This document shows positions 1 through 43,802 of a stretch of DNA of 43,802 nucleotides, one piece after another. Each line of letters begins with the position of its first letter. Positions within the stretch are counted from its first letter, which is position 1. The translations under genes were made by a program, and so were the position numbers. The notes beneath the pieces were generated by a model that did not search any database, was not told the DNA's origin, and saw only the letters and a list, made by a program, of their open reading frames with translations. The stretch spans positions 1-43,802 of the forward strand of contig JAJECZ010000212.1 of assembly GCA_022821735.1 (NCBI GenBank), in the 5' to 3' direction. Origin of the DNA: Alphaproteobacteria bacterium (lineage in GTDB: Bacteria > Pseudomonadota > Alphaproteobacteria > Bin95).

Positions 1-208
1 CCATCAGTATGAACATCGGCAGCGCCAGCAGCTCCGGCGTCGTCGTGACGTTCCAGATCATCTGGGCCAGCAGCTTTTCCACCGGCATGGACCGGAAGAC
101 GCCGAGCGAGATCAGCCCGACGGATATGAGCGAGACGGCCACCCAGACGCCCGCGGCAAGCGTGATCGCAAGAAGGCCGAGGACCGTGAAGACGATGGCT
201 GTGGTCAT
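1..208 (-). CDS. TRAP transporter large permease (DctM family), N-terminal fragment running off the window
   Basis: Reverse translation from the ATG at 208 gives MTTAIVFTVLGLLAITLAAGVWVAVSLISVGLISLGVF..., a hydrophobic DctM-like N-terminus. It lies directly downstream of the DctP and DctQ genes in the same orientation. Confidence 0.7.
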   Translation of the reverse strand, partial: MTTAIVFTVLGLLAITLAAGVWVAVSLISVGLISLGVFRSMPVEKLLAQMIWNVTTTPELLALPMFILM

Positions 209-223
209 GGAGGCTCCCGCCTT

Positions 224-748
224 CTACTCGACGCTGTAGGAACGCATGGCGTCCTGGTCGTCCGGCGGATCGTCGATGAGGAGGCGGATCAGGCGGACGA
301 TCATCTGGAGGGCCAGAAGCGTGGCGCCGATCGCGAGGCCGGAGGTCGGATAGATCAGGGGGACCGCAACCACGGTGAACGAGGTGCTGCCGGCGACGAA
401 AGTCTGCCAGGCGAAGAGGATCAGGGAATAGGCGAGGTAACAGGTGATGCCGACGCCGAAGATCGTGGCGAGGAACTCCGAGGTTCGGGCCACGTGGGGG
501 TTCCGGCTGGTGATGAGGAACGCGACACGGACCTGCCCGCCGGTCCGGAGCGTGAAGGCGGCGCCGAGGAAAATCGCCGTGCCGAGAAAATAGGAACTGT
601 ATTCCCAGGCGAAGCTGAGCGAGATGTTGAAGACCGTGCGGCAGATCACTTCCGCGATGATCAGGATCACAATGCCGATCACCAGCAGCACGGCGACGAT
701 GCCGGCGACCTGAGACACCCTGTCCACGGCGGTCAGTGCTGCCCGCAC
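224..748 (-). CDS. TRAP transporter small permease (DctQ family)
   Basis: 174-aa ORF with four hydrophobic segments and DctQ-like sequence (..FNISLSFAWEYSSYFLG..GGQVRVAF..). It sits between the DctP and DctM genes. Confidence 0.85.
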   Translation of the reverse strand: MRAALTAVDRVSQVAGIVAVLLVIGIVILIIAEVICRTVFNISLSFAWEYSSYFLGTAIFLGAAFTLRTGGQVRVAFLITSRNPHVARTSEFLATIFGVGITCYLAYSLILFAWQTFVAGSTSFTVVAVPLIYPTSGLAIGATLLALQMIVRLIRLLIDDPPDDQDAMRSYSVE

Positions 749-809
749 CGTCCCCTCCCTGCGAACGGCTCCCCGGCGGAACCGGGGAGCCGCGCCGCCT
801 GCCGGTCGT

Positions 810-1803
810 TCAGCGTCCGACGGCCTTCCAGAAGTCTTCGATGACCATCTTGGCCTTCGGGTGGGTGTCCATGAAACTGGCGACCATGGGCTTGGTCGCG
901 TCCTGCATGCCCGAGAGCATTTCAGACGTGACTACGCCCATCGCGACACCGTTGTCGTTCAGGGTCTTGGACTTCGCCTCGTCCTCCATGCGGCTCACAT
1001 CCCAGAACGGGGCCTCGAGCCGCTTGGCGGTTTCCTCGATCGCGGCCCGGTCCTTCTCGTCGATGGCCGCCCAGGCGTCGAGATTGACGTTCACCATGTT
1101 CGAGCCCCAGACATGGGCGGTCGGGTACATGAACTTGAGGAACTCCCAGAACTTGCCGTCCACGCCCGAACTCGCGGAGGTGGTGACGGCGTCGATGGTG
1201 CCGGCGGCGAGCGATGGCACGACCTCGCCCCAGGGAAGCTGGACCGCCGTCATGCCGATGGCGTTGAACAGCGCGGTGGTCGTCTTGTCATAGGTGCGGA
1301 TCTTGATGCCCGCCAGGTCCTCGAGCTTGCCGATAGGCACCTTCGTGTAAACATACTGCCGGGGCCACGGCACGATGTAGAGGAGCTTCTGGTTGAACTG
1401 GGCCAGAACCTCGTCCAGCACCGGGCGGAAGTGCCCGTGCAGGGTCCGCAGCTCGTCGAAACCGGAGACCAGATAGGGCTGGGCCTCGATCCCGACGATG
1501 GGCGCCTCGCCCACCTGCTGGTTCAGCAGCACGTCGCCGATTGGCACGAGCCCGTCCCGTACCGCCGTCAGCATCTCCGGGCCCTTGAAGCCGAGCGAGC
1601 CGCCGGGATGGATGTTGATCTTCACGCGCCCCTCGGTCGCCTTCTCGACCTCGGCGGCGAACACCTTGGCGTTCTCGACGTGGAAATTACCGTCGGGCCA
1701 GGCCAGCGGCAGGTCCCACTCGGCGGCCGAAAGCGAAGTGGCGCCCAGCGACAACAGCGCGGCAGCCGCCGTTGCGGGCAAAAATCGACGCATTGCGGTC
1801 ATG
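810..1803 (-). CDS. TRAP transporter substrate-binding protein (DctP family)
   Basis: The ORF is 810..1925. The likely start is the internal ATG at 1803 (MTAMRRFLPATAAAALLSLGATSLSAAEW..., a signal peptide). The sequence is DctP-like throughout (WDLPLAWP..NFH..A..F...V...T.GRV.I..HPGGSLG). Confidence 0.9.
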
Positions 1804-2030
1804 AAAATGTCCTCCCGGTTGCTAACGTCAGCGACCATGGCAGGACTCCCGCGTGCCCGCCGGCGACTTGCAAGTCCTGCTTGTCCCGCTGGCGAAAGAC
1901 TTGCCCAGCAAGACGGTGCTGTCAAATAGCCGGTCCACGATGTCCCGGGGGCATGCGGCCCTTGCCGGCCAGGGGCCGCTCCCCCTCACGCCTCCCCCGG
2001 GCGGGGGCGTTGTGCTAGGCTCCGTGCGCA

Positions 2031-2642
2031 ATGGCAGTCCACGTTCATCGCAACGATATTCCCGAAGGTCTGGCTTTCGGCGCTCTGGCGGCGGTCGATA
2101 CCGAGACCATGGGGCTGAAGCCGTCCCGGGACCGGTTGTGCGTGGTGCAGCTTTCGGCCGGCGACGGCAATGCGCATCTGGTCCAGTTCCTCGACGATGA
2201 CTATGCCGCCCCGCGCCTGAAGGCATTGCTTACGGACCCCGGCGTCACCAAATTGTTCCACTTCGCGCGCTTCGACCTCGCGGTCCTGAAGCGTTATCTG
2301 GGCGCGGCAGCCGGGCCTGTCTATTGCACCCGCACTGCATCCCGACTGGTCCGCACCTATACCGACCGGCACGGCCTGAAAGACCTTTGCAAGGAACTGC
2401 TTGGCATCGAAATCTCCAAGACACAGCAGTCGTCGGACTGGGGCGCGGCCGACCTCACCGGCCCGCAGCGGGAATACGCCGCCGCCGATGTGCTGCATCT
2501 GCACCGCCTGAAGGAACGCCTCGATTCCATGCTCGCCAGGGAAGGCCGGATGGAACTGGCGGCGGCCTGTTTCGACTTTTTGCCGGTTCGCGCGCGGCTC
2601 GACCTCGAGGGCTGGGCCGAGGAGGATATCTTTGCTCACTGA
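2031..2642 (+). CDS. rnd: Short ribonuclease D-like 3'-5' exonuclease
   Basis: 203 aa with DEDD exonuclease motifs (AVDTETMGL; FHFARFDL; YAAADVLHL). It has the usual alphaproteobacterial position upstream of kdsD-lptCAB. Confidence 0.8.
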   Translation: MAVHVHRNDIPEGLAFGALAAVDTETMGLKPSRDRLCVVQLSAGDGNAHLVQFLDDDYAAPRLKALLTDPGVTKLFHFARFDLAVLKRYLGAAAGPVYCTRTASRLVRTYTDRHGLKDLCKELLGIEISKTQQSSDWGAADLTGPQREYAAADVLHLHRLKERLDSMLAREGRMELAAACFDFLPVRARLDLEGWAEEDIFAH

Positions 2643-3603
2643 ATCGCCCGATAACGCGGTGCGCGCGGCTGGACGCAGGGTGCTGGCGATGGAGGCGGAG
2701 GCGCTGCTGGCGCTGGCTGACAGCCTGGACGGTGCCTTCGACGAAGCGGTCGATATCCTGGCCGGTGCCAGCGGGCGCGTGATCGTGACCGGTATGGGCA
2801 AGAGCGGCCATGTCGCCGTCAAGATCGCCTCCACGCTGGCCTCGACCGGCACGCCGGCGCACTTCGTCCATCCCGGCGAGGCGGCGCACGGCGACCTCGG
2901 CATGATCGCGCGGAGCGACGTCCTGCTGGCGCTTTCGAATTCCGGCGGCACGGCCGAGCTCGCCGCCGTTATCGCCCATGCGGCGCGCAGTTCGGTGCCG
3001 CTGGTCGCGGTGACGGCCAATGCCGACAGCCCGCTCGCCGGGGCCGCCCGGCTCTCGGTGGTGCTGCCGCCGGTGTCCGAAGCCTGCCCGATGGGCCTCG
3101 CGCCCACGACCTCGACCACCATGATGCTGGCGCTCGGCGACGCCCTGGCCGTGGCGCTGCTGGAGCGCAAGGGCTTCTCCGTGCACGATTTCCGCACCCT
3201 GCATCCCGGCGGTTCGCTCGGCCAGAGCCTGCAGCTCGTTTCGGACATCATGCATGACGGGGACGCCATGCCGCTCATCGGGCCCGACACGGTGATGGCC
3301 GAGGCGGTAATCGAGATTTCGTCCAAGGCGTTTGGCTGCGTCGGCGTGACGGACGGGGCGGGCGCCCTGCTCGGCATCGTGACGGATGGCGACCTGCGCC
3401 GGTCGATGAGCACGGACCTGCTGCAGCGTCCGGCATCGGCGATCATGACCGCTCCGCCCAAGACGATCCGCCCGGGGGCGCTGGTGGCCGAGGCCGTGGC
3501 GGTGATGAACGAGGCGCAGATCACCGCGCTCTTCGTCGTCGAGGACGATTTGCCGGTCGGCATAGTCCACCTCCATGACTGCCTCCGCGCCGGGGTCGCC
3601 TGA
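2632..3603 (+). CDS. kdsD: Arabinose-5-phosphate isomerase (KpsF/GutQ family, SIS plus tandem CBS domains)
   Basis: SIS motif (GRVIVTGMGKSGHVAVKIASTLASTGTPA), CBS region and the C-terminal GIVHLHDCLRAG motif. The TTG start at 2632 is uncertain; the ATG at 2689 is an alternative. Confidence 0.9.
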   Translation: MLTESPDNAVRAAGRRVLAMEAEALLALADSLDGAFDEAVDILAGASGRVIVTGMGKSGHVAVKIASTLASTGTPAHFVHPGEAAHGDLGMIARSDVLLALSNSGGTAELAAVIAHAARSSVPLVAVTANADSPLAGAARLSVVLPPVSEACPMGLAPTTSTTMMLALGDALAVALLERKGFSVHDFRTLHPGGSLGQSLQLVSDIMHDGDAMPLIGPDTVMAEAVIEISSKAFGCVGVTDGAGALLGIVTDGDLRRSMSTDLLQRPASAIMTAPPKTIRPGALVAEAVAVMNEAQITALFVVEDDLPVGIVHLHDCLRAGVA

Positions 3604-3606
3604 GTC

Positions 3607-4245
3607 TTGGCGGTCCGCGGCGAGGCATATTTCACTTTCGCCCGCGCAGCCCGGCGGCAGCGGGGCTCGCGCTTCTATTCGCCCTTCGTGCGGGGGGCGA
3701 AGGTCGCGCTGCCGGCTGCCGCCGCCGTTCTGCTGCTTGCGGTTTTCGCGTGGCCGGAGGCCGATGAAATTCTGGTGCCGGGGTGGGACGACCAGGTGTC
3801 CACGCAGGTCTCGATGACCAACATGGAGGCCTATGGCTGGGACGAGGACCGGCCTTATTCGATCCGCTCCGCCGGCGTCCGCCGGCTCGGCGAGGAGGGG
3901 CGGCGCTTCCTGATGGACCGCCCAAGGGCCTGGATGGTCCTTCCCGACGGTGCATGGCTCTCCGGCAGCAGCGAGAGCGGCGTCGTGGACTGGACGGAAC
4001 GGACCGTGCATCTGTCGGGCGAGGTCCGGCTCAGCCACGAGGCGGGCTACGCAATCCATACCCAGGCGGCCTTCGTGAACCTGGCCGACAGGACGGCGGC
4101 CGGCGACGGGCCGGTGGAGGGCGGCGGCAATGCCGGCCGATTCCGGGCCGAGGGCTTCCAGGTCCTGGACGGCGGCAACAGGATTCTCCTGCTTGGCCGC
4201 TCCGCCGTCCGTTTCGATTCTGCTCCGGCAGCAGCGCCGCAATGA
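3607..4245 (+). CDS. lptC: LPS export protein LptC
   Basis: 212 aa with one N-terminal TM segment (VALPAAAAVLLLAVFAW). It lies between kdsD and lptA. Sequence similarity is weak, as is usual for LptC, so the call rests mainly on synteny. Confidence 0.65.
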   Translation: MAVRGEAYFTFARAARRQRGSRFYSPFVRGAKVALPAAAAVLLLAVFAWPEADEILVPGWDDQVSTQVSMTNMEAYGWDEDRPYSIRSAGVRRLGEEGRRFLMDRPRAWMVLPDGAWLSGSSESGVVDWTERTVHLSGEVRLSHEAGYAIHTQAAFVNLADRTAAGDGPVEGGGNAGRFRAEGFQVLDGGNRILLLGRSAVRFDSAPAAAPQ

Positions 4246-5042
4246 AGTGGGCGGCGTTCGCCATTCTCCCGATCCTGGCGTCCGCTGCGGCGGGAGCGTT
4301 CGAACTCGACCTCGCGACCGGAACCGGCGGGCCGGTCCAGATCGAGGCGGCCCGGAGCATCGAGTGGCGGCGCGACGAAAAGGTCTATATCGCGGAGGGA
4401 AACGTCCGCGCCGAGCAGGGCGGCCTCGTGCTGGAGGCGGAAACGCTGGCCGCCCATTACCGGCCGGACGAGGCGGGCAAGACCCAGATCGAACGGATCG
4501 AGGCGAGCGGCGGCGTAACGATCAGGTCCCCGGACGGGACCGCCAGCGGCAGCGAGGCGGTTTACGACCTCGACAAGTCGCTCATCGTGATGCGCGGCGG
4601 CGACCTCGCGCTCGAGACCGCCGAATACCGGGTCACGGCCCGCGACAGCCTCGAATTCCATCGGGGCGAAAGCTATGCGGTGGCGCGCGGTGCCGCCCGG
4701 GCGGTGCGGGCGGAGGAGTCCGTCTCGGCGGAGACCCTGGTGTTGCGGTTCGAGGAGACGGCCGAAGGCGGTCTCGCCGCACGGCGCCTGGAGGCGTTCG
4801 GCGGCGTCGAGGTTCGCAACGGACCGGACACGATCACCGGCGAGCGGGGCTTCTACGACACTGAGGCCCAGACCGCCGAAATCTGCGGCGACGTCCGGGT
4901 GCAGCAAGGCCCCAACAGGATGGCCGGCGAATGTGCCGAGCTGGACCTTGCAAGAGGCCGCAGCCGCCTGGTCGCGGGCGCCGGCCAGCGCGTGAGCGGA
5001 CTGTTCGAGCCCGGCGCAGCGGACCTCGCGCCGGCGCGATGA
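4242..5042 (+). CDS. lptA: LPS transport periplasmic protein LptA (OstA-like)
   Basis: The ATG at 4242 overlaps the lptC stop. There is a signal peptide (MKWAAFAILPILASAAAGA) and repeated OstA-like strands (..YIAEGNVRAEQGG..; ..ICGDVRVQQGPNRMAGE..). Confidence 0.8.
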   Translation: MKWAAFAILPILASAAAGAFELDLATGTGGPVQIEAARSIEWRRDEKVYIAEGNVRAEQGGLVLEAETLAAHYRPDEAGKTQIERIEASGGVTIRSPDGTASGSEAVYDLDKSLIVMRGGDLALETAEYRVTARDSLEFHRGESYAVARGAARAVRAEESVSAETLVLRFEETAEGGLAARRLEAFGGVEVRNGPDTITGERGFYDTEAQTAEICGDVRVQQGPNRMAGECAELDLARGRSRLVAGAGQRVSGLFEPGAADLAPAR

Positions 5043-5767
5043 CGGAGACCGGCCTCGCCGCGTCCGGCCTTGCCAAACGGTATCGCAGGCGCACGGTCCT
5101 GCGCGATGTGTCGCTGTCTGTAGGCCGAGGCGAGGCTGTCGGCCTGCTCGGGCCGAACGGCGCCGGCAAGACGACCTGCTTTTACATCCTGACCGGCCTA
5201 ACCGCGCCGGACAGCGGCCATGTCAGCATCGACGGGGAGGATGTGACCGGCCTGCCGCTCTACCGCCGCGCGCGGCTCGGACTTGGCTACCTGCCGCAGG
5301 AGCCATCGATCTTCCGGGGCCTGACGGTCGAGGCGAACATCCGCGCCGTCCTCGAAGTGGTCGAGAGCAGCCGGCGTCTGCGCGCCGCCGTCCTGGAAGA
5401 CCTGCTGGAAGAATTCGCCATTGCTCATTTGCGCCGCTCGCCGGCACTGGCGCTGTCCGGCGGCGAACGGCGGCGGGTGGAGATCGCCCGCGCGCTTGCG
5501 GCGCGTCCGAACTACGTCCTGCTGGATGAGCCGCTGGCCGGGATCGATCCGATCGCGGTCGGCGAAATCCGCGACCTGGTCTCGCATCTCAAGGACCGGG
5601 GTATCGGCGTGCTGATTACCGACCACAATGTCCGAGAGACACTGGAGATCGTGGACCGCGCCTATATCCTGGCGGGCGGCGCCATCCTCAAGGAAGGCGT
5701 CCCGGCGGAAATCATCGCCGACGAGCATGTCCGCCGCGTCTATCTGGGCGACAGCTTCAGCCTATAG
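5039..5767 (+). CDS. lptB: LPS export ABC transporter ATP-binding protein LptB
   Basis: The ATG at 5039 overlaps the lptA stop. It has Walker A (GPNGAGKTT), the signature (LSGGERRRVEIARAL) and Walker B (VLLDEP), plus the LptB-typical C-terminus (..VRRVYLGDSF). Confidence 0.95.
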   Translation: MTETGLAASGLAKRYRRRTVLRDVSLSVGRGEAVGLLGPNGAGKTTCFYILTGLTAPDSGHVSIDGEDVTGLPLYRRARLGLGYLPQEPSIFRGLTVEANIRAVLEVVESSRRLRAAVLEDLLEEFAIAHLRRSPALALSGGERRRVEIARALAARPNYVLLDEPLAGIDPIAVGEIRDLVSHLKDRGIGVLITDHNVRETLEIVDRAYILAGGAILKEGVPAEIIADEHVRRVYLGDSFSL

Positions 5768-5824
5768 GGCGGCTTTTGGGCTATAACGCGCCTTCGGGAG
5801 AGGACGGGAGCGGCGAACGGCTGC

Positions 5825-7258
5825 ATGAGGACGATGGCGCTCGGACCGGGGTTGCGGCAACGCCAGGCTCAGGGGCTGGCGATGACGCCGAGGCTGCAGC
5901 AGTCGATCAGGCTGTTGCAGATGGGCAGCCTCGAACTCGAAGCGTTCGTCGACTCGCAGCTCGAGGAAAACCCGCTTCTGAAACGCGGTGAGCCGGATGG
6001 CGAGGAAGGCGCCGCCGAGGCGCCGGGCGAGCCGGGCTTGGGGTCCGAGGCCGCCGAGGACAGGTTCCGCATGGCGGAGGACCTCGCCGCTATTCCCCGC
6101 AGCGCCGGCGGTTTCGACGGCGATCTGCCCGGCCCGGACGAGCGCGTGGCTGCCGCGCCCAGCCTGCGCGACCGCCTGGAACGCCAGTTGATGCTCGACA
6201 TCGCGGATCCCCGGGACCGGCTGATCGGGCGGGCGGTCATTGACGCGCTCGATCCCTCCGGCTGGTTCACCGTCGATCTCGTCGATTTTGCGCTTGCCCT
6301 GGGGGCCTTGCCGGAGGATGTCGAACGAGTGCTGCTGCGTCTGCAACAGTTCGAGCCGGCGGGTCTGTTCGCCCGCTCGCTCGCCGAATGCCTGGCGCTG
6401 CAGCTGCGCGACCGGGGCCGCTACGACACGGCCATGGCGTCGCTGCTCGACAATCTCGGGCTTCTGGCAGCGGGACGATTCGACGCGCTCGGCAAGGCCT
6501 GCGGCGTCACCGGGGACGAGCTTGCCCGGATGGTCCGCGAGTTGCGTTCTCTCGACCCGAAACCGGCCTCGGCGCTCGACGACGACGCGGCCGCCCTGCC
6601 GGTCATTCCCGATATTCTGGTGCGCACGCATCCCGGCGGCGGCTGGGCGGTCGAGCTCAACGACCAGGCGCTGCCCCGCGTGCTGGTGGACCGCGAATAT
6701 TACGCCCGCGTGCGTGGCGATGCGGCGTCGGATGCGGACCGGGAGTTCCTTGCAGACCGGCTGAGCAGCGCGAACTGGCTGGTGAAGGCCCTGCACCAGA
6801 GGGCGGAAACCATGCTGAAGGTGGGCGCGGAGCTGGTGCGCCGTCAGCAGGACTTCTTCGCGCACGGAGTCCGGCATCTGCGCCCGCTGACGCTCCGGGA
6901 CATCGCGGAGGCGGTCGGCATCCACGAAAGCACCGTCAGCCGGGTGACGGCCAACAAGACCATGGCCACGCCGCTCGGCCTTTTCGAACTGAAATATTTC
7001 TTCACCGCCGCCATAGCCGGAACGGGCGGCGGCGAGGCCCATTCCGCCGAAGCGGTCCGGCATCGGCTGAAGGGGCTGATCGACGCGGAAGACCCCGGCA
7101 GGACGCTCTCCGACGACAAGCTCGCGGACGCGATGCGCGTCGAGGGCATCGACATTGCGCGGCGGACTGTCGCGAAATACCGGGAGACAATGGGTATTCC
7201 TTCTTCGGCGCACCGTCGCCGGCGCAAATTGGCGGCGGTCGGAGGAAAAGGGCATTGA
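5825..7258 (+). CDS. rpoN: RNA polymerase sigma-54 factor
   Basis: Region I (LRQRQAQGLAMTPRLQQSIRLLQM), HTH and RpoN box (ARRTVAKYRE) are all visible. Confidence 0.95.
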   Translation: MRTMALGPGLRQRQAQGLAMTPRLQQSIRLLQMGSLELEAFVDSQLEENPLLKRGEPDGEEGAAEAPGEPGLGSEAAEDRFRMAEDLAAIPRSAGGFDGDLPGPDERVAAAPSLRDRLERQLMLDIADPRDRLIGRAVIDALDPSGWFTVDLVDFALALGALPEDVERVLLRLQQFEPAGLFARSLAECLALQLRDRGRYDTAMASLLDNLGLLAAGRFDALGKACGVTGDELARMVRELRSLDPKPASALDDDAAALPVIPDILVRTHPGGGWAVELNDQALPRVLVDREYYARVRGDAASDADREFLADRLSSANWLVKALHQRAETMLKVGAELVRRQQDFFAHGVRHLRPLTLRDIAEAVGIHESTVSRVTANKTMATPLGLFELKYFFTAAIAGTGGGEAHSAEAVRHRLKGLIDAEDPGRTLSDDKLADAMRVEGIDIARRTVAKYRETMGIPSSAHRRRRKLAAVGGKGH

Positions 7259-7325
7259 CCGCAGGCCGCGGGCGCTCCTAATTTCGGGTAGAACCGCCCG
7301 GTCCGGAGACAGTGGGGAGCGGCAG

Positions 7326-7910
7326 GTGCGGATTTCCGTAAGCGGTAAACAACTGGACGTGAGCCAGGGGCTCGCCGAACGGGTCAAGACGTCGCTGGAG
7401 CAGTCGGTAGCCCGTTATTTCGACCGGGCGATCGATGCCCAGATCGCGTTTTCGAAGCAGGGCGCCGGTGTCCGGGCGGACGTCTCGGTCCATGCCGGGC
7501 GCGGGCTCACGGTGCAGACGCACGGCCAGGCGACGGACCCGTGGCAGGCCTTCGGCGAGGCGGAGGAGAAGGTCGCGAAGCGCCTGCGCCGCCACAAGCG
7601 CCGTTTGCGCAGCCACCACCGCCGCGAGGAGACGGAGCTCGACCGCTGGTCCGTCGCCCACCGGATCCTCGACGAACCGGAGGGCGCCGGCGAGGAGGCG
7701 CCCGAGGACGCGCCTGCGATCATCGCGGAGATGACGGACGATGTGCTGACGCTCAGCGTCGGCGAGGCCGTGATGCACATGGATTTCGGCGGCCAGCCGG
7801 CATTGATGTTCCGCAATGCCGCGCATGGCGGGCTGAACATGATCTACCGGCGCGCCGACGGCAATGTCGGCTGGGTTGACCCCGACGGCCAGCCCGGCCC
7901 CGGCGGCTGA
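7326..7910 (+). CDS. hpf: Ribosome hibernation promoting factor (long HPF)
   Basis: The GTG at 7326 gives VRISVSGKQLDVSQGLAERVKTSLEQSV..., an HPF/YfiA N-domain, plus a C-terminal dimerisation domain (..ALMFRNAAHGGLNMIYRRADGNVGWV). It lies downstream of rpoN. Confidence 0.9.
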   Translation: MRISVSGKQLDVSQGLAERVKTSLEQSVARYFDRAIDAQIAFSKQGAGVRADVSVHAGRGLTVQTHGQATDPWQAFGEAEEKVAKRLRRHKRRLRSHHRREETELDRWSVAHRILDEPEGAGEEAPEDAPAIIAEMTDDVLTLSVGEAVMHMDFGGQPALMFRNAAHGGLNMIYRRADGNVGWVDPDGQPGPGG

Positions 7911-7917
7911 CGTCCCG

Positions 7918-8364
7918 ATGGGCGTCCTTGAGCTGGTCGGTCCCGACGGCGTGATGGCCGATCTGGAGGCGTCCAGCAAGAAACACGCGCTGGAATTGAT
8001 GGCGGCCTTCGCAGCCGACAGCCTGGGGCTGAGCTCGAAGGCGGTGTTCACCGTGCTGGTGGACCGCGAAAAGCTCGGCAGCACCGGCGTCGGGCGCGGC
8101 ATCGCCATTCCGCATGCCAAGATGGCCGGCCTCGAGGGCATTCACGGTTTCCTCATCCGTTCGCGCGAAGCCGTGCCGTTCGAGGCCGTGGACGACGAGC
8201 CGGTGGATCTCTTCTTCCTGCTGCTCGCCCCGGAAAGCGCGGGCGCGGAGCACCTGAAGGCGCTGGCGCGGGTTTCGCGCGCGCTTCGCGACCGGGACAC
8301 GGTGAAGGCGCTGCGCGAGGCCGCCGGCGCCGCCGCCATGCGCGCGGTGCTGGAGGACGGCTAG
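7918..8364 (+). CDS. ptsN: PTS IIA-like nitrogen regulatory protein PtsN
   Basis: EIIA(Ntr) motifs are present (STGVGRGIAIPHAK with the phospho-His; DLFFLLLAP). The ATG at 7918, just after the hpf stop, is preferred over the ORF-track start at 7864. Confidence 0.9.
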   Translation: MGVLELVGPDGVMADLEASSKKHALELMAAFAADSLGLSSKAVFTVLVDREKLGSTGVGRGIAIPHAKMAGLEGIHGFLIRSREAVPFEAVDDEPVDLFFLLLAPESAGAEHLKALARVSRALRDRDTVKALREAAGAAAMRAVLEDG

Positions 8365-9542
8365 GCGGTCCGCTGCGGTCGGCGCATCCGGTGCGCGAGA
8401 AGGCCGGCCAGCAGCAGGCTGCACGCCGAAAGCGCCATCATGAACCAGAACGCGTCGCCGCCGAAGCGCTCGTAGAGCGGCCCCGAGGCCACGAGGGCGA
8501 GCCCCGTGGCCCCGCCCATCGCGATGGACGAATGGAGGCCCTGCGCGGTCGCCGAAATTTCGGGCGCGACATGGCGCTGGAGCCAGGTCATGCCGCCCAG
8601 ATGCGTCGCCGCGAAGGTGAAGCCGTGCAGCATCTGGACGGGCGCGAGCAGCCAGAGGTCGGTGGTGAGCGCCGTGCCCGCCCAGCGCAGCATGGCCGCC
8701 GACGCGCCGAGCGCGATCAGGCCCGCGATCCCGAGCCGGTCCACGACCCGGTTGCCGAGGGCGAAGAGCGCGACTTCCGAGATGACGCCGACCGCCCAGA
8801 GCGGCCCGATGACATCCTTGCCGTGCCCGGCGGCCTCCCAGTGCAGCGTGCCGAACCCGATCAGCACGGCATGGCTCGCCATGTTGCAGGCGATGGCGGC
8901 GGCGCATAGCAGGAAACCGGTATCCGTCATCAGCCGGCCGACCGCATGGCGGGACGCGCGCCGCGTCTCCGGGCGGGCGTCGGGCAGCGCCGCCGTCGCC
9001 GCCGCGACCAGGAGCAGGCCGCCGACCATGGCCGCGACGATGGCCCCGTCGCCGCGTCCGGCCAGCGCCCAGCCGCCGGCCGTGGAGGCCAGGATGAACG
9101 CAACCGAGCCCCAGACGCGCATCCTGCCGTAGTCGAGCCTGCGGGCGCGCGCCGTCAGCAGCGCGATATTGTCGGAGAGCGGCAGGGTCGGCCCGTGGGC
9201 GAGCGCGAACAGCAGCACGAGAAGGAAGACCGGCCAGAAGCTCTCCGCCAGCGGGAAGCAGGCGGCAACCGCCACCGAGGCGACGGCGAAGCGCAGCGCG
9301 TAGCGCCGCCGTTCCCCGCGCCAGTCGGCGTAGCGCATCACCGCGGGGTTGACGGCCACGCGAAGCCACATGCTCGCCGCCATGACCCAGGCGATTTCCG
9401 GCGCGCCCAGGCCCCGGGATTCGAGCCAGAGCGGGAAAAAGGGCTGATAGACGCCGACCATCGCGAAATAGGCGGTATAGAAGAGCGAAATGCGGAGCGA
9501 GGGGCGCGCGGTCTCCGCCAGACGGACCCGGGAGGTGCTCAA
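8361..9542 (-). CDS. MFS transporter (3-phenylpropionate/HcaT-like PPP family)
   Basis: About 393 aa from a TTG at 9542 (LSTSRVRLAETARPSLRISLFYTAYFAMVGVYQPFFPLWLESRGL...), with twelve hydrophobic segments. The longer 529-aa ORF N-terminus is Arg/His-rich and overlaps the divergent gene. Confidence 0.8.
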   Translation of the reverse strand: MSTSRVRLAETARPSLRISLFYTAYFAMVGVYQPFFPLWLESRGLGAPEIAWVMAASMWLRVAVNPAVMRYADWRGERRRYALRFAVASVAVAACFPLAESFWPVFLLVLLFALAHGPTLPLSDNIALLTARARRLDYGRMRVWGSVAFILASTAGGWALAGRGDGAIVAAMVGGLLLVAAATAALPDARPETRRASRHAVGRLMTDTGFLLCAAAIACNMASHAVLIGFGTLHWEAAGHGKDVIGPLWAVGVISEVALFALGNRVVDRLGIAGLIALGASAAMLRWAGTALTTDLWLLAPVQMLHGFTFAATHLGGMTWLQRHVAPEISATAQGLHSSIAMGGATGLALVASGPLYERFGGDAFWFMMALSACSLLLAGLLAHRMRRPQRTA

Positions 9543-9593
9543 GCCGCCGGCCTCCGGTATATGGAACCGCCGACAGGGGGGCCGGACACGGAC

Positions 9594-10118
9594 ATGGACG
9601 ATTGGCGGGACGGAATTTTCGAAGCGGTCAAGGCGGCGGGCGTGACCCAGGTCGCCTATGTGCCGGACGCCGGGCACAGCCGGCTGATCGAGCGCTCGCT
9701 GGAGGACAACGACCTGCGCGCGGTGTCGCTCACCACCGAGGAGGAGGGCGTGGCGCTGCTCGCCGGCGCTTGGCTTGGCGGCGCGAAGGGCGTGCTGCTG
9801 CTGCAATCCTCGGGCGTCGGCAACTGCGTCAACATGCTCTCCCTGGCCAGGACCTGCGCCTTCCCGCTGGTGATGCTGGTGACCATGCGCGGGGAATGGG
9901 GCGAGTTCAATAGCTGGCAGAAGCCGATGGGCGTGACGACCCAGGCGCATCTGGAACTCTGCGGCGCCACCTGCTACCGCTGCGACCGGCCGGAGGACGT
10001 GCGTGAGACCGTCGAGTCGGCCTTCCGCTTCGCCTACTACACCAACTCCATCGCCGCCGTGCTGCTGGGGCAGCGGCTGATCGGCGCCAAGGTCTTCGAG
10101 GAGCCGGCCTCATGCTGA
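9594..10118 (+). CDS. TPP-dependent decarboxylase, alpha subunit (sulfopyruvate/phosphonopyruvate decarboxylase family)
   Basis: N-terminal TPP (pyrimidine-binding) domain pattern: ..VAYVPDAGHSRLIE..TTEEEGVALLAGAWLGG..LLLQSSGVGNCVNMLS..VTMRGEWGEFNSWQKPMG. The ATG at 9561 is an alternative start. Confidence 0.65.
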   Translation: MDDWRDGIFEAVKAAGVTQVAYVPDAGHSRLIERSLEDNDLRAVSLTTEEEGVALLAGAWLGGAKGVLLLQSSGVGNCVNMLSLARTCAFPLVMLVTMRGEWGEFNSWQKPMGVTTQAHLELCGATCYRCDRPEDVRETVESAFRFAYYTNSIAAVLLGQRLIGAKVFEEPASC

Positions 10119-10687
10119 ACCGCAGGGACGCGGTGCGCCGGCTGCTGGCGGACCGGGGCGACATGCTGGTGGTCGCGGGGCTCGGCCAGCCCTGCTTCGA
10201 CTGTTTCGCGGCCGGCGACGACCCGCGCAACTTCTATCTCTGGGGCGCGATGGGCGGGGCCGTGCCGGCGGGCCTCGGGATCGCGCTTGCGCAGCCGGAG
10301 CGCCGGGTGCTGGTGGTCACGGGCGACGGCGACGCTCTGATGAGCGCGGGCGCGTTCGCCACCGTCGGGGCCGAGGCGCCGGAGAACCTCGCGATCTGCA
10401 TTCTCGACAATGAGCGCTATGGCGAGACCGGCGGGCAGGTGACGCACACCGCGCGCGGCGCCGACCTGGCGGCGATGGCGGCGGCGGGCGGCGTCCGCAA
10501 GGCCCGGACCGTGCGCACGGAAGCGGAGCTGGCGGACGCCGTCAGCGCGCTCCGGTCCGGCGCGGGGCCGATGGTCGCGGTCGTCAAGGTCGCGCCCGAA
10601 AGCGAGCCTGGCGCGCTGCCGCCCCAGGACGGCCCGCACCTCAAGCGCCGCTTCCGCGCCGCTGCGCTCGGCGTCGAGGACAAGTAA
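10112..10687 (+). CDS. TPP-dependent decarboxylase, beta subunit
   Basis: Its start overlaps the alpha-subunit stop. TPP-binding motif: VTGDGDALMSAGAFATVG...NLAICILDNERYGETGGQ. Confidence 0.65.
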   Translation: MLNRRDAVRRLLADRGDMLVVAGLGQPCFDCFAAGDDPRNFYLWGAMGGAVPAGLGIALAQPERRVLVVTGDGDALMSAGAFATVGAEAPENLAICILDNERYGETGGQVTHTARGADLAAMAAAGGVRKARTVRTEAELADAVSALRSGAGPMVAVVKVAPESEPGALPPQDGPHLKRRFRAAALGVEDK

Positions 10688-10694
10688 GGCGCGC

Positions 10695-11069
10695 ATGACC
10701 GGACTGCCTGCCGAGTTCCACCCGGCCATCGGCCGCGACGCGGGGAGGGTGGCGGGTCTTTCGCGGGAGGCCGACGGCTCGATCTGTGCGGTCTGGCTGG
10801 CGGCGATCGGCGGGCTCGCGCTGGCGTTCCTGCTGTTCTTCGAGCCGGCCGGACTCGCGGCGTGGATGATCTACGCCAATGCGGGCGGGCTCGCGCTCTG
10901 CGCGCTGGTTGCGCTCGGGCGCTATCTCGGCTGCACCCTCCGGACGCGCAGGATCGCCGCCGCCTGGAAGCGGCTGGGCGTCATCTTCCTGCCGGGGTCC
11001 GAAGGGCTTGTCGAATATGACGGCGCGGTCCACGATCCGGCGCCGCCGCCGGAGCGCGGGGACGGGTAG
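10695..11069 (+). CDS. Hypothetical membrane protein
   Basis: 124-aa ORF with two hydrophobic segments and GC-rich third codon positions. I recognise no family. Confidence 0.35.
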   Translation: MTGLPAEFHPAIGRDAGRVAGLSREADGSICAVWLAAIGGLALAFLLFFEPAGLAAWMIYANAGGLALCALVALGRYLGCTLRTRRIAAAWKRLGVIFLPGSEGLVEYDGAVHDPAPPPERGDG

Positions 11070-11092
11070 AACGGCACCGGGGAGAGAGGGGC

Positions 11093-11854
11093 ATGGCAAG
11101 GCTTGCAGGCAAGGTCGCGGTCATCACGGGGGCGACGGGGGGCATCGGCGCGGCGGCCTCGCGGCTGTTCGCGGCGGAAGGCGCGGCGCTGATGCTGGTC
11201 GATATGGACGCGGGCCGGCTGGAAGCGCTGGCCGGCGAGACCGGCGCGGCCTGGCACGCGGGCGACGTGTCCGAGCCGGAGGTGAACGAAGCGGTCGCGG
11301 CGGCAACCGCCGAGCGCTTCGGCGGCATCGACATCGGGCTCCTGAACGCCGGCATCGAAGGCGCGCTCGCGCCCATCGGCGACTACACGGTCGAGATGTT
11401 CGACCGCGTCATGGCGGTCAATACGCGCGGGGTCTGGCTCGGCCTCAAGGCGCTGATGCCGCATCTGGAGCGGCGCGGCGGCGGCTCGCTGGTGCTGACC
11501 TCATCGACCGCCGGCATCCGCGCCGTCCCGGACATGTCCGCCTATACCGCCTCCAAGCATGCCGTGATCGGGCTCATGCGCTCGGCCGCCATCGAGGGGT
11601 CGGCGTCGAACATCCGCGTCAACACGGTCAATCCCTCGCCCATCGACACGCGCATGATCCAGAGCCTGGAGGTCATGCACGGCGTCGCGGGCTCGGGCTC
11701 GAACCAGCCGCTCGCCGGCGCGACGCCGCTGCGCCGCTACGGCGAGCCGGAGGAGGTAGCCCGGCTGATGCTGTTCCTCGCCAGCGATGAGTCCAGCTTC
11801 TGCACCGGCGGCGTCTACATGGTCGACGGCGGCGTCTCCGCCGGACGGCTGTAG
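11093..11854 (+). CDS. SDR family oxidoreductase
   Basis: TGATGGIG cofactor motif, NAG, and the catalytic YTASKHAV (YxxxK). Confidence 0.9.
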   Translation: MARLAGKVAVITGATGGIGAAASRLFAAEGAALMLVDMDAGRLEALAGETGAAWHAGDVSEPEVNEAVAAATAERFGGIDIGLLNAGIEGALAPIGDYTVEMFDRVMAVNTRGVWLGLKALMPHLERRGGGSLVLTSSTAGIRAVPDMSAYTASKHAVIGLMRSAAIEGSASNIRVNTVNPSPIDTRMIQSLEVMHGVAGSGSNQPLAGATPLRRYGEPEEVARLMLFLASDESSFCTGGVYMVDGGVSAGRL

Positions 11855-11871
11855 GGCGGGCCGGGCGGCCG

Positions 11872-12690
11872 TCAGAAGGTCGTCCGCACGCCGATCTCGA
11901 ACAGGTGCGCCCGGAATTCGGTCTTCACCTCGATGCTGTTGCCAAGGGCGTTCCTGCCGCTGAACTCGAAGTCCCGCGCGGTCTGCAGGCGGTAGCCGAA
12001 CTGGAGCGTGGTCCTGTCGTTGAGCCGGTAGCCCACTCCGGCGCCGATATGCCAGGCGAACTGCGTGTCGCTCGACGAAATCGACGGGACGAAGCCCGGG
12101 GGCAGTGTCGGCGCCTGTCGTCCTTGTAGCCCAGCGAGATAGTCTGCAACCTCCTGCGTCAGCTTATTGTCGTCGTATTCAACGCCGCCCTGGTCTATCC
12201 GGATGAAGCCGGCGCCGCCGCCGATATAGGGCGTCCAGTCGGAGCCCGTCGGGATGTCGAACCAGACATTCGCCAACGCGCCGGCCTGCTCGGCGCTGCC
12301 CGAAACCGGGATATCCACCTTGATAGGGATCGAGTTCGGCCCCGAGACGATACTGCCGTAGGTCTGCCTGTCCACTTTGGCGCGCGAGAGAAACAGCTCG
12401 CCCTCGACGCGCAGGCCGCCGCGGAGCCTGTAGCCCACCATGCCGGCGACCTTGAACCCCGCATCGTATTCGGAAGCGGCTCTCCCGCTGTAAGGGGTGG
12501 CGACGGGGGTGCCCGGAGGCACGAAATTTTCGCCTGTCACTTCGGATTCCGCATCGTCGACCGACATGACCGAGACCTGGACGCCCAGATACCACGGCGA
12601 GTCGGCCGCCTGCGCGCCGGCCGGGACGGCGAGCGGCGCAAGGGCTGCGGCGGCAAGAATTGCAGTGGCCCGGAAGGCGGGTTTGTCCAT
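11872..12690 (-). CDS. Outer-membrane beta-barrel protein (Omp25/OmpA-like barrel family)
   Basis: Signal peptide (MDKPAFRATAILAAAALAPLAVPAGAQA), alternating beta-strand pattern and a C-terminal aromatic residue (..FEIGVRTTF). Confidence 0.8.
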   Translation of the reverse strand: MDKPAFRATAILAAAALAPLAVPAGAQAADSPWYLGVQVSVMSVDDAESEVTGENFVPPGTPVATPYSGRAASEYDAGFKVAGMVGYRLRGGLRVEGELFLSRAKVDRQTYGSIVSGPNSIPIKVDIPVSGSAEQAGALANVWFDIPTGSDWTPYIGGGAGFIRIDQGGVEYDDNKLTQEVADYLAGLQGRQAPTLPPGFVPSISSSDTQFAWHIGAGVGYRLNDRTTLQFGYRLQTARDFEFSGRNALGNSIEVKTEFRAHLFEIGVRTTF

Positions 12691-12781
12691 GCGGTTTATA
12701 TGCATTCCCGTATTCACCACCACACCCAGCGGTCAACCTCACGGGAACTTTGGAGGCATTAGACCGGCTGGAATCAAACAG

Positions 12782-13317
12782 TCAATAGGGCACGGCAAAG
12801 AAAAAGGGAGGTAGCGCCAAACTACCTCCCAGTTCCTTGCCCGCCTTAGCGGGCTGAGCTCCGATCCCCACAAGTGACGAACTCACCAAGTGGATCGACT
12901 TGGTCCCCGAAGAGACCTTTCGCACCCTAACACTGTCGCGGAAGGTAACGGGCCGACTCGGCCCGGTCAAGGGGAAACCGAGAAAAAAGTGGGGGTCGAA
13001 GCATGACACCGCCGGCGACCGGAAAACATGAAAGATCAAGATCTTGACACTGGTTGCATCCCATCCCGTAGCCCCAACCCTGTCGGAATGACGGTCGATT
13101 GCGGTCCAGTCACGATCTTCCCCGGTCTTCCCCGTAGCCGGCCCTGGCTCACCGTCATCGGCGGCGGACTTTCCGTTCCCCGCCGCGACCGCCTCAGGCG
13201 CGCTCTCCTCCGGGATATCCTCTCCGTTCCCAAGCGCGGCCGCCTCGTCTGCCAGGTCGTCGTCAAGATCGCCCGGCACGACCAGTCCTTCAGGCCCCGT
13301 CCCCACTTGTTGAGACA
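12782..13317 (-). CDS. Hypothetical acidic protein (3' boundary uncertain)
   Basis: The ATG at 13317 is preceded by GGAGG at good spacing. The first ~90 codons (MSQQVGTGPEGLVVPGDLDDDLADEAAALGNGEDIPEESAPE...) have coding-like GC3. The remainder of the open frame runs through hairpins and the terminator and looks non-coding. Confidence 0.3.
12798..12830 (-). terminator. Rho-independent terminator (reverse strand)
   Basis: Perfect 9-bp stem gggaggtag/ctacctccc with a 7-nt loop (12806-12830). On the reverse strand it is followed by a T-run (A-run 12801-12805 on +). Confidence 0.6.
12831..13040 (-). ncRNA. Candidate structured RNA or highly structured 3' UTR (unclassified)
   Basis: There is a chain of tight hairpins upstream of the terminator. 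They are gcccgc-UAA-gcgggc (12839-12854), a 4-bp stem (12873-12885), caagu/acuug (12887-12902), ggucuc-UUCG-gggacc (12902-12917) and gggccg-AGU-cggccc (12950-12964). Third-position GC drops here, although an ORF stays open. Confidence 0.25.
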
Positions 13318-13502
13318 TTCCGTCTACCTCCGAATGGCAGTGATATCGCTTTCCCTGAACCTTACTTTCTATACCCGACGGCCCCGGTCCGCACGGCGAC
13401 CCCGCTCTCGACGCCATACTCCGATGGAACGATGCACCCGGACGCACCATCGACCACGTCCGGCGCCTGGCCGCGGACGTCGTCACCCGCTGCAGGGCCG
13501 CC

Positions 13503-13739
13503 ATGCCGATCAACCTCACCGGCCGGCGCATCTTCACCTCGGACCGCTCCCAGGGCGGCACCGTCATCGAGACCAGCCGCGGCGTCGAACTCAAGATCAA
13601 ATGGGACGACGAGGACGAACCCGTCTGGTGGGACATCGACGAATTCGAAGGCGATCAGGCCCTGCTCCTGCAGATCAGCGTCGATACCCTCGTACGCCTC
13701 GACCGTCGCAGCGTTTTCCCCTCCCGGAGCTCCCCGTGA
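13503..13739 (+). CDS. Hypothetical small protein (78 aa)
   Basis: Strong GC3 bias throughout. It is divergent from the 13317 gene. No family recognised. Confidence 0.45.
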   Translation: MPINLTGRRIFTSDRSQGGTVIETSRGVELKIKWDDEDEPVWWDIDEFEGDQALLLQISVDTLVRLDRRSVFPSRSSP

Positions 13740-13830
13740 CCTGACACCGCCGGCAACCATTCCCTCAACGCGAACCGCATCCCGATCCACACCGGATGAC
13801 CGTCCACACCGAAACTGCTAGGATTTCCAC

Positions 13831-14121
13831 ATGAGTCCCGAGATGATCACGATCATTGCCGTCGGCGTAGCGCTCGCAGGGCTGGTGCTGAAAGGCCAGC
13901 ACGGACTAGGCAAACGCGTCGACGAAATCCGCAAGGATACCGGTGAACTCCGCAAGGATATTGCCGGCCTCGACACTCGGCTTCGAGCGGTCGAAACCGG
14001 TTTGGCGGAGTTAAGAGGACGCTTCGACGGCATGGATGGCCAGCTTGTCTTCCTTCGCGACTACATCACAGGCCGGAATGAACGCGCTGGTGAGCCCGTC
14101 GAATCCGGGGCCGACGAATGA
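13831..14121 (+). CDS. Hypothetical small membrane-anchored coiled-coil protein (96 aa)
   Basis: N-terminal TM segment (MSPEMITIIAVGVALAGLVL) followed by a heptad-like region (RKDTGELRKDIAGLDTRLRAVETGLAELRGRF). Confidence 0.5.
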   Translation: MSPEMITIIAVGVALAGLVLKGQHGLGKRVDEIRKDTGELRKDIAGLDTRLRAVETGLAELRGRFDGMDGQLVFLRDYITGRNERAGEPVESGADE

Positions 14122-14180
14122 TTCGATGTCGCCTGAACACCCCGCTCGTGCTTCGGGACTCATAGTCGGGTCGACTACCG

Positions 14181-14495
14181 ATGAGCCCTGAAACGGCCGC
14201 GATCCTCGCCGGTGGCGTAGCCTTGGCCTGACTGATCCTGCAAGGCCTACGCGGCGTCAACACCCGTCTCGACGAGCATGAAGCCCGCCTCGCCCTCGTG
14301 CGCCGCCGCACTCGAGAGGGCCTGCGTCTCCTGGTCGAGACCTTCCAGACCCAGCAGGCCGAGGGAGACTGCGAAGTTTCCGTTGTCCTCGCCCTCAACG
14401 GCGTTGCAGTCCAGGTCCAACGTACCCATCCGGTTACCGGGCAACAGCAGGTCTGGCAGGAGATCAGGGAAGACTCCGACCCCGCTGCCATGTAA
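14181..14495 (+). pseudogene. Paralog of the 13831 gene interrupted by an in-frame TGA
   Basis: MSPETAAILAGGVALA-TGA(14229-14231)-LILQGLRGVNTRLDEHEARL... stays in the same frame to the TAA at 14495. The N-terminus parallels MSPEMITIIAVGVALAGLVLKGQHGLGKRVDE. Confidence 0.4.
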
Positions 14496-14524
14496 TTTCA
14501 TTTCGGAAAGGAGCCAGCCTCCTC

Positions 14525-15085
14525 ATGCAAGCATTGAAACGGGACCGCCGCGCCGATTACCAGGACGTGCTGAATGCCCCCGCGCACATGGTCGCCGAGG
14601 TGATCGACGGCACGCTGCATACACAACCCCGACCCGCCATGCCTCACGCCTGGGCAAGCTCGGGATTGGGAGCACGTCTCAATCCGCCGTTCAACTACGG
14701 CGACGGAGGCCCAGGCGGTTGGTGGATCGTATTCGAGCCGGAGCTACACCTGGACGAGGACATCCTCGTACCCGATCTGGCCGGTTGGCGCCGGGAGCGG
14801 ATGCCGGACTATCCCGATACCGCTTACGTCACCCTCGCGCCGGACTGGGTCTGCGAAGTGCTCTCCCCCGGAACCCGCAGACTGGACCTGCACGAAAAGC
14901 GTCCGGTCTATGCCCGCGAAGGCGTCTCCTGGCTTTGGCTCGTCGACCCCGCCGATCGCACTCTCGAAGCGTTCGAGCTTCAGGAAGGTCACTGGCTGCT
15001 CATCGCGAGCGCAAAGGACGACGAGCCCGTGAACATCCGACCTTTCGACGCGATCACTTTCAGCTTAGGCGATCTCTGGCCCTGA
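14525..15085 (+). CDS. Uma2 family (DUF820) putative endonuclease
   Basis: Typical Uma2 layout: ..AEVIDGTLH..P.P...H..., then the PD-(D/E)xK-like core VPDLAGW...PDWVCEVLSPGTRRLDLHEKRPVYAREGV.WLWLVDP..RTLE. Confidence 0.85.
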   Translation: MQALKRDRRADYQDVLNAPAHMVAEVIDGTLHTQPRPAMPHAWASSGLGARLNPPFNYGDGGPGGWWIVFEPELHLDEDILVPDLAGWRRERMPDYPDTAYVTLAPDWVCEVLSPGTRRLDLHEKRPVYAREGVSWLWLVDPADRTLEAFELQEGHWLLIASAKDDEPVNIRPFDAITFSLGDLWP

Positions 15086-15300
15086 CAGGCAAGCACACGA
15101 CTGCCTGTCCGGCTTTCTCCACAAGCTCCTGCAACTCCCGATGGTGATGTGCGTTGCAAAGCGCTTGCTCCAACCCTGCCATCGGCCAATAGCAAGGCCA
15201 CGGAGTGGACGCCTCTCCCGAGGGCATCGCAATTTGTTGGCGGAATGTCTTTACTGTTGCTCGCTGCCACCGTCGCAGCCTGCGCGACCGACAAGAACCT

Positions 15301-15905
15301 CTACCGGACGTCTGGCGCGCCGCGCCCGCTCTCGGCAAAGCGCAAGGCGGCGCGCGTCGCCGCGCCGAAGAGCGCGAATCCGCCGATCAGCGCGTACATC
15401 GTCCCATCGAACCGCTGCCCGATGAGCATGCCGAGAGGAACCGAGACGAGGGTACCAAGCGATGCGACGACTGCCGCCCCCACGCCGGCGATGTGCCCGA
15501 GCGGGGTCATCGCAAGCGCCGTGAGGTTGCCGAAGAGAACCCCGACGCACATGAAGACGCCCGCGAGGTAAGCCATGAAGAGCCACAGCGGGGGGAGGCC
15601 ATCGAAGGCAACAGCGCCCGCCCACATGGCAAGCGACACCGCGGCGACGAGCGTCGAGGCCACCTTGCAGAGCATGCGCATTCCATGGCGCATCACCAGA
15701 CGCCGGTTTACAAGCAGAGCGATGCCTATCGCGAGTGCGAGGGAGGCGAAATACGCCGGAAACAGCACACCCGTGTCGTACGCCTGCTGGAAGATCTGCT
15801 GCGCGGAGCTCAGATACGCGATGAACGGCGCGAAGATGAGCCCGGAAGAGAGGGTGTAGCCGAGGGCGGCACGGATCCTCACGATCTCCGTCGACGGGAT
15901 AATCG
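15301..15905 (-). pseudogene. Truncated MFS (Bcr/CflA-type) transporter, C-terminal half only
   Basis: Only about six C-terminal TM segments are recognisable (..IRAALGYTLSSGLIFAPFIAYLSSAQQIFQQAY...LIGQRFDGT...). The upstream part of the 281-aa ORF is non-MFS and Arg-rich. Confidence 0.6.
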
Positions 15906-16192
15906 GGCTGTCGCCCGCGCGCGCTCGACGCTCAGTGCGACACGAGCCTCTCCGCGTCCCCGGAGCGGCCGGCTTGCAGGGCGGTGTCCCACGGCGAAGG
16001 CGCCGAAGCCCGGCAGGCGTAATGTCCCGTCGCCCCGCCAGCGCTTCCTCGATCGCGTCCAGCACGGCCATCAGCGTCGCATCGGCGTCTCTCCTGCCCG
16101 ACCCCGTGGCACCGTCGGCCAGCCCGGCGACCACCGAACGGTTCATTGCCTGTCTCCTTCAGGGTGTTTTCGTGTTGCCTGCCATCGCGCCG

Positions 16193-16400
16193 TCAGCCTG
16201 GGTTCCGCACCGTGCGCCCGAAACGCACAACCAATGCCCGCGGTAACGGGGCCGTGTTGACGACGATTTCCGTCGTCGTGCCGTCGGCAGGTTGCGCTCC
16301 GAAGGGACGCGAGAGCGCGAGCGTCTCGCTGCCCTCGTCATGCGCATCGTTCGGAACCGGCACCGCGACCGTCTTCTCCGTCTTGCCCGGCGCGAAATGC
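16193..16400 (-). pseudogene. Calx-beta domain fragment
   Basis: ..VHFAPGKTEKTVAVPVPNDAHDEGSETLALSRPFGAQPADGTTTEIVV.. matches the Calx-beta pattern (F.PGET.KTV.V.V.DD...E..E.F.L.LS.P.GA). There is no start, signal peptide or flanking domains. Confidence 0.35.
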
Positions 16401-16409
16401 ACCGCCCGC

Positions 16410-17573
16410 TCAGTCGCGTCCCTGGTCCTGCGTCCCCGGCAGGCTCGACAAGGCAAGGACCGCCTGCGCCACCTCGAATTGCCGCGATCCCCCAAGCTTG
16501 GCGAATATGTGCTTGAGGTGTGTGCGCACGGTGCTGTACCGGCGGCCGGTTGCCGTTGCGATTTGGCGCAGGGTCAGGCCTTGCGCAAGCATCGCCGCAA
16601 TCTCGGTCTCCGCCGGCGTGAGTCCCAGTATCGCCTTGACGAGATCCGGCTCGATGCGCGCCCGGCTCACCGGATCGGCGACCAGCACGAGGCCGGCCAC
16701 ACTACGGGAGCGATGACCCGCGTCCGCTTTCGACACCGGCTTTACGTGCAGCGCCAACTGGGGCAGCGACGGCTCTCGCTTCACCAGCATCGAGCCGCTC
16801 ACGCCCTGTCCGACAAGGAGAGGCAACGCCCCGCCCAGCAGCTTCTGGAGCCTTGCGTCGTCGTCCGGCCAGGTGGCGCGCAACGACTTGCCCTCGTCGG
16901 ACAGCCCGTCGTTTCGGCGAAGCAGGTCCCGCGCACTGTCGTTGGTCTCCACGATCCGCCCGCGCGGGTCCAACTGGATGACGCCCATGCGGGTGTTGGA
17001 GAGGAGCTCGATGGCCGACGCGCCGAGGGCATCCGCGTCCACGAGTGCGGAGCGGACGCGAACGTACTGGCGCAGGTGGGGAAGAACCCGCGCGACCATG
17101 TCGACTCGCGAAGTGGTCCAGCCGCTCGAGTCAACCGGGTTCGCAATTCCCCACAGGATGCGCGAACCGTCGGGTCCGTCGAGGCGCACGCTCAGGCCGT
17201 TGTCGTACTCGAAACGCGGCGCTGACTCGTTGTAGGCAATCGACGTCCTGCGCTCTTCCTCGCTGAACAGATCGGCGAAGCGATCGATTTTGCCGACCGG
17301 GAGCTGCCTCCATCGCGGGAGACTTTCGTCTTCCGGATAGTAGGTTCGAAAGTACTCTTCGAGCCACGCTCCGCGGTCTTCTCCACGATAGTAGGTTTTT
17401 GCGAAGAATAATCGGATGTTGTCCGCGGGGAACCCGTCCTCGAACGTCAGCAAGTTGCCCCTTGCCCCGCAGGCCTCGTCGATGAGCGCGGCAGCGTGCG
17501 GCCAGCGGGCGTCGTCCAGCATAGCCTCGTTGAGCGTTTCCACAATCCGTTCGAATGCGTCCCGCTCTCCCAT
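16410..17573 (-). CDS. LuxR-family transcriptional regulator
   Basis: C-terminal LuxR HTH (LTPAETEIAAMLAQGLTLRQIATATGRRYSTVRTHLKHIFAKLG). The start is taken at the internal ATG (MGERDAFERIVETLNEAMLDD...), because the extended N-terminus is Arg/Gly junk. Confidence 0.8.
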   Translation of the reverse strand: MGERDAFERIVETLNEAMLDDARWPHAAALIDEACGARGNLLTFEDGFPADNIRLFFAKTYYRGEDRGAWLEEYFRTYYPEDESLPRWRQLPVGKIDRFADLFSEEERRTSIAYNESAPRFEYDNGLSVRLDGPDGSRILWGIANPVDSSGWTTSRVDMVARVLPHLRQYVRVRSALVDADALGASAIELLSNTRMGVIQLDPRGRIVETNDSARDLLRRNDGLSDEGKSLRATWPDDDARLQKLLGGALPLLVGQGVSGSMLVKREPSLPQLALHVKPVSKADAGHRSRSVAGLVLVADPVSRARIEPDLVKAILGLTPAETEIAAMLAQGLTLRQIATATGRRYSTVRTHLKHIFAKLGGSRQFEVAQAVLALSSLPGTQDQGRD

Positions 17574-17732
17574 TTCACGCGCGCGCCATCGATATCGTCG
17601 TCTTGATCCGCCCCCTCCGATTCTGCTCCAATGCTGACCTTGGCGCCTGTACGACACCACGGTGGCGGCGCCACCCGGTGCGGACAGGCAAGGTCCGTGG
17701 ACATGATTCGCGATCCAATGCCATCTGCGTTA

Positions 17733-17800
17733 TCCTCAATTGCGGTAAATCAGATGCGGGAAATGCATATGTCCCGCAATCCGCCAATTGGGGGAGACGG
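17733..17800. promoter_or_regulatory. Nested palindromes with two CAATTG cores upstream of the LuxR gene
   Basis: tcctcaattgcgg (17733-17745) ... gcggga-aatgcatatg-tcccgc ... cgccaattgggggagacgg (17782-17800). This lies 160-230 nt upstream of the LuxR start at 17573. Confidence 0.3.
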
Positions 17801-18446
17801 CATGCGTCTCGTCGCTGCGGTGTGCTATCCTGCGGCCCGCCGACGATCCGCCTGAGCGCCTGTTGCGTCTCCTTCCTCCCTCCCGGAACTGCGGCGTGGA
17901 AACGCGCCGTGACGCCGCTCAGGGGGTTCCGGTCAGCCGACAACGCTGGCCTCGTGTTTCTACATGTCCTTCGCTCTCGCCGCGCGTCGCCCTGCACCCG
18001 TGCGCTGCGTGCCGTGTCGGGGTCGGCCCGGACGCACTCTGTGGGCAAGCCGTCCGCTCGGGGAAGAAATTGCGCTAAGCGGCATCGCGGCGCGCCTCGC
18101 GGCACTTGCCCCGCCCCGGGGCGACGGTTCCTTGTTTGCCGGGCGTCGCGTGGTTGCCGCGCGCGCCAAGACCCGACGTGAGATCCGCCCGGGATCGGGT
18201 GTAGCGGGGCCGGCAGCGGGAGGAGAGTGGCACCGGCTGACGCCCGTGCCGCGCCTGAGCCTTGCCGCCCGGGAGGGATGCCCCGCGGTGGGAAGCGCCC
18301 CGGCGGGCAAGACGCCTGACGGTCGAGCGGTTCGGAACGAGCAGGACGGCCCGGCCTTCCCGGCGTTCACGGTCTCCAGCACTTCCGGCGAGCGACCGGT
18401 TTTGGACGGCGCCCGAGCGGCATATCCGGCCGCAACTTATTTGCCG

Positions 18447-18472
18447 ATCTACATCAACTGGGGGACGCGCGG
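18447..18472 (-). repeat. IS-end-like repeat copy (degenerate)
   Basis: atctacatcaactgggggacgcgcgg. Compare atctaccccaactggggggcggca at 31692. It lies about 350 nt upstream of the Cys-rich gene at 18824. Confidence 0.5.
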
Positions 18473-18823
18473 ACTCGCCCGACTCGCCTAGCCTCCCCGC
18501 GAAGAGGAGGAAACGCGGGCGGTGAGGAACGTGTCGTGCATCGTTACAACGGCCGCGAGCCTGTTCCCGTCATTTCTTTCGGCGCGGGCAAGGGCGACGC
18601 GGACTTGTCCGGGGAGCGGAGTCCTTCGCGCGCGGCGGTCCGCCGGGGCTTCCGCGCCGCCGCCAGAATTCCGCCGGCCTTCGCCGCATTCTGCGCGGCT
18701 GTCCTTCGGGCGCAACCCGACAGCCGGGTCGGCAACGGACGATACGGCCTGATGGGGCCGCTTCCTGGAACACCGCCTCGGCACCTTCCGATACCGACAC
18801 CGAAAAGGTGAGGAGATCCGACG

Positions 18824-19741
18824 ATGATGGACCGGATAACGGGAAAGCTCCGCAACCTTGGGGTTGTGGGCGTGACGGCAATGGCATTCCTCGCAGCGTT
18901 GATGCCGACGGAAGCTTTCGCGGCATGCACCGGCCAGTCCTATAGCCAAAGCTATTGTCTCGAGGGCCGGCGCAGCAATCCCAGCATCTTCCAGGATGCC
19001 TACTGGCGCGCGAAGAACATCTGCCGGGGCAACATGAAGGTCGAGATCAGCTTCTACGACAGAAGTTCCGGCGGCAGCCAGGGTTCCAAGGAATTCACCC
19101 TCGCCTACAACGAACAGAGGAGCGACCACACCGAGTCCGGCGTGGCCCATGTCCGATGCTGCGACAGCGGCACCGCCTCGCTGAGCATCGACGGCCGGAG
19201 CGTCAAGCTGTGCGACGTGACCGGGGACGAGTACTCAGACTGGCAGCAGGCAAACCCGGTCATCACCACCGAGGAATGCGCGGCAGAATGGGCGCTCAGC
19301 GACGCCTCGGAGCATTGCGGAGACCCGGATATCGAGGTCGTCGTCGAGAGCGGCGGCAGCAACCGTTGCCAAATCTCAGCGACCTGTACGCCGAACGGCC
19401 TCAGCTACAGCTTCACCAAAGGCGTCAGGTCGGCTCTGGACAATGTCTCGGACCTTTATATCTGCAAGGAAGGGTTCAGCCATTCCGAGTGCGATTACAC
19501 CTGCGACGACCACTATTGCAGCAACGCCGACTGCATCGCGGAGTTCAACGAGAGCCCGGCTGCCGACAGCTGCCATAACCTGAGCACCTCGTTCACCGGG
19601 CCGGACAAATGCGACCTCACGGCGGACTGTCCGACACCGAACAACTGGTTCTACCACCTCACCCTCGACGATATCGATGTGGAGAACGTGGACAGGGTCT
19701 GCAATTACTACGGCACGCGCCTGAAGGTCGGAGGGTGCTGA
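18824..19741 (+). CDS. Cysteine-rich secreted or lipo-protein, long paralog (305 aa, 20 Cys)
   Basis: RBS aggtgaggag; signal peptide ending AFAAC; ends in ...LKVGGC. It shares the N-terminal pattern AAC-x10-12-CLE...NIC...(V/I)R.CC and a duplicated C-terminal C-x5-C-x22-25-C module with the 194-aa paralogs. GC content is lower than in its neighbours. Confidence 0.75.
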   Translation: MMDRITGKLRNLGVVGVTAMAFLAALMPTEAFAACTGQSYSQSYCLEGRRSNPSIFQDAYWRAKNICRGNMKVEISFYDRSSGGSQGSKEFTLAYNEQRSDHTESGVAHVRCCDSGTASLSIDGRSVKLCDVTGDEYSDWQQANPVITTEECAAEWALSDASEHCGDPDIEVVVESGGSNRCQISATCTPNGLSYSFTKGVRSALDNVSDLYICKEGFSHSECDYTCDDHYCSNADCIAEFNESPAADSCHNLSTSFTGPDKCDLTADCPTPNNWFYHLTLDDIDVENVDRVCNYYGTRLKVGGC

Positions 19742-19753
19742 CGGCAAGGAGAC

Positions 19754-21157
19754 ATGGTGCGAACCGCCTGTCTTTGCCTGATCCCGTTCCTATGCGCCGT
19801 CTGGTCGATATCGTACGCGCGTGCAGAGGAACCCGACAGGCCGGAGCGCCGTCCGGTCCCTCTCAGGCTTGAAGACGCAGTCGGGCTGGCACTCGCTGAC
19901 AGTCGCGCCGCCATCGCCGCCCGACTGGGGCGACAGGAGCAAAAGCTCTCGCTGGAGAGGGCCGAGGAACGCTACGACCCCTCGGCCAGCCTGCGCCTGG
20001 GCACGACCGCGCAGAGCCGTGGGGACGAGACAGCATATGTCGCCCTCGGACCGAGCCTGCGGATCCGGACCGGCGGCACTTTCGCACTCGCCTTGCGCAA
20101 GCCGCTGGCCGGAGAGCGCGACCGGGAGACGAGCACGACACTCACCTTTCAACAGCCGTTATTGAAGGGGTTTGGGGCCGATCTGGACACCGGGCCGCTG
20201 CGCCGCGCGCGTCTCGATGAACGCATCGCCGCACGCGCCTTCCGGGATGCGGCATCCGCCATCGTCGACTCGGTGGTCTCTGCCTACCGCGGAGTGCTGA
20301 GGGCGGAACGGAGACTCGTCATCGCGCGCGAGGCGCTGGAACGCGCACAGCGGCAGCTCGGGATCAACCGGACGCTGGTGGAAGGGGGCCGGATGGCGCC
20401 GCAGGACCTGGTGCAGACCGAGGCCGACATCGCCAACAAGGAATATGCCCTGATCGATGCGAAGAACCGTCTGGAAACCGCCACGTCCACCCTTGTCGAC
20501 ACGCTCGATCTCGAAGAGGGCGTGCGCATTGAGGTGCAGGACGAACCGCCTGTCGAGCCGGAGCGGCCGGACCTGGAGGAAAGCCTTGAGACGGCGTTTG
20601 CACGCCGGACGGACTGGCTCAGTGCCGAGATCGGCATGGAACTGGCGCGCATGGGGCTCAGGACAGCGGAGAACAACATGCTGCCGGACCTCACACTGAG
20701 CGCGGAGGCAGCCCATGGCAGCGGGCAAGACCGCACGGACTGGAGCGGCGGGCTGAACCTGACCGTGCCGCTCCAGAACGACGAACCGAGGCGGACGCTG
20801 ACGCGCGCGCGCAACAGCCTCCGACGGGCGGAGATGGCGATGGCCGAGACGCGGCAATCGATCCGCATCGAGGTGCTCGGGACGGTGCATGATGTGGCGG
20901 TGGCGCTGCGCCAGATCGACCTCTCCCGCCAGGCACAGGTGCTCGCAGCGCGCAAGCTCGATATCGAGCGCCGCAAATTGCAGCAGGGCCTTTCCACCGC
21001 CTTCCAGATATCCCGCTTTGAAGATGACCTTGTAGCCACGCAGAACCGAGAACTCGAAGCGGTGGCGCGTTACCGGGACTCACTGTCCAGGCTCGATCGA
21101 ACGCTTGGCACCACGCTCGACCGATGGGGTGTATCGGTAGAACAGGTGGGTCGGTGA
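19754..21157 (+). CDS. TolC-family outer-membrane efflux protein (exporter 1)
   Basis: 467 aa with a signal peptide and two OEP repeats (..LEDAVGLALADSR...; ..LQQGLSTAFQISRFEDDLVATQNRE..). It starts 12 nt after the Cys-rich gene. Confidence 0.9.
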   Translation: MVRTACLCLIPFLCAVWSISYARAEEPDRPERRPVPLRLEDAVGLALADSRAAIAARLGRQEQKLSLERAEERYDPSASLRLGTTAQSRGDETAYVALGPSLRIRTGGTFALALRKPLAGERDRETSTTLTFQQPLLKGFGADLDTGPLRRARLDERIAARAFRDAASAIVDSVVSAYRGVLRAERRLVIAREALERAQRQLGINRTLVEGGRMAPQDLVQTEADIANKEYALIDAKNRLETATSTLVDTLDLEEGVRIEVQDEPPVEPERPDLEESLETAFARRTDWLSAEIGMELARMGLRTAENNMLPDLTLSAEAAHGSGQDRTDWSGGLNLTVPLQNDEPRRTLTRARNSLRRAEMAMAETRQSIRIEVLGTVHDVAVALRQIDLSRQAQVLAARKLDIERRKLQQGLSTAFQISRFEDDLVATQNRELEAVARYRDSLSRLDRTLGTTLDRWGVSVEQVGR

Positions 21158-22899
21158 CCGACCCCGATATCCACCGGGAAGTGCTCGACAATCTCGAGGA
21201 CGGTGTACTTGTCGTCGGCATGGGCGGGAAGGTCCGGACGCTGAACCCGGCCGCCGAGCGCATACTGGGCCTGAATGCCGACGAGGTCGCGGGGAAGGGT
21301 TTCGCCGAACTCTTCGTCACGCGGGAAGGCTTCGACGATTTCACGCAGATGGTGATCGACGCCACGGCAGAGCAGTCGATCGGCCGGCGCCGCGTGATTC
21401 AGGTGGACGGGGGCAACGAAACCCGGGCGCTCTCCATCGTCACCTCGTACCTCCGGCGCAAGAGGGCTTCGGAACCGATGGCGGTGATCGCGGTATTCAG
21501 CGATATCACCGAACTTCGCGATTTGCGGGAAACGGAGCTCAGGCTGGCCCGCGAAGCGGAGACCCAGCATCGCAGCCTTCAGGATGCATACCTTGAGATC
21601 GAGGACCGCAATGCCGCTCTGGCGCAGGCGCTGCGCAAGGTACGTCTGGTGCAGGGTCTGGGCGCGGTGCTCGCCGTTGCCCTGTTTCTCGGAGCCGGTT
21701 TCTGGACTTCGCGTTCGCTGGACCTTTTCGAGGGAGAGGGGATCGAGGCGTCCGCGGCCTCCGACGGCGCTGAACGCCGACTGACCGTGAAGCCGCGTCC
21801 CGTCTCCGACAGCATCACATTGAGAGGAACGCTGAAGCCGTGGCGGATCATACCGGTGCGCAGTCCCGTCGATGGCACCGTCGAGTCCGCCTACTACCGG
21901 ATCGGACAGAAGGTTGTGGAAGGCGAAACACTGCTGAAACTGGATATCAGCCGCGCCAGGCTCGACCATAGCTCGGCCAGCCGCCGCCATGCCGAGGCGC
22001 TCAAGAGGCTGAGGGACCTGGAGGACTGGGAGAACAGTCCGACGATGACCAAGGCCCGGCGGAACTTCATCAGGGCGCGGCTCGACCTGGAAAGCCTGCG
22101 CACGAAGATCAACAGGAGCCGGTTCCTGTTCGAAGAAGGGCTGATTCCGGTATCCGAGCACGAGGATGCGGAGCGGGAGTTCAAGGGACAGGAACTGGAT
22201 TTCGCAGCTGCCGAGGAAGAACTGGAAGCCACGCGTTTGGAAGGCAACGAGGAACGGTTGAATGACGCGCGGCTTGGCCTTGAAGCAGCGCGTATGGAGT
22301 TGCGGGCTACCGAAGCGGCACTCAAGTACGACGAGGTGCACGCCCCGGTATCGGGTGTCGTGCTGGCGCCGCAGCGCGCGGGCCAGGAGATGGTTCCCGG
22401 CAGATCGCTGAAGGCCGGAGGGCAAGTCCTGGAAATCGGCGACTTCTCGCGCATGGCCGTCACGACACAGGTGGACGAGGCGGATGTCGCCAAGCTCCGG
22501 GTGGGCCAGAAAGTCACCGTCAGGGGCAACGCCTTTCATGGGCTCGCGCTCAAGGGAAAGGTCACGCATGTCTCCTCGCAAGCGGACCCCAAGTCGCGCA
22601 GCATCCCGAAGTTCGACGCAAGGGTCACGCTCGATGCGGTGGATCCGGACGAGGCGGCGCAACTCCGCACCGGCATGTCGGCCCGGCTTACGATCGTCAC
22701 CTATGAGAACCCGACGGCCATGCTGGTGCCGATCGACGCGGTGCGCAGCCGGGGCGGCGAGCACCGTCTGCTGGTCATCGATCCCGAGACCGGCGAGGCT
22801 GAGGTCCGCGAGGTCGAGATCGGCCCGACGACACGGACCTCCGTCGAGATCCGGGCCGGCCTCAGGGCGGGCGAAACCATCCTGCTGCCGGGACGATGA
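21154..22899 (+). CDS. Membrane-fusion (HlyD/MacA-type periplasmic adaptor) protein with an N-terminal cytoplasmic PAS domain (exporter 1)
   Basis: The GTG at 21154 overlaps the OMF stop (GTGA). The PAS-like region is LDNLEDGVLVVGMGGKVRTLNPAAERILGL...IAVFSDITELRDLRETELRL. It is followed by a coiled coil, a TM segment (GLGAVLAVALFLGAGFW), then lipoyl/coiled-coil/beta-barrel adaptor motifs (..VRSPVDGTV..; ..VHAPVSGVV..; ..MLVPIDAV..). Confidence 0.85.
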   Translation: MTDPDIHREVLDNLEDGVLVVGMGGKVRTLNPAAERILGLNADEVAGKGFAELFVTREGFDDFTQMVIDATAEQSIGRRRVIQVDGGNETRALSIVTSYLRRKRASEPMAVIAVFSDITELRDLRETELRLAREAETQHRSLQDAYLEIEDRNAALAQALRKVRLVQGLGAVLAVALFLGAGFWTSRSLDLFEGEGIEASAASDGAERRLTVKPRPVSDSITLRGTLKPWRIIPVRSPVDGTVESAYYRIGQKVVEGETLLKLDISRARLDHSSASRRHAEALKRLRDLEDWENSPTMTKARRNFIRARLDLESLRTKINRSRFLFEEGLIPVSEHEDAEREFKGQELDFAAAEEELEATRLEGNEERLNDARLGLEAARMELRATEAALKYDEVHAPVSGVVLAPQRAGQEMVPGRSLKAGGQVLEIGDFSRMAVTTQVDEADVAKLRVGQKVTVRGNAFHGLALKGKVTHVSSQADPKSRSIPKFDARVTLDAVDPDEAAQLRTGMSARLTIVTYENPTAMLVPIDAVRSRGGEHRLLVIDPETGEAEVREVEIGPTTRTSVEIRAGLRAGETILLPGR

Positions 22900-22912
22900 G
22901 TGGAGGGCCGCC

Positions 22913-23272
22913 ATGGGAAAACTCAATTTCGCCAACCAGCCCGTCTGGACCGGCGACAATCTCGCCATCATGCCGGGCATTCATTCGGATTTGGGCGATC
23001 TCAGCTACCTCGACGCTCCGCTCAACTCAAAAACTGACCATGCCGCGCCGATCGGCAGCAAGGCGGCCGGGGCCGCGAGCAGGGACACATGGTCGCCGGG
23101 CACCCTCGATGCCCTTCAGCGCCTGGAGGCCGATCATATCATCGCACGGGCGAAGGGCGGGACCGACCATGTCGGCAACCTCCAGCTCCTCGGCGGACAC
23201 CGCAACCGCGTGAAGGGAGACCGGGGCATGGTAGAGCTGCGCCCGAAACTCCGACTGCCAAGAGCGTCCTGA
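22913..23272 (+). pseudogene. Collapsed DNA-methyltransferase/HNH remnant inserted inside the exporter-1 operon
   Basis: The N-terminus resembles N6/N4 methylases (..VWTGDNLAIMPGI.SDLGDLSYLDAPLNS), but DPPF/Y has degraded to DAPL. The C-terminus resembles an HNH module (EADHIIARAKGGTDHVGNLQLLGGHRNRVKGDRG), but the CxxC cysteines are lost. Only 119 aa remain. Confidence 0.6.
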
Positions 23273-23286
23273 GCGCCAGGAAAGAG

Positions 23287-23967
23287 ATGCTGGAGCTTTC
23301 CGATGTCCGCAAGACGTTCCGGCGGGGGCCGGTCGAGGTAAAGGTCCTGAGGGGAGTCGACCTCCGCGTGGAGGCGGGCGACCTCATCTCGATCATGGGG
23401 CCGTCCGGCAGCGGCAAGTCCACGCTCATGAACATACTGGGCCTGCTGGGGCGCCAGACAAGCGGCATCTACCGGTTGAACGGCCGCGACGTCTCGACCA
23501 TGGACGACCGCGAACTCTCGGCGTTCCGCAACCGGCATATCGGTTTCGTGTTCCAGTCGTTCAATTTGCTGGGGCATCTGACGGCGCTGGAGAACGCGGC
23601 CCTGCCGCTTGTCTATCGCGGCCTCGGACGGCGGGACGTGCGCCGGCGCGCGCAAGGCATCCTGGAGAAGGTCGGCATGGGCGACCGGCTGGATCACAGG
23701 CCTGACCAGCTGTCGGGCGGCCAGAAGCAGCGGGTGGCGATTGCACGGGCGCTCGTGGGCGAGCCGGGAGTGGTACTGGCCGACGAACCGACCGGAGCGC
23801 TCGACTCCGACACGGCCGACGAGGTGATGCGGCTCCTGGTCCGGCTCAACCGGGATGAGGGTGTCGCGGTGGTCATCATCACGCACGCTCCTTCGGTATC
23901 CCGGCAATGCTGCCGGCAGACCCTGATCCGGGACGGCGCATTGCTGGAAGACGGCGACACGGCATGA
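23287..23967 (+). CDS. ABC transporter ATP-binding protein, MacB/LolD type (exporter 1)
   Basis: Walker A (GPSGSGKST), Q-loop, signature (LSGGQKQRVAIARAL) and Walker B (VLADEPTGALD). Confidence 0.95.
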   Translation: MLELSDVRKTFRRGPVEVKVLRGVDLRVEAGDLISIMGPSGSGKSTLMNILGLLGRQTSGIYRLNGRDVSTMDDRELSAFRNRHIGFVFQSFNLLGHLTALENAALPLVYRGLGRRDVRRRAQGILEKVGMGDRLDHRPDQLSGGQKQRVAIARALVGEPGVVLADEPTGALDSDTADEVMRLLVRLNRDEGVAVVIITHAPSVSRQCCRQTLIRDGALLEDGDTA

Positions 23968-25163
23968 GACACACCAGTCCCGCACTCATGGACAGCCTGC
24001 GCGAGGCCTTGCGGAGCCTCTTGCGGGCCCGGCTGCGCACCGTGCTCGGCCTCATCGGCATCGCCATCGGCATCGCTTCGGTGATCGCCATGGTCTCGAT
24101 AGGCGAGGTCGCCACCGCCGAGGCCCGCAAACAATTCGAGGCCCTCGGCACCGATATCGTCACAGTCAAGACGGCGAAGGACTACAGGGGCCCCGGGATT
24201 GCCTTGGAGGCCGCGCTGTCGCTGACGGACTCGCTGTCCGCCATCTCCGCGGCATCGCCGACCATTCTTGGCGGAACCAACTTCGTTCATGCCGGCCGGC
24301 GCGTGGGCACCGGCTCCGTCAAGGGGGTCAGAGCGTCCTATGCGGACCTCGTGAAGCTCGAAATCGCGGAGGGGCGGTTCGTGTCGGACCTCGACGCCGG
24401 AAGCCTGTGGTGCGTGGTCGGCGCGAACGTTGCCGCAGCCATTCGCCGGGCCGGAACGCTCGACCCACTAAGCGCCGAGCTTGAGGTTGACGGACGCTTC
24501 TACCGGGTCGCCGGCGTGCTGCGAAACCGTGAGGAAACCCATGGCCTTCCCTTCGAAGTGGACGCAGACAAATCCGTGTTCGTCCCGGCTGTCACGGCCT
24601 GGCGCGCCACGCCGAATCCGGAGGTCGGAACGATCATCGCCCGCGCCGCGCCCGGCATCCACCATGAAGATGCGGTGCGCGCGATCAAGACCTGGTTCAA
24701 TGAGCGGCAGCCGGAACTCAAGCTGGAGGTAAGAAGCGCCAAGCAGCTGATCGCACAGATGGAAAACCAGCTGGGCCTGATGGCCATGCTGTTGGGTGCG
24801 GTCGGCAGCATCAGCCTCGTCGTCGGCGGTATCGGTGTCATGAACATCATGCTGATTTCGGTCGCGGAACGTCGGCGCGAAATCGGTGTCCGCCGGGCGC
24901 TCGGCGCCAGCCGGATCGACATAAGGCGTCAATTCCTGGTCGAGTCGGTCATTCTGACGCTCGTCGGCGGCAGTTTCGGCTTTGTCATCGGCAGCGTCGC
25001 CACCTGGGGCATCTGCGAGTTCACAGACTGGGACTTCTTCGTTTCACCGCTCTCGGTGGTCGTCGGGCTCGTCATCTCGTCGGCCGTGGGTATCTTCTTC
25101 GGCATCCAGCCCGCCTACCAGGCCTCCCGTCTCGATCCCATCGTGGCATTGCAGGGAGAATGA
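23964..25163 (+). CDS. ABC transporter permease, MacB/FtsX type with a large periplasmic domain (exporter 1)
   Basis: The ATG at 23964 overlaps the ATPase stop (ATGA). It has TM1, a ~220-aa periplasmic domain, then an FtsX 3-TM bundle (..GGIGVMNIMLISVAERRREIGVRRALGA..; C-terminal ..PAYQASRLDPIVALQGE). Confidence 0.9.
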   Translation: MRHTSPALMDSLREALRSLLRARLRTVLGLIGIAIGIASVIAMVSIGEVATAEARKQFEALGTDIVTVKTAKDYRGPGIALEAALSLTDSLSAISAASPTILGGTNFVHAGRRVGTGSVKGVRASYADLVKLEIAEGRFVSDLDAGSLWCVVGANVAAAIRRAGTLDPLSAELEVDGRFYRVAGVLRNREETHGLPFEVDADKSVFVPAVTAWRATPNPEVGTIIARAAPGIHHEDAVRAIKTWFNERQPELKLEVRSAKQLIAQMENQLGLMAMLLGAVGSISLVVGGIGVMNIMLISVAERRREIGVRRALGASRIDIRRQFLVESVILTLVGGSFGFVIGSVATWGICEFTDWDFFVSPLSVVVGLVISSAVGIFFGIQPAYQASRLDPIVALQGE

Positions 25164-25726
25164 GGTTCCGCAGCCCCGGCACGACAGCCGGAGCGGACTG
25201 AAGTCCACTCAGGCCCCCGACCCGCCCGGGGCCGCCCAAGCTCATGAACCCGCCCCGGCGCGATGCGCAGTTTGGAGACAAAGGATCGGGTGGAGCTCAG
25301 CCTGTCGGCCAGACCCTGCCCGCTTCCTACTGGGCGAGGCAGCGGGGCCTGTCGCGGTTACAGGAGTCCGGAGCACGCCGAGAATCTCCTCAGCGATGTC
25401 TCCAACGCGCACAATGTCAGGCCGGTACGCGTTCACGCCTGCGGACAGCGGCAATTCAAGATGCGTGAATTCCGAAGGAGACCGGACGGCCCCCTTGCAG
25501 AGCGGGTACCCGTCCCGGGCGGCGGGGCGAATCCGGCTTCCAACCCGGCCCGCGATGGCCCGCCGCGACCCGGCGTCCCGGGTGTCGGACCGCGCGGCGC
25601 GGACTTCGGGCGATTCCATGGCTACCGCCCCTGGAAAACCGCCGCGCCCGAGCAACGCACGCGCAGAACGGCAGCGAAACGGTGCCGCCAGCCGGTCCGT
25701 GTCGCCCCCACCCGTTTTGAAAGAAT

Positions 25727-25751
25727 CCAAAAAGGCAGCATCAATGCTGCC
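25727..25751 (-). terminator. Rho-independent terminator (reverse strand), downstream of the 1230-aa gene
   Basis: ggcagcat-ca/tg-atgctgcc hairpin (25734-25751), followed on the reverse strand by TTTTT (25727-25733). Confidence 0.5.
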
Positions 25752-25826
25752 ATCACAATGCACGGTGCGCGCGCCCTACCGCATTCCCGCTATTGCGCAC
25801 GAGTTGTTGACGGAGCAAGAGAGTCC

Positions 25827-25854
25827 TTGCGCCCCCCAATTGGGGTAGGCGGGG
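25827..25854 (+). repeat. IS-end-like repeat copy
   Basis: ttgcgccccccaattggggtaggcgggg. It starts with TG, and the transposase fragment lies on its inner (right) side. Confidence 0.55.
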
Positions 25855-25886
25855 AACTTTTTTTGAGGTTCAAGCGGGCCTGATGC

Positions 25887-26028
25887 GTCCGGGATGTCGA
25901 AACGCCAGCCCCCTTCCGGCAGCGCGGCCGTCATGGGTGTGGCGATGCACAAGGTCACGGGACCAGACATGGTCCGCCCGCTCGGCGCGCCGCGCAATGC
26001 GGGAGCCGTCGTTCAGCTTCAGGCGGTC
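25887..26028 (-). pseudogene. IS3-family transposase fragment (start of the integrase core)
   Basis: The reverse translation DRLKLNDGSRIARRAERADHVWSRDLVHRHTHDGRAAG resembles the ..LNDGSCIRLRPE.PNHVWSYDFV.DRT.DGR.. segment of IS3-family OrfB proteins. It has no start or stop context. Confidence 0.45.
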
Positions 26029-26077
26029 CCATGAGTTGTTTGCCGGGCCCCGTCAGCCCCTCGCGCCGCCGCAGGAC

Positions 26078-29000
26078 CTAGAAATGGGCTTTGGCGAGAG
26101 CAACAGCATCGAGTCCGATCTGCGCCCCGATGAGCCGTCCCGGGATGTCGTCCGCCGGCGGGTGGATGCCGCCCCATATGCGCGACAGGCTGCACTGGTC
26201 GGCGGCGTCGCGATAGGTCGCCCATTGCAGCACCATGTCCACTGATGGCCCACGCTCGAAGACCAGGAACCCGTTCGCCGGGATCCGGAACTCACTCATG
26301 CCGCCGGGAAAGAACGGGTCGCCGGTAAGCGCCGTCAGCACCTCCGCCGCAGCCCGAGAATAAGTGGAATGACCCGAGACATAGCCCGCGAAGGGCGGGG
26401 TGACGAACGTGGGCCGCTGGTAGGGCCACCAGTGTTCCGCGAGAATCCAGCCGACACCGGCCGCGTCGGTCGCCGGGTCGGCTACGTGGTCGGGCCCGCG
26501 CCAGGCCCGTATCTTGATCTTGCCCGCATGCGCACCGTCCTCGCCCGCGAGAGGGTCGTCCGGGCCGACCAGCTCGATCAGGCCGGCCGTTAACGGGATG
26601 CCGTCGGCGGACCATGAAGGAAGCGCGGGATCGCTGGACTGTCCCTGGTCCGCCATGAACCTGATTGCCGAGATCGGCCGGACATAGTCATACCAACCCT
26701 TGACCCCCCATGAAGCGATGGCGGCGTCGTGCATCGCTCCGCCCAGGGCGAAGTATGTCTTCACGTCCCATTCGAGCGGATCGAGAACGGGCCCCTCCCC
26801 CCCGAGCCGCCTGACCAGCTTCTCGTGGTCGCTGACCGCATTCAGGATCGCGTACCAGTGGCCGGGCGGGGTCTCGGAGTCGGGTCCGTCGGCCCAGAAC
26901 TCGGCGAGCGCGCGCGCATAGTCGCCGCGCGGCACGACCTGGGGCACGTAGGGCTCGCCCGTGGCGGGATTGACCCGGTGACCCGGACCGTGCGGGTTCC
27001 CGTCGTAGAAGGAAGGATAATCCTCGACCCTGCGCGGCAGAGCGGAGATGTTGCCGATGCCCGAAGGCGCGATGTCCATCAGCACGCCGTCCGCAGGCGA
27101 AAGCTCGGACGACCACCGGGCAACCAGCGAGAAGCCCCACCTGTAGTGTCCGGACAGGGAATCTCTCGAGAATGGCGGCGGGCCGGGATCGTGGTAGACG
27201 TACCAGTCGGCCCCGTCCCTGCGATAGACTGAAAGGTCTTTCCCTGACAGCGCGAAGGGCAGGACCCGGCCCCACTCGGGAGTAACGAAGACGGAAATGT
27301 TGTCCGCTGCGAATCCCGCCTGGTCCACGAAGCTCGCCAGATGGAGGGGTTGCCAGCGGTCGGGATCCGCGAGGTCCGGATTGCCCGGACGCGACGGCTT
27401 CAGCTTCCTGTTGACAGGCTCGTAGTGGAGGCTTGCGTAGTTGTTCGCCTCGTTGGAGCCGTCCTCAAACCCCCGGGCGATGTAGAGCGCGCCGATGCAG
27501 GCGCCCAACGCCGCCGCGGGCCCGCTGTTGCCGGCGTCGTATCCAAGCGCTGCCATGAGCGTATCGGCGTTGCGCAGGGTTGCGGACGCCCCCGGCGAAT
27601 GCCGGAAGCGGTGCCGGATGAGGCGCCACGCAGCATGGCTGATGGCTTCCCGTCGCGCGGCAGGGATGCCATCGGCAGACGGAACCGGCGTCGGCTCGCA
27701 GACGGGGTCGGGGTCGCCGAACAGGTAGGGCCTCGCCGTTCCGGAATACGAGGCCCAGGCGTCGTACATGGCGGCGGACAGATGAAACAGGTTTCGGGCA
27801 TGGACCGTCGGCCGCGAGAGATCGTCGCGGATCGCCTGCAACAGTACCTCGATCCAGCGCCGCGCGACCGAGATACCGGGGTCCGACAGTGCCGGCCCCG
27901 GCAGGAAGTTGGCAAAGATCGTCGCGTCGTTCGCCGGCATGACGAATGTCGTGCGGGGCGAGCGATCGTCGGCAAATGTCCCGCCGCCCTCGCTGCTCCA
28001 GTGGCTGAAGCGATAGTTGTCTGCAGGTGCGCCGGCCTCGACGGAGACCGTTTCCCCTTCGGCATGGAGACCGCCTTCAGCGCCGCCCGCAACGCTGAGC
28101 ACGGAGCCGCGGTGCGGCGGCTGACGGATGCTGAGACGACGGTCGGCCAGGATGTTCTCCAGCCGGCTGACCTCACCGCCCGGGCCGGGCCACATCACCT
28201 CCACCGCGGATACCGTTTGCTCCCGGCCGAGGCCGAAGTGCAACGTCGCAGGCCCCTGGGACAGGTAGCCGTCGCCAAACCGAACCTCTTGCGTCTGGCT
28301 GCCTGACGGAGTGTGGACGACCACGCGGGCGCCGATCGCCTCCGGGTTGGCATGCCGGCCGACGAGGTCGAGGGCGAGCCAGTGATTGCCGGTCTCGAAG
28401 GCGTTGCGATAGACGGTCGGAGCGGCGCCCAGATTGGCGATGAAGATGTCGACCCTGCCATCGCCATCGTAGTCCGTGCAGACGACGCCCCGGCCCTGGC
28501 CGGTGTGATCGATACCGAGTTCGCTTCCGCGTTCCGAGAAGGTGCCGTCTCCGTTCGACATGAACAGGCGCGACCTGTCCTCGAGAAATTCGAGCACGCT
28601 CTCCCTGTCTTCAGCTTCGCTGGGATCGTTGTCCACATTCCACCCGTTGGTATGAAAGAGATCGAGGTGGCCGTCATTGTCGAAATCCGCCCAGCAGGCG
28701 CCCCAGCCCCAGCCGCCCTCGCGAACGCCGGCGGCCTCGGTTGCATCCTCGAACCTGCCCGTCCCGTCGATGTTCCGATAGAGGCGGTTCCCGGTGGTTC
28801 CCTGGCCGCCGCTCTTGTCCGGGTCGAAGATGCTGGTCACGAACCAGTCGATATCGCCGTCCCGGTCGTAGTCGCCGGCCGAGGCGCCCATGCCGTTCTC
28901 GTCGGTCAGTACTGTCTTCCCCGTTTCGACGAAGGCGATACCGCGGTCGTTGCGCAGAATCTGGCTCGTCCCGAAGTCGCCGGCCAGCAGCAGATCGGGA

Positions 29001-29770
29001 TCGCCGTCTCCATCGATATCGGCGAATGTCGGCGTGAAGGCGTAGTGGAACGGCGTGCCCGACCTGCGGGTTTCCCGGGCATGCATGAGGATTTCGCTCA
29101 CGTCCCGATAGCGTCCCCTGCCGTCGTTTCGCCAGAGAAGGTGCGAGGGAGGGCGCACCCGGTTCGGAATTCTGCTCCAATGTGAAAAGAACAGGTCCAG
29201 GTCGCCGTCGCTGTCGTAGTCCGCCGCCGCCATGGAGTAGGCCGCCTGGTTGTGCCGGATACCGGAAATGCCGGGCGCCGTCGCGAACCGCCCTGTTCCG
29301 TCGTTGCGGAAGACCTGGACGCCGGTCTGCTGAAGCGACACGAAATCCTTCCGGCCGTCGCGGTCGAGATCGATGAAATACCCCGCCCAATCCATGTCCG
29401 CAGGTTCGATGCCGCGATTGCCGTCACGCTCCACGAAGCCGGTGCCGTCATAGCTGAACAGACGGCCCGTCTTGCCGACTCCATGGGCGACGTAGAGATC
29501 GAGCTTGCCGTCATTGTCGATGTCGGAGAGCGACAGGCCGGCAGCCTCGGGTTGTGCGCCGGCTTCCTCCAACAGTCTCCCCGAGCCGGGCACCACCGGG
29601 TAGTCGAGGCCGATCGCGGCCGAGACCTCCACGAAGCCGCGCCCTCGATATACCGCGTCTTCAGCCGACACCTCGTTCCAACCCGCAACGAACAGAAGGG
29701 CAAGGAAGAAGCGACACGACAGGCGTGCGCCACGGCGCGGACCCGCGTTTCCCTGTCGTGCCGCCTTCAT
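26078..29770 (-). CDS. Secreted multidomain protein: FG-GAP/VCBS repeats plus UnbV/ASPIC, an InlB-B-repeat-like domain, and a C-terminal vanadium-haloperoxidase/PAP2-like domain
   Basis: Signal peptide (..FFLALLFVAGWNEVSA). Many D.D.DGD.D FG-GAP repeats. ASPIC motif (GDGYLSQGPATLHFGLG....V..VEVMWPG). Repeat domain (..YRFSHWSSEGGGTF...TTFVMPANDATIFANF). PAP2/haloperoxidase motifs (YDYVRPISAIRF; YVSGHSTYS; SRIWGGIHPPADD). Confidence 0.85.
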   Translation of the reverse strand: MKAARQGNAGPRRGARLSCRFFLALLFVAGWNEVSAEDAVYRGRGFVEVSAAIGLDYPVVPGSGRLLEEAGAQPEAAGLSLSDIDNDGKLDLYVAHGVGKTGRLFSYDGTGFVERDGNRGIEPADMDWAGYFIDLDRDGRKDFVSLQQTGVQVFRNDGTGRFATAPGISGIRHNQAAYSMAAADYDSDGDLDLFFSHWSRIPNRVRPPSHLLWRNDGRGRYRDVSEILMHARETRRSGTPFHYAFTPTFADIDGDGDPDLLLAGDFGTSQILRNDRGIAFVETGKTVLTDENGMGASAGDYDRDGDIDWFVTSIFDPDKSGGQGTTGNRLYRNIDGTGRFEDATEAAGVREGGWGWGACWADFDNDGHLDLFHTNGWNVDNDPSEAEDRESVLEFLEDRSRLFMSNGDGTFSERGSELGIDHTGQGRGVVCTDYDGDGRVDIFIANLGAAPTVYRNAFETGNHWLALDLVGRHANPEAIGARVVVHTPSGSQTQEVRFGDGYLSQGPATLHFGLGREQTVSAVEVMWPGPGGEVSRLENILADRRLSIRQPPHRGSVLSVAGGAEGGLHAEGETVSVEAGAPADNYRFSHWSSEGGGTFADDRSPRTTFVMPANDATIFANFLPGPALSDPGISVARRWIEVLLQAIRDDLSRPTVHARNLFHLSAAMYDAWASYSGTARPYLFGDPDPVCEPTPVPSADGIPAARREAISHAAWRLIRHRFRHSPGASATLRNADTLMAALGYDAGNSGPAAALGACIGALYIARGFEDGSNEANNYASLHYEPVNRKLKPSRPGNPDLADPDRWQPLHLASFVDQAGFAADNISVFVTPEWGRVLPFALSGKDLSVYRRDGADWYVYHDPGPPPFSRDSLSGHYRWGFSLVARWSSELSPADGVLMDIAPSGIGNISALPRRVEDYPSFYDGNPHGPGHRVNPATGEPYVPQVVPRGDYARALAEFWADGPDSETPPGHWYAILNAVSDHEKLVRRLGGEGPVLDPLEWDVKTYFALGGAMHDAAIASWGVKGWYDYVRPISAIRFMADQGQSSDPALPSWSADGIPLTAGLIELVGPDDPLAGEDGAHAGKIKIRAWRGPDHVADPATDAAGVGWILAEHWWPYQRPTFVTPPFAGYVSGHSTYSRAAAEVLTALTGDPFFPGGMSEFRIPANGFLVFERGPSVDMVLQWATYRDAADQCSLSRIWGGIHPPADDIPGRLIGAQIGLDAVALAKAHF

Positions 29771-29835
29771 GGATGCGTTCCGTGCGCGTCCAGCATCGAT
29801 CCCCTCACGGAATGGGCTCCTGGCGTCGGACAGTT

Positions 29836-30069
29836 TCAGGCGGCCGATTTGACCGGCTCGCGGAACTGTTCCTCCTCGAAGCCTCTGGGGCTCGCATAGC
29901 CAAGAGCCGAGTGCAGGCGCCTCTTGCCATGGCTGTCGATGAAGCGCGGCAGGTGTTCCGGGACGTCTTTGGAGCCGTTACCGGTCTTGGGGACAGACCC
30001 CTCGATCTTCAGCGTCTTCATGAAGCTCTCCATCAGAGCGTTGTCGTTGAGCTGGCTGCGTCGTCCCAT
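29836..30069 (-). pseudogene. IS3-family transposase C-terminal fragment
   Basis: ..NDNALMESFMKTLKIE....LPRFIDSHGKRRLHSALGYASPRGFEEE matches the conserved IS3 OrfB C-terminus (YDNA..ESF.KTLK.E...LP.FIE..YN.KRLHSALGY.SP..FE). The upstream part is frame-broken. Confidence 0.75.
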
Positions 30070-30305
30070 CGAGCCGGTCGGTCTCTGGGAGTCCGGTTAG
30101 GGATGGATCGCGCGCCCTTCGGTCGGCGTTCTTCGGCTATGGAGCGGTCTTGGGCCCGGTGATGACGGGCATGGGCCCGCTTCTCGGCTACCGTCCTTGC
30201 GGCCGAGCTCCCCTGAGAACTCGAGTTCCGGGACCTGCTCGCCGACCAGGCCTTCGAAGGCCGCGATCCAGGAGACCGCTCCAGCGCCAAACTAATATTC
30301 ACAAA

Positions 30306-30329
30306 ATCTCCCTCAATTGGGGGGCGGCA
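30306..30329 (-). repeat. IS-end-like repeat copy
   Basis: atctccctcaattggggggcggca. It lies about 260 nt upstream of Cys-rich gene A and marks the left edge of tandem-duplication unit A. Confidence 0.6.
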
Positions 30330-30588
30330 GTACTCACCTGAACTCATACACTTTTAATGAAAATTCAGGTTCCGTGCGAGGCTCTTGCAGACCCATGCCG
30401 CATTCTCCCGCCGAAGGAATGCCGAGCCGGCATCCCGCGCTACTGTCCGGGCTGCGGCCGACATGTTTGTTCGACATACAGCATGCGCCGCCGTTGTTGT
30501 TGCGTGGGCATGCTAGTCCGCTTCTTCGCCGTGCAGTTCACCGATCCAACGAGGTCTCCGGACAGGAAGAGGGAAAGGGTATTGGACG

Positions 30589-31173
30589 ATGAAGACACCC
30601 ATCGCATTTCGAACGGTAATCGCCGCTTTGTCGGTCATGTTTTTCACGGCTGCTGCATCGGAGGCCTTGGCAGCATGCGGATCGAGCCAGCGGATGAGCC
30701 ACCGAGATTCCCGCTGCCTCGAGGCGTCGTGGGACAACAATTACTGGCCGCACACGACCACGTATGAGGTAAGAAGCGTTTGTGACCGTTGGGGCAAGGT
30801 TGTCGCGAAAATAGACCTCAAGAGCGCAGCAGACCACACTCTGCATCTGAACAACAGTGATTGGCGACGTGCCGAAGGGTCGTTTCGGGTAAGATGGATT
30901 TACTGCTGCAAGGACATAAGCGACCTCTGCAACACATCGGAAATGAAGACAAATGAGAGTTGTCGCGACGGCTTCGAAGACCGCGATGAAGTCGACGACT
31001 GTACTCTTGACGACGGGACTTCCGGAGCGCGGATCAGGGGCGACCATTGCGTATATAACGCAAGTTGCCTTGACGATGCGTCGCAACCGAACCAGACGTC
31101 GCTCTCCATCCACCGAGCGGACCTGGAGTTCCTGAAAAACTGCAACGGCGTCCTGAAAAGGGATTCCTGCTGA
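30589..31173 (+). CDS. Cysteine-rich secreted or lipo-protein, paralog A (194 aa, 12 Cys)
   Basis: Signal peptide MKTPIAFRTVIAALSVMFFTAAASEALAAC; ends ...NCNGVLKRDSC. GC content is visibly lower than in its surroundings. No family recognised. Confidence 0.8.
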   Translation: MKTPIAFRTVIAALSVMFFTAAASEALAACGSSQRMSHRDSRCLEASWDNNYWPHTTTYEVRSVCDRWGKVVAKIDLKSAADHTLHLNNSDWRRAEGSFRVRWIYCCKDISDLCNTSEMKTNESCRDGFEDRDEVDDCTLDDGTSGARIRGDHCVYNASCLDDASQPNQTSLSIHRADLEFLKNCNGVLKRDSC

Positions 31174-31691
31174 TCCTGCCGGCCGAAGGAGGGGGCCTCG
31201 CTGAGCCGTGATGGAATGTTCGCCGATCTGGCGGCCCCGTTTCTCGCGGGCGCGGCGTCCGGCGCCGCCGGGTGCCGCCCCAGGGTACAGTATGCGGTCG
31301 AGATGCTCTCGTGCATGGCGCGGTGATGATCTGACATGTGCTCCGTGCGGATGCCGTAACGGTTGGACCCGGTCAGGCGGCTATGGACAGCGGTCCGTTC
31401 GCCATTGCGGGACAATGGGAGTTCGATCCCCCGTTCGCCGCGCCCGGAGCGTAGCGCCAACGTCTTGCCGGAGAAGTCCCACATGCCGCAGAGCGCCGGG
31501 GCATAGTCGAATCGGATCTGCAAAGCCCCGCGCCGGTCCCCGAGACGAGCCTTGAGGCAGGCGCAGAAACTGGATCTCTAGCCGTAAGCTCTTCTGCCCT
31601 GCGCGAGAACCCGGTCGCGATATACCACCCGGAGTTGGCGGGGCGTCGGCCGGGCGCGGCGCCGCTTCCGAACCCGAATGAACGAGAAAGA

Positions 31692-31715
31692 ATCTACCCC
31701 AACTGGGGGGCGGCA
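31692..31715 (-). repeat. IS-end-like repeat copy
   Basis: atctaccccaactggggggcggca. It lies about 260 nt upstream of Cys-rich gene B. Confidence 0.6.
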
Positions 31716-31972
31716 GTAATCGCCCGAACTCGTAGACTTTCGACGAAAACCAGGTTCCGTGCGAGGTTCATACAGGCCATGCCGCATTGCCACGCCGAAG
31801 GAATGCCGAGCCGGCATCCCGCGATATTGTCCGGGCCGCGGCCGTCAGGCCAGTCCGACATGCAAAATGCGCCGCCTTCGTTGTTGCCCTGGCACGCCAG
31901 GGCGCTCCCTCGCCGTGCAGTTCACCCATCCAACAAGGTCTCCGGACAGCAAGAAGGAAAGGGTATCGGACG

Positions 31973-32557
31973 ATGAACACGCGCATCGCATTTCGAACGG
32001 TAATCGCCGTTCTGTCGGTCATGTTCCTCACGGCTGCGGCATCGGACGCCTGGGCGGCGTGCGGATCGAGCCAGCGGATGAGCCACCGCGATTCCTTCTG
32101 TCTCCAGGCGTCGTGGGACAACAACAGCTGGCCGCACACGACGTCGTATGAGATGAGAAACATCTGCTCTTCCTGGGGCAAGGTCGTCGCGAAAGTCGAC
32201 AGAAAAGACGATTCGGACCTCACATTGCACCTGGTCAACGACTCCACGAGAACCGGCAGCGGGTGGTACAGGATCAGGTGGATTTACTGTTGCAAGGACA
32301 TAAGCGATCTCTGCAACAGGTCGGACATGCAGACAAACGCGAGCTGTCGCGAAGGCTTCGAGGACAACAACGAACTCGACGACTGCACGCTCGACGCGGG
32401 GTCCGAAGGAGCGAGGATTCAGGGCGAGCAGTGCGTATACAGCGCAAGCTGCCTCGACAATGCGTCGCAACCGAACGAGACGACGTTCATCGTCTTCCGA
32501 CCGGACGTGGACGATTTGAAGAATTGCAACGGCGTCTTGAAACAGGATTCCTGCTGA
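31973..32557 (+). CDS. Cysteine-rich secreted or lipo-protein, paralog B (194 aa, 12 Cys)
   Basis: MNTRIAFRTVIAVLSVMFLTAAASDAWAAC...NCNGVLKQDSC. It is colinear with paralog A and all 12 Cys positions are conserved. Confidence 0.8.
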   Translation: MNTRIAFRTVIAVLSVMFLTAAASDAWAACGSSQRMSHRDSFCLQASWDNNSWPHTTSYEMRNICSSWGKVVAKVDRKDDSDLTLHLVNDSTRTGSGWYRIRWIYCCKDISDLCNRSDMQTNASCREGFEDNNELDDCTLDAGSEGARIQGEQCVYSASCLDNASQPNETTFIVFRPDVDDLKNCNGVLKQDSC

Positions 32558-33121
32558 TCCTGCCGGCAGAAAGAGGGTGCCTTGCTCTTCCGCGATTGAA
32601 TGATCGCCGAACTCGCGGGCGTGGCGTCCGGCACTGCCGAGCAGCACATGCGCTTGGGCGAAGCCCGACCGGGCCGGACGGAGGTGCTGCAACATACGGT
32701 CGAGAGGCTGGCCGGCAGCTGTCAAGGCGACGACATGAGCGCGAGGTCCGACAGGCCCTTCCCGCCCGTCTCGTGGTCTAGGCGGAAGATCGCCTCCTGT
32801 TCCGGCCCCTGCCCGGGGGCGCCAGACGGCAATCCCGCGTTCCGGCGTGCTCCGCACGCCGGGGGCCAGATCCGGATGACCGCGAATCGGCTCCCGGAAC
32901 ACGCCGGTCGGACGGATGCCGGGACCGGCCCCCGGGGACAGGCGCATTCGGCCTCGACGGTATCGGCCGGCGGGTTCCAGTGCCCCGACCGCGCGGTGCG
33001 CTCTTCCCTTTGCAAAGAAACGGGCCCGGGCAGACCGGCAGACCTGGGTGAGCCGCCGTTACACATCGACATGTTTCAGGCGGCGCGCCGATCTTCGTCC
33101 GCGGAGTGCCAAATCCACGCT

Positions 33122-33829
33122 TCAGGAAAGGGCGGCAAGCGCTGCCTCCAGAGTCTCGCGGCAGTCCATGACCGACCGAAAGCCGCTCATGTCGACAACC
33201 GACCGGCATGAGGGCTGCAAGGCAGCGATAACGAACCTGCCGCCCGATTGCTGACATGTCTTCGCGCTGACGAGGAGGCCGCGCAGTCCGGCGCTGTTGA
33301 CATAGCTCATCCGGCTGCAATCCAGCGCCACACGGGCGTTGCCGGCCGCGACGACGGTGGAAACCCGGGCCTCCAGCAGCGGAGCGCCGCTGCCATCCAG
33401 CCGGCCGCTCACCGACAGGACGACCGCAACCTCCTCGCGGCGCTCCTCGATCGTGGTCTCCCCGCCGTCTTCCGGCATCGACTTAACGCCGCCCTCCCCG
33501 GAAGCGGCAAGGGCTGCCTCGACGGTCTCGTGGTAGTCGAGAACCGAGAGCAGACCACTCACGTTCACGACCTCCCGGCACTCCGGCCTGAGCGCAGCAA
33601 TGATGAAGGTGCCGCCCTCGTTCCCGCACGATTTAGCGCCGACCAGGAGCGCGCGCAGACCGGCACTGCTGATATAGGATATTCGCCGGCCGTCCAGAAT
33701 CACACGGTTGTCGCCCCGCCTCACGATAGCGGAAACCCGGGCTTCCAGAACCTGCGCGCCGGCCGCGTTCAGCGGCCCCTCCGGGGACACGACGACTTTC
33801 CGTTCCAGGCTCCGCTCCAGGATTCTCAT
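33122..33829 (-). CDS. Tandem-STAS domain protein (two anti-sigma-factor-antagonist-like domains)
   Basis: Two internal repeats each carry a SpoIIAA-like core: ..VILDGRRISYISSAGLRALLVGAK...FIIAAL.P.CREVVNVSGL.. and ..VALDCSRMSYVNSAGLRGLLVSAK...FVIAALQPSCRSVVDMSGF... The ATG at 33844 is an alternative start. Confidence 0.8.
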   Translation of the reverse strand: MRILERSLERKVVVSPEGPLNAAGAQVLEARVSAIVRRGDNRVILDGRRISYISSAGLRALLVGAKSCGNEGGTFIIAALRPECREVVNVSGLLSVLDYHETVEAALAASGEGGVKSMPEDGGETTIEERREEVAVVLSVSGRLDGSGAPLLEARVSTVVAAGNARVALDCSRMSYVNSAGLRGLLVSAKTCQQSGGRFVIAALQPSCRSVVDMSGFRSVMDCRETLEAALAALS

Positions 33830-33840
33830 GGCGCCGCCTT

Positions 33841-34605
33841 TCATCGGTCACGCCGATTGCCGTCCGCACGCGCCGCGGCGACGAGTTCCTTCATCTGGAT
33901 GTCGTCGATTGCGCCCGGGACCAGGGAATCCCCGATCACGAATGCCGGCGTGCCCGAAATCCCCAGCGCCCCGGCGAGCCGCCTCGTCTCCTCGAGATAG
34001 GCTGCGGTCGCAGGATCGCCCATGTCGCGGCGGAGCCGCTCCACGTCGAGCCCGACCGCGGCGGCGAGCCCGAAAATCCCCTCTTCGGTCAGCTTCTCCC
34101 CGGTACCCATCATGGCGACATGGAAATCGTGATAGAGCCCTTGCCGGTCAGCCGCCATTGCGGCAACTGCGGCCAAGTCCGAGACCGGACCCAGGATGGG
34201 AAACTCCTTCCAGACCACGCGGACCCGGTCGTCGGATTCCAGCAACGCCATCACGGCCGGAAACGCCCGCTTGCAGTAGCTGCATCTGTAGTCGAAGAAC
34301 TCGACCACGGTGACGTCGCCCTCGGGGTTGCCGGAGACCGGCGACAGGGGATGCGCCCGCAGGGCCCGGTCGTTTTCCGCGATCGCCGCCCGGGCGCGGC
34401 TCAGGCGCTCCTCCTCGCGCCTCTGGCGAAGAATCTGCATCGCCTCTTCCAGGACCTCGGGGTTCTCCAGCAGATACTCCCTGACGATCTCTCCGACCGC
34501 CTTCCTGTCGAGATTCGGGTCCGGCGCCGACTGCGCCCGGCTCTCCGGGGCCGGCATCATGATGGAAACGGCGATCACGGCCGCCAGCATCGTCATCATT
34601 CGCAT
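33841..34605 (-). CDS. DsbA-family periplasmic thiol:disulfide oxidoreductase
   Basis: Signal peptide, thioredoxin-fold active site (VVEFFDYRCSYCKR) and the DsbA-like cis-Pro region (ISGTPAFVIG). Confidence 0.9.
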   Translation of the reverse strand: MRMMTMLAAVIAVSIMMPAPESRAQSAPDPNLDRKAVGEIVREYLLENPEVLEEAMQILRQRREEERLSRARAAIAENDRALRAHPLSPVSGNPEGDVTVVEFFDYRCSYCKRAFPAVMALLESDDRVRVVWKEFPILGPVSDLAAVAAMAADRQGLYHDFHVAMMGTGEKLTEEGIFGLAAAVGLDVERLRRDMGDPATAAYLEETRRLAGALGISGTPAFVIGDSLVPGAIDDIQMKELVAAARADGNRRDR

Positions 34606-34785
34606 GGGTCATGTTCCTTGTCTGTGTATGCGTGCGGAGGACTCATCGATCACCCGTAAACCACGGCGCGGACGATCGTCTGTCGAGTTGATTTGCGGGC
34701 CGGATTGGCGCAATTTTCGCTGGACGAAATCCCCGGCCAATGGCGTGGCGACCATATACGGACGGAAAGATCGGAGGGCGCCGGC

Positions 34786-35202
34786 GTGACCTCTTGCAAG
34801 CTCTCGGGAGAAGACGCCGTCGCCTTTGACGCTCCCCTTCTGCTCTATGACGGCGAATGCCCGTTCTGCAGCTTCTACGTCGCGAAATCGGAATTCGAAA
34901 CGCGCATCGGCAAGCCCCTGCGTCTCGTCGACGGCAGGCAGGCCCCCGACCTCGTCGAGCGCATGCGGCGCGACGGGTACGACCTCGAACAGGGCATGAT
35001 CCTCGCCGTCGAGGGACGGCTCTATCACGGCGCAGCGGCGATGACCGCACTCGCGACCATGAGCACCGGCGCCGGCCGCTTCAACAGGGTCATGCGCCGG
35101 GTCGCGTCGAGCCGTGCGCGGGTCCGCCGGCTCTATCCCTGGCTGCGCAGGCTGCGGCGCGCAGCTCTGCTCGCAAAGGGCGCGCCCCGCTTCCGGCGCT
35201 GA
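34786..35202 (+). CDS. DCC-family (DUF393) thiol-disulfide oxidoreductase
   Basis: DxxCxxC motif near the N-terminus (LLLYDGECPFCSFYV). The GTG at 34786, preceded by GGAGG, gives the usual ~138-aa size. The ORF-track start at 34693 is less likely. Confidence 0.8.
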   Translation: MTSCKLSGEDAVAFDAPLLLYDGECPFCSFYVAKSEFETRIGKPLRLVDGRQAPDLVERMRRDGYDLEQGMILAVEGRLYHGAAAMTALATMSTGAGRFNRVMRRVASSRARVRRLYPWLRRLRRAALLAKGAPRFRR

Positions 35203-35216
35203 GCCCGCGAACCGCA

Positions 35217-36782
35217 TCATTCCCGATCCTCGCAGGCGACGCCGCTCCGGGAGCCGCCCGAAACAGCCTCGAACCCGGGCGACCGTTCCCGTTTTCCAAA
35301 TGCGTCCAGCATGGCGCCGAAGCAGGCGGACGTCATCGGCGGATACCAGGTAGGGACCAGCCCTTGCGCCGCCTGTACCCGCTCGGGACGGAGCAGCCAG
35401 GGCTCCTCGCCGAACCAGTTCATGCCGTCGATCGCGGCGAGGTCGAAGGTCGGATCCACCAGGCGCTGAAACGGCTTGCCGTTCACGCTCTTCGAGATGT
35501 CGGCGTAAATGCGCACATCATCGATGCCCTGCCGGGCGAAATCCGCCTTCAGCCAATGCACATAGTGCATCAGCACCTCGGGCTTGGTGAACACCATGAA
35601 CTCCTGAAGCGGATCGAGATGGGATCGCGGTTCGACGATCCATGCCTCGCCGTTCGGTGCGGCCACCAGGAAGCTCCCGCCGCCGTCGTTGATGTAGAGC
35701 ATCATGCGCCAGGAGAATTTCTGGCCCTCTTCGGTCCACCCGACATAGCCTTCGAACAGGCTGTCCCGGAAGGGCAGCCAGATTTGGACTAGGGCGTAGA
35801 GGACGAGGGCAGCCAACGCAGCCGGATGCAACGGACGGAAGGCGGCCCGATCGTCTGCGCTTCCCGCCGGCGCGCCGCCGATGAACGCGACCGCGCGGCC
35901 GATCCGGTCCGGCATTCGTGGTCGCACCACCCGCAGCCTCTTCAGCACGAGGCCGGTCCTGCGCGCCAGCGCCCCGGGCCAGTCGGGGGAGAACAGGATC
36001 GTCGTGGCGGCGATCGTCATCCACGGGAAGACGCCGATAGGGAACAGATGCGCGTTGGCGACGTGGAAGGCGCAGTAGACCAGGAATATCCAGAGCCTCG
36101 TCTTCGACCACAGCAGCAACGGCGCCCCCACCACGTGGAGCAGGATGACCAGCACGGGCGCCGCGAGCGTCACCCAGTGCAGCTCGAACAGGACGGAGAA
36201 GGGCGACCAGGTCCGCTCCAGCATCCAGGTCCTGAGCGGCTCGCCCCGCAGCCAGTCGATCTCGAATTTCGCCAGTCCCGCGAAAATCAGCACAACCTCG
36301 ACCTGGAACTGCAGGATGAGGAGGTTCCAGCGCGGTACCTCTCGCGTGCCCCCGATGCGGCCGAGCCTGCGGTCCACCGACCAGCAGCGGTGCGCGTCGG
36401 TACAGCCGAGCAGCAGCCCGAACAGCGCGATCATGTAGAAATGGTTGAGATAGAGCAGCTGATCGAGAAGGAAGAAGTATATGAAAATCGCGTTGAAGCC
36501 CCAGATGGCGAGACGATAGAAGGCGCCGAAGGCGACGAGCACGCAGCACACCCCGCACAGCGCCCACAGCCAGTGCAGCCAGGGTGCCGGCAAAGGCGGC
36601 ACCTCCAGTCCGAAATAGGGAAACAGGATTTCGCGCTCGACATAGAACCGCGTCAGCCATCCGCCTCTCAGCAGATAGACAACGTCGTGCAGCATCACGA
36701 GGCCGAAGGCGATCCGGAAGACGGCAAGCGACTGTCCGGCCACGGGCCGGACGGCCAGCCTGCGAATGTCTGTCAGCATCAT
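35217..36782 (-). CDS. HTTM-domain membrane protein (vitamin-K-dependent gamma-glutamyl carboxylase-like)
   Basis: N-terminal HTTM signature (..GQSLAVFRIAFGLVMLHDVVYLLRGGWLTRFYVE..ILFPYFGLE...YRLAIWGFNAIFIYFFLLDQLLYLNHFYM..L..LL). It has multiple TM segments and a ~200-aa C-terminal domain. It starts 54 nt downstream of the exporter-2 permease on the same strand. Confidence 0.85.
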   Translation of the reverse strand: MMLTDIRRLAVRPVAGQSLAVFRIAFGLVMLHDVVYLLRGGWLTRFYVEREILFPYFGLEVPPLPAPWLHWLWALCGVCCVLVAFGAFYRLAIWGFNAIFIYFFLLDQLLYLNHFYMIALFGLLLGCTDAHRCWSVDRRLGRIGGTREVPRWNLLILQFQVEVVLIFAGLAKFEIDWLRGEPLRTWMLERTWSPFSVLFELHWVTLAAPVLVILLHVVGAPLLLWSKTRLWIFLVYCAFHVANAHLFPIGVFPWMTIAATTILFSPDWPGALARRTGLVLKRLRVVRPRMPDRIGRAVAFIGGAPAGSADDRAAFRPLHPAALAALVLYALVQIWLPFRDSLFEGYVGWTEEGQKFSWRMMLYINDGGGSFLVAAPNGEAWIVEPRSHLDPLQEFMVFTKPEVLMHYVHWLKADFARQGIDDVRIYADISKSVNGKPFQRLVDPTFDLAAIDGMNWFGEEPWLLRPERVQAAQGLVPTWYPPMTSACFGAMLDAFGKRERSPGFEAVSGGSRSGVACEDRE

Positions 36783-36836
36783 GTCTGCCGCTCCGACTTC
36801 GCCCTTGGCCCCGCGTCTCTCACCGGCCGCTCCACC

Positions 36837-38051
36837 CTATTCGCCCTGCAGCGCGATGATGGGATCCAGGCGCGAAGCCTGGTAGGCGGGCTGGAAGCCG
36901 AAGAAGAGGCCGATCGCGGACGAGACGCCGACGCCGGCAGCGATGGATGTCGGCGAGACGAAGAAATCCCACTCGAAGAAGAACCGGCACAGGCCGTAAG
37001 TCGCTCCTGTTCCGATGAGAATGCCGACCACCCCGCCGCCCATGGTGAGGATCAGGGCCTCGACCAGGAACTGGCTCTGGATGTCGCCGGGGCTCGCGCC
37101 GAGGGCCAGCCGAACGCCGATCTCGCGGCGCCGCTCGGCCACCGAAATCAGCATGACGTTCATCACGCCGAGCCCGCCCACGATCAGGCTGATGCTGCCG
37201 ACCGCGCCGAGCAGCAGGGTCATCACGCCCAGCTGTGCCTCCATGCGCTCGATCAGCTGCTCGGCGCTGGTGACCTGGACGGCGAGGCCCCGGGACCGTT
37301 CGGCGAAGAAGGTCTGGATGTCCGCGGCGGCGTCCGCGTAGTGAACGCCGGGCGCAACCCGGGCGACGATCAGTTCGATCTGCGCGTCCGGACTGAGGCG
37401 CCGGACCGTGGTAACGGGAACGAATACGGATTTGTTCGCGTCCACGGAAAACGGCAGCGCATAGCTCTCGGGCGTGTCGGCCAGTACGCCGATCACGGTG
37501 TAGAGCCAGTCTCCGGCCCCCACGATCTCGCCCACGACCTCGCTTGCGCCGAGCCGGCGCATTTTCTGCGCCACCTCGGCGCCCACCACCGCGAAATAGC
37601 GCCCCCTGTCCAGGTCCGAGACGAAGCGCCCCTCGGCGACCTGCAGCCGGTTTACGCGCGCAAACGACTCCGAAACGCCCTGTACGGAGCCGGAACCGGC
37701 GTCCTTGCCGGCATACAGGAAGGAACCGCTTGACCGTATCCTGGGCGCCGCCTCGGCAATGGTCGAAAGCCTGTCGGCAACGTCGAGCGCATCCTCCAGA
37801 CCGATGGCCGCGTCTTGCGCGGCGGCCGGCTGGTCCTCCGACTTGAGGACCGAAAGTATATCGGTCCCGACAGCCTCGAACTTCTTGCGCGCCTCGGCGG
37901 TGGCGATTTCCCCGGTCGAGATCATCGCGATCACCGACGCGATGCCCATCGCGATGCCGACCAGCCCCAGGATCGTGCGGAGCCTTGCACGCAGGAGGCT
38001 GCGCGCGGCCTCGCGCAGGCTGTCGGTCAATGCGGCTCCCCCGCGCGCCAT
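36837..38051 (-). CDS. ABC transporter permease, MacB/FtsX type (exporter 2)
   Basis: Colinear with the 23964 permease (MARGGAALTDSLREAARSLLRARLRTILG...PAYQASRLDPIIALQGE). The ATG at 38051 is preferred over the longer ORF. Confidence 0.9.
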   Translation of the reverse strand: MARGGAALTDSLREAARSLLRARLRTILGLVGIAMGIASVIAMISTGEIATAEARKKFEAVGTDILSVLKSEDQPAAAQDAAIGLEDALDVADRLSTIAEAAPRIRSSGSFLYAGKDAGSGSVQGVSESFARVNRLQVAEGRFVSDLDRGRYFAVVGAEVAQKMRRLGASEVVGEIVGAGDWLYTVIGVLADTPESYALPFSVDANKSVFVPVTTVRRLSPDAQIELIVARVAPGVHYADAAADIQTFFAERSRGLAVQVTSAEQLIERMEAQLGVMTLLLGAVGSISLIVGGLGVMNVMLISVAERRREIGVRLALGASPGDIQSQFLVEALILTMGGGVVGILIGTGATYGLCRFFFEWDFFVSPTSIAAGVGVSSAIGLFFGFQPAYQASRLDPIIALQGE

Positions 38052-38062
38052 AACGCCGCCGT

Positions 38063-38743
<681 letters not shown>

Positions 38744-38758
38744 TGCGGGCGCCAGCGC

Positions 38759-40531
38759 TCAGTATTCCGGCACCGCGATTTCGTCGCCGGCCTCCAGGCC
38801 TGCAACGATCTCGACGGAACTCATCGTGGTCAGACCGATTTCGACTTCGCGCTCGACCGTTTCGCCGGTGCCCGGATCGACAATCTGCACCCAGTGCGAC
38901 CGCCCGCGACGGTCCACCGCCGCCAGCGGCACCGTGAGCGCCTCCTCGTTGCGGTAGACGACGATCTCCAGCCTGCTGGACATCCCGGCGCGCAGCCGCC
39001 GCTGTTGTGCGTCGTCGAGCGGATCGAGCGTCACCCTGACGGCGAAACGGGACGCTCTCCCCGTCTGTTGCACCGGCTGCGACGAGACCTGGGTCACGGT
39101 CCCCTTCAGCATCAGGTCGCGAAAGGCGTTCCCGGTTACCGATACGGCCTGCCCGACGGCGATCCGGACCACGTCGACTTCGTCCACCTTCGCGGTTGCC
39201 GCCATCCGGGTGAAGTCTCCGATGGTGAGCAGATGGTCGCCCTTACGTACGGCCCGGCCTGCCGCCAGGGCCGGGCCGCGCGACGAGGACGCCATGACCA
39301 CCCCCGACAGCGGTGCATGGATACGCCCCTTGTCGAGGTCTTCCGCCAGCTCCCGCAATGTTTCCTCGGCAGTGCTGAGTTCCAGCGCCGCCTTGTCCTG
39401 CGCCTCCTTGCCGCCCCTGGCCCGGGCCGCCTCGAAGTCTTCGCGGGCTGCCTCGAAATCCAGAAGCTGGCTCTGGTACCGCCGTTCCGCATCCTCGCGC
39501 TCGGAGGTGGCGACCAGGCCCTGTTCCAGCAGGAACGCGGTCCGCTTCAGCTGCCTCTCCTGATCCTCCAGTTCCATGCGCGCACGCGCGAACGACCGCC
39601 TGGCAGCCGCCATCTCGGAGCCGGTCTCCCAGTTTGTGACGGTTTCGAACGCATCCGCCTTTTCGATGTGGGCCACTTGCGCCTCGCGGTGCTTTTGCAC
39701 CGCTTCGGAGGTATCCAGTTCCATCAGGAGACCGCCCTCCTGCACCGCCTGGCCGTGCTCGAAATGCACGGCTTCGATGCGGCTCTCGATCGGACTCGTC
39801 ACCGCAACCGTCCGCCATGGCGCCAGCTTGCCCGACAGCGTGATCGTCTCGCTTACCGGCTGCGGCCCCACGGTCACCGTGTAATGGCCTTCTTCGAGCC
39901 CGGCCCTGGCAGGGGAGACAACGGACTGATCGAGCGAGCCCTCAAAGAGATCGAGCGGCTGCCACACATAGGCGCCGGCGCCCAGGAACGTCCCGATCAC
40001 AACCACCGTCGCGACGATCCGCGCCACCTGGACCTGTCTCAGGGTCGCCGCCAGGGTCCGGTTGCGGTCCTCGATCTGCCGGTACGCCGACTGAAGCTCG
40101 GCGTGCTGCGCCTCCACTGCCTTCGCCATCCGCAGTTCGGTCTCGCGCAGCTCCTTGAGCTCGGTGATGTCGCTGAAGACGGCGATCAGCGCCATCGGCG
40201 CCGACTCGCCGTCCGCGCCCGACCGAAGATAGGATGTCGCTACCGAGAGCGACCGGGCTTCCCCGCCTCTCTCCAGCGCCACCACCCGCCGGCCGCCGTC
40301 GCTCTCCCCGGTCACGGCGTCGAGGATCAGCCCGCTCAGCTCTTCGAAGCCGTCGCGGTCGATGAAGAGTTGGGCGAAGGACCCGCCCACGGCCTCGTCC
40401 GGCGCGAGCCCGAGGATGCGTCCCGCCGCCTCGTTGAACACCGAAACGGTGCCGCCGCGCTCGACCACGATCACGCCGTCGGACAGGTTCTCCAGAACGC
40501 TCCCGCGTATATCGGCGAACCCGCCCGTCAT
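38759..40531 (-). CDS. Membrane-fusion protein with an N-terminal cytoplasmic PAS domain (exporter 2)
   Basis: The ATG at 40531 overlaps the OMF stop (ATGA). MTGGFADIRGSVLENLSDGVIVVERGGTVSVFNEAAGRILGL...IAVFSDITELKELRETELRM, then a TM segment (IVATVVVIGTFLGAGAYVW) and the adaptor domains. The 945-aa ORF extension overlaps the OMF gene and is rejected. Confidence 0.85.
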   Translation of the reverse strand: MTGGFADIRGSVLENLSDGVIVVERGGTVSVFNEAAGRILGLAPDEAVGGSFAQLFIDRDGFEELSGLILDAVTGESDGGRRVVALERGGEARSLSVATSYLRSGADGESAPMALIAVFSDITELKELRETELRMAKAVEAQHAELQSAYRQIEDRNRTLAATLRQVQVARIVATVVVIGTFLGAGAYVWQPLDLFEGSLDQSVVSPARAGLEEGHYTVTVGPQPVSETITLSGKLAPWRTVAVTSPIESRIEAVHFEHGQAVQEGGLLMELDTSEAVQKHREAQVAHIEKADAFETVTNWETGSEMAAARRSFARARMELEDQERQLKRTAFLLEQGLVATSEREDAERRYQSQLLDFEAAREDFEAARARGGKEAQDKAALELSTAEETLRELAEDLDKGRIHAPLSGVVMASSSRGPALAAGRAVRKGDHLLTIGDFTRMAATAKVDEVDVVRIAVGQAVSVTGNAFRDLMLKGTVTQVSSQPVQQTGRASRFAVRVTLDPLDDAQQRRLRAGMSSRLEIVVYRNEEALTVPLAAVDRRGRSHWVQIVDPGTGETVEREVEIGLTTMSSVEIVAGLEAGDEIAVPEY

Positions 40532-41943
40532 TGCCCGACCTGCTCGACCGTTATGCCCCAGGTCTCCAGGGTCGTGCCAAGGGTCCGATCCAGCGCCAGG
40601 AGCGCGTTGTCGTAGCCGGCGAGAGCGTCGACCTCGGCGTTCTGCGCACCGACAAGGTCCTCCTCGAACCGGCTTAGCTGGAAGGTGGACGAGAGACCCT
40701 GCTGCAGCTTGCTCCGCTCGATCGCGAGCTTCTCCTCGGTAAGTTCGCGCGCCCTGCGGGCCAGCTCGATCTGCCGCTGCCCCACCTCTACGTCGTACAC
40801 GGCCTGGCGCACGGCGATGCCCATCGCCTGTCGCAGTTCCTTCAGGCCCCGCTCCGCGCGCCGAACGTCCGCCCGGGCGCTCCTGAGCCCGAGTTCGGGC
40901 GAGCGGTCCCACAGCGGAACGGTCAGCCGCAGGCCGGCGGAATAGTCGATCCCCACATCGCCGCCGGTGCCCCGCGACATGTCCGCATCCAGGGACAGGT
41001 CCCAGAGCTTGCTGTTCTCGGCAACCGTCAGCCCGATCCCGGCGATCTCCCTGACCAGAAGCGCCTGCGCATAGCCGGGCGAGTGCCTGAGCGCCGTCTC
41101 GATGGCCTGCTCGACCGAAAGCGGCCGGCGCGGAACGGACGGCGCCTCGACCGGACGGATCACCGTTGAACTGTCGATGTCGAGAATGTCGATCAGGGAG
41201 AAATTGGCCGAGGTCACGCCGTTCCGGGTCTGCACCAGGCCGAGTTCCCTTCCGGCCACATCCGCCTCGCTCTGGAGCAGTTCGCGGGCCGCCATCTGGC
41301 CCGCCTCGACGAGCTTGCGGTTGATGTCCAGCTGCTCCCGCGCGCGGGCCAGAGAGGCCTCGCCGATCTCGAGCTGGCGCCGCGACTGCACCAGGCCACG
41401 CCAGGCCTGGATCGTGGAAATCACGACGCCCGCGACCGCCTGGCGGAAGGCCAGCACACCGATTCGTTCGCCGATCCGCGCCACCCGCAGCGGCGCCGTA
41501 TCGATGTCCGTCCCGAAGCCGCGCAGCAACGGCTGCGAGAAACCCAGCGAGACCGTGCCCGAAGTGTCCTCCCCGCCGGCAAGCGGCTTCGACCACCGCA
41601 AACTGATCTGCCCCCCGGTGGGAATCCGCAGACCGGTCCCGATGGAAGCATCTGCCGTCATCTGCCCGTCCCTTTGGGCACGCACCGTCGGCGCGATGCT
41701 CCCAATGGGGCTGTAGCGGTCCTCGGCCACCTCGAGCGAGAATTTCTGGATGGCGCGGGAGAGACGGGCGTCGAGCAGGCCCCGGTTGTTCTCCAGCGCC
41801 AGCGCGATCGCGTCATCCAGCGTCAGCGCGAGGCGGCCGGCAGGTACCCCCACCTGGCCCAGTCCCGGCGAAGGCCGCAACACCGTCATCGCCGCTGCCG
41901 GAAGCAGCAGAGCGACTATGGCAACTATGGAAATCCGGGTCAT
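40528..41943 (-). CDS. TolC-family outer-membrane efflux protein (exporter 2)
   Basis: 471 aa with a signal peptide (MTRISIVAIVALLLPAAAMT). It is colinear with the 19754 OMF, at roughly half identity by eye. Confidence 0.9.
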   Translation of the reverse strand: MTRISIVAIVALLLPAAAMTVLRPSPGLGQVGVPAGRLALTLDDAIALALENNRGLLDARLSRAIQKFSLEVAEDRYSPIGSIAPTVRAQRDGQMTADASIGTGLRIPTGGQISLRWSKPLAGGEDTSGTVSLGFSQPLLRGFGTDIDTAPLRVARIGERIGVLAFRQAVAGVVISTIQAWRGLVQSRRQLEIGEASLARAREQLDINRKLVEAGQMAARELLQSEADVAGRELGLVQTRNGVTSANFSLIDILDIDSSTVIRPVEAPSVPRRPLSVEQAIETALRHSPGYAQALLVREIAGIGLTVAENSKLWDLSLDADMSRGTGGDVGIDYSAGLRLTVPLWDRSPELGLRSARADVRRAERGLKELRQAMGIAVRQAVYDVEVGQRQIELARRARELTEEKLAIERSKLQQGLSSTFQLSRFEEDLVGAQNAEVDALAGYDNALLALDRTLGTTLETWGITVEQVGQ

Positions 41944-42413
41944 TCTGGATCGCCGCCGGCGGACCTGGCATCCGCGCCCGCCTCACCCGGCCGACGCTGC
42001 CGCCCAGCTCGGGGGCCGGAGCGCGGATACCGCCGCCCTCGCTGGCGTCAGGCGCCCCTGCAATGCCCCAGCCTCTTTCTCAAGGGCACGCCGTGCGCCG
42101 GTTCGAAAATCGCGGCCTTCCGCTCTACCAACACGCCGGTGTGGTCCTGAGTTCGCCGTCGCAGCTGCGCGCACCGCTCCTGCCCGCCACGCCGGCTCCC
42201 AATGAGGAACCGTACCAAACGGCTGTCCTTGCGACGACATCTCCTGCAACCCCGTCACTCATGTCGCGTCTCCCGTGTCGGGCGTCCCCTCGGTTCCGGC
42301 TGTCGCTGCCAGTGGTGCAAGCTGCCGCAGAAATGCAGCCGGAAGCCGCCCCGCCGTTCAAAAGGCACGCGTGGCCAATTCGTTCAGTTAAAGTGTTGGG
42401 GAACGGACGGCCT

Positions 42414-42437
42414 TGTCGCCCCCCAATTGAGGGAGAT
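42414..42437 (+). repeat. IS-end-like repeat copy
   Basis: tgtcgccccccaattgagggagat. It shares about 70 nt including flanks (..gttcag..aaagt..ccttgtc.cccccaattgagggagattcccaag.aatg) with the copy at 43637. Confidence 0.6.
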
Positions 42438-42797
42438 TCCCAAGGAATGGCGGAAAACGCGCCTTCGCCCGGCGATATCGTACTGAAAGCCGTGATTGCC
42501 TCGAAATCGATGGTCCAACATCGGGGCCAAGTCCAGGTCTCTACGAAGGGAAATACAACGGTTCTCGTCGTATTCCTCTTCGATCCCTCCAGTGGCAATC
42601 CCGGCGACCATGAGCGCCGCAGCCTTGGGATTAGTCGGTCGTTTTTCTGCGCACGGTCCTACCGGTATAACGGGCTCCCAGCCGGCCATGGTAGAGCTTG
42701 CCACGACGTTACAGCGTGAGCCGTCTCTGGCGCTGAAGTCGAGAATCGAAGACCTAGCCAACCAAGAGGCGGCTGGGGCTTTTGTTTGGGGCCGAAA

Positions 42798-43367
42798 TCA
42801 GCAGGAATTCTTCTGTATTTGCTCATCATTGCACAGGACCAGTTTATCGACCTCGTAGCGAAAAACCACCTTCGTCGCATAGACCATCTCGCCGTCGACG
42901 TTAGGGCAAGTGGCGCTGTAGTGACAGCGTTCCCCGGAAATGCTGACGCCAGAGGAGCTGGAGTTCAGTTGGCAATCGTCGAGATCTTCATTTTCCTCAA
43001 ATCCCTCACGACTACTCGCATTTGTCCTCATGTCCGACTTGTTACAGAGATCGGACAGGTCAGAGAAACAGTGAATCCACCGGACGTTGGAGCGCGTCCT
43101 GCCGCGCCTCTTATTCCCGTCATTCAGGTGCCAAGTCTTGTCGCCTGTATCCTTCAAGTCGATTTTCGCGACAACCTTGCCCCAACCCGGACAAGGGTTT
43201 TGCACGCCGAACGGCGACGGGGAGGGCCATTGATTGTTGTCCCACCACGCCGACAGGCACTCTGCATTTCTGTGGCTGACCCGGTCGCTCGATCCGCAAG
43301 CTGCCCAGGCTTCGGAGCCCACAGCGGTCAGAAACAGAGCGATGATCGCGGCCAAAACATAACGCAT
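42798..43367 (-). CDS. Cysteine-rich secreted or lipo-protein, paralog C (189 aa, 10 Cys)
   Basis: RBS ggaggag; MRYVLAAIIALFLTAVGSEAWAAC...; ends ..IQKNSC. It is colinear with A and B, but two Cys positions are replaced (CC to CF; ESC/ASC to ASS). Confidence 0.75.
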   Translation of the reverse strand: MRYVLAAIIALFLTAVGSEAWAACGSSDRVSHRNAECLSAWWDNNQWPSPSPFGVQNPCPGWGKVVAKIDLKDTGDKTWHLNDGNKRRGRTRSNVRWIHCFSDLSDLCNKSDMRTNASSREGFEENEDLDDCQLNSSSSGVSISGERCHYSATCPNVDGEMVYATKVVFRYEVDKLVLCNDEQIQKNSC

Positions 43368-43636
43368 GGTTTGTCTCCTCCAGCTATCGCCTGCGAGGTT
43401 GTTGACATCTGAACCATGGGCGCGCCCATGGCTGCGGAGAGGATCGGGCCGCTCCTTCAGGAAGAGCTTCCGGTACGCCATGCGGACTTTGAGTACCTGA
43501 ACATGGGCGTCATTGAGCGCATGATGCGCCACATCCGGCACGCCGAACTTCAGGTCCCGATGCACGAAGCCCGTCACATGGCAGATGGTGTGCATCGCCG
43601 ATTTGTTCAGAAAAAGTTGTGAATTGGGACGCCCTT

Positions 43637-43659
43637 GTCACCCCCAATTGAGGGAGATT
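43637..43659 (+). repeat. IS-end-like repeat copy followed by subterminal repeats
   Basis: tgtcacccccaattgagggagat, then gattcc...atttgacggcc / gattccc...atttgaccgcg / gttcc...atttgacggcc iterations running to the window end. This looks like the binding-site array of an IS or transposon end continuing beyond 43802. Confidence 0.5.
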
Positions 43660-43802
43660 CCCAAGAAATGATGGGAAGAGTGCGGATTCCTAAGTATTTG
43701 ACGGCCGATTCCCATTTTATTTGACCGCGGTTCCTGGCCATTTGACGGCCGGAGCGGCGCCGGTTTCGGTCTCTCCCGTGTCTTTGTGCAGGTGTCTGCG
43801 TT

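Follow-up and report, generated by a model that had tools for sequence, protein, structure and literature searches.

Several described pumps of the MacB type act on substrates that are already in the periplasm or envelope, and these are the closest known counterparts of the locus analysed here. The E. coli heat-stable enterotoxin II (STII) is exported by Sec, needs disulfides formed in the periplasm by DsbA, and then crosses the outer membrane via MacAB-TolC (PMC5985334). Dispersin and CexE are moved by MacB-type Aat pumps with the help of a dedicated modifying enzyme (PMC7943197; PMC5985334), and dispersin, at 10 kDa and 20 Å across, is the largest accepted protein substrate of such a pump and a possible upper size bound (PMC5985334). 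In the DevB adaptor, the cytoplasmic N-terminus is required for export (PMC5985334). Among enzymes relevant to the locus, the roles of individual residues have been described for GGCX (PMC13486548), and the substrate of MloH is no protein but a polyketide-peptide intermediate (10.64898/2026.08.19.745780).

The window, meaning the whole stretch of DNA that we analysed, is 43,802 nt long and comes from an Alphaproteobacteria bacterium (Bin95; GCA_022821735.1, contig JAJECZ010000212.1). On balance, we think it probable that a gene island occupies the part between ~16.4 and ~43.4 kb and encodes a putative two-step secretion system dedicated to a new disulfide-rich protein family (Table 1). The putative system is best read as Sec-dependent, two-step, PAS-gated and MacB-type, with the Cys-rich family as its export substrate; its setting is probably in sponge symbionts, and the exported proteins probably work extracellularly, on the sponge itself or on its matrix. 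The island also encodes a bacterial homologue of vitamin-K carboxylase (VKGC).

Table 1. Features of the gene island and the evidence for each (positions in the window).
Feature	Position	Strand	Evidence
LuxR/GerE-type regulator, 416 aa	16410-17660	-	GerE HTH, C-terminus
Cys305, divergent Cys-rich member, signal peptide	18824-19741	+	family HMM 46.6 bits, three domain matches
OMF1, TolC-like outer-membrane factor, lineage 1	19754-21157	+	OEP, two stretches, 6.5e-36
PAS-MFP1, PAS-fused adaptor	21154-22899	+	PAS + HlyD_D23/HlyD_3
Spacer PAS-MFP1/ATP1, 387 nt, HNH-like remnant	22900-23286		HNH match in ORF 22484-23272
ATP1, MacB/LolD-type ABC ATPase	23287-23967	+	ABC_tran 5.2e-33
PERM1, MacB-type permease	23964-25163	+	MacB_PCD + FtsX
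FG-GAP/ASPIC beta-propeller + vanadium-haloperoxidase/PAP2-like domain, secreted, 1230 aa	26078-29770	-	Pfam
Integrase fragment, IS debris	29836-30096	-	rve_3, 2.6e-8
Cys194a, Cys-rich member, family founder	30589-31173	+	AF2 model; no Foldseek match
Cys194b, tandem paralogue of Cys194a	31973-32557	+	blastp, 70% identity
Double-STAS protein, cytoplasmic, anti-sigma-antagonist type	33122-33844	-	STAS x2; TIGR00377, 1.7e-34
ScsC_N + DsbA-like thiol-disulfide oxidoreductase, periplasmic, CSYC motif	33841-34605	-	Pfam
DCC1-like thiol-disulfide oxidoreductase, convergent with HTTM gene	34693-35202	+	DCC1-like, 7.5e-11, residues 50-157
HTTM + VKGC_lumenal_dom protein, full-length vitamin-K-dependent gamma-carboxylase homologue	36782-35217	-	Pfam
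PERM2, MacB-type permease, lineage 2	38051-36837	-	MacB_PCD + FtsX
ATP2, ABC ATPase	38743-38063	-	ABC_tran 1.8e-33
PAS-MFP2, PAS-fused adaptor	40531-38759	-	PAS + HlyD_3/HlyD_D23
OMF2, TolC-like outer-membrane factor, lineage 2	41943-40528	-	OEP 3.3e-37
Cys189, Cys-rich member	43367-42798	-	family HMM 280 bits

Each of the two pump operons encodes an outer-membrane factor (OMF), a PAS-fused adaptor, an ABC ATPase and a MacB-type permease, and the domains that the first-pass annotation had wanted confirmed (OEP, HlyD_D23/HlyD_3, ABC_tran, MacB_PCD/FtsX and PAS) were all found with Pfam. Its genes, coordinates and start/stop overlaps also held, with one exception: the “IS debris” that it had placed in the ~850-nt spacer at 41944-42797, a stretch in which there is no transposase signature. 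An integrase (rve_3) fragment like that listed in Table 1 was called in locus L027 too. By ORF coordinates, OMF1 begins 12 nt past the preceding Cys305 gene, OMF1 and PAS-MFP1 overlap in a GTGA (21154-21157), and ATGA overlaps join ATP1 to PERM1 (23964-23967) and OMF2 to PAS-MFP2 (40531-40528). The adaptor/ATPase junction is 10-25 nt in other loci but 387 nt in operon 1, where the spacer with its HNH-like remnant (Pfam, E 4.6e-4, residues 212-236 of the ORF) is an insertion. PAS-MFP1 is laid out as a cytoplasmic PAS domain, a continuous helix into a single TM (residues 165-186, and 172-190 in PAS-MFP2), and then a MacA-like periplasmic adaptor; its AF2 model (pLDDT 82) has a helix at residues 119-185 and a long alpha-hairpin, and its top Foldseek match is MacA (9qgy_G, 1.5e-24). 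The best NCBIfam model for ATP1 is MacB (3.1e-77, under the equivalog cut-off), and PERM1 resembles MacB 5lil (2.4e-44); we read its four hydrophobic segments as TM helices, alongside which it has a periplasmic core domain. No pump component reaches the equivalog cut-off of NCBIfam MacA or MacB.

Between the two operons, identity (blastp) is 77% for the ATPase, 58% for the permease, 47% for the adaptor and 45% for the OMF, in agreement with earlier by-eye estimates of about three quarters for the ATPases and about half for the OMFs, and the mirror symmetry also shows in the DNA, where 23287-23955 and 38075-38743 form an inverted repeat (669 nt, 77% complementarity). The earlier view that these are old paralogues is upheld, as each operon is nearer to pumps of other genomes than to its partner in the window: OMF1 shares 63-78% identity with its counterparts in L001, L007, L013, L024 and L026, and OMF2 shares 56-71% with those in L003, L010, L012 and L025. 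The two operons are separate old pump lineages kept together, each beside its own putative cargo gene.

All four Cys-rich proteins of the window fall in one family, and none of the four has a match in Pfam or NCBIfam. What had been described as “extra substrate cassettes” between the pumps are two tandem genes, Cys194a and Cys194b, contained in a 1384-bp tandem duplication; Cys189 is 46-51% identical to both (blastp). Cys305 consists of one N-subdomain and two C-subdomains; its score against the family profile (Table 1) marks it as divergent, and it is not closely paralogous to the ~190-aa members. The mature window members have masses of 18.7-29.8 kDa and 10-20 Cys (Cys305, 29.8 kDa and 20 Cys; Cys194a, 18.9 kDa and 12 Cys; Cys189, 18.8 kDa and 10 Cys), equivalent to 5-6 disulfides in the ~19-kDa ones, and are acidic (pI 4.5-5.6). 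The Sec-type signal peptides assigned to them earlier fit signal peptidase I, with AxA ahead of x-C-G-S-S in the alignment, and not a lipobox. The AF2 model of Cys194a has a pLDDT of 83.6 overall and ~90 across the mature part, and Foldseek returned no PDB or BFVD neighbour for it at E<=1e-3. A profile search gave 414 family clusters among 1.84 billion representatives, and a word-indexed search gave 11; the family is rare but real. Its members have a median length of 199 aa and most carry no passenger, while fusions reach 855 aa. In the longer proteins the Cys-rich domain is always N-terminal and holds all 12 Cys, leaving 300-650 aa Cys-free, and in some members elsewhere this Cys-free extension carries Calx-beta.

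Having proposed a dedicated export system, the first-pass annotation named as its test whether homologues of the Cys-rich proteins are enriched next to MacB-type pumps. They are strongly enriched, in both search directions, which supports the proposal. In 12 of the 23 Cys-anchored loci, homologues of the pump genes (OMF, PAS-adaptor, ABC and MacB) lie <=10 kb away; the other 11 have no pump inside 10 kb, and for most of these orphan copies the pump is located elsewhere on the contig or MAG. In two Rhodobacterales genomes with Cys genes, no pump was seen in the sequence data reached. In the reverse direction, all three PAS-adaptor-anchored loci (L024-L026) have Cys-family ORFs adjoining the pump, and the HTTM-anchored locus L029 has the pump and two Cys ORFs; neither the pump nor Cys ORFs accompany the remotely related HTTM protein of Paracoccus isoporae. 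The linkage is seen from three independent anchors, namely the Cys family, the PAS-adaptor and HTTM. In L001 and L007, Cys genes stand beside pumps without an adaptor or with permease fragments only, and such degenerate pumps count, like the orphan copies, against dedicated export. L003 and L010 hold nothing but a pump and Cys genes, which makes the pump plus its putative cargo the smallest conserved unit. The loci, all from uncultured MAGs, are spread over Alphaproteobacteria, Rhodobacterales, a complete Ca. Binatia chromosome and an Aphanocapsa feldmannii MAG, although some cross-phylum claims depend on MAG binning and the pump-bearing A. feldmannii contig is 17.6 kb. The recurrence of the gene combination in many unrelated contigs is not chance, and this pairing, repeated in uncultured bacteria of at least two phyla, points to a dedicated protein-secretion island. 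Cys copies occur several to a locus (up to five in L009) and are also dispersed, and between the window and L001 or L013 the OMF, ATPase and HTTM proteins are 69-80% identical, against 35-40% for the Cys protein. This copy number, dispersal and far faster divergence, together with the N-terminal fusions, are consistent with cargo rather than machinery.

The accessory genes, which the first-pass annotation had overlooked, are recurrent as well. Homologues of the double-STAS protein occur in L001, L007, L013 and L026, as do those of the ScsC/DsbA-like protein (58-67% identity), which is present in L029 too; LuxR-type homologues (46-48% identity) stand beside the cassette in L007 and L025. Homologues of the 1230-aa protein (59-70% identity) were found in L001, L002, L011, L012, L014 and L029; its C-terminal half matches vanadium haloperoxidase 9l8x (1.1e-11) and retains the RP, SGHS and SRxxGGxH motifs. 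The DCC1-like gene, whose true start is probably downstream of 34693, is paired with HTTM in L001, L013, L029 and L030. Also overlooked was a specific tie to a vitamin-K-carboxylase clade: the HTTM gene lies 54 nt downstream of PERM2, and its product belongs to a distinct, pump-linked clade at >=63% identity.

The haloperoxidase-like and VKGC-like enzymes could indicate a different, non-protein substrate, such as a lipid, a small molecule (quinone-derived or halogenated) that these enzymes make or handle, or a host-derived toxic compound. The Cys-rich proteins would then be co-regulated partners, located outside the cell or in the periplasm, that the pump does not transport. Macrolides, pyoverdine and glycolipids are commonly moved by MacB-type pumps (PMC5985334), two recurrent island enzymes have no assigned substrate, and the Cys-rich proteins are bigger than known protein substrates, at roughly 2-3 times the size of 10-kDa dispersin, which also counts against their proposed export. 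However, the minimal loci L003 and L010 pair pump and Cys genes without the enzymes, and the Cys family is more tightly linked to the pump than any enzyme. The first-pass annotation had itself counted a well-characterised small-molecule substrate cluster for the pumps as an argument against protein export; no NRPS, PKS or similar biosynthetic genes occur within the cluster or in any tabulated locus, and we consider another substrate unlikely.

Modelled on proposals for the lactococcin 972 ABC transporter and for BceAB/MacB peptide resistance, a further reading takes the Cys-rich proteins as Sec-secreted bacteriocin-like toxins that the pump mainly clears from the producer's envelope. The proteins are stable and disulfide-rich, the family is multicopy, fast-evolving and horizontally shared by co-resident symbionts, and the ATPase matches TIGR03608 (putative lactococcin-972-type bacteriocin export ABC, 1.3e-55), but with a score of 188 against a cut-off of 254.85 and below many other ABC models. 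We saw no immunity-protein candidates, the proteins are acidic, unlike most membrane-active bacteriocins, and the Calx-beta fusions suggest adhesion or matrix binding. In mechanism, moreover, the pump would still move protein outward, and we regard this reading as quite improbable.

Slightly less probable again, in our view, is a reading in which the Cys-rich domain is not free cargo but belongs to the machine, as a part or an anchor: a disulfide-locked N-terminal plug docked in the adaptor/OMF conduit, tethering Cys-free passengers (Calx-beta) at the surface or gating the pump without a passenger. A parallel in its favour is offered by type-1 adhesins such as LapA, in which an N-terminal retention module keeps the protein at the surface. 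The constant N-terminal position of the domain and its monopoly of the Cys in long members would fit, as would a domain too big for easy passage through a TolC-like duct (PMC5985334). Against this, most members have no passenger, there are several copies per pump and many orphan copies, and the Cys-rich sequences diverge far faster than the pump parts that they would need to fit. Finally, hitch-hiking on a mobile island without any functional link, to which the IS/integrase debris, the rearrangements in and around the loci and their variable gene order might point, is already disfavoured and highly improbable, as the linkage outlasts rearrangement, splitting into three pump lineages and cross-phylum transfer, is seen from all three anchors, and at 12 of 23 loci exceeds the roughly estimated ~1-2% of genes expected <=10 kb from a pump (assuming 1-3 pumps per 4-5 Mb genome, and with loci that are not independent).

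For the dedicated export of the Cys-rich proteins, we propose the following route. Judging from their sequences, the proteins would be carried over the inner membrane by Sec and cleaved by signal peptidase I, giving a conserved mature N-terminus, x-C-G-S-S-Q-R. Oxidative folding of their 10-20 Cys would follow in the periplasm, aided by the ScsC/DsbA-like enzyme, and, more speculatively, the periplasm-facing VKGC homologue may modify them where it is encoded, the DCC1-like protein serving it as redox partner. If homology to MacAB-TolC/STII and Aat/dispersin is a guide, the periplasmic domain of the split MacB-type ABC transporter would then take up the cargo, which would leave through a hexameric MacA-like adaptor and the TolC-like duct. 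The PAS domain sits at the adaptor N-terminus, a known control site in DevBCA and MacAB, and a cytoplasmic signal therefore probably gates export. By analogy with MlaB, a STAS protein that acts on MlaF, the double-STAS protein may have the ATPase as its target; transcription is probably controlled by the LuxR-type protein.

Compared with human GGCX, the island HTTM protein has the same HTTM and lumenal domain (residues 9-450, E 1.6e-39), with equivalents of K218, H160 and N290 and of the 374-418 segment, whereas all aligned bacterial homologues, that of the island included, have an invariant His in place of D263 and a Tyr in place of H404. Its active side would face the periplasm, the site of Cys-rich folding, its candidate substrates lack a Gla domain and a propeptide (no Pfam match), and its putative redox partner is DCC1-like rather than VKOR. 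The cyanobacterial DevBCA-HgdD and PvdRT-OpmQ share with the island a split or MacB-type ABC transporter, an adaptor, a TolC-like OMF and a periplasmic or envelope substrate, and the island PAS domain occupies the position of the DevB cytoplasmic N-terminus. However, their substrates are a glycolipid and the siderophore pyoverdine, respectively, rather than a putative protein cargo, their adaptors have no sensor domain, and they have no linked secreted-protein family.

Like the MacAB-TolC route of STII, the island combines a MacB_PCD + FtsX permease, a MacB/LolD-type ATPase, a MacA-like adaptor and a TolC-like duct. Unlike it, the island encodes ATPase and permease separately, its adaptor bears an N-terminal cytoplasmic PAS domain, the OMF gene lies within the operon, and the putative substrate genes are linked to the pump; the putative substrate is 19-30 kDa with 5-10 disulfides, whereas STII has 48 aa and 2 disulfides. 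In the “composite” Aat/Cex secretion systems of EAEC and ETEC, too, the genes for a MacB-like permease, an ATPase, an adaptor and a TolC-like OMF form a dedicated operon next to the gene of a Sec-dependent cargo; the cargo is modified by a membrane enzyme (putatively so in the island), and its mature N-terminus bears a strongly conserved residue or motif (PMC7943197; PMC5985334). Domain searches of the window gave no AatD/Lnt-type acyltransferase; the island enzyme is instead a vitamin-K-carboxylase homologue, encoded in a subset of loci only. The mature N-terminus reads x-C-G-S-S-Q-R rather than Gly, the putative cargo has no relation to dispersin or CexE and is larger and rich in Cys, the adaptor has a PAS domain that is absent from Aat, and the hosts are uncultured marine bacteria rather than Enterobacterales.

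The window carries two paralogous MacB-type pump operons, each with an OMF, a PAS-fused adaptor, an ATPase and a permease, together with genes for four Cys-rich secreted proteins (Cys305, Cys194a, Cys194b and Cys189) and several accessory genes (see table). Our map rests on ORFs listed in all six frames, on GC by codon position and on Pfam scans. It matches the layout that the first-pass annotation had proposed for both operons, down to the gap of 12 nt and the start/stop overlaps (GTGA, ATGA), and HMM searches found OEP, HlyD, ABC_tran, MacB_PCD/FtsX and PAS in both copies. Identities between the paralogues are 77% for the ATPase, 58% for the permease, 47% for the adaptor and 45% for the OMF, in line with by-eye estimates of about three quarters for the ATPases and half for the OMFs, and the two ATPase genes form an inverted repeat of 669 nt (77% complementary). 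The spacer of about 850 nt at 41944-42797 had been said to contain IS debris; its four ORFs gave neither a Pfam match nor a transposase signature, and an rve_3 fragment lies outside it, at 29836-30096. In operon 1, a 387-nt insertion (22900-23286) separates the adaptor from the ATPase, compared to 10-25 nt at this junction elsewhere, and it may disturb co-translation of the operon. Inside it is an HNH-like remnant (ORF 22484-23272), which by eye is methylase-like too.

Features of the two pump operons and of the genes around them
Feature	Position	Strand	Location or domains
LuxR-type gene	17660-16410	-	upstream
Cys-rich protein, 305 aa	18824-19741	+	operon 1; no Pfam match
OMF	19754-21157	+	operon 1; OEP
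PAS-fused adaptor	21154-22899	+	operon 1; PAS + HlyD_D23/HlyD_3
ABC ATPase	23287-23967	+	operon 1
MacB-type permease	23964-25163	+	operon 1; MacB_PCD + FtsX
Secreted FG-GAP/ASPIC protein, 1230 aa	29770-26078	-	between operons; vanadium-haloperoxidase-like C-terminal half
Double-STAS protein	33844-33122	-	between operons
ScsC_N + DsbA oxidoreductase	34605-33841	-	between operons
DCC1-like oxidoreductase	34693-35202	+	between operons
HTTM + VKGC_lumenal protein	36782-35217	-	operon 2
Permease	38051-36837	-	operon 2
ATPase	38743-38063	-	operon 2
PAS-adaptor	40531-38759	-	operon 2
OMF	41943-40528	-	operon 2
Cys-rich protein, 189 aa	43367-42798	-	operon 2

All parts of a MacB-type tripartite pump are present: permease, nucleotide-binding domain, MacA-like adaptor, and TolC-family OMF. 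In the two copies the permeases match MacB_PCD (2.7e-28 and 7e-30) and FtsX (1.2e-19 and 6.5e-20) in Pfam. A match to MacB 5lil is at 2.4e-44, and the 1 + 3 segments in the hydropathy profile are as for the MacB type, in which a large periplasmic core domain follows the first of four TM helices. Both ATPases match ABC_tran (5e-33 and 2e-33), have GPSGSGKST, LSGGQ(K/R)QR and LADEPTGALD intact in their translations, and the top NCBIfam model is MacB. The adaptor, a HlyD_D23/HlyD_3 protein, is built like MacA, from an N-terminal TM, lipoyl and beta-barrel domains and a hairpin; it matches MacA by sequence (3.6e-13) and by predicted structure (9qgy_G 1.5e-24, 5nik_D 1.7e-22), with helices 266-390 of the AF2 model forming a long alpha-hairpin on a MacA-like body. 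OEP is found in two stretches of both OMFs, and TIGR01844 at 6.7e-22, under its subfamily cut-off. The permease and adaptor are nearest MacB and MacA by sequence and fold. Scores for orthology to E. coli MacA/MacB fall short: NF007826 gives 260 and 168 bits where 966 are required, and NF008606 (MacA) 69 where 342 are. The NBD and TMD, fused in E. coli MacB, are encoded by separate genes; we therefore regard the pump as a distinct subfamily and not MacAB proper.

The PAS-fused adaptor family is a small one of 208 clusters, uniform at about 580-600 aa. Its PAS domain is strongly conserved in the alignment, where the C-terminal end reads FSDITELRELRETELR, and in the AF2 model a single continuous helix (119-185, 67 residues) links it to the sole TM helix (165-186), followed by the MacA-like body with its long hairpin. 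The layout, from PAS to a long helix that includes the TM, is reminiscent of sensor kinases. A review of MacB reports that the cytoplasmic N-terminus of the adaptor governs the activity of DevBCA and MacAB (PMC5985334), and this terminus is the site of the PAS domain here. We found no paper joining ‘PAS domain’, ‘membrane fusion protein’ and MacB, which, from a limited set of papers, is weak evidence of absence. PLSDB plasmids gave matches to generic HlyD periplasmic parts alone, at no more than 30% identity, and none to an adaptor with PAS.

The window’s four Cys-rich proteins belong to a single new family. The three of about 190 aa share 46-70% mutual identity, and in Cys305 the family profile (46.6 bits) finds an N-subdomain once and a C-subdomain twice. 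The Sec-type signal peptides ascribed to them earlier are borne out by the alignment, with an AxA site in all, followed by x-C-G-S-S-Q-R. A lipoprotein reading of the conserved Cys after the signal peptide was rejected, as the site violates the lipobox [LVI][ASTVI][GAS]C (relative to Cys, most members have W, F, H, D, E or Q at -3, and two have L or D at -1) and obeys the AxA rule, which is satisfied one residue upstream in 14/14 aligned sequences. Mature members of about 190 aa have a mass of 18.7-18.9 kDa and 10-12 Cys, and Cys305 has 29.8 kDa and 20 Cys; pI values are 4.5-5.6, and a conserved Cys is the final residue of family members. Cys189 is without exactly two of the 12 conserved Cys, C107 and C125 in Cys194a numbering (CC to CF, SC to SS), and their joint loss, a double substitution of natural origin, suggests that they pair as a disulfide. 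AlphaFold2 gives a two-subdomain model (pLDDT 83.6 overall, about 90 across the mature part), for which Foldseek found no relatives in PDB and BFVD at E<=1e-3, and the proteins have no match in Pfam and NCBIfam.

The family counts 11 clusters when 5.8 billion proteins are searched by word index, and 414 when its profile is run against 1.84 billion representatives; PLSDB plasmids have no member. In long members the Cys-rich domain is always N-terminal and holds all Cys, the remainder being Cys-free, and 9 of the 10 scanned have a Calx-beta domain. Calx-beta is the hallmark of sponge aggregation factors, and genomes of sponge symbionts are reported to be enriched in it (PMC9531527, PMC5400394). 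Within the window, the tandem Cys-rich genes (30589-31173 and 31973-32557) lie in a 1384-bp tandem duplication (30305-33075, 79-86% DNA identity) that copied a Cys-rich gene plus its upstream region, and this pair alone aligned when a common regulatory motif was sought 5' of the four Cys genes. N-x-S/T sequons number 5 and 6 in Cys194a and Cys194b against 1.6 and 2.0 expected from shuffling, a hint of glycosylation that is significant only in these tandem paralogues and absent in Cys189 and Cys305.

The twin operons had been proposed to form a dedicated export system for this family, and a lack of enrichment of the family beside MacB-type pumps was set beforehand as what would refute this. The family is enriched: in 12 of 23 Cys-anchored loci, homologues of the window pump genes (OMF, PAS-adaptor, ATPase or permease) lie no more than 10 kb away. 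Among the 11 ‘orphan’ loci, nine have a PAS-adaptor or pump locus elsewhere on the same contig or MAG (contigs matched by their length between searches), a count to which L012 and L021 on one contig, and L010 in the MAG of L019, L022 and L023, contribute. From the adaptor side (homologues 46-55% identical), all three loci have family-profile ORFs adjoining the pump, and the locus reached only through HTTM (63% identity) carries a pump, two Cys-family ORFs, DCC1, ScsC/DsbA and an FG-GAP/haloperoxidase-like gene. Since L003 and L010 have pump and Cys genes alone, these two form the conserved core. In L001 and L007 the pumps are degenerate, with the adaptor missing and the permease fragmented (L001) or absent (L007); both keep Cys, DsbA, STAS and DCC1 genes, and L001 also HTTM, with IS elements nearby.

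As labelled, the hosts are Alphaproteobacteria, Rhodobacterales, a complete Ca. Binatia chromosome and Aphanocapsa feldmannii, a sponge symbiont (PMC6506613). For the window, a sponge (Ircinia) origin is inferred solely from the sample label KELL22-1 and its resemblance to the Ircinia study of Kelly et al. 2022 (PMC9531527), in which the system is not described; for the remaining loci we presume a sponge association. By Pfam, the flanking genes on the A. feldmannii contigs are housekeeping only and not lineage-diagnostic, and the L010 contig, at 17.6 kb, is too short to check the cyanobacterial assignment. On that contig (SRMO01000030.1, L010:10784-13267), an fn3-rich protein of >828 aa with a purple-acid-phosphatase N-terminal domain adjoins the Cys gene and pump.

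The earlier view that both copies have long been maintained held up, as each operon’s OMF is nearer to those of other loci than to its window partner (see table). The two operons are separate old lineages and did not arise by recent duplication. The cargo diverges much faster than the machinery: the Cys protein of L001 and L013 shares 35-40% identity with the window, compared to 69-80% for OMF, ATPase and HTTM.

Pump lineages among homologous loci, with OMF identity to the window copies (OMF1, operon 1; OMF2, operon 2)
Lineage	Loci	OMF identity	Recurrent accessory genes
Operon 1-like	L001, L007, L013, L024, L026	63-78% to OMF1, 49-51% to OMF2	DsbA, STAS, HTTM, DCC1
Operon 2-like	L003, L010, L012, L025	56-71% to OMF2, 42-45% to OMF1	none
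Third group	L002, L011, L014	similar to both: 45-51% to OMF1, 51-55% to OMF2 (L011 without OMF match)	FG-GAP/haloperoxidase-like gene

The HTTM gene encodes a homologue of vitamin-K gamma-carboxylase (PF05090 5.3e-68, PF22777 3.5e-34) that aligns to human GGCX at 1.6e-39 over residues 9-450. Its K172, H114 and N243 align with GGCX K218, H160 (which we take to be a functional position) and N290, and are invariant in 19 bacterial homologues. K218 is the catalytic residue of the human enzyme, with N290 alongside, and D263 is the acidic partner of K218, at which only D263E retains partial activity (PMC13486548). At the D263 position the bacterial proteins have an invariant His (His216), and at that of H404 a Tyr, in all 19. 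The latter lies in lumenal segment 374-418, which is present and partly conserved here (LP, GY..WT, SW.MM); it is needed for carboxylation and is missing in giant-virus epoxidase-only homologues (PMC13486548). The kept and replaced residues suggest a common but altered chemistry in the bacterial homologues. Substrates of vitamin-K-dependent carboxylation carry a Gla domain and a propeptide; the four Cys-rich proteins have no Gla domain by Pfam, and the family alignment no invariant Glu. Homologues at identities of at least 63% form a tight clade of about 33 full-length clusters, then a gap follows down to 45% or less. At least 10 members are on a contig with a PAS-adaptor match, and ABC_tran or OEP is joined to another two in gene-call fusions; the clade is therefore a specific accessory of the pump island. 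A distant homologue (42%; L030, Paracoccus isoporae FNAH01000003.1) adjoins DCC1, with neither MacB pump nor Cys family at the locus. There the same enzyme pair is in a different context, next to Peptidase_S8, ABC_membrane and sigma-70 genes.

The 1230-aa protein combines an FG-GAP/ASPIC propeller, an InlB B-repeat and a vanadium-haloperoxidase/PAP2-like domain whose catalytic motifs (K..RP, SGHS and SRxxGGxH) are kept, and its gene recurs in six other loci. The left 11.8 kb of the window is ordinary core genome (TRAP transporter, kdsD, lptC, lptB, rpoN, hpf, ptsN), and GC content is 0.69-0.73 at 2632-8364 compared to 0.61-0.66 from about 11.9 kb on. This higher-GC core flank points to an island of a proteobacterium, and suggests that the secretion genes were acquired beside the core genome. 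The genes at 2632-8364 form a canonical kdsD(SIS+CBS)-lptC-lptB-rpoN-hpf-ptsN cluster. Two ORFs may be gene fragments: one of 281 aa (15301-16146, -), possibly a truncated transporter, which has several hydrophobic segments and gave no match in Pfam, and one of 191 aa (10112-10687, +) with a TPP_enzyme_C domain only. Scans of the window gave no promoter-like sites and an uninformative 14 terminator-like sites (10.1 +/- 3.5 expected), and empty Rfam and tRNA scans indicate no obvious integration site or riboswitch.

Gene content and linkage are directly observed, and the model they best support, which we hold with moderate confidence, is two-step, Sec-dependent export of the Cys-rich proteins by a PAS-gated MacB-type pump. 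Its steps are modelled on STII/MacAB-TolC and Aat/dispersin, by homology (PMC5985334, PMC7943197): the proteins would be exported by Sec and cleaved by signal peptidase I, would then fold oxidatively with the aid of the ScsC/DsbA-like enzyme, and would at last be captured by the PAS-gated pump and expelled via a TolC-like duct of its own. Optionally, and speculatively, the VKGC/DCC1 pair might modify them before capture. Size is the chief difficulty, as the cargo is 2-3x that of dispersin, and other members of the family exceed it by far. As rivals to export, the pump could have a non-protein substrate, the Cys-rich protein could be a toxin against which the pump gives self-protection, or the Cys-rich domain could be a plug or anchor. 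That pump and Cys genes are adjacent by mere hitch-hiking is unlikely, as their linkage is recovered from three anchors.

The Cys-rich proteins likely act at the bacterium-host interface. A bolder proposal, which we consider improbable, is a symbiosis-specific pathway shared horizontally by sponge bacteria of different phyla, in which the PAS-gated pump exports or surface-displays disulfide-locked proteins far above the known MacB substrate size, carboxylated in the periplasm by the dedicated VKGC/DCC1 pair. If true, vitamin-K-type protein modification in bacteria would for the first time have identified protein substrates. One VKGC clade shares its operon with an exporter and with periplasmic proteins that are candidate substrates, and this offers a route to the function of the bacterial homologues. 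The Cys-rich proteins add a new family (414 clusters), for which the model is confident and the fold has no known relative. The island would carry MacB-type cargo-linked export to uncultured marine symbionts of at least two phyla, would add a sensor-fused adaptor, and would raise the apparent size limit of the pump.

To our knowledge, MacB-type pumps with genetically linked protein cargo have so far been limited to Aat/Cex of enteric pathogens. In that system AatD, an Lnt-like N-acyltransferase, is encoded with the pump, whereas the island has no acyltransferase/CN_hydrolase domain among the window genes scanned and the locus tables; in addition, Aat/Cex cargo has a conserved Gly after the signal peptide, where the Cys-rich proteins have (A/S/L/D)-C-G-S-S-Q-R instead. 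HlyBD-TolC type I secretion uses an ABC_membrane-type TMD, unlike the MacB/FtsX-type permease of the island, and its cargo has a C-terminal secretion signal and no Sec signal, in contrast to the N-terminal Sec-type signal peptides and terminal conserved Cys found here. A lactococcin-972-type bacteriocin ABC transporter was considered and rejected (TIGR03608, 188 bits, below the cut-off of 254.85). Systems that pair a MacB-type tripartite pump with a Sec-dependent protein cargo of its own are already known; new here are the fusion of the adaptor to a sensor, the family and fold of the cargo, the accessory enzymes, the range of hosts, and the apparent size of the cargo.

Follow-up and report, generated by a model that had tools for sequence, protein, structure and literature searches.

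A PAS-helix module in MacA-type periplasmic adaptors as a possible cytoplasmic input to MacAB-TolC-type pumps of uncultured bacteria

Results

Two paralogous pump loci

The window, i.e. the whole stretch of 43,802 nucleotides analysed here (positions 1 to 43,802 of contig JAJECZ010000212.1 from an uncultured alphaproteobacterium), carries two loci that encode a TolC-like outer-membrane factor, a periplasmic adaptor (MFP1 or MFP2), an ABC ATPase and a permease (Table 1). Coordinates and content of both adaptors agree with the preliminary description (21154-22899 on the forward and 40531-38759 on the reverse strand), and the length of MFP1 is the same in an independent gene call from the public assembly, which also contains the genes of ATPase 1 and permease 1. 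Identity between the two adaptors is 47% from end to end, PAS region included. The start codon of MFP1, GTG, shares bases with the TGA at which the TolC-like gene upstream of it terminates (GTGA), and the start of MFP2 likewise overlaps the stop of its own outer-membrane factor gene. Permease 1 and ATPase 1 genes overlap by 4 nt, while the true start of permease 2 is probably internal, close to the stop of ATPase 2. Outer-membrane factor 1 also matches TIGR01844, with E = 6.7e-22 and a score below the cut-off. No insertions peculiar to the ATPase or permease were found relative to MacB.

Table 1. Features of the two pump loci, in coordinates of the window.
Feature	Coordinates	Strand	Evidence
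TolC-like outer-membrane factor 1	19754..21157	+	PF02321 OEP 124.3 bits
MFP1: PAS, helix, TM and MacA-type periplasmic adaptor, 581 aa	21154..22899	+	
MFP1 cytoplasmic PAS domain, residues 8-118, C-terminal FSDIT	21175..21507	+	Pfam, TIGR00229, AF2, Foldseek
MFP1 cytoplasmic signalling-type helix, residues 119-164	21508..21645	+	AF2, conservation, dN/dS
MFP1 single transmembrane segment, residues 165-185, N-in	21646..21708	+	Hydropathy, positive-inside analysis
MFP1 periplasmic part: linker, membrane-proximal domain, beta-barrel, lipoyl domain, long alpha-hairpin	21709..22899	+	AF2, Foldseek, TIGR01730
MacB/LolD-type ABC ATPase 1, separate NBD subunit, 226 aa	23287..23967	+	PF00005; MacB NBD region 1.9e-77
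MacB-type permease 1 (MacB_PCD and FtsX)	23964..25163	+	PF12704 99.9 bits, PF02687 70.9 bits
MacB-type permease 2 (MacB_PCD and FtsX)	36837..38123	-	PF12704 105.1 bits, PF02687 71.7 bits
MacB/LolD-type ABC ATPase 2	38063..38743	-	PF00005 116.4 bits
MFP2: paralogous PAS, helix, TM and MacA-type adaptor, 590 aa	38759..40531	-	
MFP2 transmembrane segment, residues ~169-190	39962..40027	-	Hydropathy, positive-inside analysis
MFP2 cytoplasmic helix, residues ~123-168	40028..40165	-	Alignments; DIT-to-FLGxG spacing 61 as in orthologs
MFP2 PAS domain, residues ~10-122	40166..40504	-	Pfam PAS, TIGR00229, alignment to MFP1
TolC-like outer-membrane factor 2	40528..41943	-	PF02321 128.6 bits

Class of the adaptors

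The AlphaFold2 (AF2) model of MFP1 (pLDDT 83.8) consists of a PAS domain, a helix and MacA-like domains, in this order. The best Foldseek matches of the periplasmic part are MacA chains 9qgy_G (3.7e-25) and 5nik_D, representing MacA in MacAB-TolC, and its four-domain fold also matches AcrA, MexA and EmrA. HlyD_D23 and HlyD_3 profiles match both adaptors, and TIGR01730 (RND_mfp) scores 151.7 bits in MFP1 and 111.9 in MFP2 (cut-off 94.9). Both features that characterize MacA-type adaptors, an N-terminal TM anchor and an operon shared with a MacB_PCD and FtsX permease, an NBD and an outer-membrane factor, were found. The proteins are not E. coli MacA orthologs, as the MacA equivalog model NF008606, with a cut-off of 342 bits, gives them only 69.2 and 71.1. 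Scores also lie below the cut-offs for TIGR02971 (DevB family; 50.9 and 67.4 bits, cut-off 129) and TIGR01843 (type_I_hlyD; 52.8 and 48.9 bits, cut-off 208.65). From the initial designation as MacA/HlyD-type, the MacA part is retained, while the HlyD type of type I secretion is dropped in view of the TIGR01843 scores and the FtsX/MacB-type partner.

PAS domain

Profiles detect a PAS domain in both paralogs: PAS_4 scores 35.2 bits in MFP1 and 28.5 in MFP2 (GA cut-off 23.1), PAS 33.8 and 33.9 (GA 22.6), and TIGR00229 sensory_box 46.5 and 46.8 (cut-off 22.9). In the AF2 model, the PAS alpha/beta fold spans MFP1 residues 4-117, with beta-beta-alpha-alpha-alpha-alpha-beta-beta-beta secondary structure in residues 17-117 (pLDDT ~80). 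Foldseek retrieved 383 PDB matches for this region at E <= 1e-3, headed by WalK, short LOV, FixL, NifL and LOV-kinase chimeras (E 2e-8 to 1e-6), and these top-matching sensor PAS structures bear C-terminal signalling helices. A PDB sequence search with the N-terminal profile gave only weak, generic PAS matches (E ~1e-3), and no close solved relative of the N-terminal module. The preliminary description had staked its PAS fold on profile support; with profile scores above the cut-offs in both paralogs, together with AF2 and Foldseek, the fold stands. Its length has to be corrected from ~130 to ~110 residues, followed by a cytoplasmic helix of ~46 residues.

No invariant or near-invariant Cys or His was detected in residues 8-118 in alignments of 39 and 19 sequences; the MFP1 PAS domain has no Cys, and its sole His is His7. 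Among PAS residues, G17, V18, G25, N31 and D117 are the only ones to reach at least 90% conservation in the broad family. Because so few are conserved, a common ligand pocket is not evident, and since conserved Cys and His are missing from the core as well, the PAS domain could be ligand-free. LOV-type light sensing is unlikely because the adduct-forming Cys is not conserved, and FixL-type haem-O2 sensing is unlikely because the proximal His of the F-alpha helix is not conserved. The PAS core carries no cofactor signature; of the signals suggested earlier (redox state, a ligand or light), light is disfavoured in its LOV form.

Helix, linker and topology

A single unbroken helix extends through MFP1 residues 119-185, continuous into the TM segment in the AF2 model. 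The PAS-end junction is marked by FSDIT at residues 115-119. The spacing between DIT and the TM motif FLGxG is 61 residues in every member having both motifs, and no helix indels exist across the members compared. The helix is the most conserved region, with 73% mean pairwise identity vs 54% in the adaptor part, and its conservation has a periodicity of 3.5-3.6 residues; highly conserved polar residues are R125, E128, Q138, Y146, E150 and N153. The module therefore has the hallmark composition of a PAS-signalling helix, a DIT junction at which I-beta continues into a long helix of fixed length.

Hydropathy analysis disclosed one hydrophobic peak at ~165-185 (Kyte-Doolittle mean ~2.0), the next-best window reaching at most 1.5. 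Flanking K/R residues number 3-5 on the N-side and 0-2 on the C-side in all 39 sequences examined. This excess indicates N-in topology, which places the PAS domain in the cytoplasm. Both analyses are in accord with the cytoplasmic PAS domain and single TM segment proposed at the outset.

Selection and authenticity of the N-terminus

The cytoplasmic module is under purifying selection, strongest on the helix: dN/dS is 0.09-0.23 in the helix, 0.28-0.49 in the PAS domain and 0.26-0.45 in the adaptor part. These values bear on whether the extension could be an annotation artefact, i.e. translation of the adaptor beginning close to the TM segment, downstream of a PAS-like stretch that is not translated, belongs to another gene or is decaying as a remnant. 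The GTG start codon of MFP1 and the tendency of high-GC DNA to give rise to long spurious ORFs speak for such an error. It is opposed by the conservation of residues 1-185 at the protein level, in more than 120 clusters at 90% identity and at least 80 at 50%, by dN/dS well below 1, by the absence of helix indels, by overlap of the start with the upstream stop in both paralogs and most loci, and by confident AF2 prediction of the N-terminal region. An artefact is effectively refuted already, and we assign it a negligible probability. Conservation and dN/dS rule out a downstream start codon, which the preliminary description had named as one of the observations that would undo its proposal; the N-terminus is conserved and its start is coupled to the upstream stop in most loci. 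The claim that retention of the module reflects function is likewise sustained in the evolutionary sense, by dN/dS below 1 and at least 80 clusters at 50% identity.

Distribution and modularity of the family

A search through a set of 5.8 billion proteins with the N-terminal 181 aa as a query gave mostly truncated or frameshifted fragments, of little use for a profile; the N-terminal profile was built from N-termini taken out of a full-length alignment. The only protein names encountered, with matches from the 181-aa search, read “PAS domain-containing protein, partial”. The profile search revealed 124 proteins at E <= 1e-30. The architecture, known initially from two paralogs, is common to at least 80 clusters at 50% identity, and the survey called for at that stage therefore extends its retention well beyond them. 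Among 82 representatives of 544-1064 aa, HlyD_3 is present in 81 and PAS_4 in 79. The cassette of outer-membrane protein, PAS-adaptor, MacB-type ATPase and FtsX/MacB permease is kept in ~45 loci, and the four genes persist together in distant members whose other neighbours are unrelated. All genome matches are uncultured MAGs, often with several paralogous PAS-adaptors per genome. MAG and sample labels did not identify a habitat; labels such as SB0662_bin, RHO3_bin and CAR2_bin give an impression of sponge symbionts at most. The fusion was not found in 72,556 plasmids searched by tblastn with the N-terminal 215 aa, in which only generic PAS matches were obtained (AtoS, 29-32% identity).

Some relatives show rearranged architectures. 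One protein has cNMP_binding, PAS and HlyD domains (P0300), a partial one cNMP_binding and PAS (P0239), and in a third the same PAS and helix (73% identical) are joined to STAS in place of the TM-adaptor (P0143). The added cNMP-binding domain and the STAS swap suggest that the module points to signalling input. The DIT motif, the invariant 61-residue linker, the 3.5-residue periodicity and the domain shuffling are consistent with a module for sensory input.

The module could, alternatively, be a structural scaffold without signal input, in which PAS domains and helices oligomerise, stabilising adaptor stoichiometry or docking the separate ATPase, for example as three PAS dimers beneath one MacA hexamer. 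Many PAS domains are ligand-free dimerisation modules, and here cofactor residues are not conserved, pocket residues vary in the broad family, and helix conservation is strongest on one face, as predicted for a packing interface. An extra docking element is also plausible because the ATPase is encoded as a separate polypeptide, unlike in the fused E. coli MacB. However, the DIT junction and strictly invariant linker are hallmarks of signal-transmitting PAS-helix units, stacking of a cNMP-binding sensor upstream, or re-use with a STAS output, in relatives is the behaviour of an input module, and ordinary split MacB/DevCA/LolCDE systems assemble without any PAS-helix module. We consider a pure scaffold unlikely, although it deserves to be kept in mind.

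Neighbouring genes and candidate cargo

In the clade studied, pump genes adjoin genes for cysteine-rich proteins with Sec signals (12 Cys, ~170 aa when mature) and for DsbA-like or DCC-like oxidoreductases. Distant family members are devoid of 12-Cys and oxidoreductase neighbours. By analogy with the disulfide-bonded enterotoxin STII, which MacAB-TolC exports, the pump in this clade likely serves export connected with the 12-cysteine proteins encoded nearby and with the genes for their oxidative folding or modification. This choice of cargo is weak because mature 12-Cys proteins of ~170 aa may exceed the TolC-type duct. No NCBIfam model matches the HTTM or DCC1-like proteins, and a literature search on an SdpB/SdpA-type reading of these neighbours gave nothing usable. 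An equivalence of the neighbouring HTTM and DCC genes to SdpB/SdpA, in which case the pump might export a toxin in the manner of YknXYZ, is kept as a lead only.

Apart from the four pump genes themselves, the family shows no conserved neighbour of the cassette that would encode a cytoplasmic partner. This observation weighs against a platform role, in which the PAS-helix would bind a cytoplasmic protein or precursor and couple its availability to duct recruitment, or would report pump activity inward (flux sensing). Such a role has a parallel in the cytoplasmic N-terminal domain of HlyD, as the delta-N45 variant neither recruits TolC nor activates HlyB (PMC4446572). The conserved polar helix residues listed above could form a protein-binding surface, and MacB-family transporters engage in transmembrane signalling in other systems (PMC5985334). 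Nevertheless, the transporter is MacB-type, acting on periplasmic substrates by mechanotransmission, and not a 6-TM ABC exporter of type I secretion, in keeping with the low TIGR01843 score (only 52.8 bits, cut-off 208.65). A platform role seems to us improbable.

Discussion

Proposed function of the PAS-helix module

With slightly more confidence than doubt, we favour the interpretation that the PAS-helix adaptor provides a cytoplasmic input module through which a MacAB-TolC-type pump is tuned by a signal; both the signal and the gating of the pump are inferred. Each locus encodes a tripartite envelope pump of the MacAB-TolC type, in which an adaptor of the hexamer-forming MacA type is combined with a TolC-like duct, an FtsX/MacB permease and a MacB-type ATPase that is a subunit of its own. 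What this adaptor has gained is a cytoplasmic PAS domain and, beyond the canonical DIT junction, a rigid helix of ~46 residues running unbroken into the TM helix. The PAS domain may read a cytoplasmic cue, most likely a small molecule or a metabolic or redox-linked state, rather than LOV-type light or His-ligated haem. Sensing would make the helix pack or rotate differently, by the mechanism of PAS-coiled-coil sensor kinases, and the change might pass through TM helices encircling the MacB-type dimer, with PAS domains located beside the ATPase subunits. In this way, ATPase cycling and/or adaptor assembly would be tuned, switching export from the periplasm to the outside on or off post-translationally.

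Published work provides some precedents. MacA regulates MacB ATPase (PMC2613632), and MacB acts by mechanotransmission on periplasmic cargo such as STII, which depends on Sec and DsbA (PMC5985334). At the same time, transmission through the TM helix is not established even in E. coli, because the N-terminal helix of MacA was reported as dispensable in one study (PMC2613632). That ATPase and permease carry no special insertions when compared with MacB also counts against the proposal.

A more specific version of the proposal, which we regard as possible but rather less than probable, is that of a one-component sensor adaptor. In it, a cytoplasmic PAS domain (cNMP-binding and PAS in some relatives) would read an intracellular cue and, via a helix of fixed register that continues into the TM segment, switch a MacAB-TolC-type pump post-translationally and thereby control release of 12-cysteine proteins in uncultured, possibly host-associated, marine bacteria.

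Control of tripartite efflux and secretion pumps is thought to be mainly transcriptional, and periplasmic adaptors, whose cytoplasmic tails are short, are viewed as connectors that are passive or coupled mechanically. We found no description in the literature of a PAS domain fused to a membrane fusion protein, HlyD, MacA or a periplasmic adaptor, and a text search of two major reviews of the field finds none that refers to a sensory domain on an adaptor. The PAS-adaptor design is conserved yet undescribed, and suggests that the pump is adjusted by its own adaptor in response to a signal from inside the cell. If true, this would be an undescribed layer of pump control, seated in the adaptor instead of in transcription, and a natural case in which a signal controls a trans-envelope pump directly and post-translationally. 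Mutants in helix register and in the PAS domain would then offer a handle on how adaptor, MacB-type permease and ATPase pass information across the inner membrane, and PAS swapping would be a candidate route to ligand- or light-switchable export. Visibility only in uncultured organisms and multiple paralogs per genome hint at an ecological role.

Comparison with known systems

The closest structural counterpart is E. coli MacA (PDB 5NIK, 9QGY, 3FPP), the best match of MFP1 residues ~210-581 at ~20% identity. Both have one TM anchor, located at the N-terminus, a long hairpin, and membrane-proximal, barrel and lipoyl domains, and operon partners correspond to those of MacAB-TolC (MacB-type permease, MacB/LolD-type NBD, TolC-like duct). 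Unlike E. coli MacA with its short cytoplasmic tail, the adaptors described here have ~164 cytoplasmic residues, comprised of PAS and helix, before the TM segment, and unlike in E. coli MacB, ATPase and permease are encoded by separate genes.

HlyD has a cytoplasmic N-terminal domain of ~60 residues before its single TM segment, needed for communication across the membrane in the form of TolC recruitment and ATPase activation (PMC4446572). Its cytoplasmic segment is a short amphipathic region and not a PAS domain, and its partner is a 6-TM ABC exporter taking cytoplasmic cargo, whereas the partner here is FtsX/MacB-type. The route of STII export through Sec, DsbA and MacAB-TolC (PMC5985334) is mirrored, at the level of genes, by Sec-signal Cys-rich proteins and oxidoreductases beside the pumps, although STII is a peptide of 48 residues and the neighbouring proteins have ~170 residues and 12 Cys when mature.

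On the cytoplasmic side, the module has neither the Cys by which LOV domains bind flavin nor the His by which FixL binds haem. Its C-terminal helix leaves I-beta via D-I-T, as in WalK, FixL, YF1-type LOV-kinase chimeras and NifL, and fixed length of the helical linker and heptad-like conservation are shared with PAS-coiled-coil sensors. Unlike in PAS sensor kinases, the output is a TM helix with a periplasmic pump adaptor, instead of a kinase, GGDEF or DNA-binding domain.

Domain architecture and topology of the adaptors

The two periplasmic adaptors of the contig, MFP1 (21154-22899, +; 581 aa) and its paralog MFP2 (40531-38759, -; 590 aa), had been described preliminarily as carrying an N-terminal PAS domain fused to a MacA/HlyD-type protein, and matches above the cut-off in Pfam and NCBIfam bear this out for both. 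In Pfam, PAS_4 scores 35.2 bits in MFP1 and 28.5 bits in MFP2 (GA 23.1) and PAS 33.8 and 33.9 bits (GA 22.6), with HlyD_D23 and HlyD_3 likewise matched in the two proteins. Among the NCBIfam models, TIGR00229 “sensory box” (cut-off 22.9) reaches 46.5 bits in MFP1 and 46.8 bits in MFP2, and TIGR01730 “RND_mfp” (cut-off 94.9) reaches 151.7 and 111.9 bits. Assignment to a type I secretion system was ruled out (TIGR01843, 52.8 bits vs a cut-off of 208.65), as was orthology with E. coli MacA (NF008606, 69 bits vs 342).

The MFP1 open reading frame spans 21124-22899 (+). Its start is the GTG at 21154, the biologically sensible choice: together with the stop TGA of the gene before it, this codon forms the overlap GTGA. 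The public contig carries an independent gene call with the same GTG 21154 start and 581 aa. MFP2 starts at 40531 (-), where it overlaps the stop codon of the gene that precedes it. The paralogs are 47% identical over their whole length, the N-terminal 190 residues included. We attach hardly any weight to the explanation that the PAS-adaptor is an annotation artefact.

An AlphaFold2 model of MFP1, built from a 39-sequence alignment (mean pLDDT 83.8), shows a PAS alpha/beta fold at residues 4-117, one unbroken helix (119-185) and a disordered stretch (186-206), beyond which lie beta-rich domains and a long four-helix hairpin region (266-390). Residues 1-192 modelled alone gave the same PAS and helix (pLDDT 82.5). 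In Foldseek searches of the PDB, the best match to the C-terminal 380 residues is MacA in MacAB-TolC (9qgy_G, 3.7e-25; 5nik_D), followed by AcrA, MexA and EmrA. The N-terminal model resembles sensor PAS domains with a C-terminal signalling helix (E 2e-8 to 1e-6), including WalK, short LOV proteins, FixL, NifL and LOV-kinase chimeras, with 383 matches at E ≤ 1e-3. The sole hydrophobic segment, at about residues 165-185, is flanked in 39 of 39 sequences by 3-5 K/R N-terminally and by 0-2 C-terminally; because of this N-terminal enrichment, the PAS domain is placed in the cytoplasm.

Conservation and modularity of the PAS-helix

Within the close family, helix 119-164 has the highest mean pairwise identity (73%), ahead of PAS (60%), the TM segment (57%), the adaptor proper (54%) and the periplasmic linker (40%); in the broad family, the values are 38.6% for the helix, 35.5% for PAS, 28.1% for the TM segment, 33.7% for the adaptor proper and 15.8% for the linker. 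Across seven pairs (Nei-Gojobori), dN/dS is 0.28-0.49 in PAS, 0.09-0.23 in the helix and 0.26-0.45 in the adaptor. Conservation along the helix has a period of 3.5-3.6 residues, and conserved positions include the polar R125, E128, Q138, Y146, E150 and N153. From the Asp of the “DIT” motif at the PAS end to the Phe of “FLGxG” in the TM segment there are 61 residues in all members with both motifs, a spacing kept without indels down to 40% identity. With dN/dS well below 1 across PAS and helix and with this fixed spacing, the module is functional in evolutionary terms, as had been proposed. A DIT junction followed by a fixed-length helical linker is the route by which PAS sensors such as FixL and YF1 transmit signals to their effectors.

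Family alignments revealed no conserved Cys or His in the PAS core, for which reason FixL-type haem ligation and LOV-type photochemistry are unlikely; light, one of the signals put forward in the preliminary description, is therefore disfavoured. Only G17, V18, G25, N31 and D117 are at least 90% conserved among PAS positions of the broad family. Judging by these alignments, the PAS domain would have either a diversified pocket or else no ligand. A less probable reading, to be taken seriously nonetheless, is that the PAS-helix serves as a ligand-free scaffold.

Evidence against a purely structural role comes from the partners of the module. A cNMP-binding domain lies N-terminal to PAS in the distant family members P0300 (621 aa; cNMP_binding, PAS and HlyD) and P0239 (389 aa, partial). 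In P0143 (308 aa; locus L045, 8001-8927), PAS and helix, 73% identical to MFP1 residues 1-173, are joined to STAS exactly at the expected TM start; a LuxR-type gene adjoins, pump genes are absent from the locus, and the same MAG holds three full-length PAS-adaptor copies. P0143 is a recent domain swap, in which the module was re-used with a partner-switching output. A class III adenylate/guanylate (nucleotidyl) cyclase gene is divergent from the gene for the TolC-like outer-membrane factor (OEP) in a distant operon (L053, 5253-6188; L054, 286-1221). Shuffling of this kind is typical of signalling input modules and speaks against the scaffold.

Family size and distribution

A full-length search yielded at least 120 clusters (90% identity) of 581-625 aa, 46-69% identical at 99-100% coverage, nearly all with PAS and adaptor Pfam matches. 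With a profile of the N-terminal 192 residues, 124 proteins were retrieved at E ≤ 1e-30 from 1.84 billion representatives; most are 565-650 aa long with the PAS-helix module at the N-terminus, and a Pfam scan of 82 such sequences detected HlyD_3 in 81 and PAS_4 in 79. Scanning GTDB (one genome per species) with two family-specific peptide patterns, by which distant members are under-sampled, located 48 loci, all in MAGs, labelled Alphaproteobacteria, Binatia, Gammaproteobacteria/Arenicellales and one “Chloroflexi”. Every genome matched is an uncultured MAG, some with up to four paralogs. The labels SB0662_bin, SB0675_bin, RHO3_bin and CAR2_bin resemble those of what we presume to be sponge-symbiont binning projects. 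In cultured bacteria, the nearest PAS domains belong to AtoS-type kinases (29-32% identity).

A second PAS-adaptor subfamily, more divergent (37-39% identical) and with the motif FSDIS, was also observed (L001, 16379-17746; L005, 13016-14761, -). Its distance to a first-subfamily cassette in the same genomes is at most 5-7 kb, and its helix spacing is apparently slightly different.

The PAS domain, the MacA-type adaptor and the split MacB pump are already known as parts. In databases, their combination carries automatic annotations, e.g. “PAS domain-containing protein”; a literature search found no paper in which a periplasmic adaptor bears a sensory domain, and two comprehensive reviews are silent too.

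Pump cassette and proposed mechanism

Both cassettes in the window comprise a TolC-like OEP, the PAS-adaptor, a MacB/LolD-type ABC ATPase and a MacB_PCD + FtsX permease. The ATPase resembles the NBD part of MacB (1.9e-77) and the permease its membrane part (6.7e-50). Because of this make-up, with ATPase and permease encoded separately, we regard the system as a MacAB-TolC-like pump with a split MacB. There is a 4-nt overlap between OEP and adaptor genes and another of 4 nt between ATPase and permease genes. The four-gene cassette occurs in about 45 of the 48 loci, and also in three distant members with otherwise unrelated neighbours. The gap between MFP1 and the ATPase gene, mostly ~5-100 nt in other loci, is filled here by a 119-aa ORF with a marginal HNH endonuclease match (PF01844, 22.2 vs 21.4 bits) and an N-terminal stretch resembling a degenerate DNA-methylase motif. 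The ORF could be what is left of a small mobile or selfish element.

No cargo crosses the inner membrane through MacB-type transporters; cytoplasmic ATP hydrolysis drives periplasmic motions that expel periplasmic substrates via MacA and TolC (PMC5985334). The MacB ATPase is modulated by MacA, although it is disputed whether the N-terminal helix of MacA is required (PMC2613632), and HlyD lacking its cytoplasmic N-terminus neither recruits TolC nor activates HlyB (PMC4446572). With a cytoplasmic helix of ~46 residues, the PAS domains would sit roughly level with the NBDs. The state of PAS could alter helix packing or rotation, and the change could be relayed by the TM helices around the permease dimer or act directly on the ATPase subunits, so that ATPase cycling or adaptor assembly would be tuned. 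We infer this three-step route as the most economical model and lean towards it by a modest degree. That the PAS-helix instead binds a partner or reports flux seems improbable.

Gene island beside the pumps

In the clade of the window, the pumps lie within an island of Cys-rich, HTTM, DCC1-like, DsbA-like and FG-GAP/VCPO-like genes.

Features in the gene island and in the cassette of MFP1
Feature	Position	Strand	Remarks
Larger relative of 12-Cys proteins	18824-19741	+	
119-aa ORF	22913-23272	+	Between MFP1 and ATPase gene
1230-aa FG-GAP/VCPO-like protein	26078-29770	-	FG-GAP_3 repeats, ASPIC/UnbV, InlB-B-repeat-like domain
Secreted 12-Cys proteins	30589-31173, 31973-32557	+	Sec-type signal peptide, conserved Cys
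DsbA-like protein	33841-34605	-	
DCC1-like thiol-disulfide oxidoreductase	34693-35202	+	PF04134, 43.7 bits
HTTM / vitamin-K-dependent-carboxylase-like membrane protein	35217-36782	-	PF05090, 229.8 bits; PF22777
Secreted 12-Cys protein	42798-43367	-	Sec-type signal peptide, conserved Cys

The 1230-aa protein has a weak vanadium-chloroperoxidase-like match in its C-terminal domain and orthologs (65-70% identity) near the pump in L013, L014, L019, L022 and L048. The 12-Cys family is multi-copy, with four or five members in the window and up to 4 per locus; precursors are ~190-215 aa long, with a Sec-type signal peptide ending in AxA followed by (A/S)C, and twelve Cys columns are conserved among 27 aligned sequences. 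Searches of Pfam and NCBIfam gave no match to this family. The gene immediately preceding the OEP gene, on the same strand, encodes a Cys-rich protein in at least 10 related loci.

This association is similar to the route of enterotoxin STII, via Sec, DsbA and MacAB-TolC (PMC5985334). STII is much smaller than the 12-Cys proteins and distant PAS-adaptor members are without Cys-rich or oxidoreductase neighbours, so the 12-Cys proteins are assigned to the pumps, as cargo or as accessory proteins, only tentatively. The HTTM, DCC1-like and DsbA-like genes, whose products gave no match to NCBIfam models, adjoin pump 2, the cassette of MFP2, and are also found next to the pump in L001, L010, L011, L018, L043 and L046. 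Together with the pump, this set may parallel sdpAB and the MacB-type pump YknXYZ of B. subtilis.

Follow-up and report, generated by a model that had tools for sequence, protein, structure and literature searches.

In the promoters controlled by LuxR, the lux box forms a 20-bp dyad whose centre lies at -42.5, and a dyad at this position, lying over a missing -35 box, is the layout of lux-box-type activator-dependent promoters. A second group of regulators combines a PAS domain with a LuxR-type helix-turn-helix (HTH); one of its members, PimM, is about 190 amino acids long. In Streptomyces, the target promoters of these PAS-LuxR regulators carry in their -35 region a 16-bp palindrome to which the regulators bind, and the operator of PimM, PteF and AmphRIV, CTVGGGAWWTCCCBAG, is found in several promoters of one gene cluster (PMC9774167). 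We analysed a repeated palindrome in a stretch of 43,802 nucleotides (the window), which is the whole of contig C433 in an alphaproteobacterial assembly of 554 contigs, 4.0 Mb and 68% G+C. The original prediction had offered two readings of this repeat, namely the inverted repeat of an insertion sequence (IS) or a palindrome co-opted as the binding site by which a regulon is defined. With a probability of roughly 0.7, we read it not as an IS end but as the operator of a PAS-LuxR-type regulator encoded at 16410-17660 in the same window, placed at promoters that would depend on an activator; the assignment comes from sequence comparison.

The regulator gene (16410-17660, minus strand) encodes 416 amino acids, and its product is the putative binder of the motif. 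Pfam places a GerE-type HTH of the LuxR/NarL class at residues 347-393 and gives a weak, sub-threshold PAS match (18.6 bits against a cut-off of 22.6), while sequence searches against NCBIfam and the PDB recognise only the HTH. The N-terminal half of about 200 residues belongs to no recognised family. The site in the window resembles the lux box, and also the TraR and LasR boxes, in that it is a dyad of about 20 bp, that its proposed binder has a LuxR/NarL-type HTH, that its centre would lie near -42.5 where a -35 box is missing (a position deduced from the distance to a -10-like hexamer), and that the regulator gene adjoins its presumed targets. The two differ in sequence, which is ATCCyCCAATTGGrGGAT in the family studied here, and in the regulator, which is without the autoinducer-binding domain of LuxR and has the PAS-like region and the unrecognised N-terminal half instead. 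The likeness to the PimM type consists of the combination of PAS and LuxR HTH, as far as a PAS match below threshold allows, and of a palindrome in which runs of G/C enclose an A/T centre. However, the arms are reversed (CCCC..GGGG here and GGGA..TCCC in Streptomyces), and the dyad-symmetric window core CCCyCAATTGrGGG does not fit the Streptomyces consensus. The regulator is also about twice as long as PimM with no detectable similarity to it outside the HTH, and hosts of the window type are Gram-negative, sponge-associated bacteria in which the targets would be secreted protein and pump genes and not polyketide genes.

Pfam analysis showed that the window encodes two MacAB-TolC-like pumps, both with PAS-fused adaptors, together with an HTTM protein, a DsbA/ScsC-like protein, a STAS protein and a large FG-GAP/ASPIC protein. 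Four Cys-rich proteins with signal peptides are also encoded, and the gene set was found again in other metagenome-assembled genomes (MAGs). The Cys-rich genes lie at 18824-19741 (plus strand, 20 Cys, the first gene of an operon with pump 1 at 19754-25163), 30589-31173 (plus strand, lipoprotein-like, 12 Cys), 31973-32557 (plus strand, 70% identical to the gene at 30589) and 42798-43367 (minus strand, 46-51% identical to the genes at 30589 and 31973). The second pump operon (35217-41943, minus strand) comprises by Pfam an outer-membrane factor, a PAS-fused adaptor, an ABC ATPase, a MacB-type permease and an HTTM protein.

Every copy of the motif listed in the original prediction was found where it had been placed. 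On the plus strand, copies C (30307-30326, TCTCCCTCAATTGGGGGGCG) and D (31693-31712, TCTACCCCAACTGGGGGGCG) are located 5' of the Cys-rich genes at 30589 and 31973, and the degenerate copy F (18448-18467, TCTACATCAACTGGGGGACG) precedes the operon of the first pump with its leading Cys-rich gene at 18824. On the minus strand, copy A (42417-42436), with the same 20-mer as C, TCTCCCTCAATTGGGGGGCG, lies 5' of the second pump operon, whose outer-membrane gene starts at 41943, and copy B (43638-43657, TCTCCCTCAATTGGGGGTGA) lies 5' of the Cys-rich gene starting at 43367. Two further copies on this strand are the orphan E (25830-25849, CCTACCCCAATTGGGGGGCG), which has a perfect core, CCCCAATTGGGG, and a partial copy upstream of the regulator gene itself (17778-17797, TCTCCCCCAATTGGCGGATT). 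The distances from copy to gene start, which had been estimated correctly, are 352, 260, 258 and 270 nt for the Cys-rich genes and 471 nt for the outer-membrane gene of the second pump. Five of the six good copies are thus oriented toward a start codon 258-471 nt off. For these five the supposition that a copy always faces a Cys-rich gene or a pump gene holds; it fails for copy E, which has no gene downstream and where a decayed Cys-rich gene was looked for without one being found.

The 20-mers of A and C are identical, while B departs from them only in the G run, where one G is missing, so that a single position differs and the register is off by one base from there on, and the three agree at 19-20 of 20 positions including the asymmetric flanks (TCT... 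and ...GGCG). A and B share 80% identity across 77 nt; beyond this pair, only a core of 20-25 nt is common to the promoter classes. Copies C and D belong to a duplication (30305-31234 against 31691-32618, 79% identity) which does start at the motif, as had been noticed, but which is not strictly tandem, with 457 unrelated nt between its two halves.

The 12-nt core CCCCAATTGGGG was found eight times in the 43.8-kb window when up to two mismatches were allowed, against 2.06 +/- 1.43 occurrences in dinucleotide-preserving shuffles, none of which reached eight in 100 trials. The clustering of CAATTG is unlikely to be a chance effect, as the original prediction had it. Across the 4.0-Mb genome, 14 cores with at most one mismatch were found, six of them in this contig, which forms 1.1% of the assembly, and a reversed control pattern occurred once in the same scan. 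An 18-nt extended motif, scanned with up to three mismatches, gave eight hits in the genome (the six window copies and two unrelated-looking ones on C541 and C513) and is essentially limited to this contig. Since six of the 14 cores and six of the eight extended motifs fall in one contig, the motif is clustered here and is not a repeat of the REP type scattered over the genome. A REP/BIME-type repeat was rejected on the same count, as tens to hundreds of copies would be expected of it and only 14 cores occur in 4.0 Mb. Two G020 matches (L002 and L004) come from a REP-like repeat of another kind (CCCTCTCCCC...GGGGAGAGGG and CCCTCACCCT..CCCTCTCCCCCCAnTGGGGGGAGAGGG) and not from the motif.

The link between the palindrome and the regulator was observed in 80 loci from other genomes, collected with the regulator alignment alone as the query and blind to the motif; common descent or transfer connects these loci, which do not count as independent samples. 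The palindrome scan (at most two mismatches, 1.47 Mb, 500-nt bins) gave 58 matches, of which 23, from 17 loci, occupy the single bin directly upstream of the regulator match, whereas the other 41 bins together hold 35 (about 0.85 per 500-nt bin). A palindrome was present in 7 of 12 loci where the regulator is at least 60% identical, in 5 of 16 at 50-59% and in 5 of 52 below 50%, and 63 of the 80 loci had no match at this threshold. The orthologous sites share the consensus cATCCyCCAATTGGrGGATg, which is kept despite unrelated flanks, and their hosts include Alpha- and Gammaproteobacteria, Vicinamibacterales, Rhodospirillales and Palauibacter. In locus L118 the site is a perfect 20-bp palindrome, CATCCTCCAATTGGAGGATG. 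The partial copy upstream of the window regulator is homologous to cATCCCCCAATTGGAGGATtg sites found 5' of 80%-identical regulators in L060 and L071, and in L021 and L023 the regulator orthologues adjoin Cys-rich genes. The suggestion that the palindrome defines a regulon is thus supported by comparative evidence which was gathered with the regulator alone; its other half, that the site is a co-opted IS end, is not, and a native operator is favoured in its place.

When the window copies are placed in gene orientation, a second conserved box appears about 30 nt downstream of the dyad. It has the form of a -10-like hexamer, TAnnnT, in C (TACACT, 30347-30352) and D (TAGACT, 31733-31738), in both cases 30 nt from the dyad centre, and in F (TAGCCT, 18489-18494) at 31 nt. 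Partial matches were seen 29 nt from the centre in A (AACACT, 42392-42397) and in B (AACTTT, 43613-43618), the latter being a weak assignment. No clean TAnnnT was found at 30 nt in A, B or the regulator's own copy, which has a poor -10 (GCATCT), and none lies at the right distance from E. Around the 58 sites from other genomes, searched in both orientations (116 site-orientations), the hexamer starts at an offset of 30 nt from the dyad centre 16 times and at 29 nt three times, while each of the other 33 offsets has at most one. Their hexamers are TAGGCT, TACAGT, TAGTAT, TATGCT and similar, and the sites that have one are located in several cases before regulator genes and in others before genes for signal-peptide proteins. 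If the hexamer is the -10 box and occupies -12 to -7, the dyad would be centred at -42.5 with its proximal half-site over the -35 position, and transcription starts can be predicted on the same footing. No TTGACA-like hexamer was found at the -35 position. A sigma-70 consensus scan of 30200-32100 returned no promoter either, a result that fits activator dependence and is uninformative alone. Sigma-54 (GG-N10-GC) and ECF (GAAC-N16-CGT) patterns downstream of the motif were compared by eye and are not conserved among the copies.

We propose that the operator is a dyad of about 20 bp, with the half-site (A/T)C(C/T)CCCyCAA, at the upstream edge of each promoter. A dimer of the regulator would bind this dyad near -42.5, over the place of the missing -35 box, and RNA polymerase would be recruited to the TAnnnT hexamer 30 nt from the dyad centre. 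We infer that the regulator acts in this way as an activator and not as a repressor, with the PAS region setting the signal. Five transcription units would be headed by such sites, namely three single Cys-rich lipoprotein genes (B, C and D), the operon of a Cys-rich gene with pump 1 (F) and the pump 2 operon (A), and their transcription would be coordinated, probably together with that of the regulator itself. Autoregulation is suggested by the copy upstream of the regulator gene. A second CAATTG box, TTACCGCAATTGAGG (17731-17745, minus strand), lies downstream of this copy. Other genomes have, as its counterpart, a conserved CTACYGCAAC box that follows the -10 of regulator promoters; the box in the window may be either an additional, weaker site for the regulator or an element of the leader.

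It was originally thought that the motif might be the terminal inverted repeat of an IS3-family element, and a MITE derived from one could be considered in the same way; such an element would have spread the cassettes and may provide an outward promoter. Read inward, the copies begin TG(n)2-4GCCCCCC, and this TG-proximal run of C is common in IS3-family ends, where the closest relatives have TGGAGTGCGCCCCTGAGGGTGGACAGAT. Genuine IS3 debris is also located within 20-40 nt of C and E. The ORF at 29836-30096 is the C-terminus of an IS3-family OrfB (rve_3), 59% identical to Aminobacter/Mesorhizobium IS3 transposases, and forms part of a relic (29808-30267, minus strand) which retains OrfB residues 202-282 and OrfA residues 68-115, the latter reaching 30267 by tblastn, with OrfB residues 44-201 deleted. 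In the closest intact IS3 elements the right inverted repeat (IRR) comes directly after the stop codon (TGGAGTGCGCCCCTGAGGGTGGACAGAT and TGGAGTGGGCCCCTCGGGCCGGACAG). Since the relic has homologous sequence in the homologous place, AACTGTCCGACGCCAGGAGCCCATTCCG at 29808-29835 directly after its transposase stop, it has an end of its own, and this end is unlike the CAATTG motif. Copy C occupies the place of OrfA codons, 240 nt off on the wrong side, and not that of a left end. A second IS3 scrap of 34 amino acids (25924-26025, minus strand; about 65% identity by tblastn to IS3 OrfB/transposases, E ~1e-4, no Pfam match) is likewise internally truncated beside E, and the motif is in coding position relative to both scraps. 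The IS3 fragments inward of two copies, which had been cited for an IS terminus, are therefore genuine, but the motif is not their end. No pair of copies flanks a transposase. An intact copy of the relic was sought in all 554 contigs without success, and no intact element with motif-like ends was found in these contigs or among single representative genomes of 185,579 species; absence from this genome alone is weak evidence because the assembly is fragmented. None of 60 relatives (16 of the same genus and 44 further) contains the exact 21-mer pattern, which has one unrelated match, in Acidimicrobiaceae, among the species representatives, and a 57-nt motif probe gave only two chance-level matches and no similar end in 72,556 plasmids. 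Similarity also passes the supposed TG terminus, with conserved boxes 40-130 nt on the "outer" side in the window copies and in L012, L020, L021 and L023. The subterminal repeats after the 43637 copy, which had been counted as IS evidence, belong to the end of a different multi-copy mobile element (43681-43802, plus strand) that begins TGCGGATTCC, has three ATTTGACSGC repeats and was inserted 22 nt beyond copy B. Contigs C91 and C54 contain the identical 122 nt, the preceding sequence is unrelated in all three, the contigs end inside the element, and it has no match in the plasmid collection. Together with the palindrome's retention, in several phyla, ahead of regulator orthologues and at a constant spacing to the -10 box, these observations make an IS terminus very improbable, and this part of the original prediction is best abandoned.

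An equally slender chance is left to the inverted repeat acting as a nucleic-acid hairpin, that is as a terminator or insulator, or as a stabilising stem-loop at the 5' end of the mRNA. Such a role would agree with relatives that keep the C-run and the G-run around a centre of variable length (4, 6 or 8 nt), and with a terminator-like call on the opposite strand at copy D. However, the six copies fold no better than shuffled sequences (z from -1.5 to +0.24), the stems are only 4-6 bp with no U-tract after them in the gene direction, Rfam at its gathering threshold found nothing in the whole window, and it is the sequence of the arms and the central AATT that are conserved, without co-variation. 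The site also lies upstream of the -10-like box and would thus be outside the transcript of that promoter. Two further explanations keep the motif as a protein-binding site, and both are unlikely, if less so than a hairpin. One is that an operator of this kind is bound by another factor, such as an unrelated regulator or the 48%-identical paralogue on C234, or that the neighbouring regulator represses. The link between regulator and site comes from sequence comparison, and the regulator's own promoter, with its poor -10 and the second CAATTG box downstream, would suit repression; against this, the site tracks this regulator family across the 80 loci, most strongly in the closest orthologues, and a missing -35 box with a -42.5 geometry is typical of activation. 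The other is that a promoter module of about 60 nt, made up of operator, spacer, -10 and start region, has been copied as a "mobile promoter" of which the motif is the edge while still being a regulator site. In its favour, the near-identical 20-mers of A, B and C stand before non-homologous genes (outer-membrane factor and Cys-rich), the A/B-type spacer (GGCGACAAG ... ACAACTTTT) turns up again in L060, ahead of a Rieske oxygenase gene that neighbours the 80%-identical regulator, and the C/D duplication has its boundary at the motif. No recombinase or target duplication accompanies the copies, though, the shared sequence outside the A/B pair shrinks to the core, and selection on the operator accounts for the boundary equally well. 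As an addition to the operator reading, a copied promoter module is possible; the identity of A, B and C is tighter than that of most regulon sites and could reflect recent copying.

If the motif is an operator, as we prefer, it would be the first functional element of each promoter, and the debris that abuts C, E and B as well as the edge of the C/D duplication would follow from this. Insertions and deletions were probably tolerated up to this element and not into it. In a Thalassobaculaceae MAG (L023, 8600-9730), an IS630-like transposase gene was observed between the regulator and the promoter of a Cys-rich gene; here too, mobile DNA has inserted immediately 5' of the operator. Mobile-element debris lying against a motif does not, as a caution, make that motif the end of a mobile element.

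Among loci with Cys-rich genes, L012 contains the orthologue of the gene behind copy D; its contig begins within the motif, and the distal half of this orthologous site has drifted. The close relative L009 has three CCCCAATTnTGG sites, two of which precede Cys-rich genes by 80-100 nt and have flanks that differ. A profile of the module (the dyad and about 125 nt) detected homologous modules before Cys-rich genes in L020, L021 and L023, and in L023 the palindrome, -10-like box and leader are also found before the pump operon. Only L021 and L023 among the Cys-rich loci encode an orthologue of the window regulator. No motif was found in 42 loci with more distant Cys-rich homologues, and so it is neither an ancient feature of the Cys-rich gene family nor tied to it. 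In more distant relatives the C-run and the G-run are 6-8 nt apart, compared with 4 nt in the window; this variable centre would require co-evolved regulators, or else it hints that the inverted repeat has a role in itself.

No paper with the core sequence CCCCAATTGGGG was found in the library searched, and both the site and the regulator family appear to be undescribed, although the kind of element is familiar. On the operator reading, a puzzling repeat becomes a testable regulon map of one regulator, seven sites and five transcription units, in which the predicted members are a new family of Cys-rich secreted proteins and two dedicated pumps. The pairing of regulator and operator recurs in uncultured sponge symbionts of several phyla. 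The 20-bp site and the predicted promoter geometry could help to find co-regulated genes in sponge-symbiont genomes, and the switch could be rebuilt in a laboratory host to seek its signal. More tentatively, and as a speculation that we would not yet favour, the regulator and the ATCCyCCAATTGGrGGAT operator might form a portable switch shared horizontally by sponge-associated bacteria of at least five phyla, which turns on genes for secreted proteins in response to a signal read by PAS and which, in this genome, has been connected through copied promoter modules with an entire export system that serves a disulfide-rich lipoprotein family not yet described.

Members of the regulator family (L060-L139) were found in MAGs of Alpha- and Gammaproteobacteria, Acidobacteria, Gemmatimonadota, Nitrospinota, Binatia and Spirochaetia. 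Many of these MAGs come from sponge studies and some genomes have several paralogues, as does the genome of the window, where the 48%-identical paralogue is encoded at 3180-4322 of C234. The distribution points to horizontal spread of the family within one habitat. In L060, where the regulator is 80% identical to that of the window, a perfect CCCCAATTGGGG site with the A/B-type spacer (9560-9650, minus strand) was observed before a divergent Rieske ring-hydroxylating oxygenase gene (8348-9589, minus strand). Because of this placement, the targets of the regulator are likely to vary from host to host.

The leaders between the predicted -10 and the start codon are long, at 230-440 nt (30353-30588, 31739-31972, 41944-42391 and 18495-18823). 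Those of C, D and L012 are 83-87% identical, and leader blocks common to the window and to L020, L021 and L023 were also observed. The length and conservation of these leaders suggest that an additional layer of regulation may act at the RNA level. In the pairs C-D and C-L012 the identity of the leader exceeds that of codon position 3 (67-71%), whereas in the pair D-L012 the coding sequence (95%, with 90% at position 3) is better kept than the leader.

Follow-up and report, generated by a model that had tools for sequence, protein, structure and literature searches.

The Escherichia coli peptide STII is exported by Sec, oxidized by DsbA, and then expelled by MacAB-TolC, and MacB-type pumps also act on dispersin (Aat system) and CexE (PMC5985334). 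We analyzed a 43,802-nt stretch of alphaproteobacterial DNA (hereafter, the window; GenBank assembly GCA_022821735.1, contig JAJECZ010000212.1) in which four paralogous Cys-rich proteins (A–D) belong to a conserved island of ~25 kb with two dedicated MacB-type exporters, redox/maturation genes, and a common candidate operator. This island context, absent from the preliminary description of the locus, is the main clue to how the paralogs work. The likeness to the STII system lies in the Sec signal peptide, the DsbA-type periplasmic disulfides, and the MacB-type pump with adaptor and TolC-like duct, a combination that we infer for the window. However, the pump genes of the window are adjacent to the putative cargo genes in a conserved manner, whereas E. 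coli uses a general pump, encoded on the chromosome without linkage to its cargo, and the pump described here has an adaptor with a cytoplasmic PAS domain, separate ATPase and permease genes, and attached redox/maturation genes. STII is a 48-aa peptide with two disulfides, whereas the family proteins comprise 166–272 aa with 6–10 disulfides and share neither sequence nor fold similarity with it.

A dedicated MacB-type pump beside a small Sec-dependent protein of the cell surface or host interface is also found in Aat/dispersin (EAEC) and CexPABC/CexE (ETEC) (PMC5985334). Dispersin is basic, ~10 kDa, and Cys-poor, whereas the family is acidic, larger, has 12 Cys, and lacks homology to it; a Pfam scan of island genes showed no Lnt-like acyltransferase (the AatD equivalent). 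In Bacillus subtilis, the maturation of SdpC needs SdpB, which is an HTTM protein. The SdpABC and YknWXYZ systems share with the island a Sec-dependent disulfide protein, an HTTM membrane protein, and a MacB-type ABC pump with adaptor, but the family has no similarity to SdpC, the HTTM protein of the window is a full GGCX-like protein with a lumenal domain and no NCBIfam model hit, and its pump is a Gram-negative, three-component system with an outer-membrane duct. A further comparison is with Gla proteins and gamma-carboxylated conotoxins: the Cys-rich secreted proteins of the window are encoded beside a GGCX homolog in which the catalytic Lys and His are conserved. A Glu/Asp-rich loop is present in the window paralogs but not conserved across the family, which has no Gla-domain or propeptide similarity.

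Symbiont recognition in sponges is usually framed in terms of 'eukaryotic-like' proteins of the ankyrin, LRR, FN3, or cadherin type. The family described here is a different candidate for recognition or retention, without a Pfam, NCBIfam, or structural match, and its multi-copy genes are common to unrelated lineages (Alphaproteobacteria, Gammaproteobacteria, Binatia, Cyanobacteria, and Chloroflexi). Because it comes with a recognizable export/maturation island and a candidate operator, the family is directly testable.

Four Cys-rich paralogs in the window

The four genes of the preliminary description were all borne out as open reading frames, and their Cys counts (12, 12, 10, and 20) are as it reported:

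30589..31173, plus strand: paralog A, 194-aa precursor, 12 Cys; AF2 pLDDT 91.6
31973..32557, plus strand: paralog B, 194 aa, 12 Cys; tandem duplicate of A
42798..43367, minus strand: paralog C, 189 aa, 10 Cys; upstream of exporter operon 2
18824..19741, plus strand: paralog D, 305 aa, 20 Cys; heads exporter operon 1

A six-frame HMM scan of the window recovered exactly these four members and no decayed paralogs, including in the low-GC gaps at 42.0–42.8 kb and 25.2–26.1 kb. Amino acid identity to A is 70% for B, 46% for C, and 24% for D. The duplication that links A and B extends over ~280 nt of upstream sequence, and selection on the pair is purifying, not diversifying (dN/dS = 0.30). Paralog A has a predicted signal peptide at residues 1–28 (cut between …EALA and ACGSS) and a mature form of 18.9 kDa (pI 5.5); mature masses are 18.7–18.9 kDa for A–C and 29.8 kDa for D.

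The motif scaffold proposed for all four proteins (AAC, C-x12-CLE, WDNNxWP, GKVVAKID, RWIxCC, DISDLCN, an acidic stretch, and C-x5-C-x24-C-x8-C) is found literally in A, B, and C; C is without the Cys equivalent to A107 and A125. In D the Cys framework is kept and the motifs are only degenerate. Even so, D scored 93.5 bits against a profile built without it, with three separate domain hits (N-module, 16–114; C-modules, 144–225 and 232–305), so that its layout is one N-module followed by the C-module twice, as had been proposed for the 305-aa paralog. These profile hits identify D as a true family member and confirm the duplication of its C-terminal module. Its stop codon lies 13 nt ahead of the start of the outer-membrane factor (OEP) gene of exporter 1.

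Ribosome-binding sites, previously described as good, are present 7–9 nt before all four genes (A and B: GGAAAGGG, 9 nt; C: GGAGGAG, 7 nt; D: GGTGAGGAG, 8 nt). The GC content earlier given as 50–55% is about right for A and C (55.4 and 55.3%), too low for B (57.8%), and wrong for D (60.9%), in a window of 66.4% GC. As an argument for gene transfer, low GC is weak because the deficit falls mainly on codon positions 1 and 2 (GC1 0.46–0.52 in the paralogs vs. about 0.70) and reflects amino acid composition; GC3 is normal in B (0.79) and D (0.82) and low only in A (0.66) and C (0.68).

An undescribed protein family and its identifiable sources

An exhaustive profile search returned 450 representative clusters at E ≤ 1e-3 (286 at E ≤ 1e-10), and the family is therefore real. 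It is genuine yet undescribed: no account of the family or the island was found in the literature, and the view of it as an unrecognized family held in Pfam, NCBIfam, PDB sequences, and Foldseek searches (PDB and BFVD), all without a significant match. Across 156 family sequences, 12 Cys columns are each at least 90% conserved. The four window proteins all end in Cys, as described, but this does not extend to the wider family, in which, of 65 members extending to the last column, only 34 end exactly there and the remainder continue with tails of 1–26 aa or long Calx-beta extensions, the long relatives carrying Calx-beta domains downstream of the module. The genes are arrayed in tandem, from 2 copies up to 6 or more, and the proteins are acidic (median pI 5.4).

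A genome scan with 8 closer sequences placed the family in MAGs of Alphaproteobacteria, Gammaproteobacteria, Ca. Binatia, Cyanobacteria, and Chloroflexi, with a patchy distribution. Every identifiable source, within the subset of MAG and sample names that can be identified, is a marine sponge symbiont, and these come from at least five bacterial lineages. The earlier proposal of horizontal acquisition, weak on its GC basis, gains from this patchy spread over five lineages and from the transposase genes or remnants that adjoin family copies, so that horizontal spread of the family is supported. One such remnant lies in the window:

29836..30069, minus strand: IS3-type integrase (rve_3) remnant, just upstream of A

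No match to the family was found among PLSDB plasmids (tblastn).

Architecture and fold

The proteins consist of an all-beta N-module and a C-module of mixed helices and strands, each with 6 conserved Cys. Pfam and NCBIfam searches of the four paralogs at E ≤ 1 gave no relevant families, a scan of 65 members at the same threshold gave no consistent one, and the best match among PDB sequences (hmmsearch) was an unrelated protein (E 0.075). The structural check suggested in the preliminary description, AlphaFold followed by Foldseek, likewise gave no significant match: for the model with pLDDT 91.6, one of two AF2 models compared with the PDB, the best E was 0.24 with TM ≤ 0.26, and comparison of this model with BFVD gave a best E of 0.047, which is not significant.

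One lead concerns the cyanovirin-N homology (CVNH) domain. In hhalign, the second CV-N repeat could be aligned with the C-module consensus (F..S.A..C…A.C…T.I.V…L.NC.G.L) at P 0.0086 (P 0.016 and 0.0086 over 52 C-module columns; probability 4.7%), and the BFVD hits ranked second and third are CVNH-domain proteins of megaviruses (61 columns, rmsd 3.3 Å, 28% identity; Foldseek E 0.058, probability 1.00). Neither the hhalign nor the Foldseek result is significant at the database level. The two C-modules of D also recall the two repeats of CV-N. However, Pfam CVNH (PF08881) was not matched, no CV-N structure is among the best 50 PDB matches, and the Cys pattern of the family is unlike that of CV-N, which makes the likeness a lead and not membership. 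Co-loss of Cys was a noisy guide to disulfide partners, in which only the joint loss of Cys107 and Cys125 in C is suggestive.

Signal peptides and probable disulfides

A heuristic test found a hydrophobic 10-mer (KD > 1.6) in 147 of 148 leaders, and in 121 of 148 the leader ends in (A/V/S/G/T/C)-x-(A/G/S), then one residue, then the first Cys. Such leaders are of the predicted Sec/signal peptidase I type, with cleavage one residue before the first Cys and a putative mature N-terminus of (A/S)-C-G-S-S-x-R. The leader of A ends in L-A-A-C, by itself a lipobox fit, and would allow the proteins to be ordinary lipoproteins in which the Cys after the leader is the lipidated +1 residue. This reading is very improbable and was rejected: a strict lipobox ([LVI][ASTVI][GAS]C at the leader end) fits only 7 of 148 leaders (13 for a broad fit) vs. 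121 with the signal peptidase I site, and across the family position -3 relative to the Cys is usually occupied by H, E, A, Q, or D. The Sec/signal peptidase I leader, the 12 Cys retained in 49 of 62 complete members, and the periplasmic DsbA/ScsC-like protein encoded in the cluster agree with the earlier suggestion that the paralogs are extracytoplasmic and fully disulfide-bonded, which is almost certainly correct.

Exporter operons and putative maturation genes

Two paralogous, complete MacB-type tripartite exporter operons are headed by D and C, respectively:

19754..21157, plus strand: exporter 1 TolC-like OEP (Pfam OEP 6.5e-36; NCBIfam TolC family)
21124..22899, plus strand: exporter 1 membrane-fusion adaptor, with N-terminal cytoplasmic PAS (18–136), TM at ~175–193, and periplasmic HlyD/MacA-like part
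23089..23967, plus strand: exporter 1 ABC ATPase (Pfam ABC_tran 1e-32)
23907..25163, plus strand: exporter 1 MacB-type permease (MacB_PCD and FtsX)
36837..38123, minus strand: exporter 2 MacB-type permease
38063..38743, minus strand: exporter 2 ABC ATPase
38759..40531, minus strand: exporter 2 PAS-fused membrane-fusion adaptor (start set by alignment to the exporter 1 adaptor)
40528..41943, minus strand: exporter 2 TolC-like OEP

In other genomes, OEP, PAS-adaptor, ABC, and MacB genes lie within 10 kb of family members on the same strand (L001, L003, L008, L012, L015, L021, L024, L042, and others), a linkage seen in about 16 of 49 independent loci; the gene order of L008, for example, is three Cys-rich genes, OEP, adaptor, ABC, MacB, HTTM, and DCC. 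In other genomes, roughly two in three family copies lack a pump within 10 kb, among them all seven loci of a cyanobacterial symbiont.

Further island genes are:

26078..29770, minus strand: FG-GAP giant, secreted, 1230 aa, with FG-GAP propeller, ASPIC/UnbV, and a vanadium-haloperoxidase/PAP2-like C-terminus (SGHS, SRIWGGIHPPADD)
33122..33844, minus strand: double-STAS (anti-sigma-antagonist-like) protein, last gene of operon 2
33841..34605, minus strand: periplasmic thiol:disulfide oxidoreductase (ScsC_N and DsbA-like) with signal peptide
34660..35202, plus strand: DCC1-like thiol-disulfide oxidoreductase (Pfam 8.8e-11), on the opposite strand to the HTTM gene
35217..36782, minus strand: HTTM/GGCX (vitamin-K-dependent gamma-carboxylase) homolog (Pfam HTTM and VKGC_lumenal_dom)

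A signal peptide is also present in the FG-GAP giant, which is a conserved neighbor of the family in other genomes, and the ScsC/DsbA, DCC1, HTTM, STAS, and FG-GAP genes co-occur in L002, L008, L009, L011, L012, and L015. The 203-aa ORF on the minus strand at 34660..35202 is a shadow of the DCC1-like gene, as judged from the GC3 pattern and from L002 and L056, which are arranged alike. The HTTM protein matches human GGCX over about 440 residues (E 1.6e-39), and by our reading of the alignment it retains the counterparts of catalytic K218 and H160. It belongs to a tight clade (63–90% identity) that is confined to this kind of MAG and recurs adjoining family genes. Neither the HTTM protein nor its neighbor had an NCBIfam hit at E ≤ 1e-3, and membership of the HTTM protein in the SdpB family was rejected on this basis. 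For this bacterial clade of gamma-glutamyl-carboxylase homologs, the island offers a genomic context and candidate protein substrates; the PAS-fused adaptors and their double-STAS partner are possible regulators that would be new to MacB-type secretion.

Proposed export route and alternatives

Taken as a whole, the explanation that we favor has about an even chance of being correct: the paralogs would be functional, secreted, acidic two-module proteins of ~19 kDa (D: 30 kDa). As read from sequence, an N-terminal Sec signal would be cut by signal peptidase I one residue ahead of the first Cys. Six disulfides would then form in the periplasm, maybe with the help of the ScsC/DsbA-like protein, the DCC1-like oxidoreductase, and the quinone-dependent HTTM/GGCX homolog, and the adjacent MacB-type tripartite pump would expel the folded protein across the outer membrane, as conserved linkage and analogy suggest. 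The genes would form one regulon through a palindromic operator (CCCYCAAYTGGGGG), probably controlled by the neighboring LuxR-type regulator. Most speculatively, the products may serve in binding or adhesion within the matrix of the sponge host and not as membrane-active toxins. By analogy with described systems, Sec export, periplasmic oxidative folding, and MacB expulsion would be the most likely mechanism, and it would add folded multi-disulfide proteins of 19–30 kDa to the range of MacB-type two-step secretion. The family shares the Sec route and the conserved pump-gene linkage with known MacB cargo, but not its size: even though each module is ~9–10 kDa, mature proteins of 18.7–29.8 kDa exceed the largest documented cargo, dispersin, whose ~10 kDa has been described as a possible upper bound (PMC5985334). 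The substrate of the pumps could also be a different one, for instance a lipid or small molecule.

If so, the paralogs may be retained in the envelope, as a periplasmic or outer-membrane-associated pump accessory, a substrate-presenting partner, or a redox/metal-binding protein. Their size, the tight co-operonic arrangement with the pumps, and the several thiol-redox genes of the island are consistent with such a role, which is nevertheless doubtful: one accessory copy per pump would be expected, whereas the window has four paralogs for two pumps, arrays elsewhere reach 6 or more copies with many far from any pump, and the long relatives are large Calx-beta proteins of a kind typical of the cell surface or exterior. 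The same Calx-beta fusions, the acidic character of the proteins, and the lack of a visible immunity partner lead us, among the roles named in the preliminary description (toxin, bacteriocin, adhesin, or effector), to favor an adhesin or effector over a bacteriocin. We regard it as unlikely that the paralogs are interbacterial toxins (large and bacteriocin-like), with MacB-type pumps for toxin export, self-protection, or both, as for Bacillus SdpC. A Sec-dependent disulfide-containing protein does occur together with an HTTM protein and MacB-type pumps, YknWXYZ is the MacB-type pump for SDP (PMC4887032), and multi-copy, mobile, patchy genes in a dense microbial community would suit a toxin. 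However, the paralogs are not cationic, no small conserved immunity-like ORF lies beside A, B, or C, the HTTM protein matched no SdpB-type model (NCBIfam, E ≤ 1e-3), its DCC1-paired module is also found in Paracoccus without pumps or family members, the Calx-beta repeats suggest structural or adhesive use, and selection between A and B is purifying.

Enzymatic modification before export is compatible with the favored secretion route and would add one step to it. The acidic EGFEDxDExDDC stretch would be carboxylated by the GGCX homolog, and the proteins might also be halogenated by the haloperoxidase-like giant, which would make them a bacterial counterpart of Gla proteins or conotoxins. The match to human GGCX with its K218/H160 equivalents, the tight HTTM clade that recurs beside family genes, and the E/D-rich loop between two Cys in the window paralogs point in this direction, but we consider the modification quite improbable. 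A conserved Gla-type acidic motif was rejected, given that the loop is confined to the window subfamily (it differs, for example, in P0005, ECLDQFRKSPAKQGC, and P0008, GCLAQYLKSPAV) and no Glu column is conserved in alignments of 14 and 65 sequences. Furthermore, HTTM is missing within 10 kb at several pump-linked loci (L001, L003, and L024), the HTTM and DCC1 pair occurs elsewhere without the family, and known bacterial relatives of GGCX perform other chemistry, MloH alpha-carboxylating an Asp of a polyketide-peptide (bioRxiv 10.64898/2026.08.19.745780). The most far-reaching version, which is distinctly unlikely, is a self-contained, horizontally spreading make-modify-export island specific to sponge symbionts, in which the GGCX homolog, the DCC1 and thiol oxidoreductases, and the haloperoxidase-like protein would mature new-fold 12-Cys proteins (the C-module maybe a CVNH-like lectin repeat), and PAS/STAS-regulated MacB-type pumps would deliver them to the animal matrix to bind host glycans or matrix in symbiont recognition. 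If true, this would be a bacterial analogue of Gla-protein/conotoxin maturation, joined to the secretion of folded proteins roughly double the size of known MacB cargo.

A shared palindrome and upstream regions

The palindrome stands ahead of all four paralogs (274–377 nt upstream of each), one pump operon, and the regulator gene, with 7 sites in the window vs. 0 expected:

16410..17660, minus strand: LuxR/GerE-type regulator, with a palindrome copy 121 nt upstream
17781..17798, minus strand: palindrome variant with 2 mismatches, upstream of the LuxR-type gene
18447..18464, plus strand: palindrome, 377 nt upstream of D and exporter operon 1
25833..25850, minus strand: palindrome variant whose CCCCAATTGGGG core is perfect, between the exporter 1 genes and the FG-GAP gene, with no recognized gene downstream
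30306..30323, plus strand: palindrome ATCTCCCTCAATTGGGGG, 283 nt upstream of A
31692..31709, plus strand: palindrome, 281 nt upstream of B
42420..42437, minus strand: palindrome, 477 nt upstream of the exporter 2 OEP gene
43641..43658, minus strand: palindrome, 274 nt upstream of C

The palindrome was rejected by eye as a sigma-54 promoter (no TGGCAC-N5-TTGC) and as part of a MITE (only ~30 nt are common outside the A/B duplication). A sigma-70 promoter scan of the upstream region and an Rfam scan of the window gave no hits, and a structured 5' UTR for A/B was dismissed with an MFE z-score of only -0.97. The A/B upstream region can be aligned only among A, B, and the B-ortholog P0002, and not with P0003 or P0004. 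Homologs of the LuxR-type regulator adjoin the cluster in L009, L011, and L015. In an independent genome (L012), the OEP gene is preceded by the palindrome core, and a variant that differs in one base lies ~255 nt upstream of the family gene.

A new family of cysteine-rich, probably exported proteins

All four open reading frames of the preliminary description are present in the window with the cysteine counts that it gave, a Shine-Dalgarno-like purine run precedes each ATG by 7-9 nt, and a six-frame HMM scan of the window found exactly these four family copies and no pseudogene copies.

Cysteine-rich paralogs of the window
30589-31173, + strand, paralog A, 194 aa, 12 Cys
31973-32557, + strand, paralog B, 194 aa, 12 Cys
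43367-42798, - strand, paralog C, 189 aa, 10 Cys
18824-19741, + strand, paralog D, 305 aa, 20 Cys

Pairwise identity is 46-70% among A, B, and C and only 24% for D. The motifs quoted for all four occur literally in A, B, and C, and D keeps mainly the Cys framework. Despite this low identity, D is a true family member as judged by profile matching: a profile of 65 family members that left D out scored it at 93.5 bits in three pieces, one N-module (aa 16-114) and two separate C-modules (aa 144-225 and 232-305), these modules being the two six-cysteine halves of family proteins. The claim that the 305-aa paralog contains the C-terminal module twice was therefore right. Paralogs A and B are the two copies of a 1384-bp tandem duplication, which extends ~280 nt upstream of the genes, and their dN/dS of 0.30 (dS 0.65) indicates purifying selection on both. 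C lacks exactly two of the twelve conserved cysteines, the equivalents of Cys107 and Cys125 in A, and this joint loss suggests one disulfide tying the N-module to the C-module.

The low GC content (A: 55.4%, B: 57.8%, C: 55.3%, D: 60.9%; whole window: 66.4%), previously read as a sign of horizontal acquisition, falls mostly on codon positions 1 and 2 (GC1 0.46-0.52 vs. ~0.70) and comes from the abundance of Asn, Ser, Asp, Lys, and Cys in these proteins. At the third position, B (0.79) and D (0.82) have normal GC3 values and only A (0.66) and C (0.68) have lower ones, which leaves GC by itself a weak argument for recent acquisition.

In line with the preliminary description, which recognized no Pfam-like family, Pfam-A and NCBIfam returned nothing for A, B, C, and D, nor was there a consistent weak match to either database among the 65 members. 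Only 10 relatives, all metagenomic and without protein names, turned up in a word-indexed search of 5.8 billion proteins. An exhaustive profile search through 1.84 billion representatives yielded 450 clusters at E<=1e-3 (286 at E<=1e-10, 80 at E<=1e-30); no source gave a protein name for any cluster looked up. All 12 Cys columns are conserved at >=90%, with exactly 12 Cys in 49 of the 62 complete members and an even number in nearly all. The last Cys is invariant, although it forms the literal C-terminus, as described for the four paralogs, in just 34 of 65 members; the rest continue beyond it with a short tail or a long extension. In long relatives (436-855 aa), the module is followed by a Calx-beta domain, and some relatives from the exhaustive search repeat the N-module two or three times.

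The AlphaFold2 model of mature A, a confident one (pLDDT 91.6; 65-sequence alignment), predicts an all-beta N-module of seven strands and a C-module in which two helices accompany a sheet and a hairpin. With this model, Foldseek gave no significant match in the PDB (best E 0.24, TM <= 0.26) or BFVD (best E 0.047), and a PDB sequence-profile search with the family was empty. This is a real, new protein family, and its fold is apparently new as well. BFVD ranks 2 and 3 were megavirus proteins with a cyanovirin-N domain (CVNH; probability 1.00, E 0.058), and the C-module gave a weak, non-significant hhalign alignment to the second CV-N repeat (P 0.0086). The weakly aligned C-module stretch comprises mature A residues 100-162 (window about 30970-31160) and D residues 144-225 and 232-305; CV-N contains two repeats, as D contains two C-modules. 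The resemblance is suggestive, not significant, of a lectin-like repeat.

Among 148 family leaders, 121 show an (A/V/S)-x-(A/G/S)-(A/S)-C pattern before the first Cys. A lipoprotein reading was rejected, given a strict lipobox in only seven leaders and mostly H, E, A, Q, or D at position -3 to the first Cys. The leaders mark the family as predicted signal peptidase I substrates with the mature N-terminus (A/S)-C-G-S-S-x-R. Mature A-C are 18.7-18.9 kDa with a pI of 4.7-5.6, mature D is 29.8 kDa with a pI of 4.5, and the median pI across the family is 5.4.

A proposed export and maturation island

By its gene neighborhoods, the family belongs to a conserved, probably co-regulated island of putative export and maturation genes, which makes it more than a stand-alone orphan family. 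This context of pumps and redox genes, missed in the earlier reading, is conserved in other loci too.

Genes of the window outside the family
2632-3603, + strand, KpsF/KdsD-like SIS+CBS gene, left end
5825-7258, + strand, rpoN, left end
16410-17660, LuxR/GerE-type regulator gene, just upstream of D
19754-25163, + strand, operon 1 pump: TolC-like outer-membrane factor (OEP), PAS adaptor, ABC ATPase, MacB-type permease
21124-22899, + strand, membrane-fusion adaptor
26078-29770, - strand, secreted 1230-aa FG-GAP/ASPIC protein
29836-30069, - strand, IS3-family integrase (rve_3) remnant, 77 aa
33122-33844, double-STAS protein
34660-35202, + strand, DCC1-like thiol oxidoreductase
35217-36782, - strand, HTTM + VKGC-lumenal protein
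38759-40531, - strand, membrane-fusion adaptor
41943-36837, - strand, operon 2 pump, same four genes

Operon 1 begins with D, 13 nt before the OEP gene, and C lies upstream of the second, divergent pump copy; the two pumps are 45-77% identical. The operon 2 pump is followed by the HTTM protein, the DCC1-like protein, a periplasmic ScsC_N/DsbA-like oxidoreductase, and the double-STAS protein. In both adaptors, a cytoplasmic PAS domain at the N-terminus precedes the TM helix, an architecture kept in L001, L003 (family-bearing metagenome contigs), and others. Together with the double-STAS protein, this PAS domain suggests regulated, signal-dependent pump activity, by analogy with the ABC transporter MlaFE, which is under the control of the STAS protein MlaB. 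Between the operons lie A, B, the integrase remnant (between the FG-GAP gene and A), and the FG-GAP protein, which combines an FG-GAP propeller, ASPIC/UnbV, an InlB-B-repeat-like domain, and DUF6851 with C-terminal vanadium-haloperoxidase/PAP2-like motifs (SGHS … SRIWGGIHPPADD). At least 10 other loci have an ortholog of this protein (about 1500-1670 bits) adjoining family genes. The kdsD-like gene and rpoN indicate ordinary proteobacterial chromosome outside the island, and the closest relatives of island genes come from MAGs annotated as Rhodospirillaceae or Alphaproteobacteria; the window is presumably chromosomal DNA of an alphaproteobacterial sponge symbiont.

[quoted passage not shown] Its tight clade (63-90% identity), seen only in MAGs, is set apart by a gap from Rhodobacterales homologs (45% identity or less). 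In Paracoccus isoporae, HTTM and DCC1-like genes are again paired, there without pumps or family members; the two therefore form a portable two-gene module. A 203-aa ORF at 34609-35220(-) was rejected as a shadow frame of the DCC1-like gene (GC3 0.67, below its own GC1 of 0.76), and its tblastn matches in other loci reflect that gene on the other strand.

Conservation and distribution

In three long metagenome contigs (L001-L003) with family relatives at 30-38% identity, the OEP/PAS-adaptor/ABC/MacB set lies directly beside the family gene; L001 and L002 also contain the FG-GAP protein, and L002 further holds HTTM, DCC1, ScsC/DsbA, and double-STAS genes. A tblastn comparison of the window neighbors to GTDB species representatives placed island parts within 10 kb in ~13 of 44 loci, one of which (L008) reads family x3, OEP, adaptor, ABC, MacB, HTTM, DCC. 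A LuxR-type gene is near the family in three loci (L009, L011, L015). The remaining copies are scattered, often arrayed in tandem (2 to at least 6 copies), and often adjoin transposases, with IS66, IS1595, or integrase genes at L052 and L053.

The window contig derives from ENA sample 'KELL22-1_SAMN22237337' (run SRR16351678), a code that agrees with the Ircinia sponge microbiome study of Kelly et al. 2022 (PMC9531527); MAGs with the 'jk18x'-type labels used there also hold family members. Seven family loci occur in 'Aphanocapsa feldmannii 277cV' (Ca. Synechococcus feldmannii), which lives as a symbiont inside the cells of Petrosia ficiformis (PMC6506613). Other carriers are 'Rhodospirillaceae bacterium Spongia_Bin9', 'Chloroflexi bacterium SB0662_bin_61', and Ca. 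Binatia, Gammaproteobacteria, Thalassobaculaceae, Defluviicoccus, and Rhodobacterales MAGs. All carriers whose origin could be identified came from a sponge; wherever traceable, the family thus resides in sponge symbionts, of several phyla, though perhaps not exclusively.

Secretion model and possible roles

Two-step secretion with a MacB-type pump is the best-supported model, drawing on gene content and analogy. The leaders predict Sec export and signal peptidase I cleavage, after which six disulfides would be made in the periplasm, with island-encoded thiol oxidoreductases helping; the tripartite pump would then expel the protein, as conserved linkage and precedent suggest. MacB pumps take substrates from the periplasm: in E. 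coli, enterotoxin STII, which depends on Sec and DsbA, is exported through MacAB-TolC, and dispersin is the cargo of the Aat system and CexE that of the Cex system (PMC5985334). Size speaks most strongly against the model, because dispersin (~10 kDa) may mark an upper bound for MacB-pump cargo (PMC5985334), whereas the four proteins of the window are 19-30 kDa, though composed of ~9-10 kDa modules. The proposed mechanism is a variant of MacB-type two-step secretion and involves no new principle.

Of the roles listed in the preliminary description (toxin, bacteriocin, adhesin, or effector), the acidity and Calx-beta fusions favor an adhesin or effector and speak against a cationic bacteriocin. 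These features, with the tandem arrays, purifying selection, and host-associated distribution, point to a putative role in extracellular binding or adhesion in the sponge matrix. By analogy with SdpC/YknWXYZ, the proteins may, less probably, be toxins, with the pump as exporter or immunity device. The GGCX homolog may modify family proteins, but variation in the acidic loop and at every Glu position gives no support for this as a trait of the whole family.

A palindromic element shared by family and pump genes

An 18-30 nt motif, ATCTMCCYCAAYTGGGGG, with the palindromic core CCCYCAAYTGGGGG, occurs seven times in the window (0 expected).

Motif sites of the window
30306-30323, + strand, 283 nt upstream of A
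31692-31709, + strand, 281 nt upstream of B
43641-43658, - strand, 274 nt upstream of C
18447-18464, + strand, 377 nt upstream of D
42420-42437, - strand, 477 nt upstream of the operon 2 OEP gene
17781-17798, - strand, 121 nt upstream of the LuxR-type gene
25833-25850, - strand, in the gap after operon 1, no recognized gene downstream

Equivalent placements exist in an independent alphaproteobacterial MAG (L012; positions 16085 and about 9745), with the exact core ~170 nt upstream of an OEP-like gene and a one-base variant ~255 nt upstream of a family gene. The palindrome probably serves a single regulon as its operator, with the dimer of the LuxR-type protein as a plausible binding partner. 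The 196 nt upstream of A and B (30393-30588 vs. 31777-31972) are 84% identical, compared to 56% at synonymous sites of the genes, and are therefore constrained; neither a significant RNA fold (z -0.97) nor a sigma-70 promoter was found in this region. About 110 nt past the 25833(-) motif, a hairpin is followed by a T-run, ggcagcattgatgctgcc ttttt (25622-25850(-)), which could belong to a short transcript or be a bidirectional terminator of operon 1.

Follow-up and report, generated by a model that had tools for sequence, protein, structure and literature searches.

In the window, by which we mean the whole stretch of 43,802 nucleotides that was analyzed, the genes for a DsbA-family protein, a protein of two STAS domains and a DCC1-like protein do not make up a single redox and regulatory mini-cluster, as a sequence-only reading of this DNA had proposed. 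They belong instead to two modules, with the DCC gene going with the adjoining HTTM gene and not with the DsbA or STAS genes. The explanation that we favor, with a probability of about 0.55, is that an ScsC-type enzyme with a tandem-STAS switch, and a DCC-HTTM pair, form two accessory modules of an export cassette for Cys-rich proteins, one that is mobile and has been duplicated repeatedly. In order, such a cassette consists of a Cys-rich secreted protein, an outer-membrane factor (OMF), a PAS-adaptor, an ABC ATPase and a MacB-type permease. The features are listed in Table 1, where the positions first read for the DsbA-family, tandem-STAS, DCC and HTTM genes are confirmed to the base.

Table 1 Features of the window considered in the analysis, with positions counted from its first nucleotide.
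Feature	Position	Strand	Details
Two Cys-rich signal-peptide genes	30589-31173 and ~31970-32557	+	
Tandem-STAS gene	33122-33829	-	235 aa; alternative start 33844
STAS domain 1	~33500-33829		
STAS domain 2	~33125-33454		
Disordered linker of tandem STAS			residues 113-122
Candidate phospho-Ser codon S55	33665-33667	-	SSAGL
Candidate phospho-Ser codon S179	33293-33295	-	NSAGL
ScsC-type DsbA-family thiol-disulfide oxidoreductase gene	33841-34605	-	254 aa; signal peptide; ScsC_N, residues 33-66; GTP cis-Pro loop, residue 218
CSYC of the ScsC-type protein	34273-34284		residues 108-111
Intergenic region between the divergent DsbA and DCC starts	34606-34785		180 nt
DCC1-like (DUF393) thioredoxin-fold gene	34786-35202	+	138 aa; basic C-terminal helix
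CPFC of the DCC protein	34858-34869		
Gap from stop codon to stop codon of the converging DCC and HTTM genes	35203-35216		14 nt
HTTM + VKGC-lumenal-domain gene	35217-36782	-	521 aa; closes the pump-2 array
Pump 2	36837-41943	-	assigned by Pfam and NCBIfam
Pump 2, MacB-type permease	36837-38123		
Pump 2, ABC ATPase	38063-38743		
Pump 2, PAS-HlyD adaptor	38759 to ~40560		
Pump 2, OMF	40528-41943		

The STAS gene directly follows the DsbA gene, as had been described, with 11 nt up to its start, while the alternative ATG of the STAS gene overlaps the DsbA stop codon as ATGA. The intergenic region presumably holds the promoter or promoters for both the DsbA-STAS genes and DCC. A scan of 32.6-37 kb found no sigma-70-like sites and terminator-like matches at chance level, and when the intergenic region was aligned with the same region of locus L035, the starts and the Shine-Dalgarno sequence alone were conserved and no operator was found. 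Judging by the extent of the adaptor match, the 945-aa open reading frame of the pump-2 adaptor is probably over-extended. The products of both Cys-rich genes are presumed to be exported by the pumps as cargo and to serve the ScsC-type enzyme as substrates; homologues of these genes stand at the head of cassettes in relatives. The window also encodes a LuxR-type regulator, at 16410-17660.

The DsbA-family gene matches Pfam DSBA (85 bits) as well as ScsC_N (PF18312, 55.2 bits against a cut-off of 25.8), the N-terminus of its product is hydrophobic with a signal peptide present, and its sequence matches in the PDB are 3gyk, 7rgv (CcScsC) and 4xvw (PmScsC), phmmer aligning residues 31-248 with 7rgv at E = 7e-44. 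As judged from these matches, the protein is of the ScsC type, with a predicted signal peptide, an N-terminal trimerisation domain, a CSYC active site and a cis-Pro. When 10 pump-linked copies were aligned, the CXXC, cis-Pro and ScsC_N were intact in every one of them. The architecture (signal peptide, ScsC_N, DsbA-like Trx, CXXC and cis-Pro) is common to the nearest relatives of known structure, the ScsC proteins of Caulobacter crescentus (7RGV) and Proteus mirabilis (4XVW), both of which are trimeric periplasmic disulfide isomerases (PMC8900818, PMC5524982). The window copy differs from these two in being an extra paralog besides a core ScsC-like gene, in forming part of a cassette through which Cys-rich proteins are exported, and in lacking an adjacent scsB or scsD and a copper context. 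The trimerisation domain suggests that the enzyme acts as a disulfide isomerase or oxidase. The first reading had called it a dedicated periplasmic oxidase; a dedicated, non-housekeeping paralog it indeed is, but the word oxidase is not established, because the protein has the trimerisation domain of characterized disulfide isomerases.

The ScsC-like family of the genus (17 genomes) falls into two clades, a core one and a pump-linked one. The core copy, 41-46% identical to the window protein, is found once in each of the 17 genomes, and the genome under study has its own on contig C81, with a CGFC active site. Members of the pump-linked clade are 57-64% identical to the window protein, are confined to six genomes (G006, G009, G012, G014, G015 and G016) and stand almost exclusively beside pumps. 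DsbB and a DsbD/ScsB-type protein (DsbD_N + DsbD_TM + Trx, 670 aa) are encoded elsewhere in the genome. The separate housekeeping copy that one should look for is thus present, together with DsbB, and the window gene is not the sole DsbA of the organism. Moreover, the order cargo, OMF, PAS-adaptor, ABC, MacB, ScsC, tandem STAS recurs in 13 loci, the window included, in which the DsbA gene directly precedes the tandem-STAS gene (L020-L023, L027, L028, L033-L036, L038 and L050 being the others); the pump-clade ScsC of L040 has no STAS gene adjacent. Synteny and phylogeny show the ScsC-type enzyme as dedicated to the cassette.

For the tandem-STAS gene, the linkage extends further. In 18 loci it lies within a pump cassette or next to one, being the tail gene in most, and the proposed tie to PAS-adaptors and ABC ATPases was in this sense well founded, since synteny in these 18 loci genuinely connects it with the PAS-adaptor/ABC/MacB cassette. 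In five of the 18 (metagenome loci), no intact ScsC gene stands in front, and the most divergent members (46-49% identical) still close a pump array without DsbA. As STAS persists in cassettes without DsbA, its linkage is to the pump. The operon pairing with DsbA that had been suggested is therefore real as an adjacency in 13 loci, but secondary. G015 (4:4), G012 (3:3), G009 (2:2) and G006 (1:1) each have as many type-1 PAS-adaptors as STAS genes linked to pumps, and no STAS gene adjoins the operon 1 pump of the window. An in-frame PAS-STAS fusion (L039, G012) was considered as Rosetta-stone evidence and rejected, as it occurs only once, no remnants of a cassette lie near it, and a deletion is its simplest explanation.

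The STAS gene is matched in two stretches by both Pfam STAS (104.6 bits) and the NCBIfam anti-sigma-factor antagonist model TIGR00377 (117.9 bits). Its AF2 model (pLDDT 90.6) presents two STAS folds, and a pTM of 0.52 means that there is no fixed packing between them. Foldseek places SpoIIAA/RsbV-type proteins first (E = 2e-8; 4hyl, 1thn and 1vc1 at TM 0.85-0.91). According to the model, the protein is best described as two SpoIIAA/RsbV-class domains on a flexible linker. No TM-like segments were found in either the STAS or the DCC protein. SpoIIAA, RsbV, Bordetella BtrV and Rhodobacter RbaV have the same fold (TM up to 0.91 to single-domain structures) and a phospho-acceptor Ser at the start of helix 2, where the window protein likewise has a conserved candidate Ser. 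The Ser reported for both domains is there (SSAGL, NSAGL), and among 64 homologues one of the two never varies, while conservation of the other reaches at least 90%; every copy that was aligned keeps both. Unlike those four proteins, the window protein does not consist of a single STAS domain of ~110-120 aa but has two domains in one chain of 235 aa, with extra conserved Cys residues and no kinase or phosphatase gene in the locus. BtrV, which serves type III secretion, is likewise encoded within a secretion locus, but the secretion machine of the window is a MacB-type tripartite ABC pump and not a T3SS.

A closer precedent by genomic context is MlaB of MlaFEDB, a small cytoplasmic STAS protein that is also encoded with an ABC transporter and regulates its ATPase (PMC7367683). 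The tandem STAS might thus be an MlaB-like, non-phosphorylated accessory subunit that binds the ABC ATPase dimer and stabilizes or tunes it, with one STAS domain per nucleotide-binding domain. Its encoding within an ABC-exporter array in 18 loci fits this, as do the MlaB-MlaF precedent of a STAS-only protein regulating an ABC ATPase, the suitability of two domains for a dimeric ATPase, and the match to Pfam STAS_2 (83 bits). We nonetheless consider it unlikely. In structure, the tandem protein is nearer to SpoIIAA-type proteins, with MlaB chains appearing only at ranks 42 and 50 (E = 5e-4 and 9e-4), and MlaB has a single domain. The window pump works as an exporter whose adaptor bears a PAS domain, and the pump ATPase, for which the best model matches are MacB, LolD and DevA, is not an MlaF-type partner but a minimal LolD/MacB-type domain of 226-232 aa. 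In MlaF, a C-terminal extension clasps MlaB, and the window ATPase has no such extension. The ATPase is also the slowest-evolving part of the cassette (82% mean identity across cassettes, with PAS at 75%) and STAS the fastest (60%), and a conserved stand-alone STAS paralog is found away from any ABC gene.

Each STAS domain carries its own set of Cys motifs (LDC, AKxC and PxC). Residues C68, C84, C171, C192 and C208 are invariant or at least 90% conserved among the 64 homologues, while neither of the two single-domain STAS proteins encoded by this genome has them, nor do distant tandem-STAS proteins. These five positions, as well as the usual ScsC-type neighbor, a characterized member of whose family binds Cu(I) (PMC8900818), would be in line with a protein that senses cytoplasmic redox or metal through its family-specific Cys and links it to the periplasmic folding and export branch. 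However, no known STAS protein operates in this way, and at the sixth position, that of the domain 1 LDC, the window and L021-L023 have Gly instead of Cys, and we thus regard such sensing as quite improbable.

Pump-linked and stand-alone STAS copies are split with 100% support, and dN/dS of the STAS gene is 0.35-0.48. The stand-alone paralog (contig C277 in the genome under study) is 84-88% conserved and is present in genomes without cassettes; its neighbors are folE and P450 genes, and no partner is seen there. Domain trees place the STAS duplication before the family itself, and rooting by this internal duplication gave no order between the pump-linked and stand-alone forms. Across 10 cassettes, a mirror-tree test of STAS distances against the PAS region, the periplasmic part of the adaptor, the ATPase, the permease and DsbA gave rho of 0.45-0.64; these correlations single out no STAS partner, as linked genes share history. 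It should also be considered that the cassettes lie amid integrases and transposases and are often rearranged, that the same genome holds a core paralog of both the ScsC and the STAS gene, and that selection on STAS is relaxed, with dN/dS near 1 in the closest pair, where changes are few. One could accordingly take the two genes for redundant housekeeping duplicates that hitch-hike on a mobile cassette without any role specific to it. We give this only a small chance, as the genes are intact in at least 13 cassettes at 50-65% identity, with dN/dS of 0.3-0.5 over longer distances for STAS, as STAS is kept where a cassette no longer has DsbA or has always been without it, and as the active-site motifs and both STAS Ser are conserved.

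In L056 and L057, the STAS gene directly follows a cargo gene, which in L057 is a long form with the same N-terminal motif as the window cargo. This arrangement, and the rank of STAS as the fastest-evolving cytoplasmic gene of the cassette, could suggest that the Cys-rich cargo is toxic and that STAS is its cognate immunity or antidote protein, but the cargo is Sec-exported, folded in the periplasm and without known toxicity, STAS is cytoplasmic, and the stand-alone STAS ortholog occurs in genomes devoid of cassettes. Immunity is, then, highly improbable.

A partner switch would call for a cognate kinase and phosphatase encoded alongside. The first reading had seen neither in view, and this is true of the locus: across the window and all 18 loci with a pump-linked STAS gene, no gene for a GHKL Ser kinase/anti-sigma factor or a PP2C was found. 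Elsewhere in the genome, candidates do exist, in the form of one RsbW-like Ser kinase (contig C348, 5220-5654) and one HAMP-PP2C on C517. These are orphan genes, neither linked to nor correlated with the cassette. All 17 genomes have the kinase as a core gene, with or without tandem STAS, and it therefore does not track the tandem STAS. Of ten distant multi-STAS proteins tested, four are fused to an RsbW-type kinase, PP2C domains or a Hanks kinase; when genome contigs were scanned for the surroundings of distant tandem-STAS proteins, the matches were all weak, of a single domain and from actinomycetes.

In the accessory-module reading that we prefer, the periplasmic ScsC-type enzyme would act, as an isomerase or an oxidase, on the 12-Cys cargo after its Sec export, and the cargo, once folded, would be expelled by the MacB/TolC-like pump. 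An analogous route is that of the E. coli heat-stable enterotoxin STb, a disulfide-rich protein that is folded in the periplasm by DsbA and then expelled by the MacB-type tripartite pump MacAB-TolC. Compared with the STb system, the folding enzyme of the window is cassette-private and of the ScsC type, the adaptor has a PAS domain and the array contains a STAS protein. This tandem STAS, cytoplasmic and typically the last gene of the cassette, may be a phospho-switch whose state would be set by the orphan RsbW-like Ser kinase and the HAMP-PP2C phosphatase, and the free form might act on the cytoplasmic face of the pump, at its PAS domain or its ATPase, or else influence how the cassette is expressed. 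In a more specific and tentative version, possible rather than probable, it is a built-in cytoplasmic gate, the domains of which dock on the adaptor PAS, the ATPase dimer or both and are released or engaged by phosphorylation of the two Ser.

STAS-only proteins are known to switch sigma factors, biofilm genes and a type III secretion system, as well as the Mla lipid transporter, and in our literature search no paper was found on a two-STAS protein or on a link between a STAS protein and a MacB-type exporter. By synteny in 18 loci, there is a small tandem-STAS family tied to an export cassette that also bears a private ScsC-type folding enzyme. If the gate is real, secretion of disulfide-rich proteins would be under partner-switch control, the first such case described for a tripartite ABC pump. 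The questions raised are how a tripartite ABC protein exporter is regulated from the cytoplasm, whether bacteria have dedicated disulfide isomerases per secreted cargo, and what role the orphan DCC/DUF393 family has beside HTTM enzymes. As the hosts are uncultured marine alphaproteobacteria, the value lies in biology and tools and not in medicine.

For the second module, the DCC1-like gene matches Pfam PF04134 with 43.7 bits (cut-off 27.8) and encodes DGECPFC. Its true start is probably the GTG at 34786 behind GGAGG, the mechanical ORF start at 34693 being probably too early, and the database gene call is likewise of 138 aa. In this form, CPFC occupies residues 25-28 and is invariant in 7 copies. 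The neighboring gene matches Pfam HTTM (229.8 bits) and VKGC_lumenal_dom (118.4 bits). The two genes converge, as had been noted, the HTTM stop codon lying at 35217-35219, and the spacer is of 14-16 nt in L021, L035 and L038 as well. They are found together, in convergent orientation, in six intact places and are decayed together in L023, while L028 retains DCC alone; both are present in the same five of 17 genus genomes. The suggestion that DCC-HTTM pairs had been seen before was sound, in that the pairing is real and fixed and has a published precedent in an HTTM-DCC1-like fusion protein of Melghirimyces thermohalophilus (bioRxiv 10.64898/2026.08.19.745780). This fusion joins the same two domains and thus supports DCC as a partner of HTTM, whereas here there are two convergent genes, 14-16 nt apart, and the HTTM protein also has the VKGC lumenal domain. 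DCC would accordingly be a cytoplasmic CxxC protein and the obligate partner of the HTTM/carboxylase-like membrane enzyme, probably serving its redox cycle. VKOR was considered as an HTTM-linked partner, but as a core gene of 16 of the 17 genomes it is uninformative. The neighborhood check that had been proposed upholds the pairing within the genus but not for the DCC homologues of other genera (~50% identity), which do not adjoin HTTM. The pairing is therefore confined to this lineage and to the known fusion and is not universal for DCC. A phylum-wide scan for HTTM matched eight of 301 genomes, mostly through weak partial matches.

The four genes in question, encoding the tandem-STAS, DsbA-family, DCC1-like and HTTM proteins, were all found where the sequence-only reading had placed them (see table). 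The DsbA and STAS genes lie 11 nt apart, or overlap by 4 nt (ATGA) if an upstream ATG is taken as the STAS start, and this spacing suggests that they are co-transcribed. The DCC1-like gene, which contains a CPFC motif, diverges from DsbA; translation probably begins at the GTG at 34786, which is preceded by GGAGG and agrees with a 138-aa database call, and 14 nt separate its stop from that of HTTM. As homology of the annotated pump-2 adaptor to other adaptors begins only near 40558, its true length is probably about 600 aa.

Features of the window and of the loci fetched for comparison (L, fetched locus; G, genome of the genus; C, contig)
Locus	Feature	Coordinates	Strand	Remarks
Window	LuxR/GerE-HTH protein	16410-17660	-	416 aa; C-terminal HTH; upstream of pump operon 1
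Window	FG-GAP/ASPIC + VCPO-like protein	26078-29770	-	
Window	Tandem STAS	33122-33829	-	Two STAS stretches in Pfam, also in the NCBIfam anti-sigma-antagonist model; conserved C68, C84, C171, C192, C208
Window	DsbA-family	33841-34605	-	Upstream of STAS gene; also carries ScsC N-terminal domain
Window	HTTM	35217-36782	-	Last of pump-2 array
Window	Pump-2 adaptor ORF	38759-41596	-	945 aa; overlaps OMF ORF
Window	OMF ORF	40528-41943		
L021	Distant PAS-adaptor + MacB-permease pair	2246-5256		
L035	Distant PAS-adaptor + MacB-permease pair	2539-5727		
L036	Distant PAS-adaptor + MacB-permease pair	10861-14785		
L039 (G012, C1)	PAS-STAS fusion	7609-8772	+	One 387-aa ORF
L040 (G016, C1)	Solitary ScsC-type gene	10529-11302		Pump clade
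L044 (own genome)	Second DCC-HTTM pair	C374:1710-2959		Convergent; HTTM cut by contig end
L052	FG-GAP/ASPIC + VCPO-like gene	4808-8632		
L056	Long Cys-rich protein	7747-8820		Signal peptide
L057	Long Cys-rich protein	548-1654		Signal peptide
L057	Long Cys-rich protein	7774-8895		Signal peptide

Full-length tandem-STAS genes are present in 11 of the 16 other genomes of the genus, often several per genome, and the window's own genome has a second copy (contig C277, 57% identical) adjoining folE. Comparison of 20 such loci with the window proteins revealed two groups, which the tree splits by a branch of 100% support. Stand-alone copies have folE on one side and two P450 genes on the other, share 84-88% identity (70-72% in two genomes) and have short branches. 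Pump-linked copies have long branches and form the tail of an array of Cys-rich gene, OMF, PAS-adaptor, ABC, MacB, DsbA and STAS, found in L020, L021, L022, L027, L033, L034, L036 and L038; the layout of L035 is exactly that of the window, while the arrays of L023 and L028 have decayed. Genome by genome, there are as many pump-linked STAS genes as type-1 PAS-adaptors (4:4, 3:3, 2:2 and 1:1). The canonical array recurs on an independent metagenome contig (L050), whereas in two others (L051, L052) no DsbA gene precedes the STAS gene. The three most divergent members (L055-L057, 46-49% identical) are likewise the last genes of pump arrays without DsbA, and in L056 and L057 they come directly after the gene for a long form of the cargo, which shares the N-terminal Cys motif. 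As STAS ends pump arrays that lack DsbA, its conserved link is to the pump cassette; its adjacency to DsbA is secondary and arises because both are tail genes in the genus.

The STAS genes of L020 and L021 (both G015) are only 0.06 apart in dS, against 0.18-0.45 for the remaining cassette genes, which suggests recent gene conversion between cassettes within a single genome. STAS domain 1 of L051 and L052 groups with domain 2, suggesting domain homogenisation. In L039, an adaptor PAS N-terminus (72% identical to residues 6-183) is fused in frame to a single STAS domain (63% identical to residues 140-239); this singleton, with no cassette remnants nearby, is probably a deletion product.

AlphaFold2 modelling predicted, with confidence (pLDDT 90.6), two STAS folds with a disordered linker between them, and the pTM of 0.52 indicates that the modelled domains would have no fixed mutual packing. 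All strong Foldseek matches were single-domain antagonists of the SpoIIAA, RsbV or TM1442 type, with MlaB at rank 42. Each domain retains its Ser, at a position that we take to align with SpoIIAA Ser58, and the family has extra conserved cysteines in each domain (LDC, AKxC, PxC), which neither the two single-domain STAS proteins of the own genome nor distant tandem STAS proteins possess. Close relatives are few: a word-indexed search, run over 5.8 billion proteins with an alignment query, yielded about 75 full-length members (E <= 1e-20), and an exhaustive profile search only six 50%-identity representatives of full length. The few named members are all called "STAS domain-containing protein" and come from uncultured Alphaproteobacteria, one being labelled Gammaproteobacteria. 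In our literature search no paper dealt with single-chain tandem STAS proteins, which are also absent from a review of STAS-only proteins. The pump-embedded protein is a novel variant on the STAS theme.

The profile search also revealed distant tandem and triple STAS proteins, and four of ten long multi-STAS proteins tested were fused to an RsbW-type kinase, PP2C or Hanks kinase, a pattern that speaks for multi-STAS arrays in general acting as phospho-switches. The earlier remark that no partner kinase or phosphatase is in view applies to the cassettes, none of which contains such a gene, but not genome-wide: the own genome encodes a single RsbW-like kinase, a single HAMP-PP2C and two single-domain STAS proteins, every one of them an orphan. 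The RsbW-like kinase is core (17/17 genomes) and therefore does not track tandem STAS. Selection on the STAS gene is purifying but relaxed, omega being 0.35-0.48 where the ATPase has 0.16-0.26, and STAS, whose mean identity is 60% (PAS region, 75%; ATPase, 82%), is the fastest-evolving cytoplasmic part of the cassette. As distance correlations between STAS and the cassette parts single out no partner, we can only infer its mechanism: a phospho-switch acting on the cassette ranks first, followed by an MlaB-like ATPase subunit, a Cys-based sensor, hitch-hiking and, last, immunity.

A search of the genus's 17 genomes with the window DsbA showed that it is not the sole, housekeeping copy. The core clade (41-46% identical to the window copy) has exactly one member per genome, that of the own genome (contig C81, CGFC) adjoining a gene judged by eye to be MoeB/ThiF-like. 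The window copy belongs instead to a second clade (57-64% identical), found besides only in G006, G009, G012, G014, G015 and G016, with 1-4 copies. The own genome also encodes, elsewhere, DsbB, a full DsbD/ScsB-type protein and VKOR (the VKOR being core in the genus), so both oxidising and reducing membrane partners are on hand. Three solved structures come nearest by sequence: 3gyk, a 27-kDa protein; 7rgv, Caulobacter ScsC, with an alignment that starts at residue 31; and 4xvw, Proteus ScsC. The two ScsC proteins are trimeric disulfide isomerases (PMC8900818, PMC5524982). All ten aligned pump-linked copies retain the signal peptide, trimerisation region, C(G/S)(F/Y)C motif and GTP loop. Of the dedicated oxidase first proposed, dedication to the cassette is well supported by clade restriction and pump linkage, while the oxidase label is not, since isomerases have this architecture; the enzyme is a further member of an already known kind. 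The solitary gene of L040 has neither pump nor STAS genes within 10 kb; as a weak ParB_N-like match lies nearby, it may be part of a mobile element.

The same five of 17 genomes contain homologues of DCC and of HTTM, and the two genes are always neighbours that converge (window, L021, L035, L038, L041 and L044), with gaps of 14-16 nt where measured; in L023 both are decayed, and in L028 the DCC is intact with HTTM on a separate contig. The CPFC motif and basic C-terminal helix of DCC are invariant. The pair follows MacB (window, L035) or the STAS gene (L021, L038), or occurs without a pump (L041, L044). As its position varies and no pump is required, it is an independent module, and DCC, DsbA and STAS do not form the single mini-cluster first envisaged. 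The pairing is already on record in a natural HTTM-DCC1 fusion protein (bioRxiv 10.64898/2026.08.19.745780). Apart from that fusion it is lineage-specific, as in other genera DCC homologues of about 50% identity do not adjoin HTTM. In L044, DCC is 74% and HTTM 64-66% identical, and an ASPIC-like fragment adjoins the pair.

Other neighbours recur as well. Homologues of the LuxR/GerE-HTH protein (46-53% identical) accompany cassettes or HTTM/DCC modules in L028, L036, L041 and L051, and this protein is a candidate regulator of cassette transcription. The FG-GAP/ASPIC + VCPO-like protein is a further recurrent accessory, encoded between the MacB and tandem-STAS genes on the same strand in L052, after the PAS-adaptor/MacB pair in L045 and as a fragment upstream of HTTM in L041. 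The distant adaptor-permease pairs (37-46% identical) of L021, L035 and L036, with no ABC ATPase gene detected adjoining them, lie a few kb from STAS-bearing cassettes. Finally, the long Cys-rich proteins of L056 and L057 (357-373 aa) have an N-terminal motif, C-x-S-x-R-[VM]-[TS]-H-x-x-[SA]-x-C-[LI]-x-A-[ST]-W-[DN]-N, in common with the window's 194-aa cargo, and the cargo family therefore includes a long form.

Follow-up and report, generated by a model that had tools for sequence, protein, structure and literature searches.

Relatives of the human vitamin-K-dependent carboxylase, GGCX, are also found in bacteria. The Leptospira orthologue studied by Rishavy et al. in 2005 reportedly displays epoxidase but not carboxylase activity, and we know of no substrate for it. 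For the human enzyme, the roles of the catalytic residues in quinol deprotonation and at the CO2 site are taken here from PMC12647623: Lys218 serves as the base, Trp223 provides stacking and Phe286 and Met401 sandwich the quinone, while the glutamate/CO2 site comprises the Asn159–His160 pair, the CO2-stacking Phe299 and the Glu-anchoring Tyr395 (PMC12647623). MloH is a Streptomyces carboxylase orthologue that, in the account given there, takes part in malonomycin biosynthesis (Law et al. 2018, in PMC12647623). HTTM–DCC1 fusion proteins exist in Firmicutes and, together with a DUF5819 partner, are predicted to form a complex resembling whole GGCX (bioRxiv 10.64898/2026.08.19.745780). Giant-virus GGCX-like proteins keep K218 and pair with VKOR, a thiol-based quinone reductase (PMC13486548). 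Two further systems are relevant: in the sdpABC and yitPOM operons of Bacillus subtilis a membrane protein and a small partner mature a secreted toxin (PMC6818787), and MacAB–TolC exports STII, which is Sec-exported and DsbA-oxidised, from the periplasm (PMC5985334).

The window analysed here, the whole stretch of 43,802 nucleotides, carries a genuine, shortened bacterial relative of the human carboxylase next to the genes of a MacB-type exporter. The features discussed are the following:

18824–25163, plus strand: exporter-1, a 305-aa Cys-rich protein followed by OEP, PAS-adaptor, ABC and MacB
26078–29770, minus strand: 1230-aa protein with FG-GAP, ASPIC/UnbV and vanadium-haloperoxidase-like domains
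30589–31173, plus strand: Cys-rich secreted protein, paralog 1 (194 aa, 12 Cys)
31973–32557, plus strand: Cys-rich secreted protein, paralog 2, a tandem duplicate of paralog 1
33122–33844, minus strand: double-STAS protein (anti-sigma-antagonist-like)
33841–34605, minus strand: periplasmic ScsC_N and DsbA-like thioredoxin protein with a signal peptide
34693–35202, plus strand: DCC1-like thioredoxin-fold protein with a CPFC motif (PF04134, Pfam E 7.5e-11)
35217–36782, minus strand: GGCX-like gene (521 aa, ATG start; Pfam HTTM and VKGC_lumenal_dom)
35391–35822, minus strand: VKGC lumenal (clamp-A-like) domain of that protein, predicted periplasmic (aa 321–464)
35979–36749, minus strand: HTTM domain of that protein (aa 12–268)
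36783–36836, minus strand: MacB–HTTM gap of 54 nt; its GGAG ribosome-binding site is spaced 8 nt from the ATG
36837–38051, minus strand: MacB_PCD/FtsX permease of exporter-2 (ATG at 38051 as probable start, with the frame open as far as 38123)
38063–38743, minus strand: ABC ATPase of exporter-2
38759–40531, minus strand: periplasmic adaptor (MacA/HlyD-like) of exporter-2, carrying a cytoplasmic PAS domain at its N-terminus and a single TM helix
40528–41943, minus strand: TolC-like outer-membrane factor (OEP) of exporter-2
42798–43370, minus strand: Cys-rich secreted protein, paralog 3, on the same strand as exporter-2 and upstream of it

The 1230-aa protein recurs in related islands.

The initial annotation had recognized a 521-aa HTTM-domain membrane protein, and both the Pfam search and the fold bear this out. 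The HTTM profile (PF05090) matches residues 12–268 over profile positions 2–259 of 259 (E 5.3e-68), and the codon-position GC of the gene (0.65/0.45/0.84) is typical of coding sequence in the window. A second domain, VKGC_lumenal_dom (PF22777; E 3.5e-34, residues 321–464), was absent from that annotation. The protein matches human GGCX with E 1.6e-39 by phmmer and 5e-72 with a family profile, and a Foldseek search with its AlphaFold2 model (pLDDT 87.9) returned GGCX entries as the sole matches (TMq 0.71–0.74, E 4e-21). The topology is predicted as about nine TM helices with a cap and, in the periplasm, a clamp-A-like domain; the loop at residues 265–313 is rich in Lys and Arg, the final 189 residues are predicted to be periplasmic and the active site is modelled as facing the periplasm. 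Neither the clamp B jelly-roll nor the C-terminal domain is present: the alignment stops at human residue 510, and past TM9 the model contains a three-stranded sheet and helices, nothing more.

Residues were mapped from alignments to human GGCX and invariance was scored over 69 homologues. The catalytic Lys218 is kept as K172 (codon 36267–36269), and W177 (human W223), F239 and M360 (F286 and M401), N113/H114 (N159/H160) and F252 (F299) correspond to the remaining sites listed above except Tyr395; all of these are invariant in the 69 homologues. H240 and N243 (human H287 and N290) are also kept in the HTTM domain. Other positions differ. Asp263, which adjoins the catalytic lysine in the human enzyme, is replaced by His216, a histidine that is invariant across the family; Tyr395 is replaced by Gln354 here and by His in the distant clade described below; and neither R406, which is Asn here, nor H440 is kept. 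The counterpart of the LL9 loop, W349–M361, lies within the VKGC lumenal domain.

The gene had been described as the last of the exporter-2 operon, on the same strand as the permease, 54 nt after it and with no intervening terminator, and every element of this description holds. Between the end of the permease ORF at 36837 and the HTTM ATG at 36782 lies a 54-nt gap in which no terminator-like or sigma-70-like site was detected and whose predicted RNA fold is no better than that of shuffled sequence (z −0.13). A sigma-70 scan of 33000–38300 found no promoter, and an Rfam scan of the whole window gave no matches. The intergenic gaps of the operon are −4, 15, 11 and 54 nt, the adaptor start overlapping the OEP stop codon (ATGA). 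The HTTM gene closes the same-strand run: its neighbour is the convergent, plus-strand DCC1-like gene, and the two stop codons are 14 nt apart. An overlapping minus-strand ORF (34609–35220, 203 aa) was considered as a continuation of the operon and rejected in favour of the DCC1-like gene because its codon-position GC is atypical and it has no family match. The common strand, short gaps, lack of a terminator and conserved adjacency to the permease are consistent with the HTTM gene being an exporter accessory, and, judging from this layout, it is presumably co-transcribed with the exporter-2 genes.

We compared 80 related HTTM loci, 68 of which form a distant clade (35–45% identity). The close clade (62–90% identity) is a distinct branch, with at most 45% identity to the remaining homologues. 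Consistent with the initial annotation, linkage to a MacB pump and Cys-rich genes is conserved there: in 9 of the 11 informative close-clade loci, as in the window, HTTM lies on the same strand as the pump genes and downstream of them, with Cys-rich genes in the island. The pump is of the OEP/PAS-adaptor/ABC/MacB type, in several gene orders, the Cys-rich partners are 12-Cys secreted proteins, and ScsC/DsbA and double-STAS genes are usually present. HTTM directly follows MacB in seven loci (L006, L007, L008, L010, L011, L013 and L085) and MacB–DsbA–STAS in two (L003 and L004). By contrast, neither a pump, nor DsbA, nor a Cys-rich gene was seen in any of the 68 distant-clade loci. Poly-Asp subtilases were also noted, as secreted acidic proteins near GGCX-like genes. 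Literature searches found no description of an HTTM/MacB/Cys-rich cluster.

The suspected link to DCC genes proved far broader, and it is the DCC1-like CPxC protein, rather than the pump, that is the strongest and oldest partner of HTTM. Of the 80 loci, 67 have a DCC1-like gene no more than 10 kb from HTTM, and in 65 the distance is at most 1 kb; all of 68 DCC1-like partner genes keep the CPxC motif. In the distant clade it was detected in 56 of 68 loci by tblastn and HMM, and in 45 of 68 by clustering, and it is the sole widely conserved neighbour. This pattern may indicate that HTTM and DCC form a general envelope quinone/redox module whose function is shared by every alphaproteobacterium that has it, which we regard as possible, though somewhat unlikely. 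Quinol epoxidation and thiol-driven recycling could then serve a common envelope target or the quinone pool, and the gene would sit in the island because it is regulated along with oxidative folding and export, rather than because it modifies Cys-rich proteins. The distant-clade loci devoid of pump and Cys-rich genes agree with this, as do three close-clade loci (L005, L012 and L026) in which HTTM–DCC is present and the pump absent. Likewise, the pairwise divergence of HTTM is not mirrored by that of the pump proteins: in a mirror-tree comparison of HTTM with DCC, MacB, ABC, adaptor and OEP over 9 loci, in which one adaptor was mis-picked, the correlations (Pearson 0.3–0.6, Spearman −0.04 to 0.56) were weak and inconsistent and are not counted as evidence of co-evolution. 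Pump and Cys-rich loci, in turn, manage without HTTM: exporter-1 of the window, which has no HTTM, DCC or DsbA copy of its own, and two further loci (L083 and L084) lack it. Against a shared general role, the close-clade branch is distinct and almost always sits inside the island, directly after MacB; HTTM–DCC has been duplicated along with the islands in one genome, a MAG with three HTTM–DCC copies, two of them each within its own pump island; and the clade-specific changes fall in the substrate-pocket loop. Indeed, 4 of the 21 clade-specific positions of the close-clade proteins lie in residues 351–361 (hypergeometric P 5e-4), the counterpart of the Glu-pocket loop of human GGCX.

Eight of 12 close-clade loci, and the window, have a ScsC/DsbA gene alongside HTTM–DCC, and the exporter-2 island contains neither DsbB nor VKOR. 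Both observations would fit an HTTM protein that, like the thiol oxidases DsbB and VKOR, returns ScsC/DsbA to its oxidised state. This idea, which we consider very improbable, was rejected because HTTM has no conserved cysteine: no Cys is conserved anywhere in the 69-sequence alignment, none is invariant or nearly invariant in either of two HTTM alignments (A1 and A2), and Phe occupies the position of human C99. Furthermore, the sole CxxC protein, DCC, has neither a signal peptide nor a TM helix and is predicted to be cytoplasmic.

The candidate substrates are secreted proteins of 165–350 aa with six or more disulfides, which the exporter-2 pump probably expels. The acidic block, (R/E)EGFE..DDC, that had been put forward as conserved is limited to the near paralogs of the window: in a set of 43 family members, conservation is confined to the 12 Cys, Arg35, Leu44, Gly69, Val72 and Asp109, with no Glu among the conserved positions. 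Motifs of the Cys-rich proteins include CCxDxSDLC and, at the C-terminus, DDxDD. A Foldseek search of the PDB with the model of paralog 1 (pLDDT 81) gave no hit with E under 0.001, nothing reminiscent of a Gla domain emerged, and the upstream regions of the Cys-rich genes could be aligned only between the two tandem copies. The 43-sequence alignment offered no stretch suitable for searching, and a metagenome scan with the pattern CC[KTS]D[IL]S.LC gave no matches; the GKVVAK pattern of the Cys-rich domain gave 15 loci, of which one carried an HTTM gene. L085, found via the Cys-rich domain, carries the same pump/Cys-rich/HTTM cluster. The earlier proposal that HTTM modifies the Cys-rich proteins is a possibility based on synteny, and the acidic block did not hold up as a family trait. 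Conus- or clotting-factor-like recognition is inapplicable because the clamp B and C-terminal domains, Tyr395 and a substrate propeptide are all absent.

The missing propeptide clamp would also suit an enzyme acting on a lipid or small molecule, its product being handled by the pump or the envelope, much as MloH acts on a polyketide–peptide intermediate or as might be expected of the epoxidase–desaturase fusions of giant viruses. As described in PMC12647623, MloH is the sole bacterial orthologue with a known substrate, and this is a small molecule; the viral homologues have been proposed to act on lipids (PMC13486548), and MacB-type pumps also export glycolipids and siderophores. Yet the recurring neighbours are secreted proteins and DsbA, and no NRPS/PKS or desaturase genes occur in the window or related islands. 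Such a substrate appears improbable.

SdpB, too, is an HTTM-like protein. The HTTM protein might accordingly be a membrane maturation factor of this kind for a secreted disulfide-containing toxin, not necessarily using quinone chemistry. SdpAB and YitPO are needed for the toxins derived from SdpC and YitM (PMC6818787), and the island likewise encodes secreted Cys-rich proteins plus an exporter. Membership of the HTTM and DCC proteins in the SdpB and SdpA families was nevertheless dropped because the NCBIfam search, SdpB and SdpA models included, gave no match (E <= 0.01). Retention of the GGCX epoxidase residues and the lumenal domain argues for catalysis instead, and we hold a purely SdpB-like role to be quite improbable.

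The homology, fold, catalytic residues, operon layout, synteny and HTTM–DCC pairing are established; from them we infer the cofactor, the epoxidase activity and the role of DCC and, foremost among the inferred points, the Cys-rich proteins as substrate and carboxylation as the reaction. Our tentative preference, held with rather less than even confidence, is for a quinol/O2 epoxidase whose periplasmic targets are the exported proteins and whose quinone is recycled by DCC. The enzyme would be made from one transcript with the OEP/PAS-adaptor/ABC/MacB pump and would bind a membrane hydroquinone, probably ubiquinol in the alphaproteobacterial host, whose quinone is probably ubiquinone and not vitamin K. 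Lys172 would deprotonate the hydroquinone, and reaction with O2 would yield a strongly basic intermediate and quinone epoxide. The strong base may then modify the Sec-exported 12-Cys proteins during their folding by the ScsC/DsbA of the island, carboxylation of an acidic residue being the likeliest modification, and the pump would expel the finished proteins across the outer membrane. At the cytoplasmic face, the DCC1-like CPFC protein would regenerate quinone from the epoxide, the role of VKOR in animals. It is synteny, in about a dozen MAG loci, that points to the Cys-rich proteins as possible targets of the enzyme.

It is tempting to speculate, although we find it doubtful in this complete form, that some marine alphaproteobacteria possess their own vitamin K-like cycle, in which a periplasm-facing, ubiquinol-dependent GGCX-type epoxidase/carboxylase is paired with a cytoplasmic DCC1-like CPxC epoxide reductase and, in the close clade, serves to carboxylate Asp or Glu on secreted six-disulfide proteins before MacB-type export. 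If true, GGCX enzymes would for the first time have protein substrates in bacteria, comparable to Gla proteins and Gla-conotoxins, and use of ubiquinol would widen the cofactor range of GGCX chemistry. The locus and about a dozen relatives bring together the enzyme, its redox partner, a dedicated DsbA, an exporter and secreted proteins in one island, and the linkage points to a candidate protein substrate, amenable to testing, for one bacterial member of the GGCX family. In addition, the near-universal HTTM–DCC1 pairing suggests a quinone recycler in organisms without VKOR beside the gene, thus giving a testable role to the poorly understood DCC1-like family (formerly DUF393).

As in the giant-virus modules, a GGCX-like protein with a K218 equivalent is found with a thiol-based partner; however, the viral proteins lack human residues 374–418, corresponding here to W349–M361 and its surroundings, and are fused or adjacent to desaturases (PMC13486548). 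The Firmicutes fusion also associates HTTM with a DCC1-like domain, in that case physically, whereas here the genes are separate, HTTM carries the lumenal part as a fusion and the setting is an exporter island. MloH, compared by its description in PMC12647623, is a bacterial member of the GGCX family with proven carboxylation of an acidic (aspartyl) residue, but in that account it sits in a PKS–NRPS cluster and acts on a small-molecule intermediate, in place of the exporter, DsbA and secreted proteins found here.

MacAB–TolC similarly expels a disulfide-containing periplasmic protein, STII, through a MacB-type tripartite pump; here the substrates would be larger, with six or more disulfides, the adaptor has a cytoplasmic PAS domain, and the island adds its own ScsC/DsbA, STAS, HTTM and DCC genes. 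The sdpABC and yitPOM systems likewise combine an HTTM-like membrane protein with a small partner, but the NCBIfam assignment is negative and the partner belongs to another family; to our knowledge, SdpB lacks a VKGC lumenal domain. The Leptospira orthologue, like the present protein, is bacterial and carries the lumenal domain. Finally, the protein has about 25% identity to human GGCX and lacks its clamp B and C-terminal domain (human residues about 511 to 758), and hence a propeptide cleft, as well as the C99–C450 disulfide; Asp263, Tyr395 and Arg406 are replaced by His, Gln and Asn, and the partner is a cytoplasmic DCC1-like protein instead of VKOR. Nonetheless, the two proteins share the same fold over about 480–510 aligned positions, the catalytic Lys, the Trp stack, the Phe/Met quinone sandwich, the Asn–His pair and the CO2-stacking Phe, with the active site predicted, as in the human enzyme, on the non-cytoplasmic side.

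The HTTM gene, an ATG-initiated ORF of 521 codons at 35217-36782 (-) with a codon-position GC (0.65/0.45/0.84) typical of local genes in a window of ~67% G+C, ends a same-strand run that encodes the pump exporter-2. The genes of the run, those beyond the neighbouring DCC1-like gene and the candidate substrates are:

40528-41943 (-), TolC-like OEP, upstream of the HTTM gene
38759-40531 (-), MacA/HlyD-type adaptor with an N-terminal PAS domain, its start overlapping the OEP stop
38063-38743 (-), ABC ATPase
36837-38051 (-), MacB_PCD/FtsX permease, directly upstream of the HTTM gene
33841-34605 (-), periplasmic ScsC_N/DsbA protein with signal peptide, beyond DCC
33122-33844 (-), double-STAS protein, beyond DCC
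30589-31173, 31973-32557 and 42798-43370, Cys-rich paralogs of ~190 aa, three in the window

Intergenic gaps from OEP through adaptor, ABC ATPase and MacB to HTTM are -4, 15, 11 and 54 nt. The initial annotation had placed the gene last in this operon, 54 nt after the permease on the same strand with no terminator between them, and this description holds: ORF and gap were found as described, the gap contains neither a terminator-like nor a promoter-like site, its RNA folds no better than shuffled sequence (z -0.13), and a GGAG lies in it 8 nt from the HTTM ATG. The next gene, 34693-35202 (+), is convergent, its stop codon 14 nt from that of HTTM, and encodes the DCC1-like protein, which has a thioredoxin fold and a CPFC motif (PF04134, E 7.5e-11) and lacks both signal peptide and TM helix. 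A 203-aa minus-strand ORF overlapping it was ruled out by its atypical codon-position GC and lack of a family match.

In both pump adaptors of the window, 38759-40531 (-) and 21124-22899 (+), a cytoplasmic N-terminal PAS domain precedes the single TM helix. This arrangement, unusual for MacA/HlyD-type adaptors, recurs at the related loci L001, L002, L083 and L084 and is kept in all related pumps seen. The double-STAS protein, whose gene always accompanies ScsC/DsbA in the related islands, may, in the manner of MlaB, serve the ABC ATPase as an accessory subunit instead of acting as an anti-sigma antagonist. A conserved housekeeping block lies at 2632-8364 (+) (KpsF/GutQ-like SIS-CBS protein, LptC, LptB-like ABC ATPase, RpoN, ribosome hibernation factor and PTS EIIA-Ntr), which places the island beside core genes of the chromosome.

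By domain content, fold and catalytic core the HTTM protein belongs to the GGCX family. Besides the HTTM domain (residues 12-268, E 5.3e-68), Pfam detects a VKGC lumenal domain (residues 321-464, E 3.5e-34) that had not been annotated initially; human GGCX is the only match among PDB sequences (phmmer, E 1.6e-39), and a profile of 69 homologues aligns with human residues 47-510 (E 5e-72). The AlphaFold2 model (pLDDT 87.9, pTM 0.87) likewise matches only GGCX among PDB structures (TMq 0.71-0.74, E down to 4e-21, 470-514 aligned columns in the top matches). Beyond the ninth helix the protein is predicted to retain just a three-stranded sheet and helices resembling clamp A; absent from the model are the eight-stranded jelly-roll (clamp B) and the C-terminal domain, which together build the propeptide cleft in human GGCX (PMC12647623). 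Hydropathy and the positive-inside rule predict a cytoplasmic loop at 265-313 and a periplasmic location for the last 189 residues.

Active-site residues of human GGCX, their roles as assigned by the cryo-EM paper (PMC12647623), and their counterparts here
Lys218, catalytic base: K172, kept
Trp223, stacking partner of the Lys: W177, kept
Phe286 / Met401, quinone-ring sandwich: F239 / M360, kept
His287, Asn290, near active site: H240, N243, kept
Asn159, His160, Glu carboxylate binding: N113, H114, kept
Phe299, CO2 stacking: F252, kept
Asp263, neighbour of the catalytic Lys: H216, invariant, changed
Tyr395, anchor of the Glu dipeptide: Q354 (more distant homologues have His), changed
Arg406, Arg436, His440, substrate contacts: N365, Met, Lys by alignment, the last two correspondences being less sure than the other residues mapped; changed
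Cys99, disulfide with Cys450: Phe, changed

All kept residues are invariant in the 69 homologues. The GGCX features that the protein fails are Asp263 and the exosite of clamp B and the C-terminal domain, and its standing with respect to a GGCX-type Glu site is ambiguous. It can be described as a truncated GGCX orthologue whose partner set and genomic context are new. Four of the 21 positions that differ by clade (pump-linked versus the rest) fall within 11 residues (P 5e-4), in a loop matching human residues 390-402 of the substrate pocket, a clustering that would fit specialisation towards a new substrate.

The linkage of HTTM to its island is real, conserved and clade-specific. A homology search returned ~35 clusters at 63-90% identity from alphaproteobacterial MAGs labelled Rhodospirillaceae or Thalassobaculaceae, followed by a gap in identity, the next relatives (Rhodobacterales, Hyphomicrobiales and others) lying at <=45%. 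The neighbourhood statistics that the initial annotation had called for were drawn from 80 genome loci and two contigs searched with the window proteins: DCC accompanies HTTM in 67/80 loci and the pump and Cys-rich linkage recurs in 9 of 11 informative close-clade loci plus the window, but among the HTTM loci that linkage is confined to the close clade, and so are the ScsC/DsbA, STAS and FG-GAP/ASPIC/haloperoxidase-like genes. The order Cys-OEP-adaptor-ABC-MacB-HTTM, convergent DCC, then DsbA-STAS is shared by the window, L010 and L013; L003 and L004 have MacB-DsbA-STAS-HTTM and convergent DCC, L006 and L007 MacB-HTTM and convergent DCC, and L002, L008 and L011 rearranged forms, while HTTM-DCC stands without a pump in L005, L012 and L026. 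One MAG chromosome bears three HTTM copies, two of them each within its own island.

At L002 a short HTTM fragment (67% identity; 7384-7530 (+)) lies directly 3' of MacB, followed by an inserted Cys-rich gene and the full HTTM gene; it looks like a trace of an ancestral MacB-HTTM junction. A 1230-aa protein that combines FG-GAP repeats, ASPIC/UnbV and a vanadium-haloperoxidase-like domain (26078-29770 (-) in the window) recurs in L002, L005, L008, L011 and L083, in the last adjoining a pump/Cys-rich locus devoid of HTTM.

More so than the pump, the DCC1-like gene is the general partner of HTTM. Its 67 loci comprise 64 within 1 kb (tblastn), two displaced by insertions and one detected by HMM; it is convergent and just downstream in the close clade, divergent and just upstream in most distant loci, and downstream on the same strand in six distant loci, those named being Hyphomicrobiales. 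CP(F/L/V)C is present in 68/68 partner sequences, and clustering of all ORFs within 6 kb left DCC as the sole widely shared neighbour across the 68 distant loci. A generic function of the HTTM-DCC pair, unrelated to the Cys-rich proteins, would accord with this distribution; in view of the conserved close-clade island, we rate it somewhat less likely than modification of the Cys-rich proteins.

A secreted subtilase (PF00082) lies 1-6 kb from HTTM-DCC in 15/68 distant-clade loci (L074 7194-8519 (-); equivalents in L027, L041, L049, L052, L057, L061, L065, L067, L068, L069, L072, L076, L081 and L082), with two or three poly-Asp tracts right behind the signal peptide (11-22 D/E in 30 aa). Distant-clade neighbourhoods also hold ECF sigma genes (16 loci) and putative anti-sigma genes (14 loci). 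The generic pair could have this subtilase as a substrate or as a member of its regulon.

The three Cys-rich paralogs and a 305-aa relative, the first gene of exporter-1 (the other pump of the window), have Sec signal peptides with an AxA cleavage site; a consistent lipobox is wanting at the Cys behind it. A profile search recovered 416 clusters at 50% identity (E <= 1e-3) among 1.84 billion representatives, and no Pfam model matches the family. Among 43 members nine Cys are fully conserved and another three almost so, a number consistent with six disulfides; the only near-invariant non-Cys residues are Arg35, Leu44, Gly69, Val72 and Asp109, the last within CCxDxSDLC, and none of the conserved positions is Glu. 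The acidic block (R/E)EGFE..DDC, initially taken as conserved, is acidic only in the near paralogs of the window; family-wide its site reads aromatic-x-x-S-x-A-x-x-x-C, and another acidic motif of wider distribution, (D/E)D(V/L/I)(D/E)D..x..C, is found close to the C-terminus. The AlphaFold2 model (pLDDT 81) is rich in beta structure and matches no PDB entry.

Reverse co-occurrence, from Cys-rich gene to HTTM, is weak. Exporter-1 has no HTTM, DCC or DsbA copy of its own in the window, the nearest Cys-rich homologues led to two loci with the pump and no HTTM within 10 kb, and the full cluster appeared in one of the 15 metagenome loci to which the Cys-rich domain led (L085: DsbA, two Cys-rich genes, pump, and HTTM at the contig end).

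At the metagenome locus L092 (~70% G+C), the 12-Cys domain forms the N-terminus of two adjacent ~800-aa proteins with Calx-beta domains (7189-9618 and 9839-12328 (+)); the module therefore belongs to a wider extracellular domain family. Two paralogs of the window lie in a tandem duplication (30305-31176 / 31691-32560; 1384-bp unit, 79-86% identity), each copy comprising a Cys-rich gene and ~280 nt of upstream sequence; the region has ~58-64% G+C, below the rest of the window, and adjoins a transposase fragment (29836-30069). In paralog 3 (42798-43370 (-)) two cysteines are gone together, C107 of the CC pair (its second Cys, now F) and C125 (now S), which suggests that these two pair as a disulfide in the other paralogs.

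The conserved catalytic core argues for an enzyme that would still bind hydroquinone, deprotonated by Lys172. The alphaproteobacterial groups concerned presumably contain ubiquinone, not menaquinone, which makes ubiquinol the likelier cofactor. In GGCX, hydroquinone deprotonation and O2 yield a strong base and quinone epoxide (PMC12647623); an enzyme that carboxylates an acidic side chain would be in keeping with the retained Asn-His pair and CO2-stacking Phe. With Tyr395, the Gla-neutralising residues and the propeptide clamp all lost, substrate recognition cannot follow the animal pattern, and a lipid or small-molecule substrate is given some weight, smaller than that of the generic pair. 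MacB-type pumps draw on periplasmic substrates, including the Sec-exported, DsbA-oxidised toxin STII (PMC5985334), so that modification in the periplasm before export is topologically sensible: the HTTM enzyme would modify the Cys-rich proteins there and the pump would then export them. On the cytoplasmic side, the partner with its invariant CPxC would most plausibly be the reductant that recycles epoxide or quinone. An SdpB-like maturation role receives similarly small weight, as does a DsbB-like one, which is contradicted by the absence of a conserved cysteine from the HTTM homologues. The full chain of epoxidase, Cys-rich protein modification and DCC recycling is our tentative preference, short of an even chance. 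The initial proposal that HTTM modifies or matures these proteins is supported in part: the gene linkage stands, whereas the target motif lacks conservation, the machinery for animal-type recognition is missing and DCC is the more general partner.

Full-text literature searches turned up no account of a GGCX-like gene that shares a MacB-type exporter island with secreted Cys-rich proteins, nor of the HTTM-DCC pairing beyond an HTTM-DCC1 fusion protein noted in a 2026 preprint (bioRxiv 10.64898/2026.08.19.745780). The locus makes bacterial protein carboxylation directly testable, the chemistry proposed here being a candidate. Among known bacterial systems, the Leptospira GGCX orthologue is reportedly an epoxidase only. 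MloH, another bacterial relative, is described in PMC12647623 as carboxylating an aspartyl unit of a small molecule.
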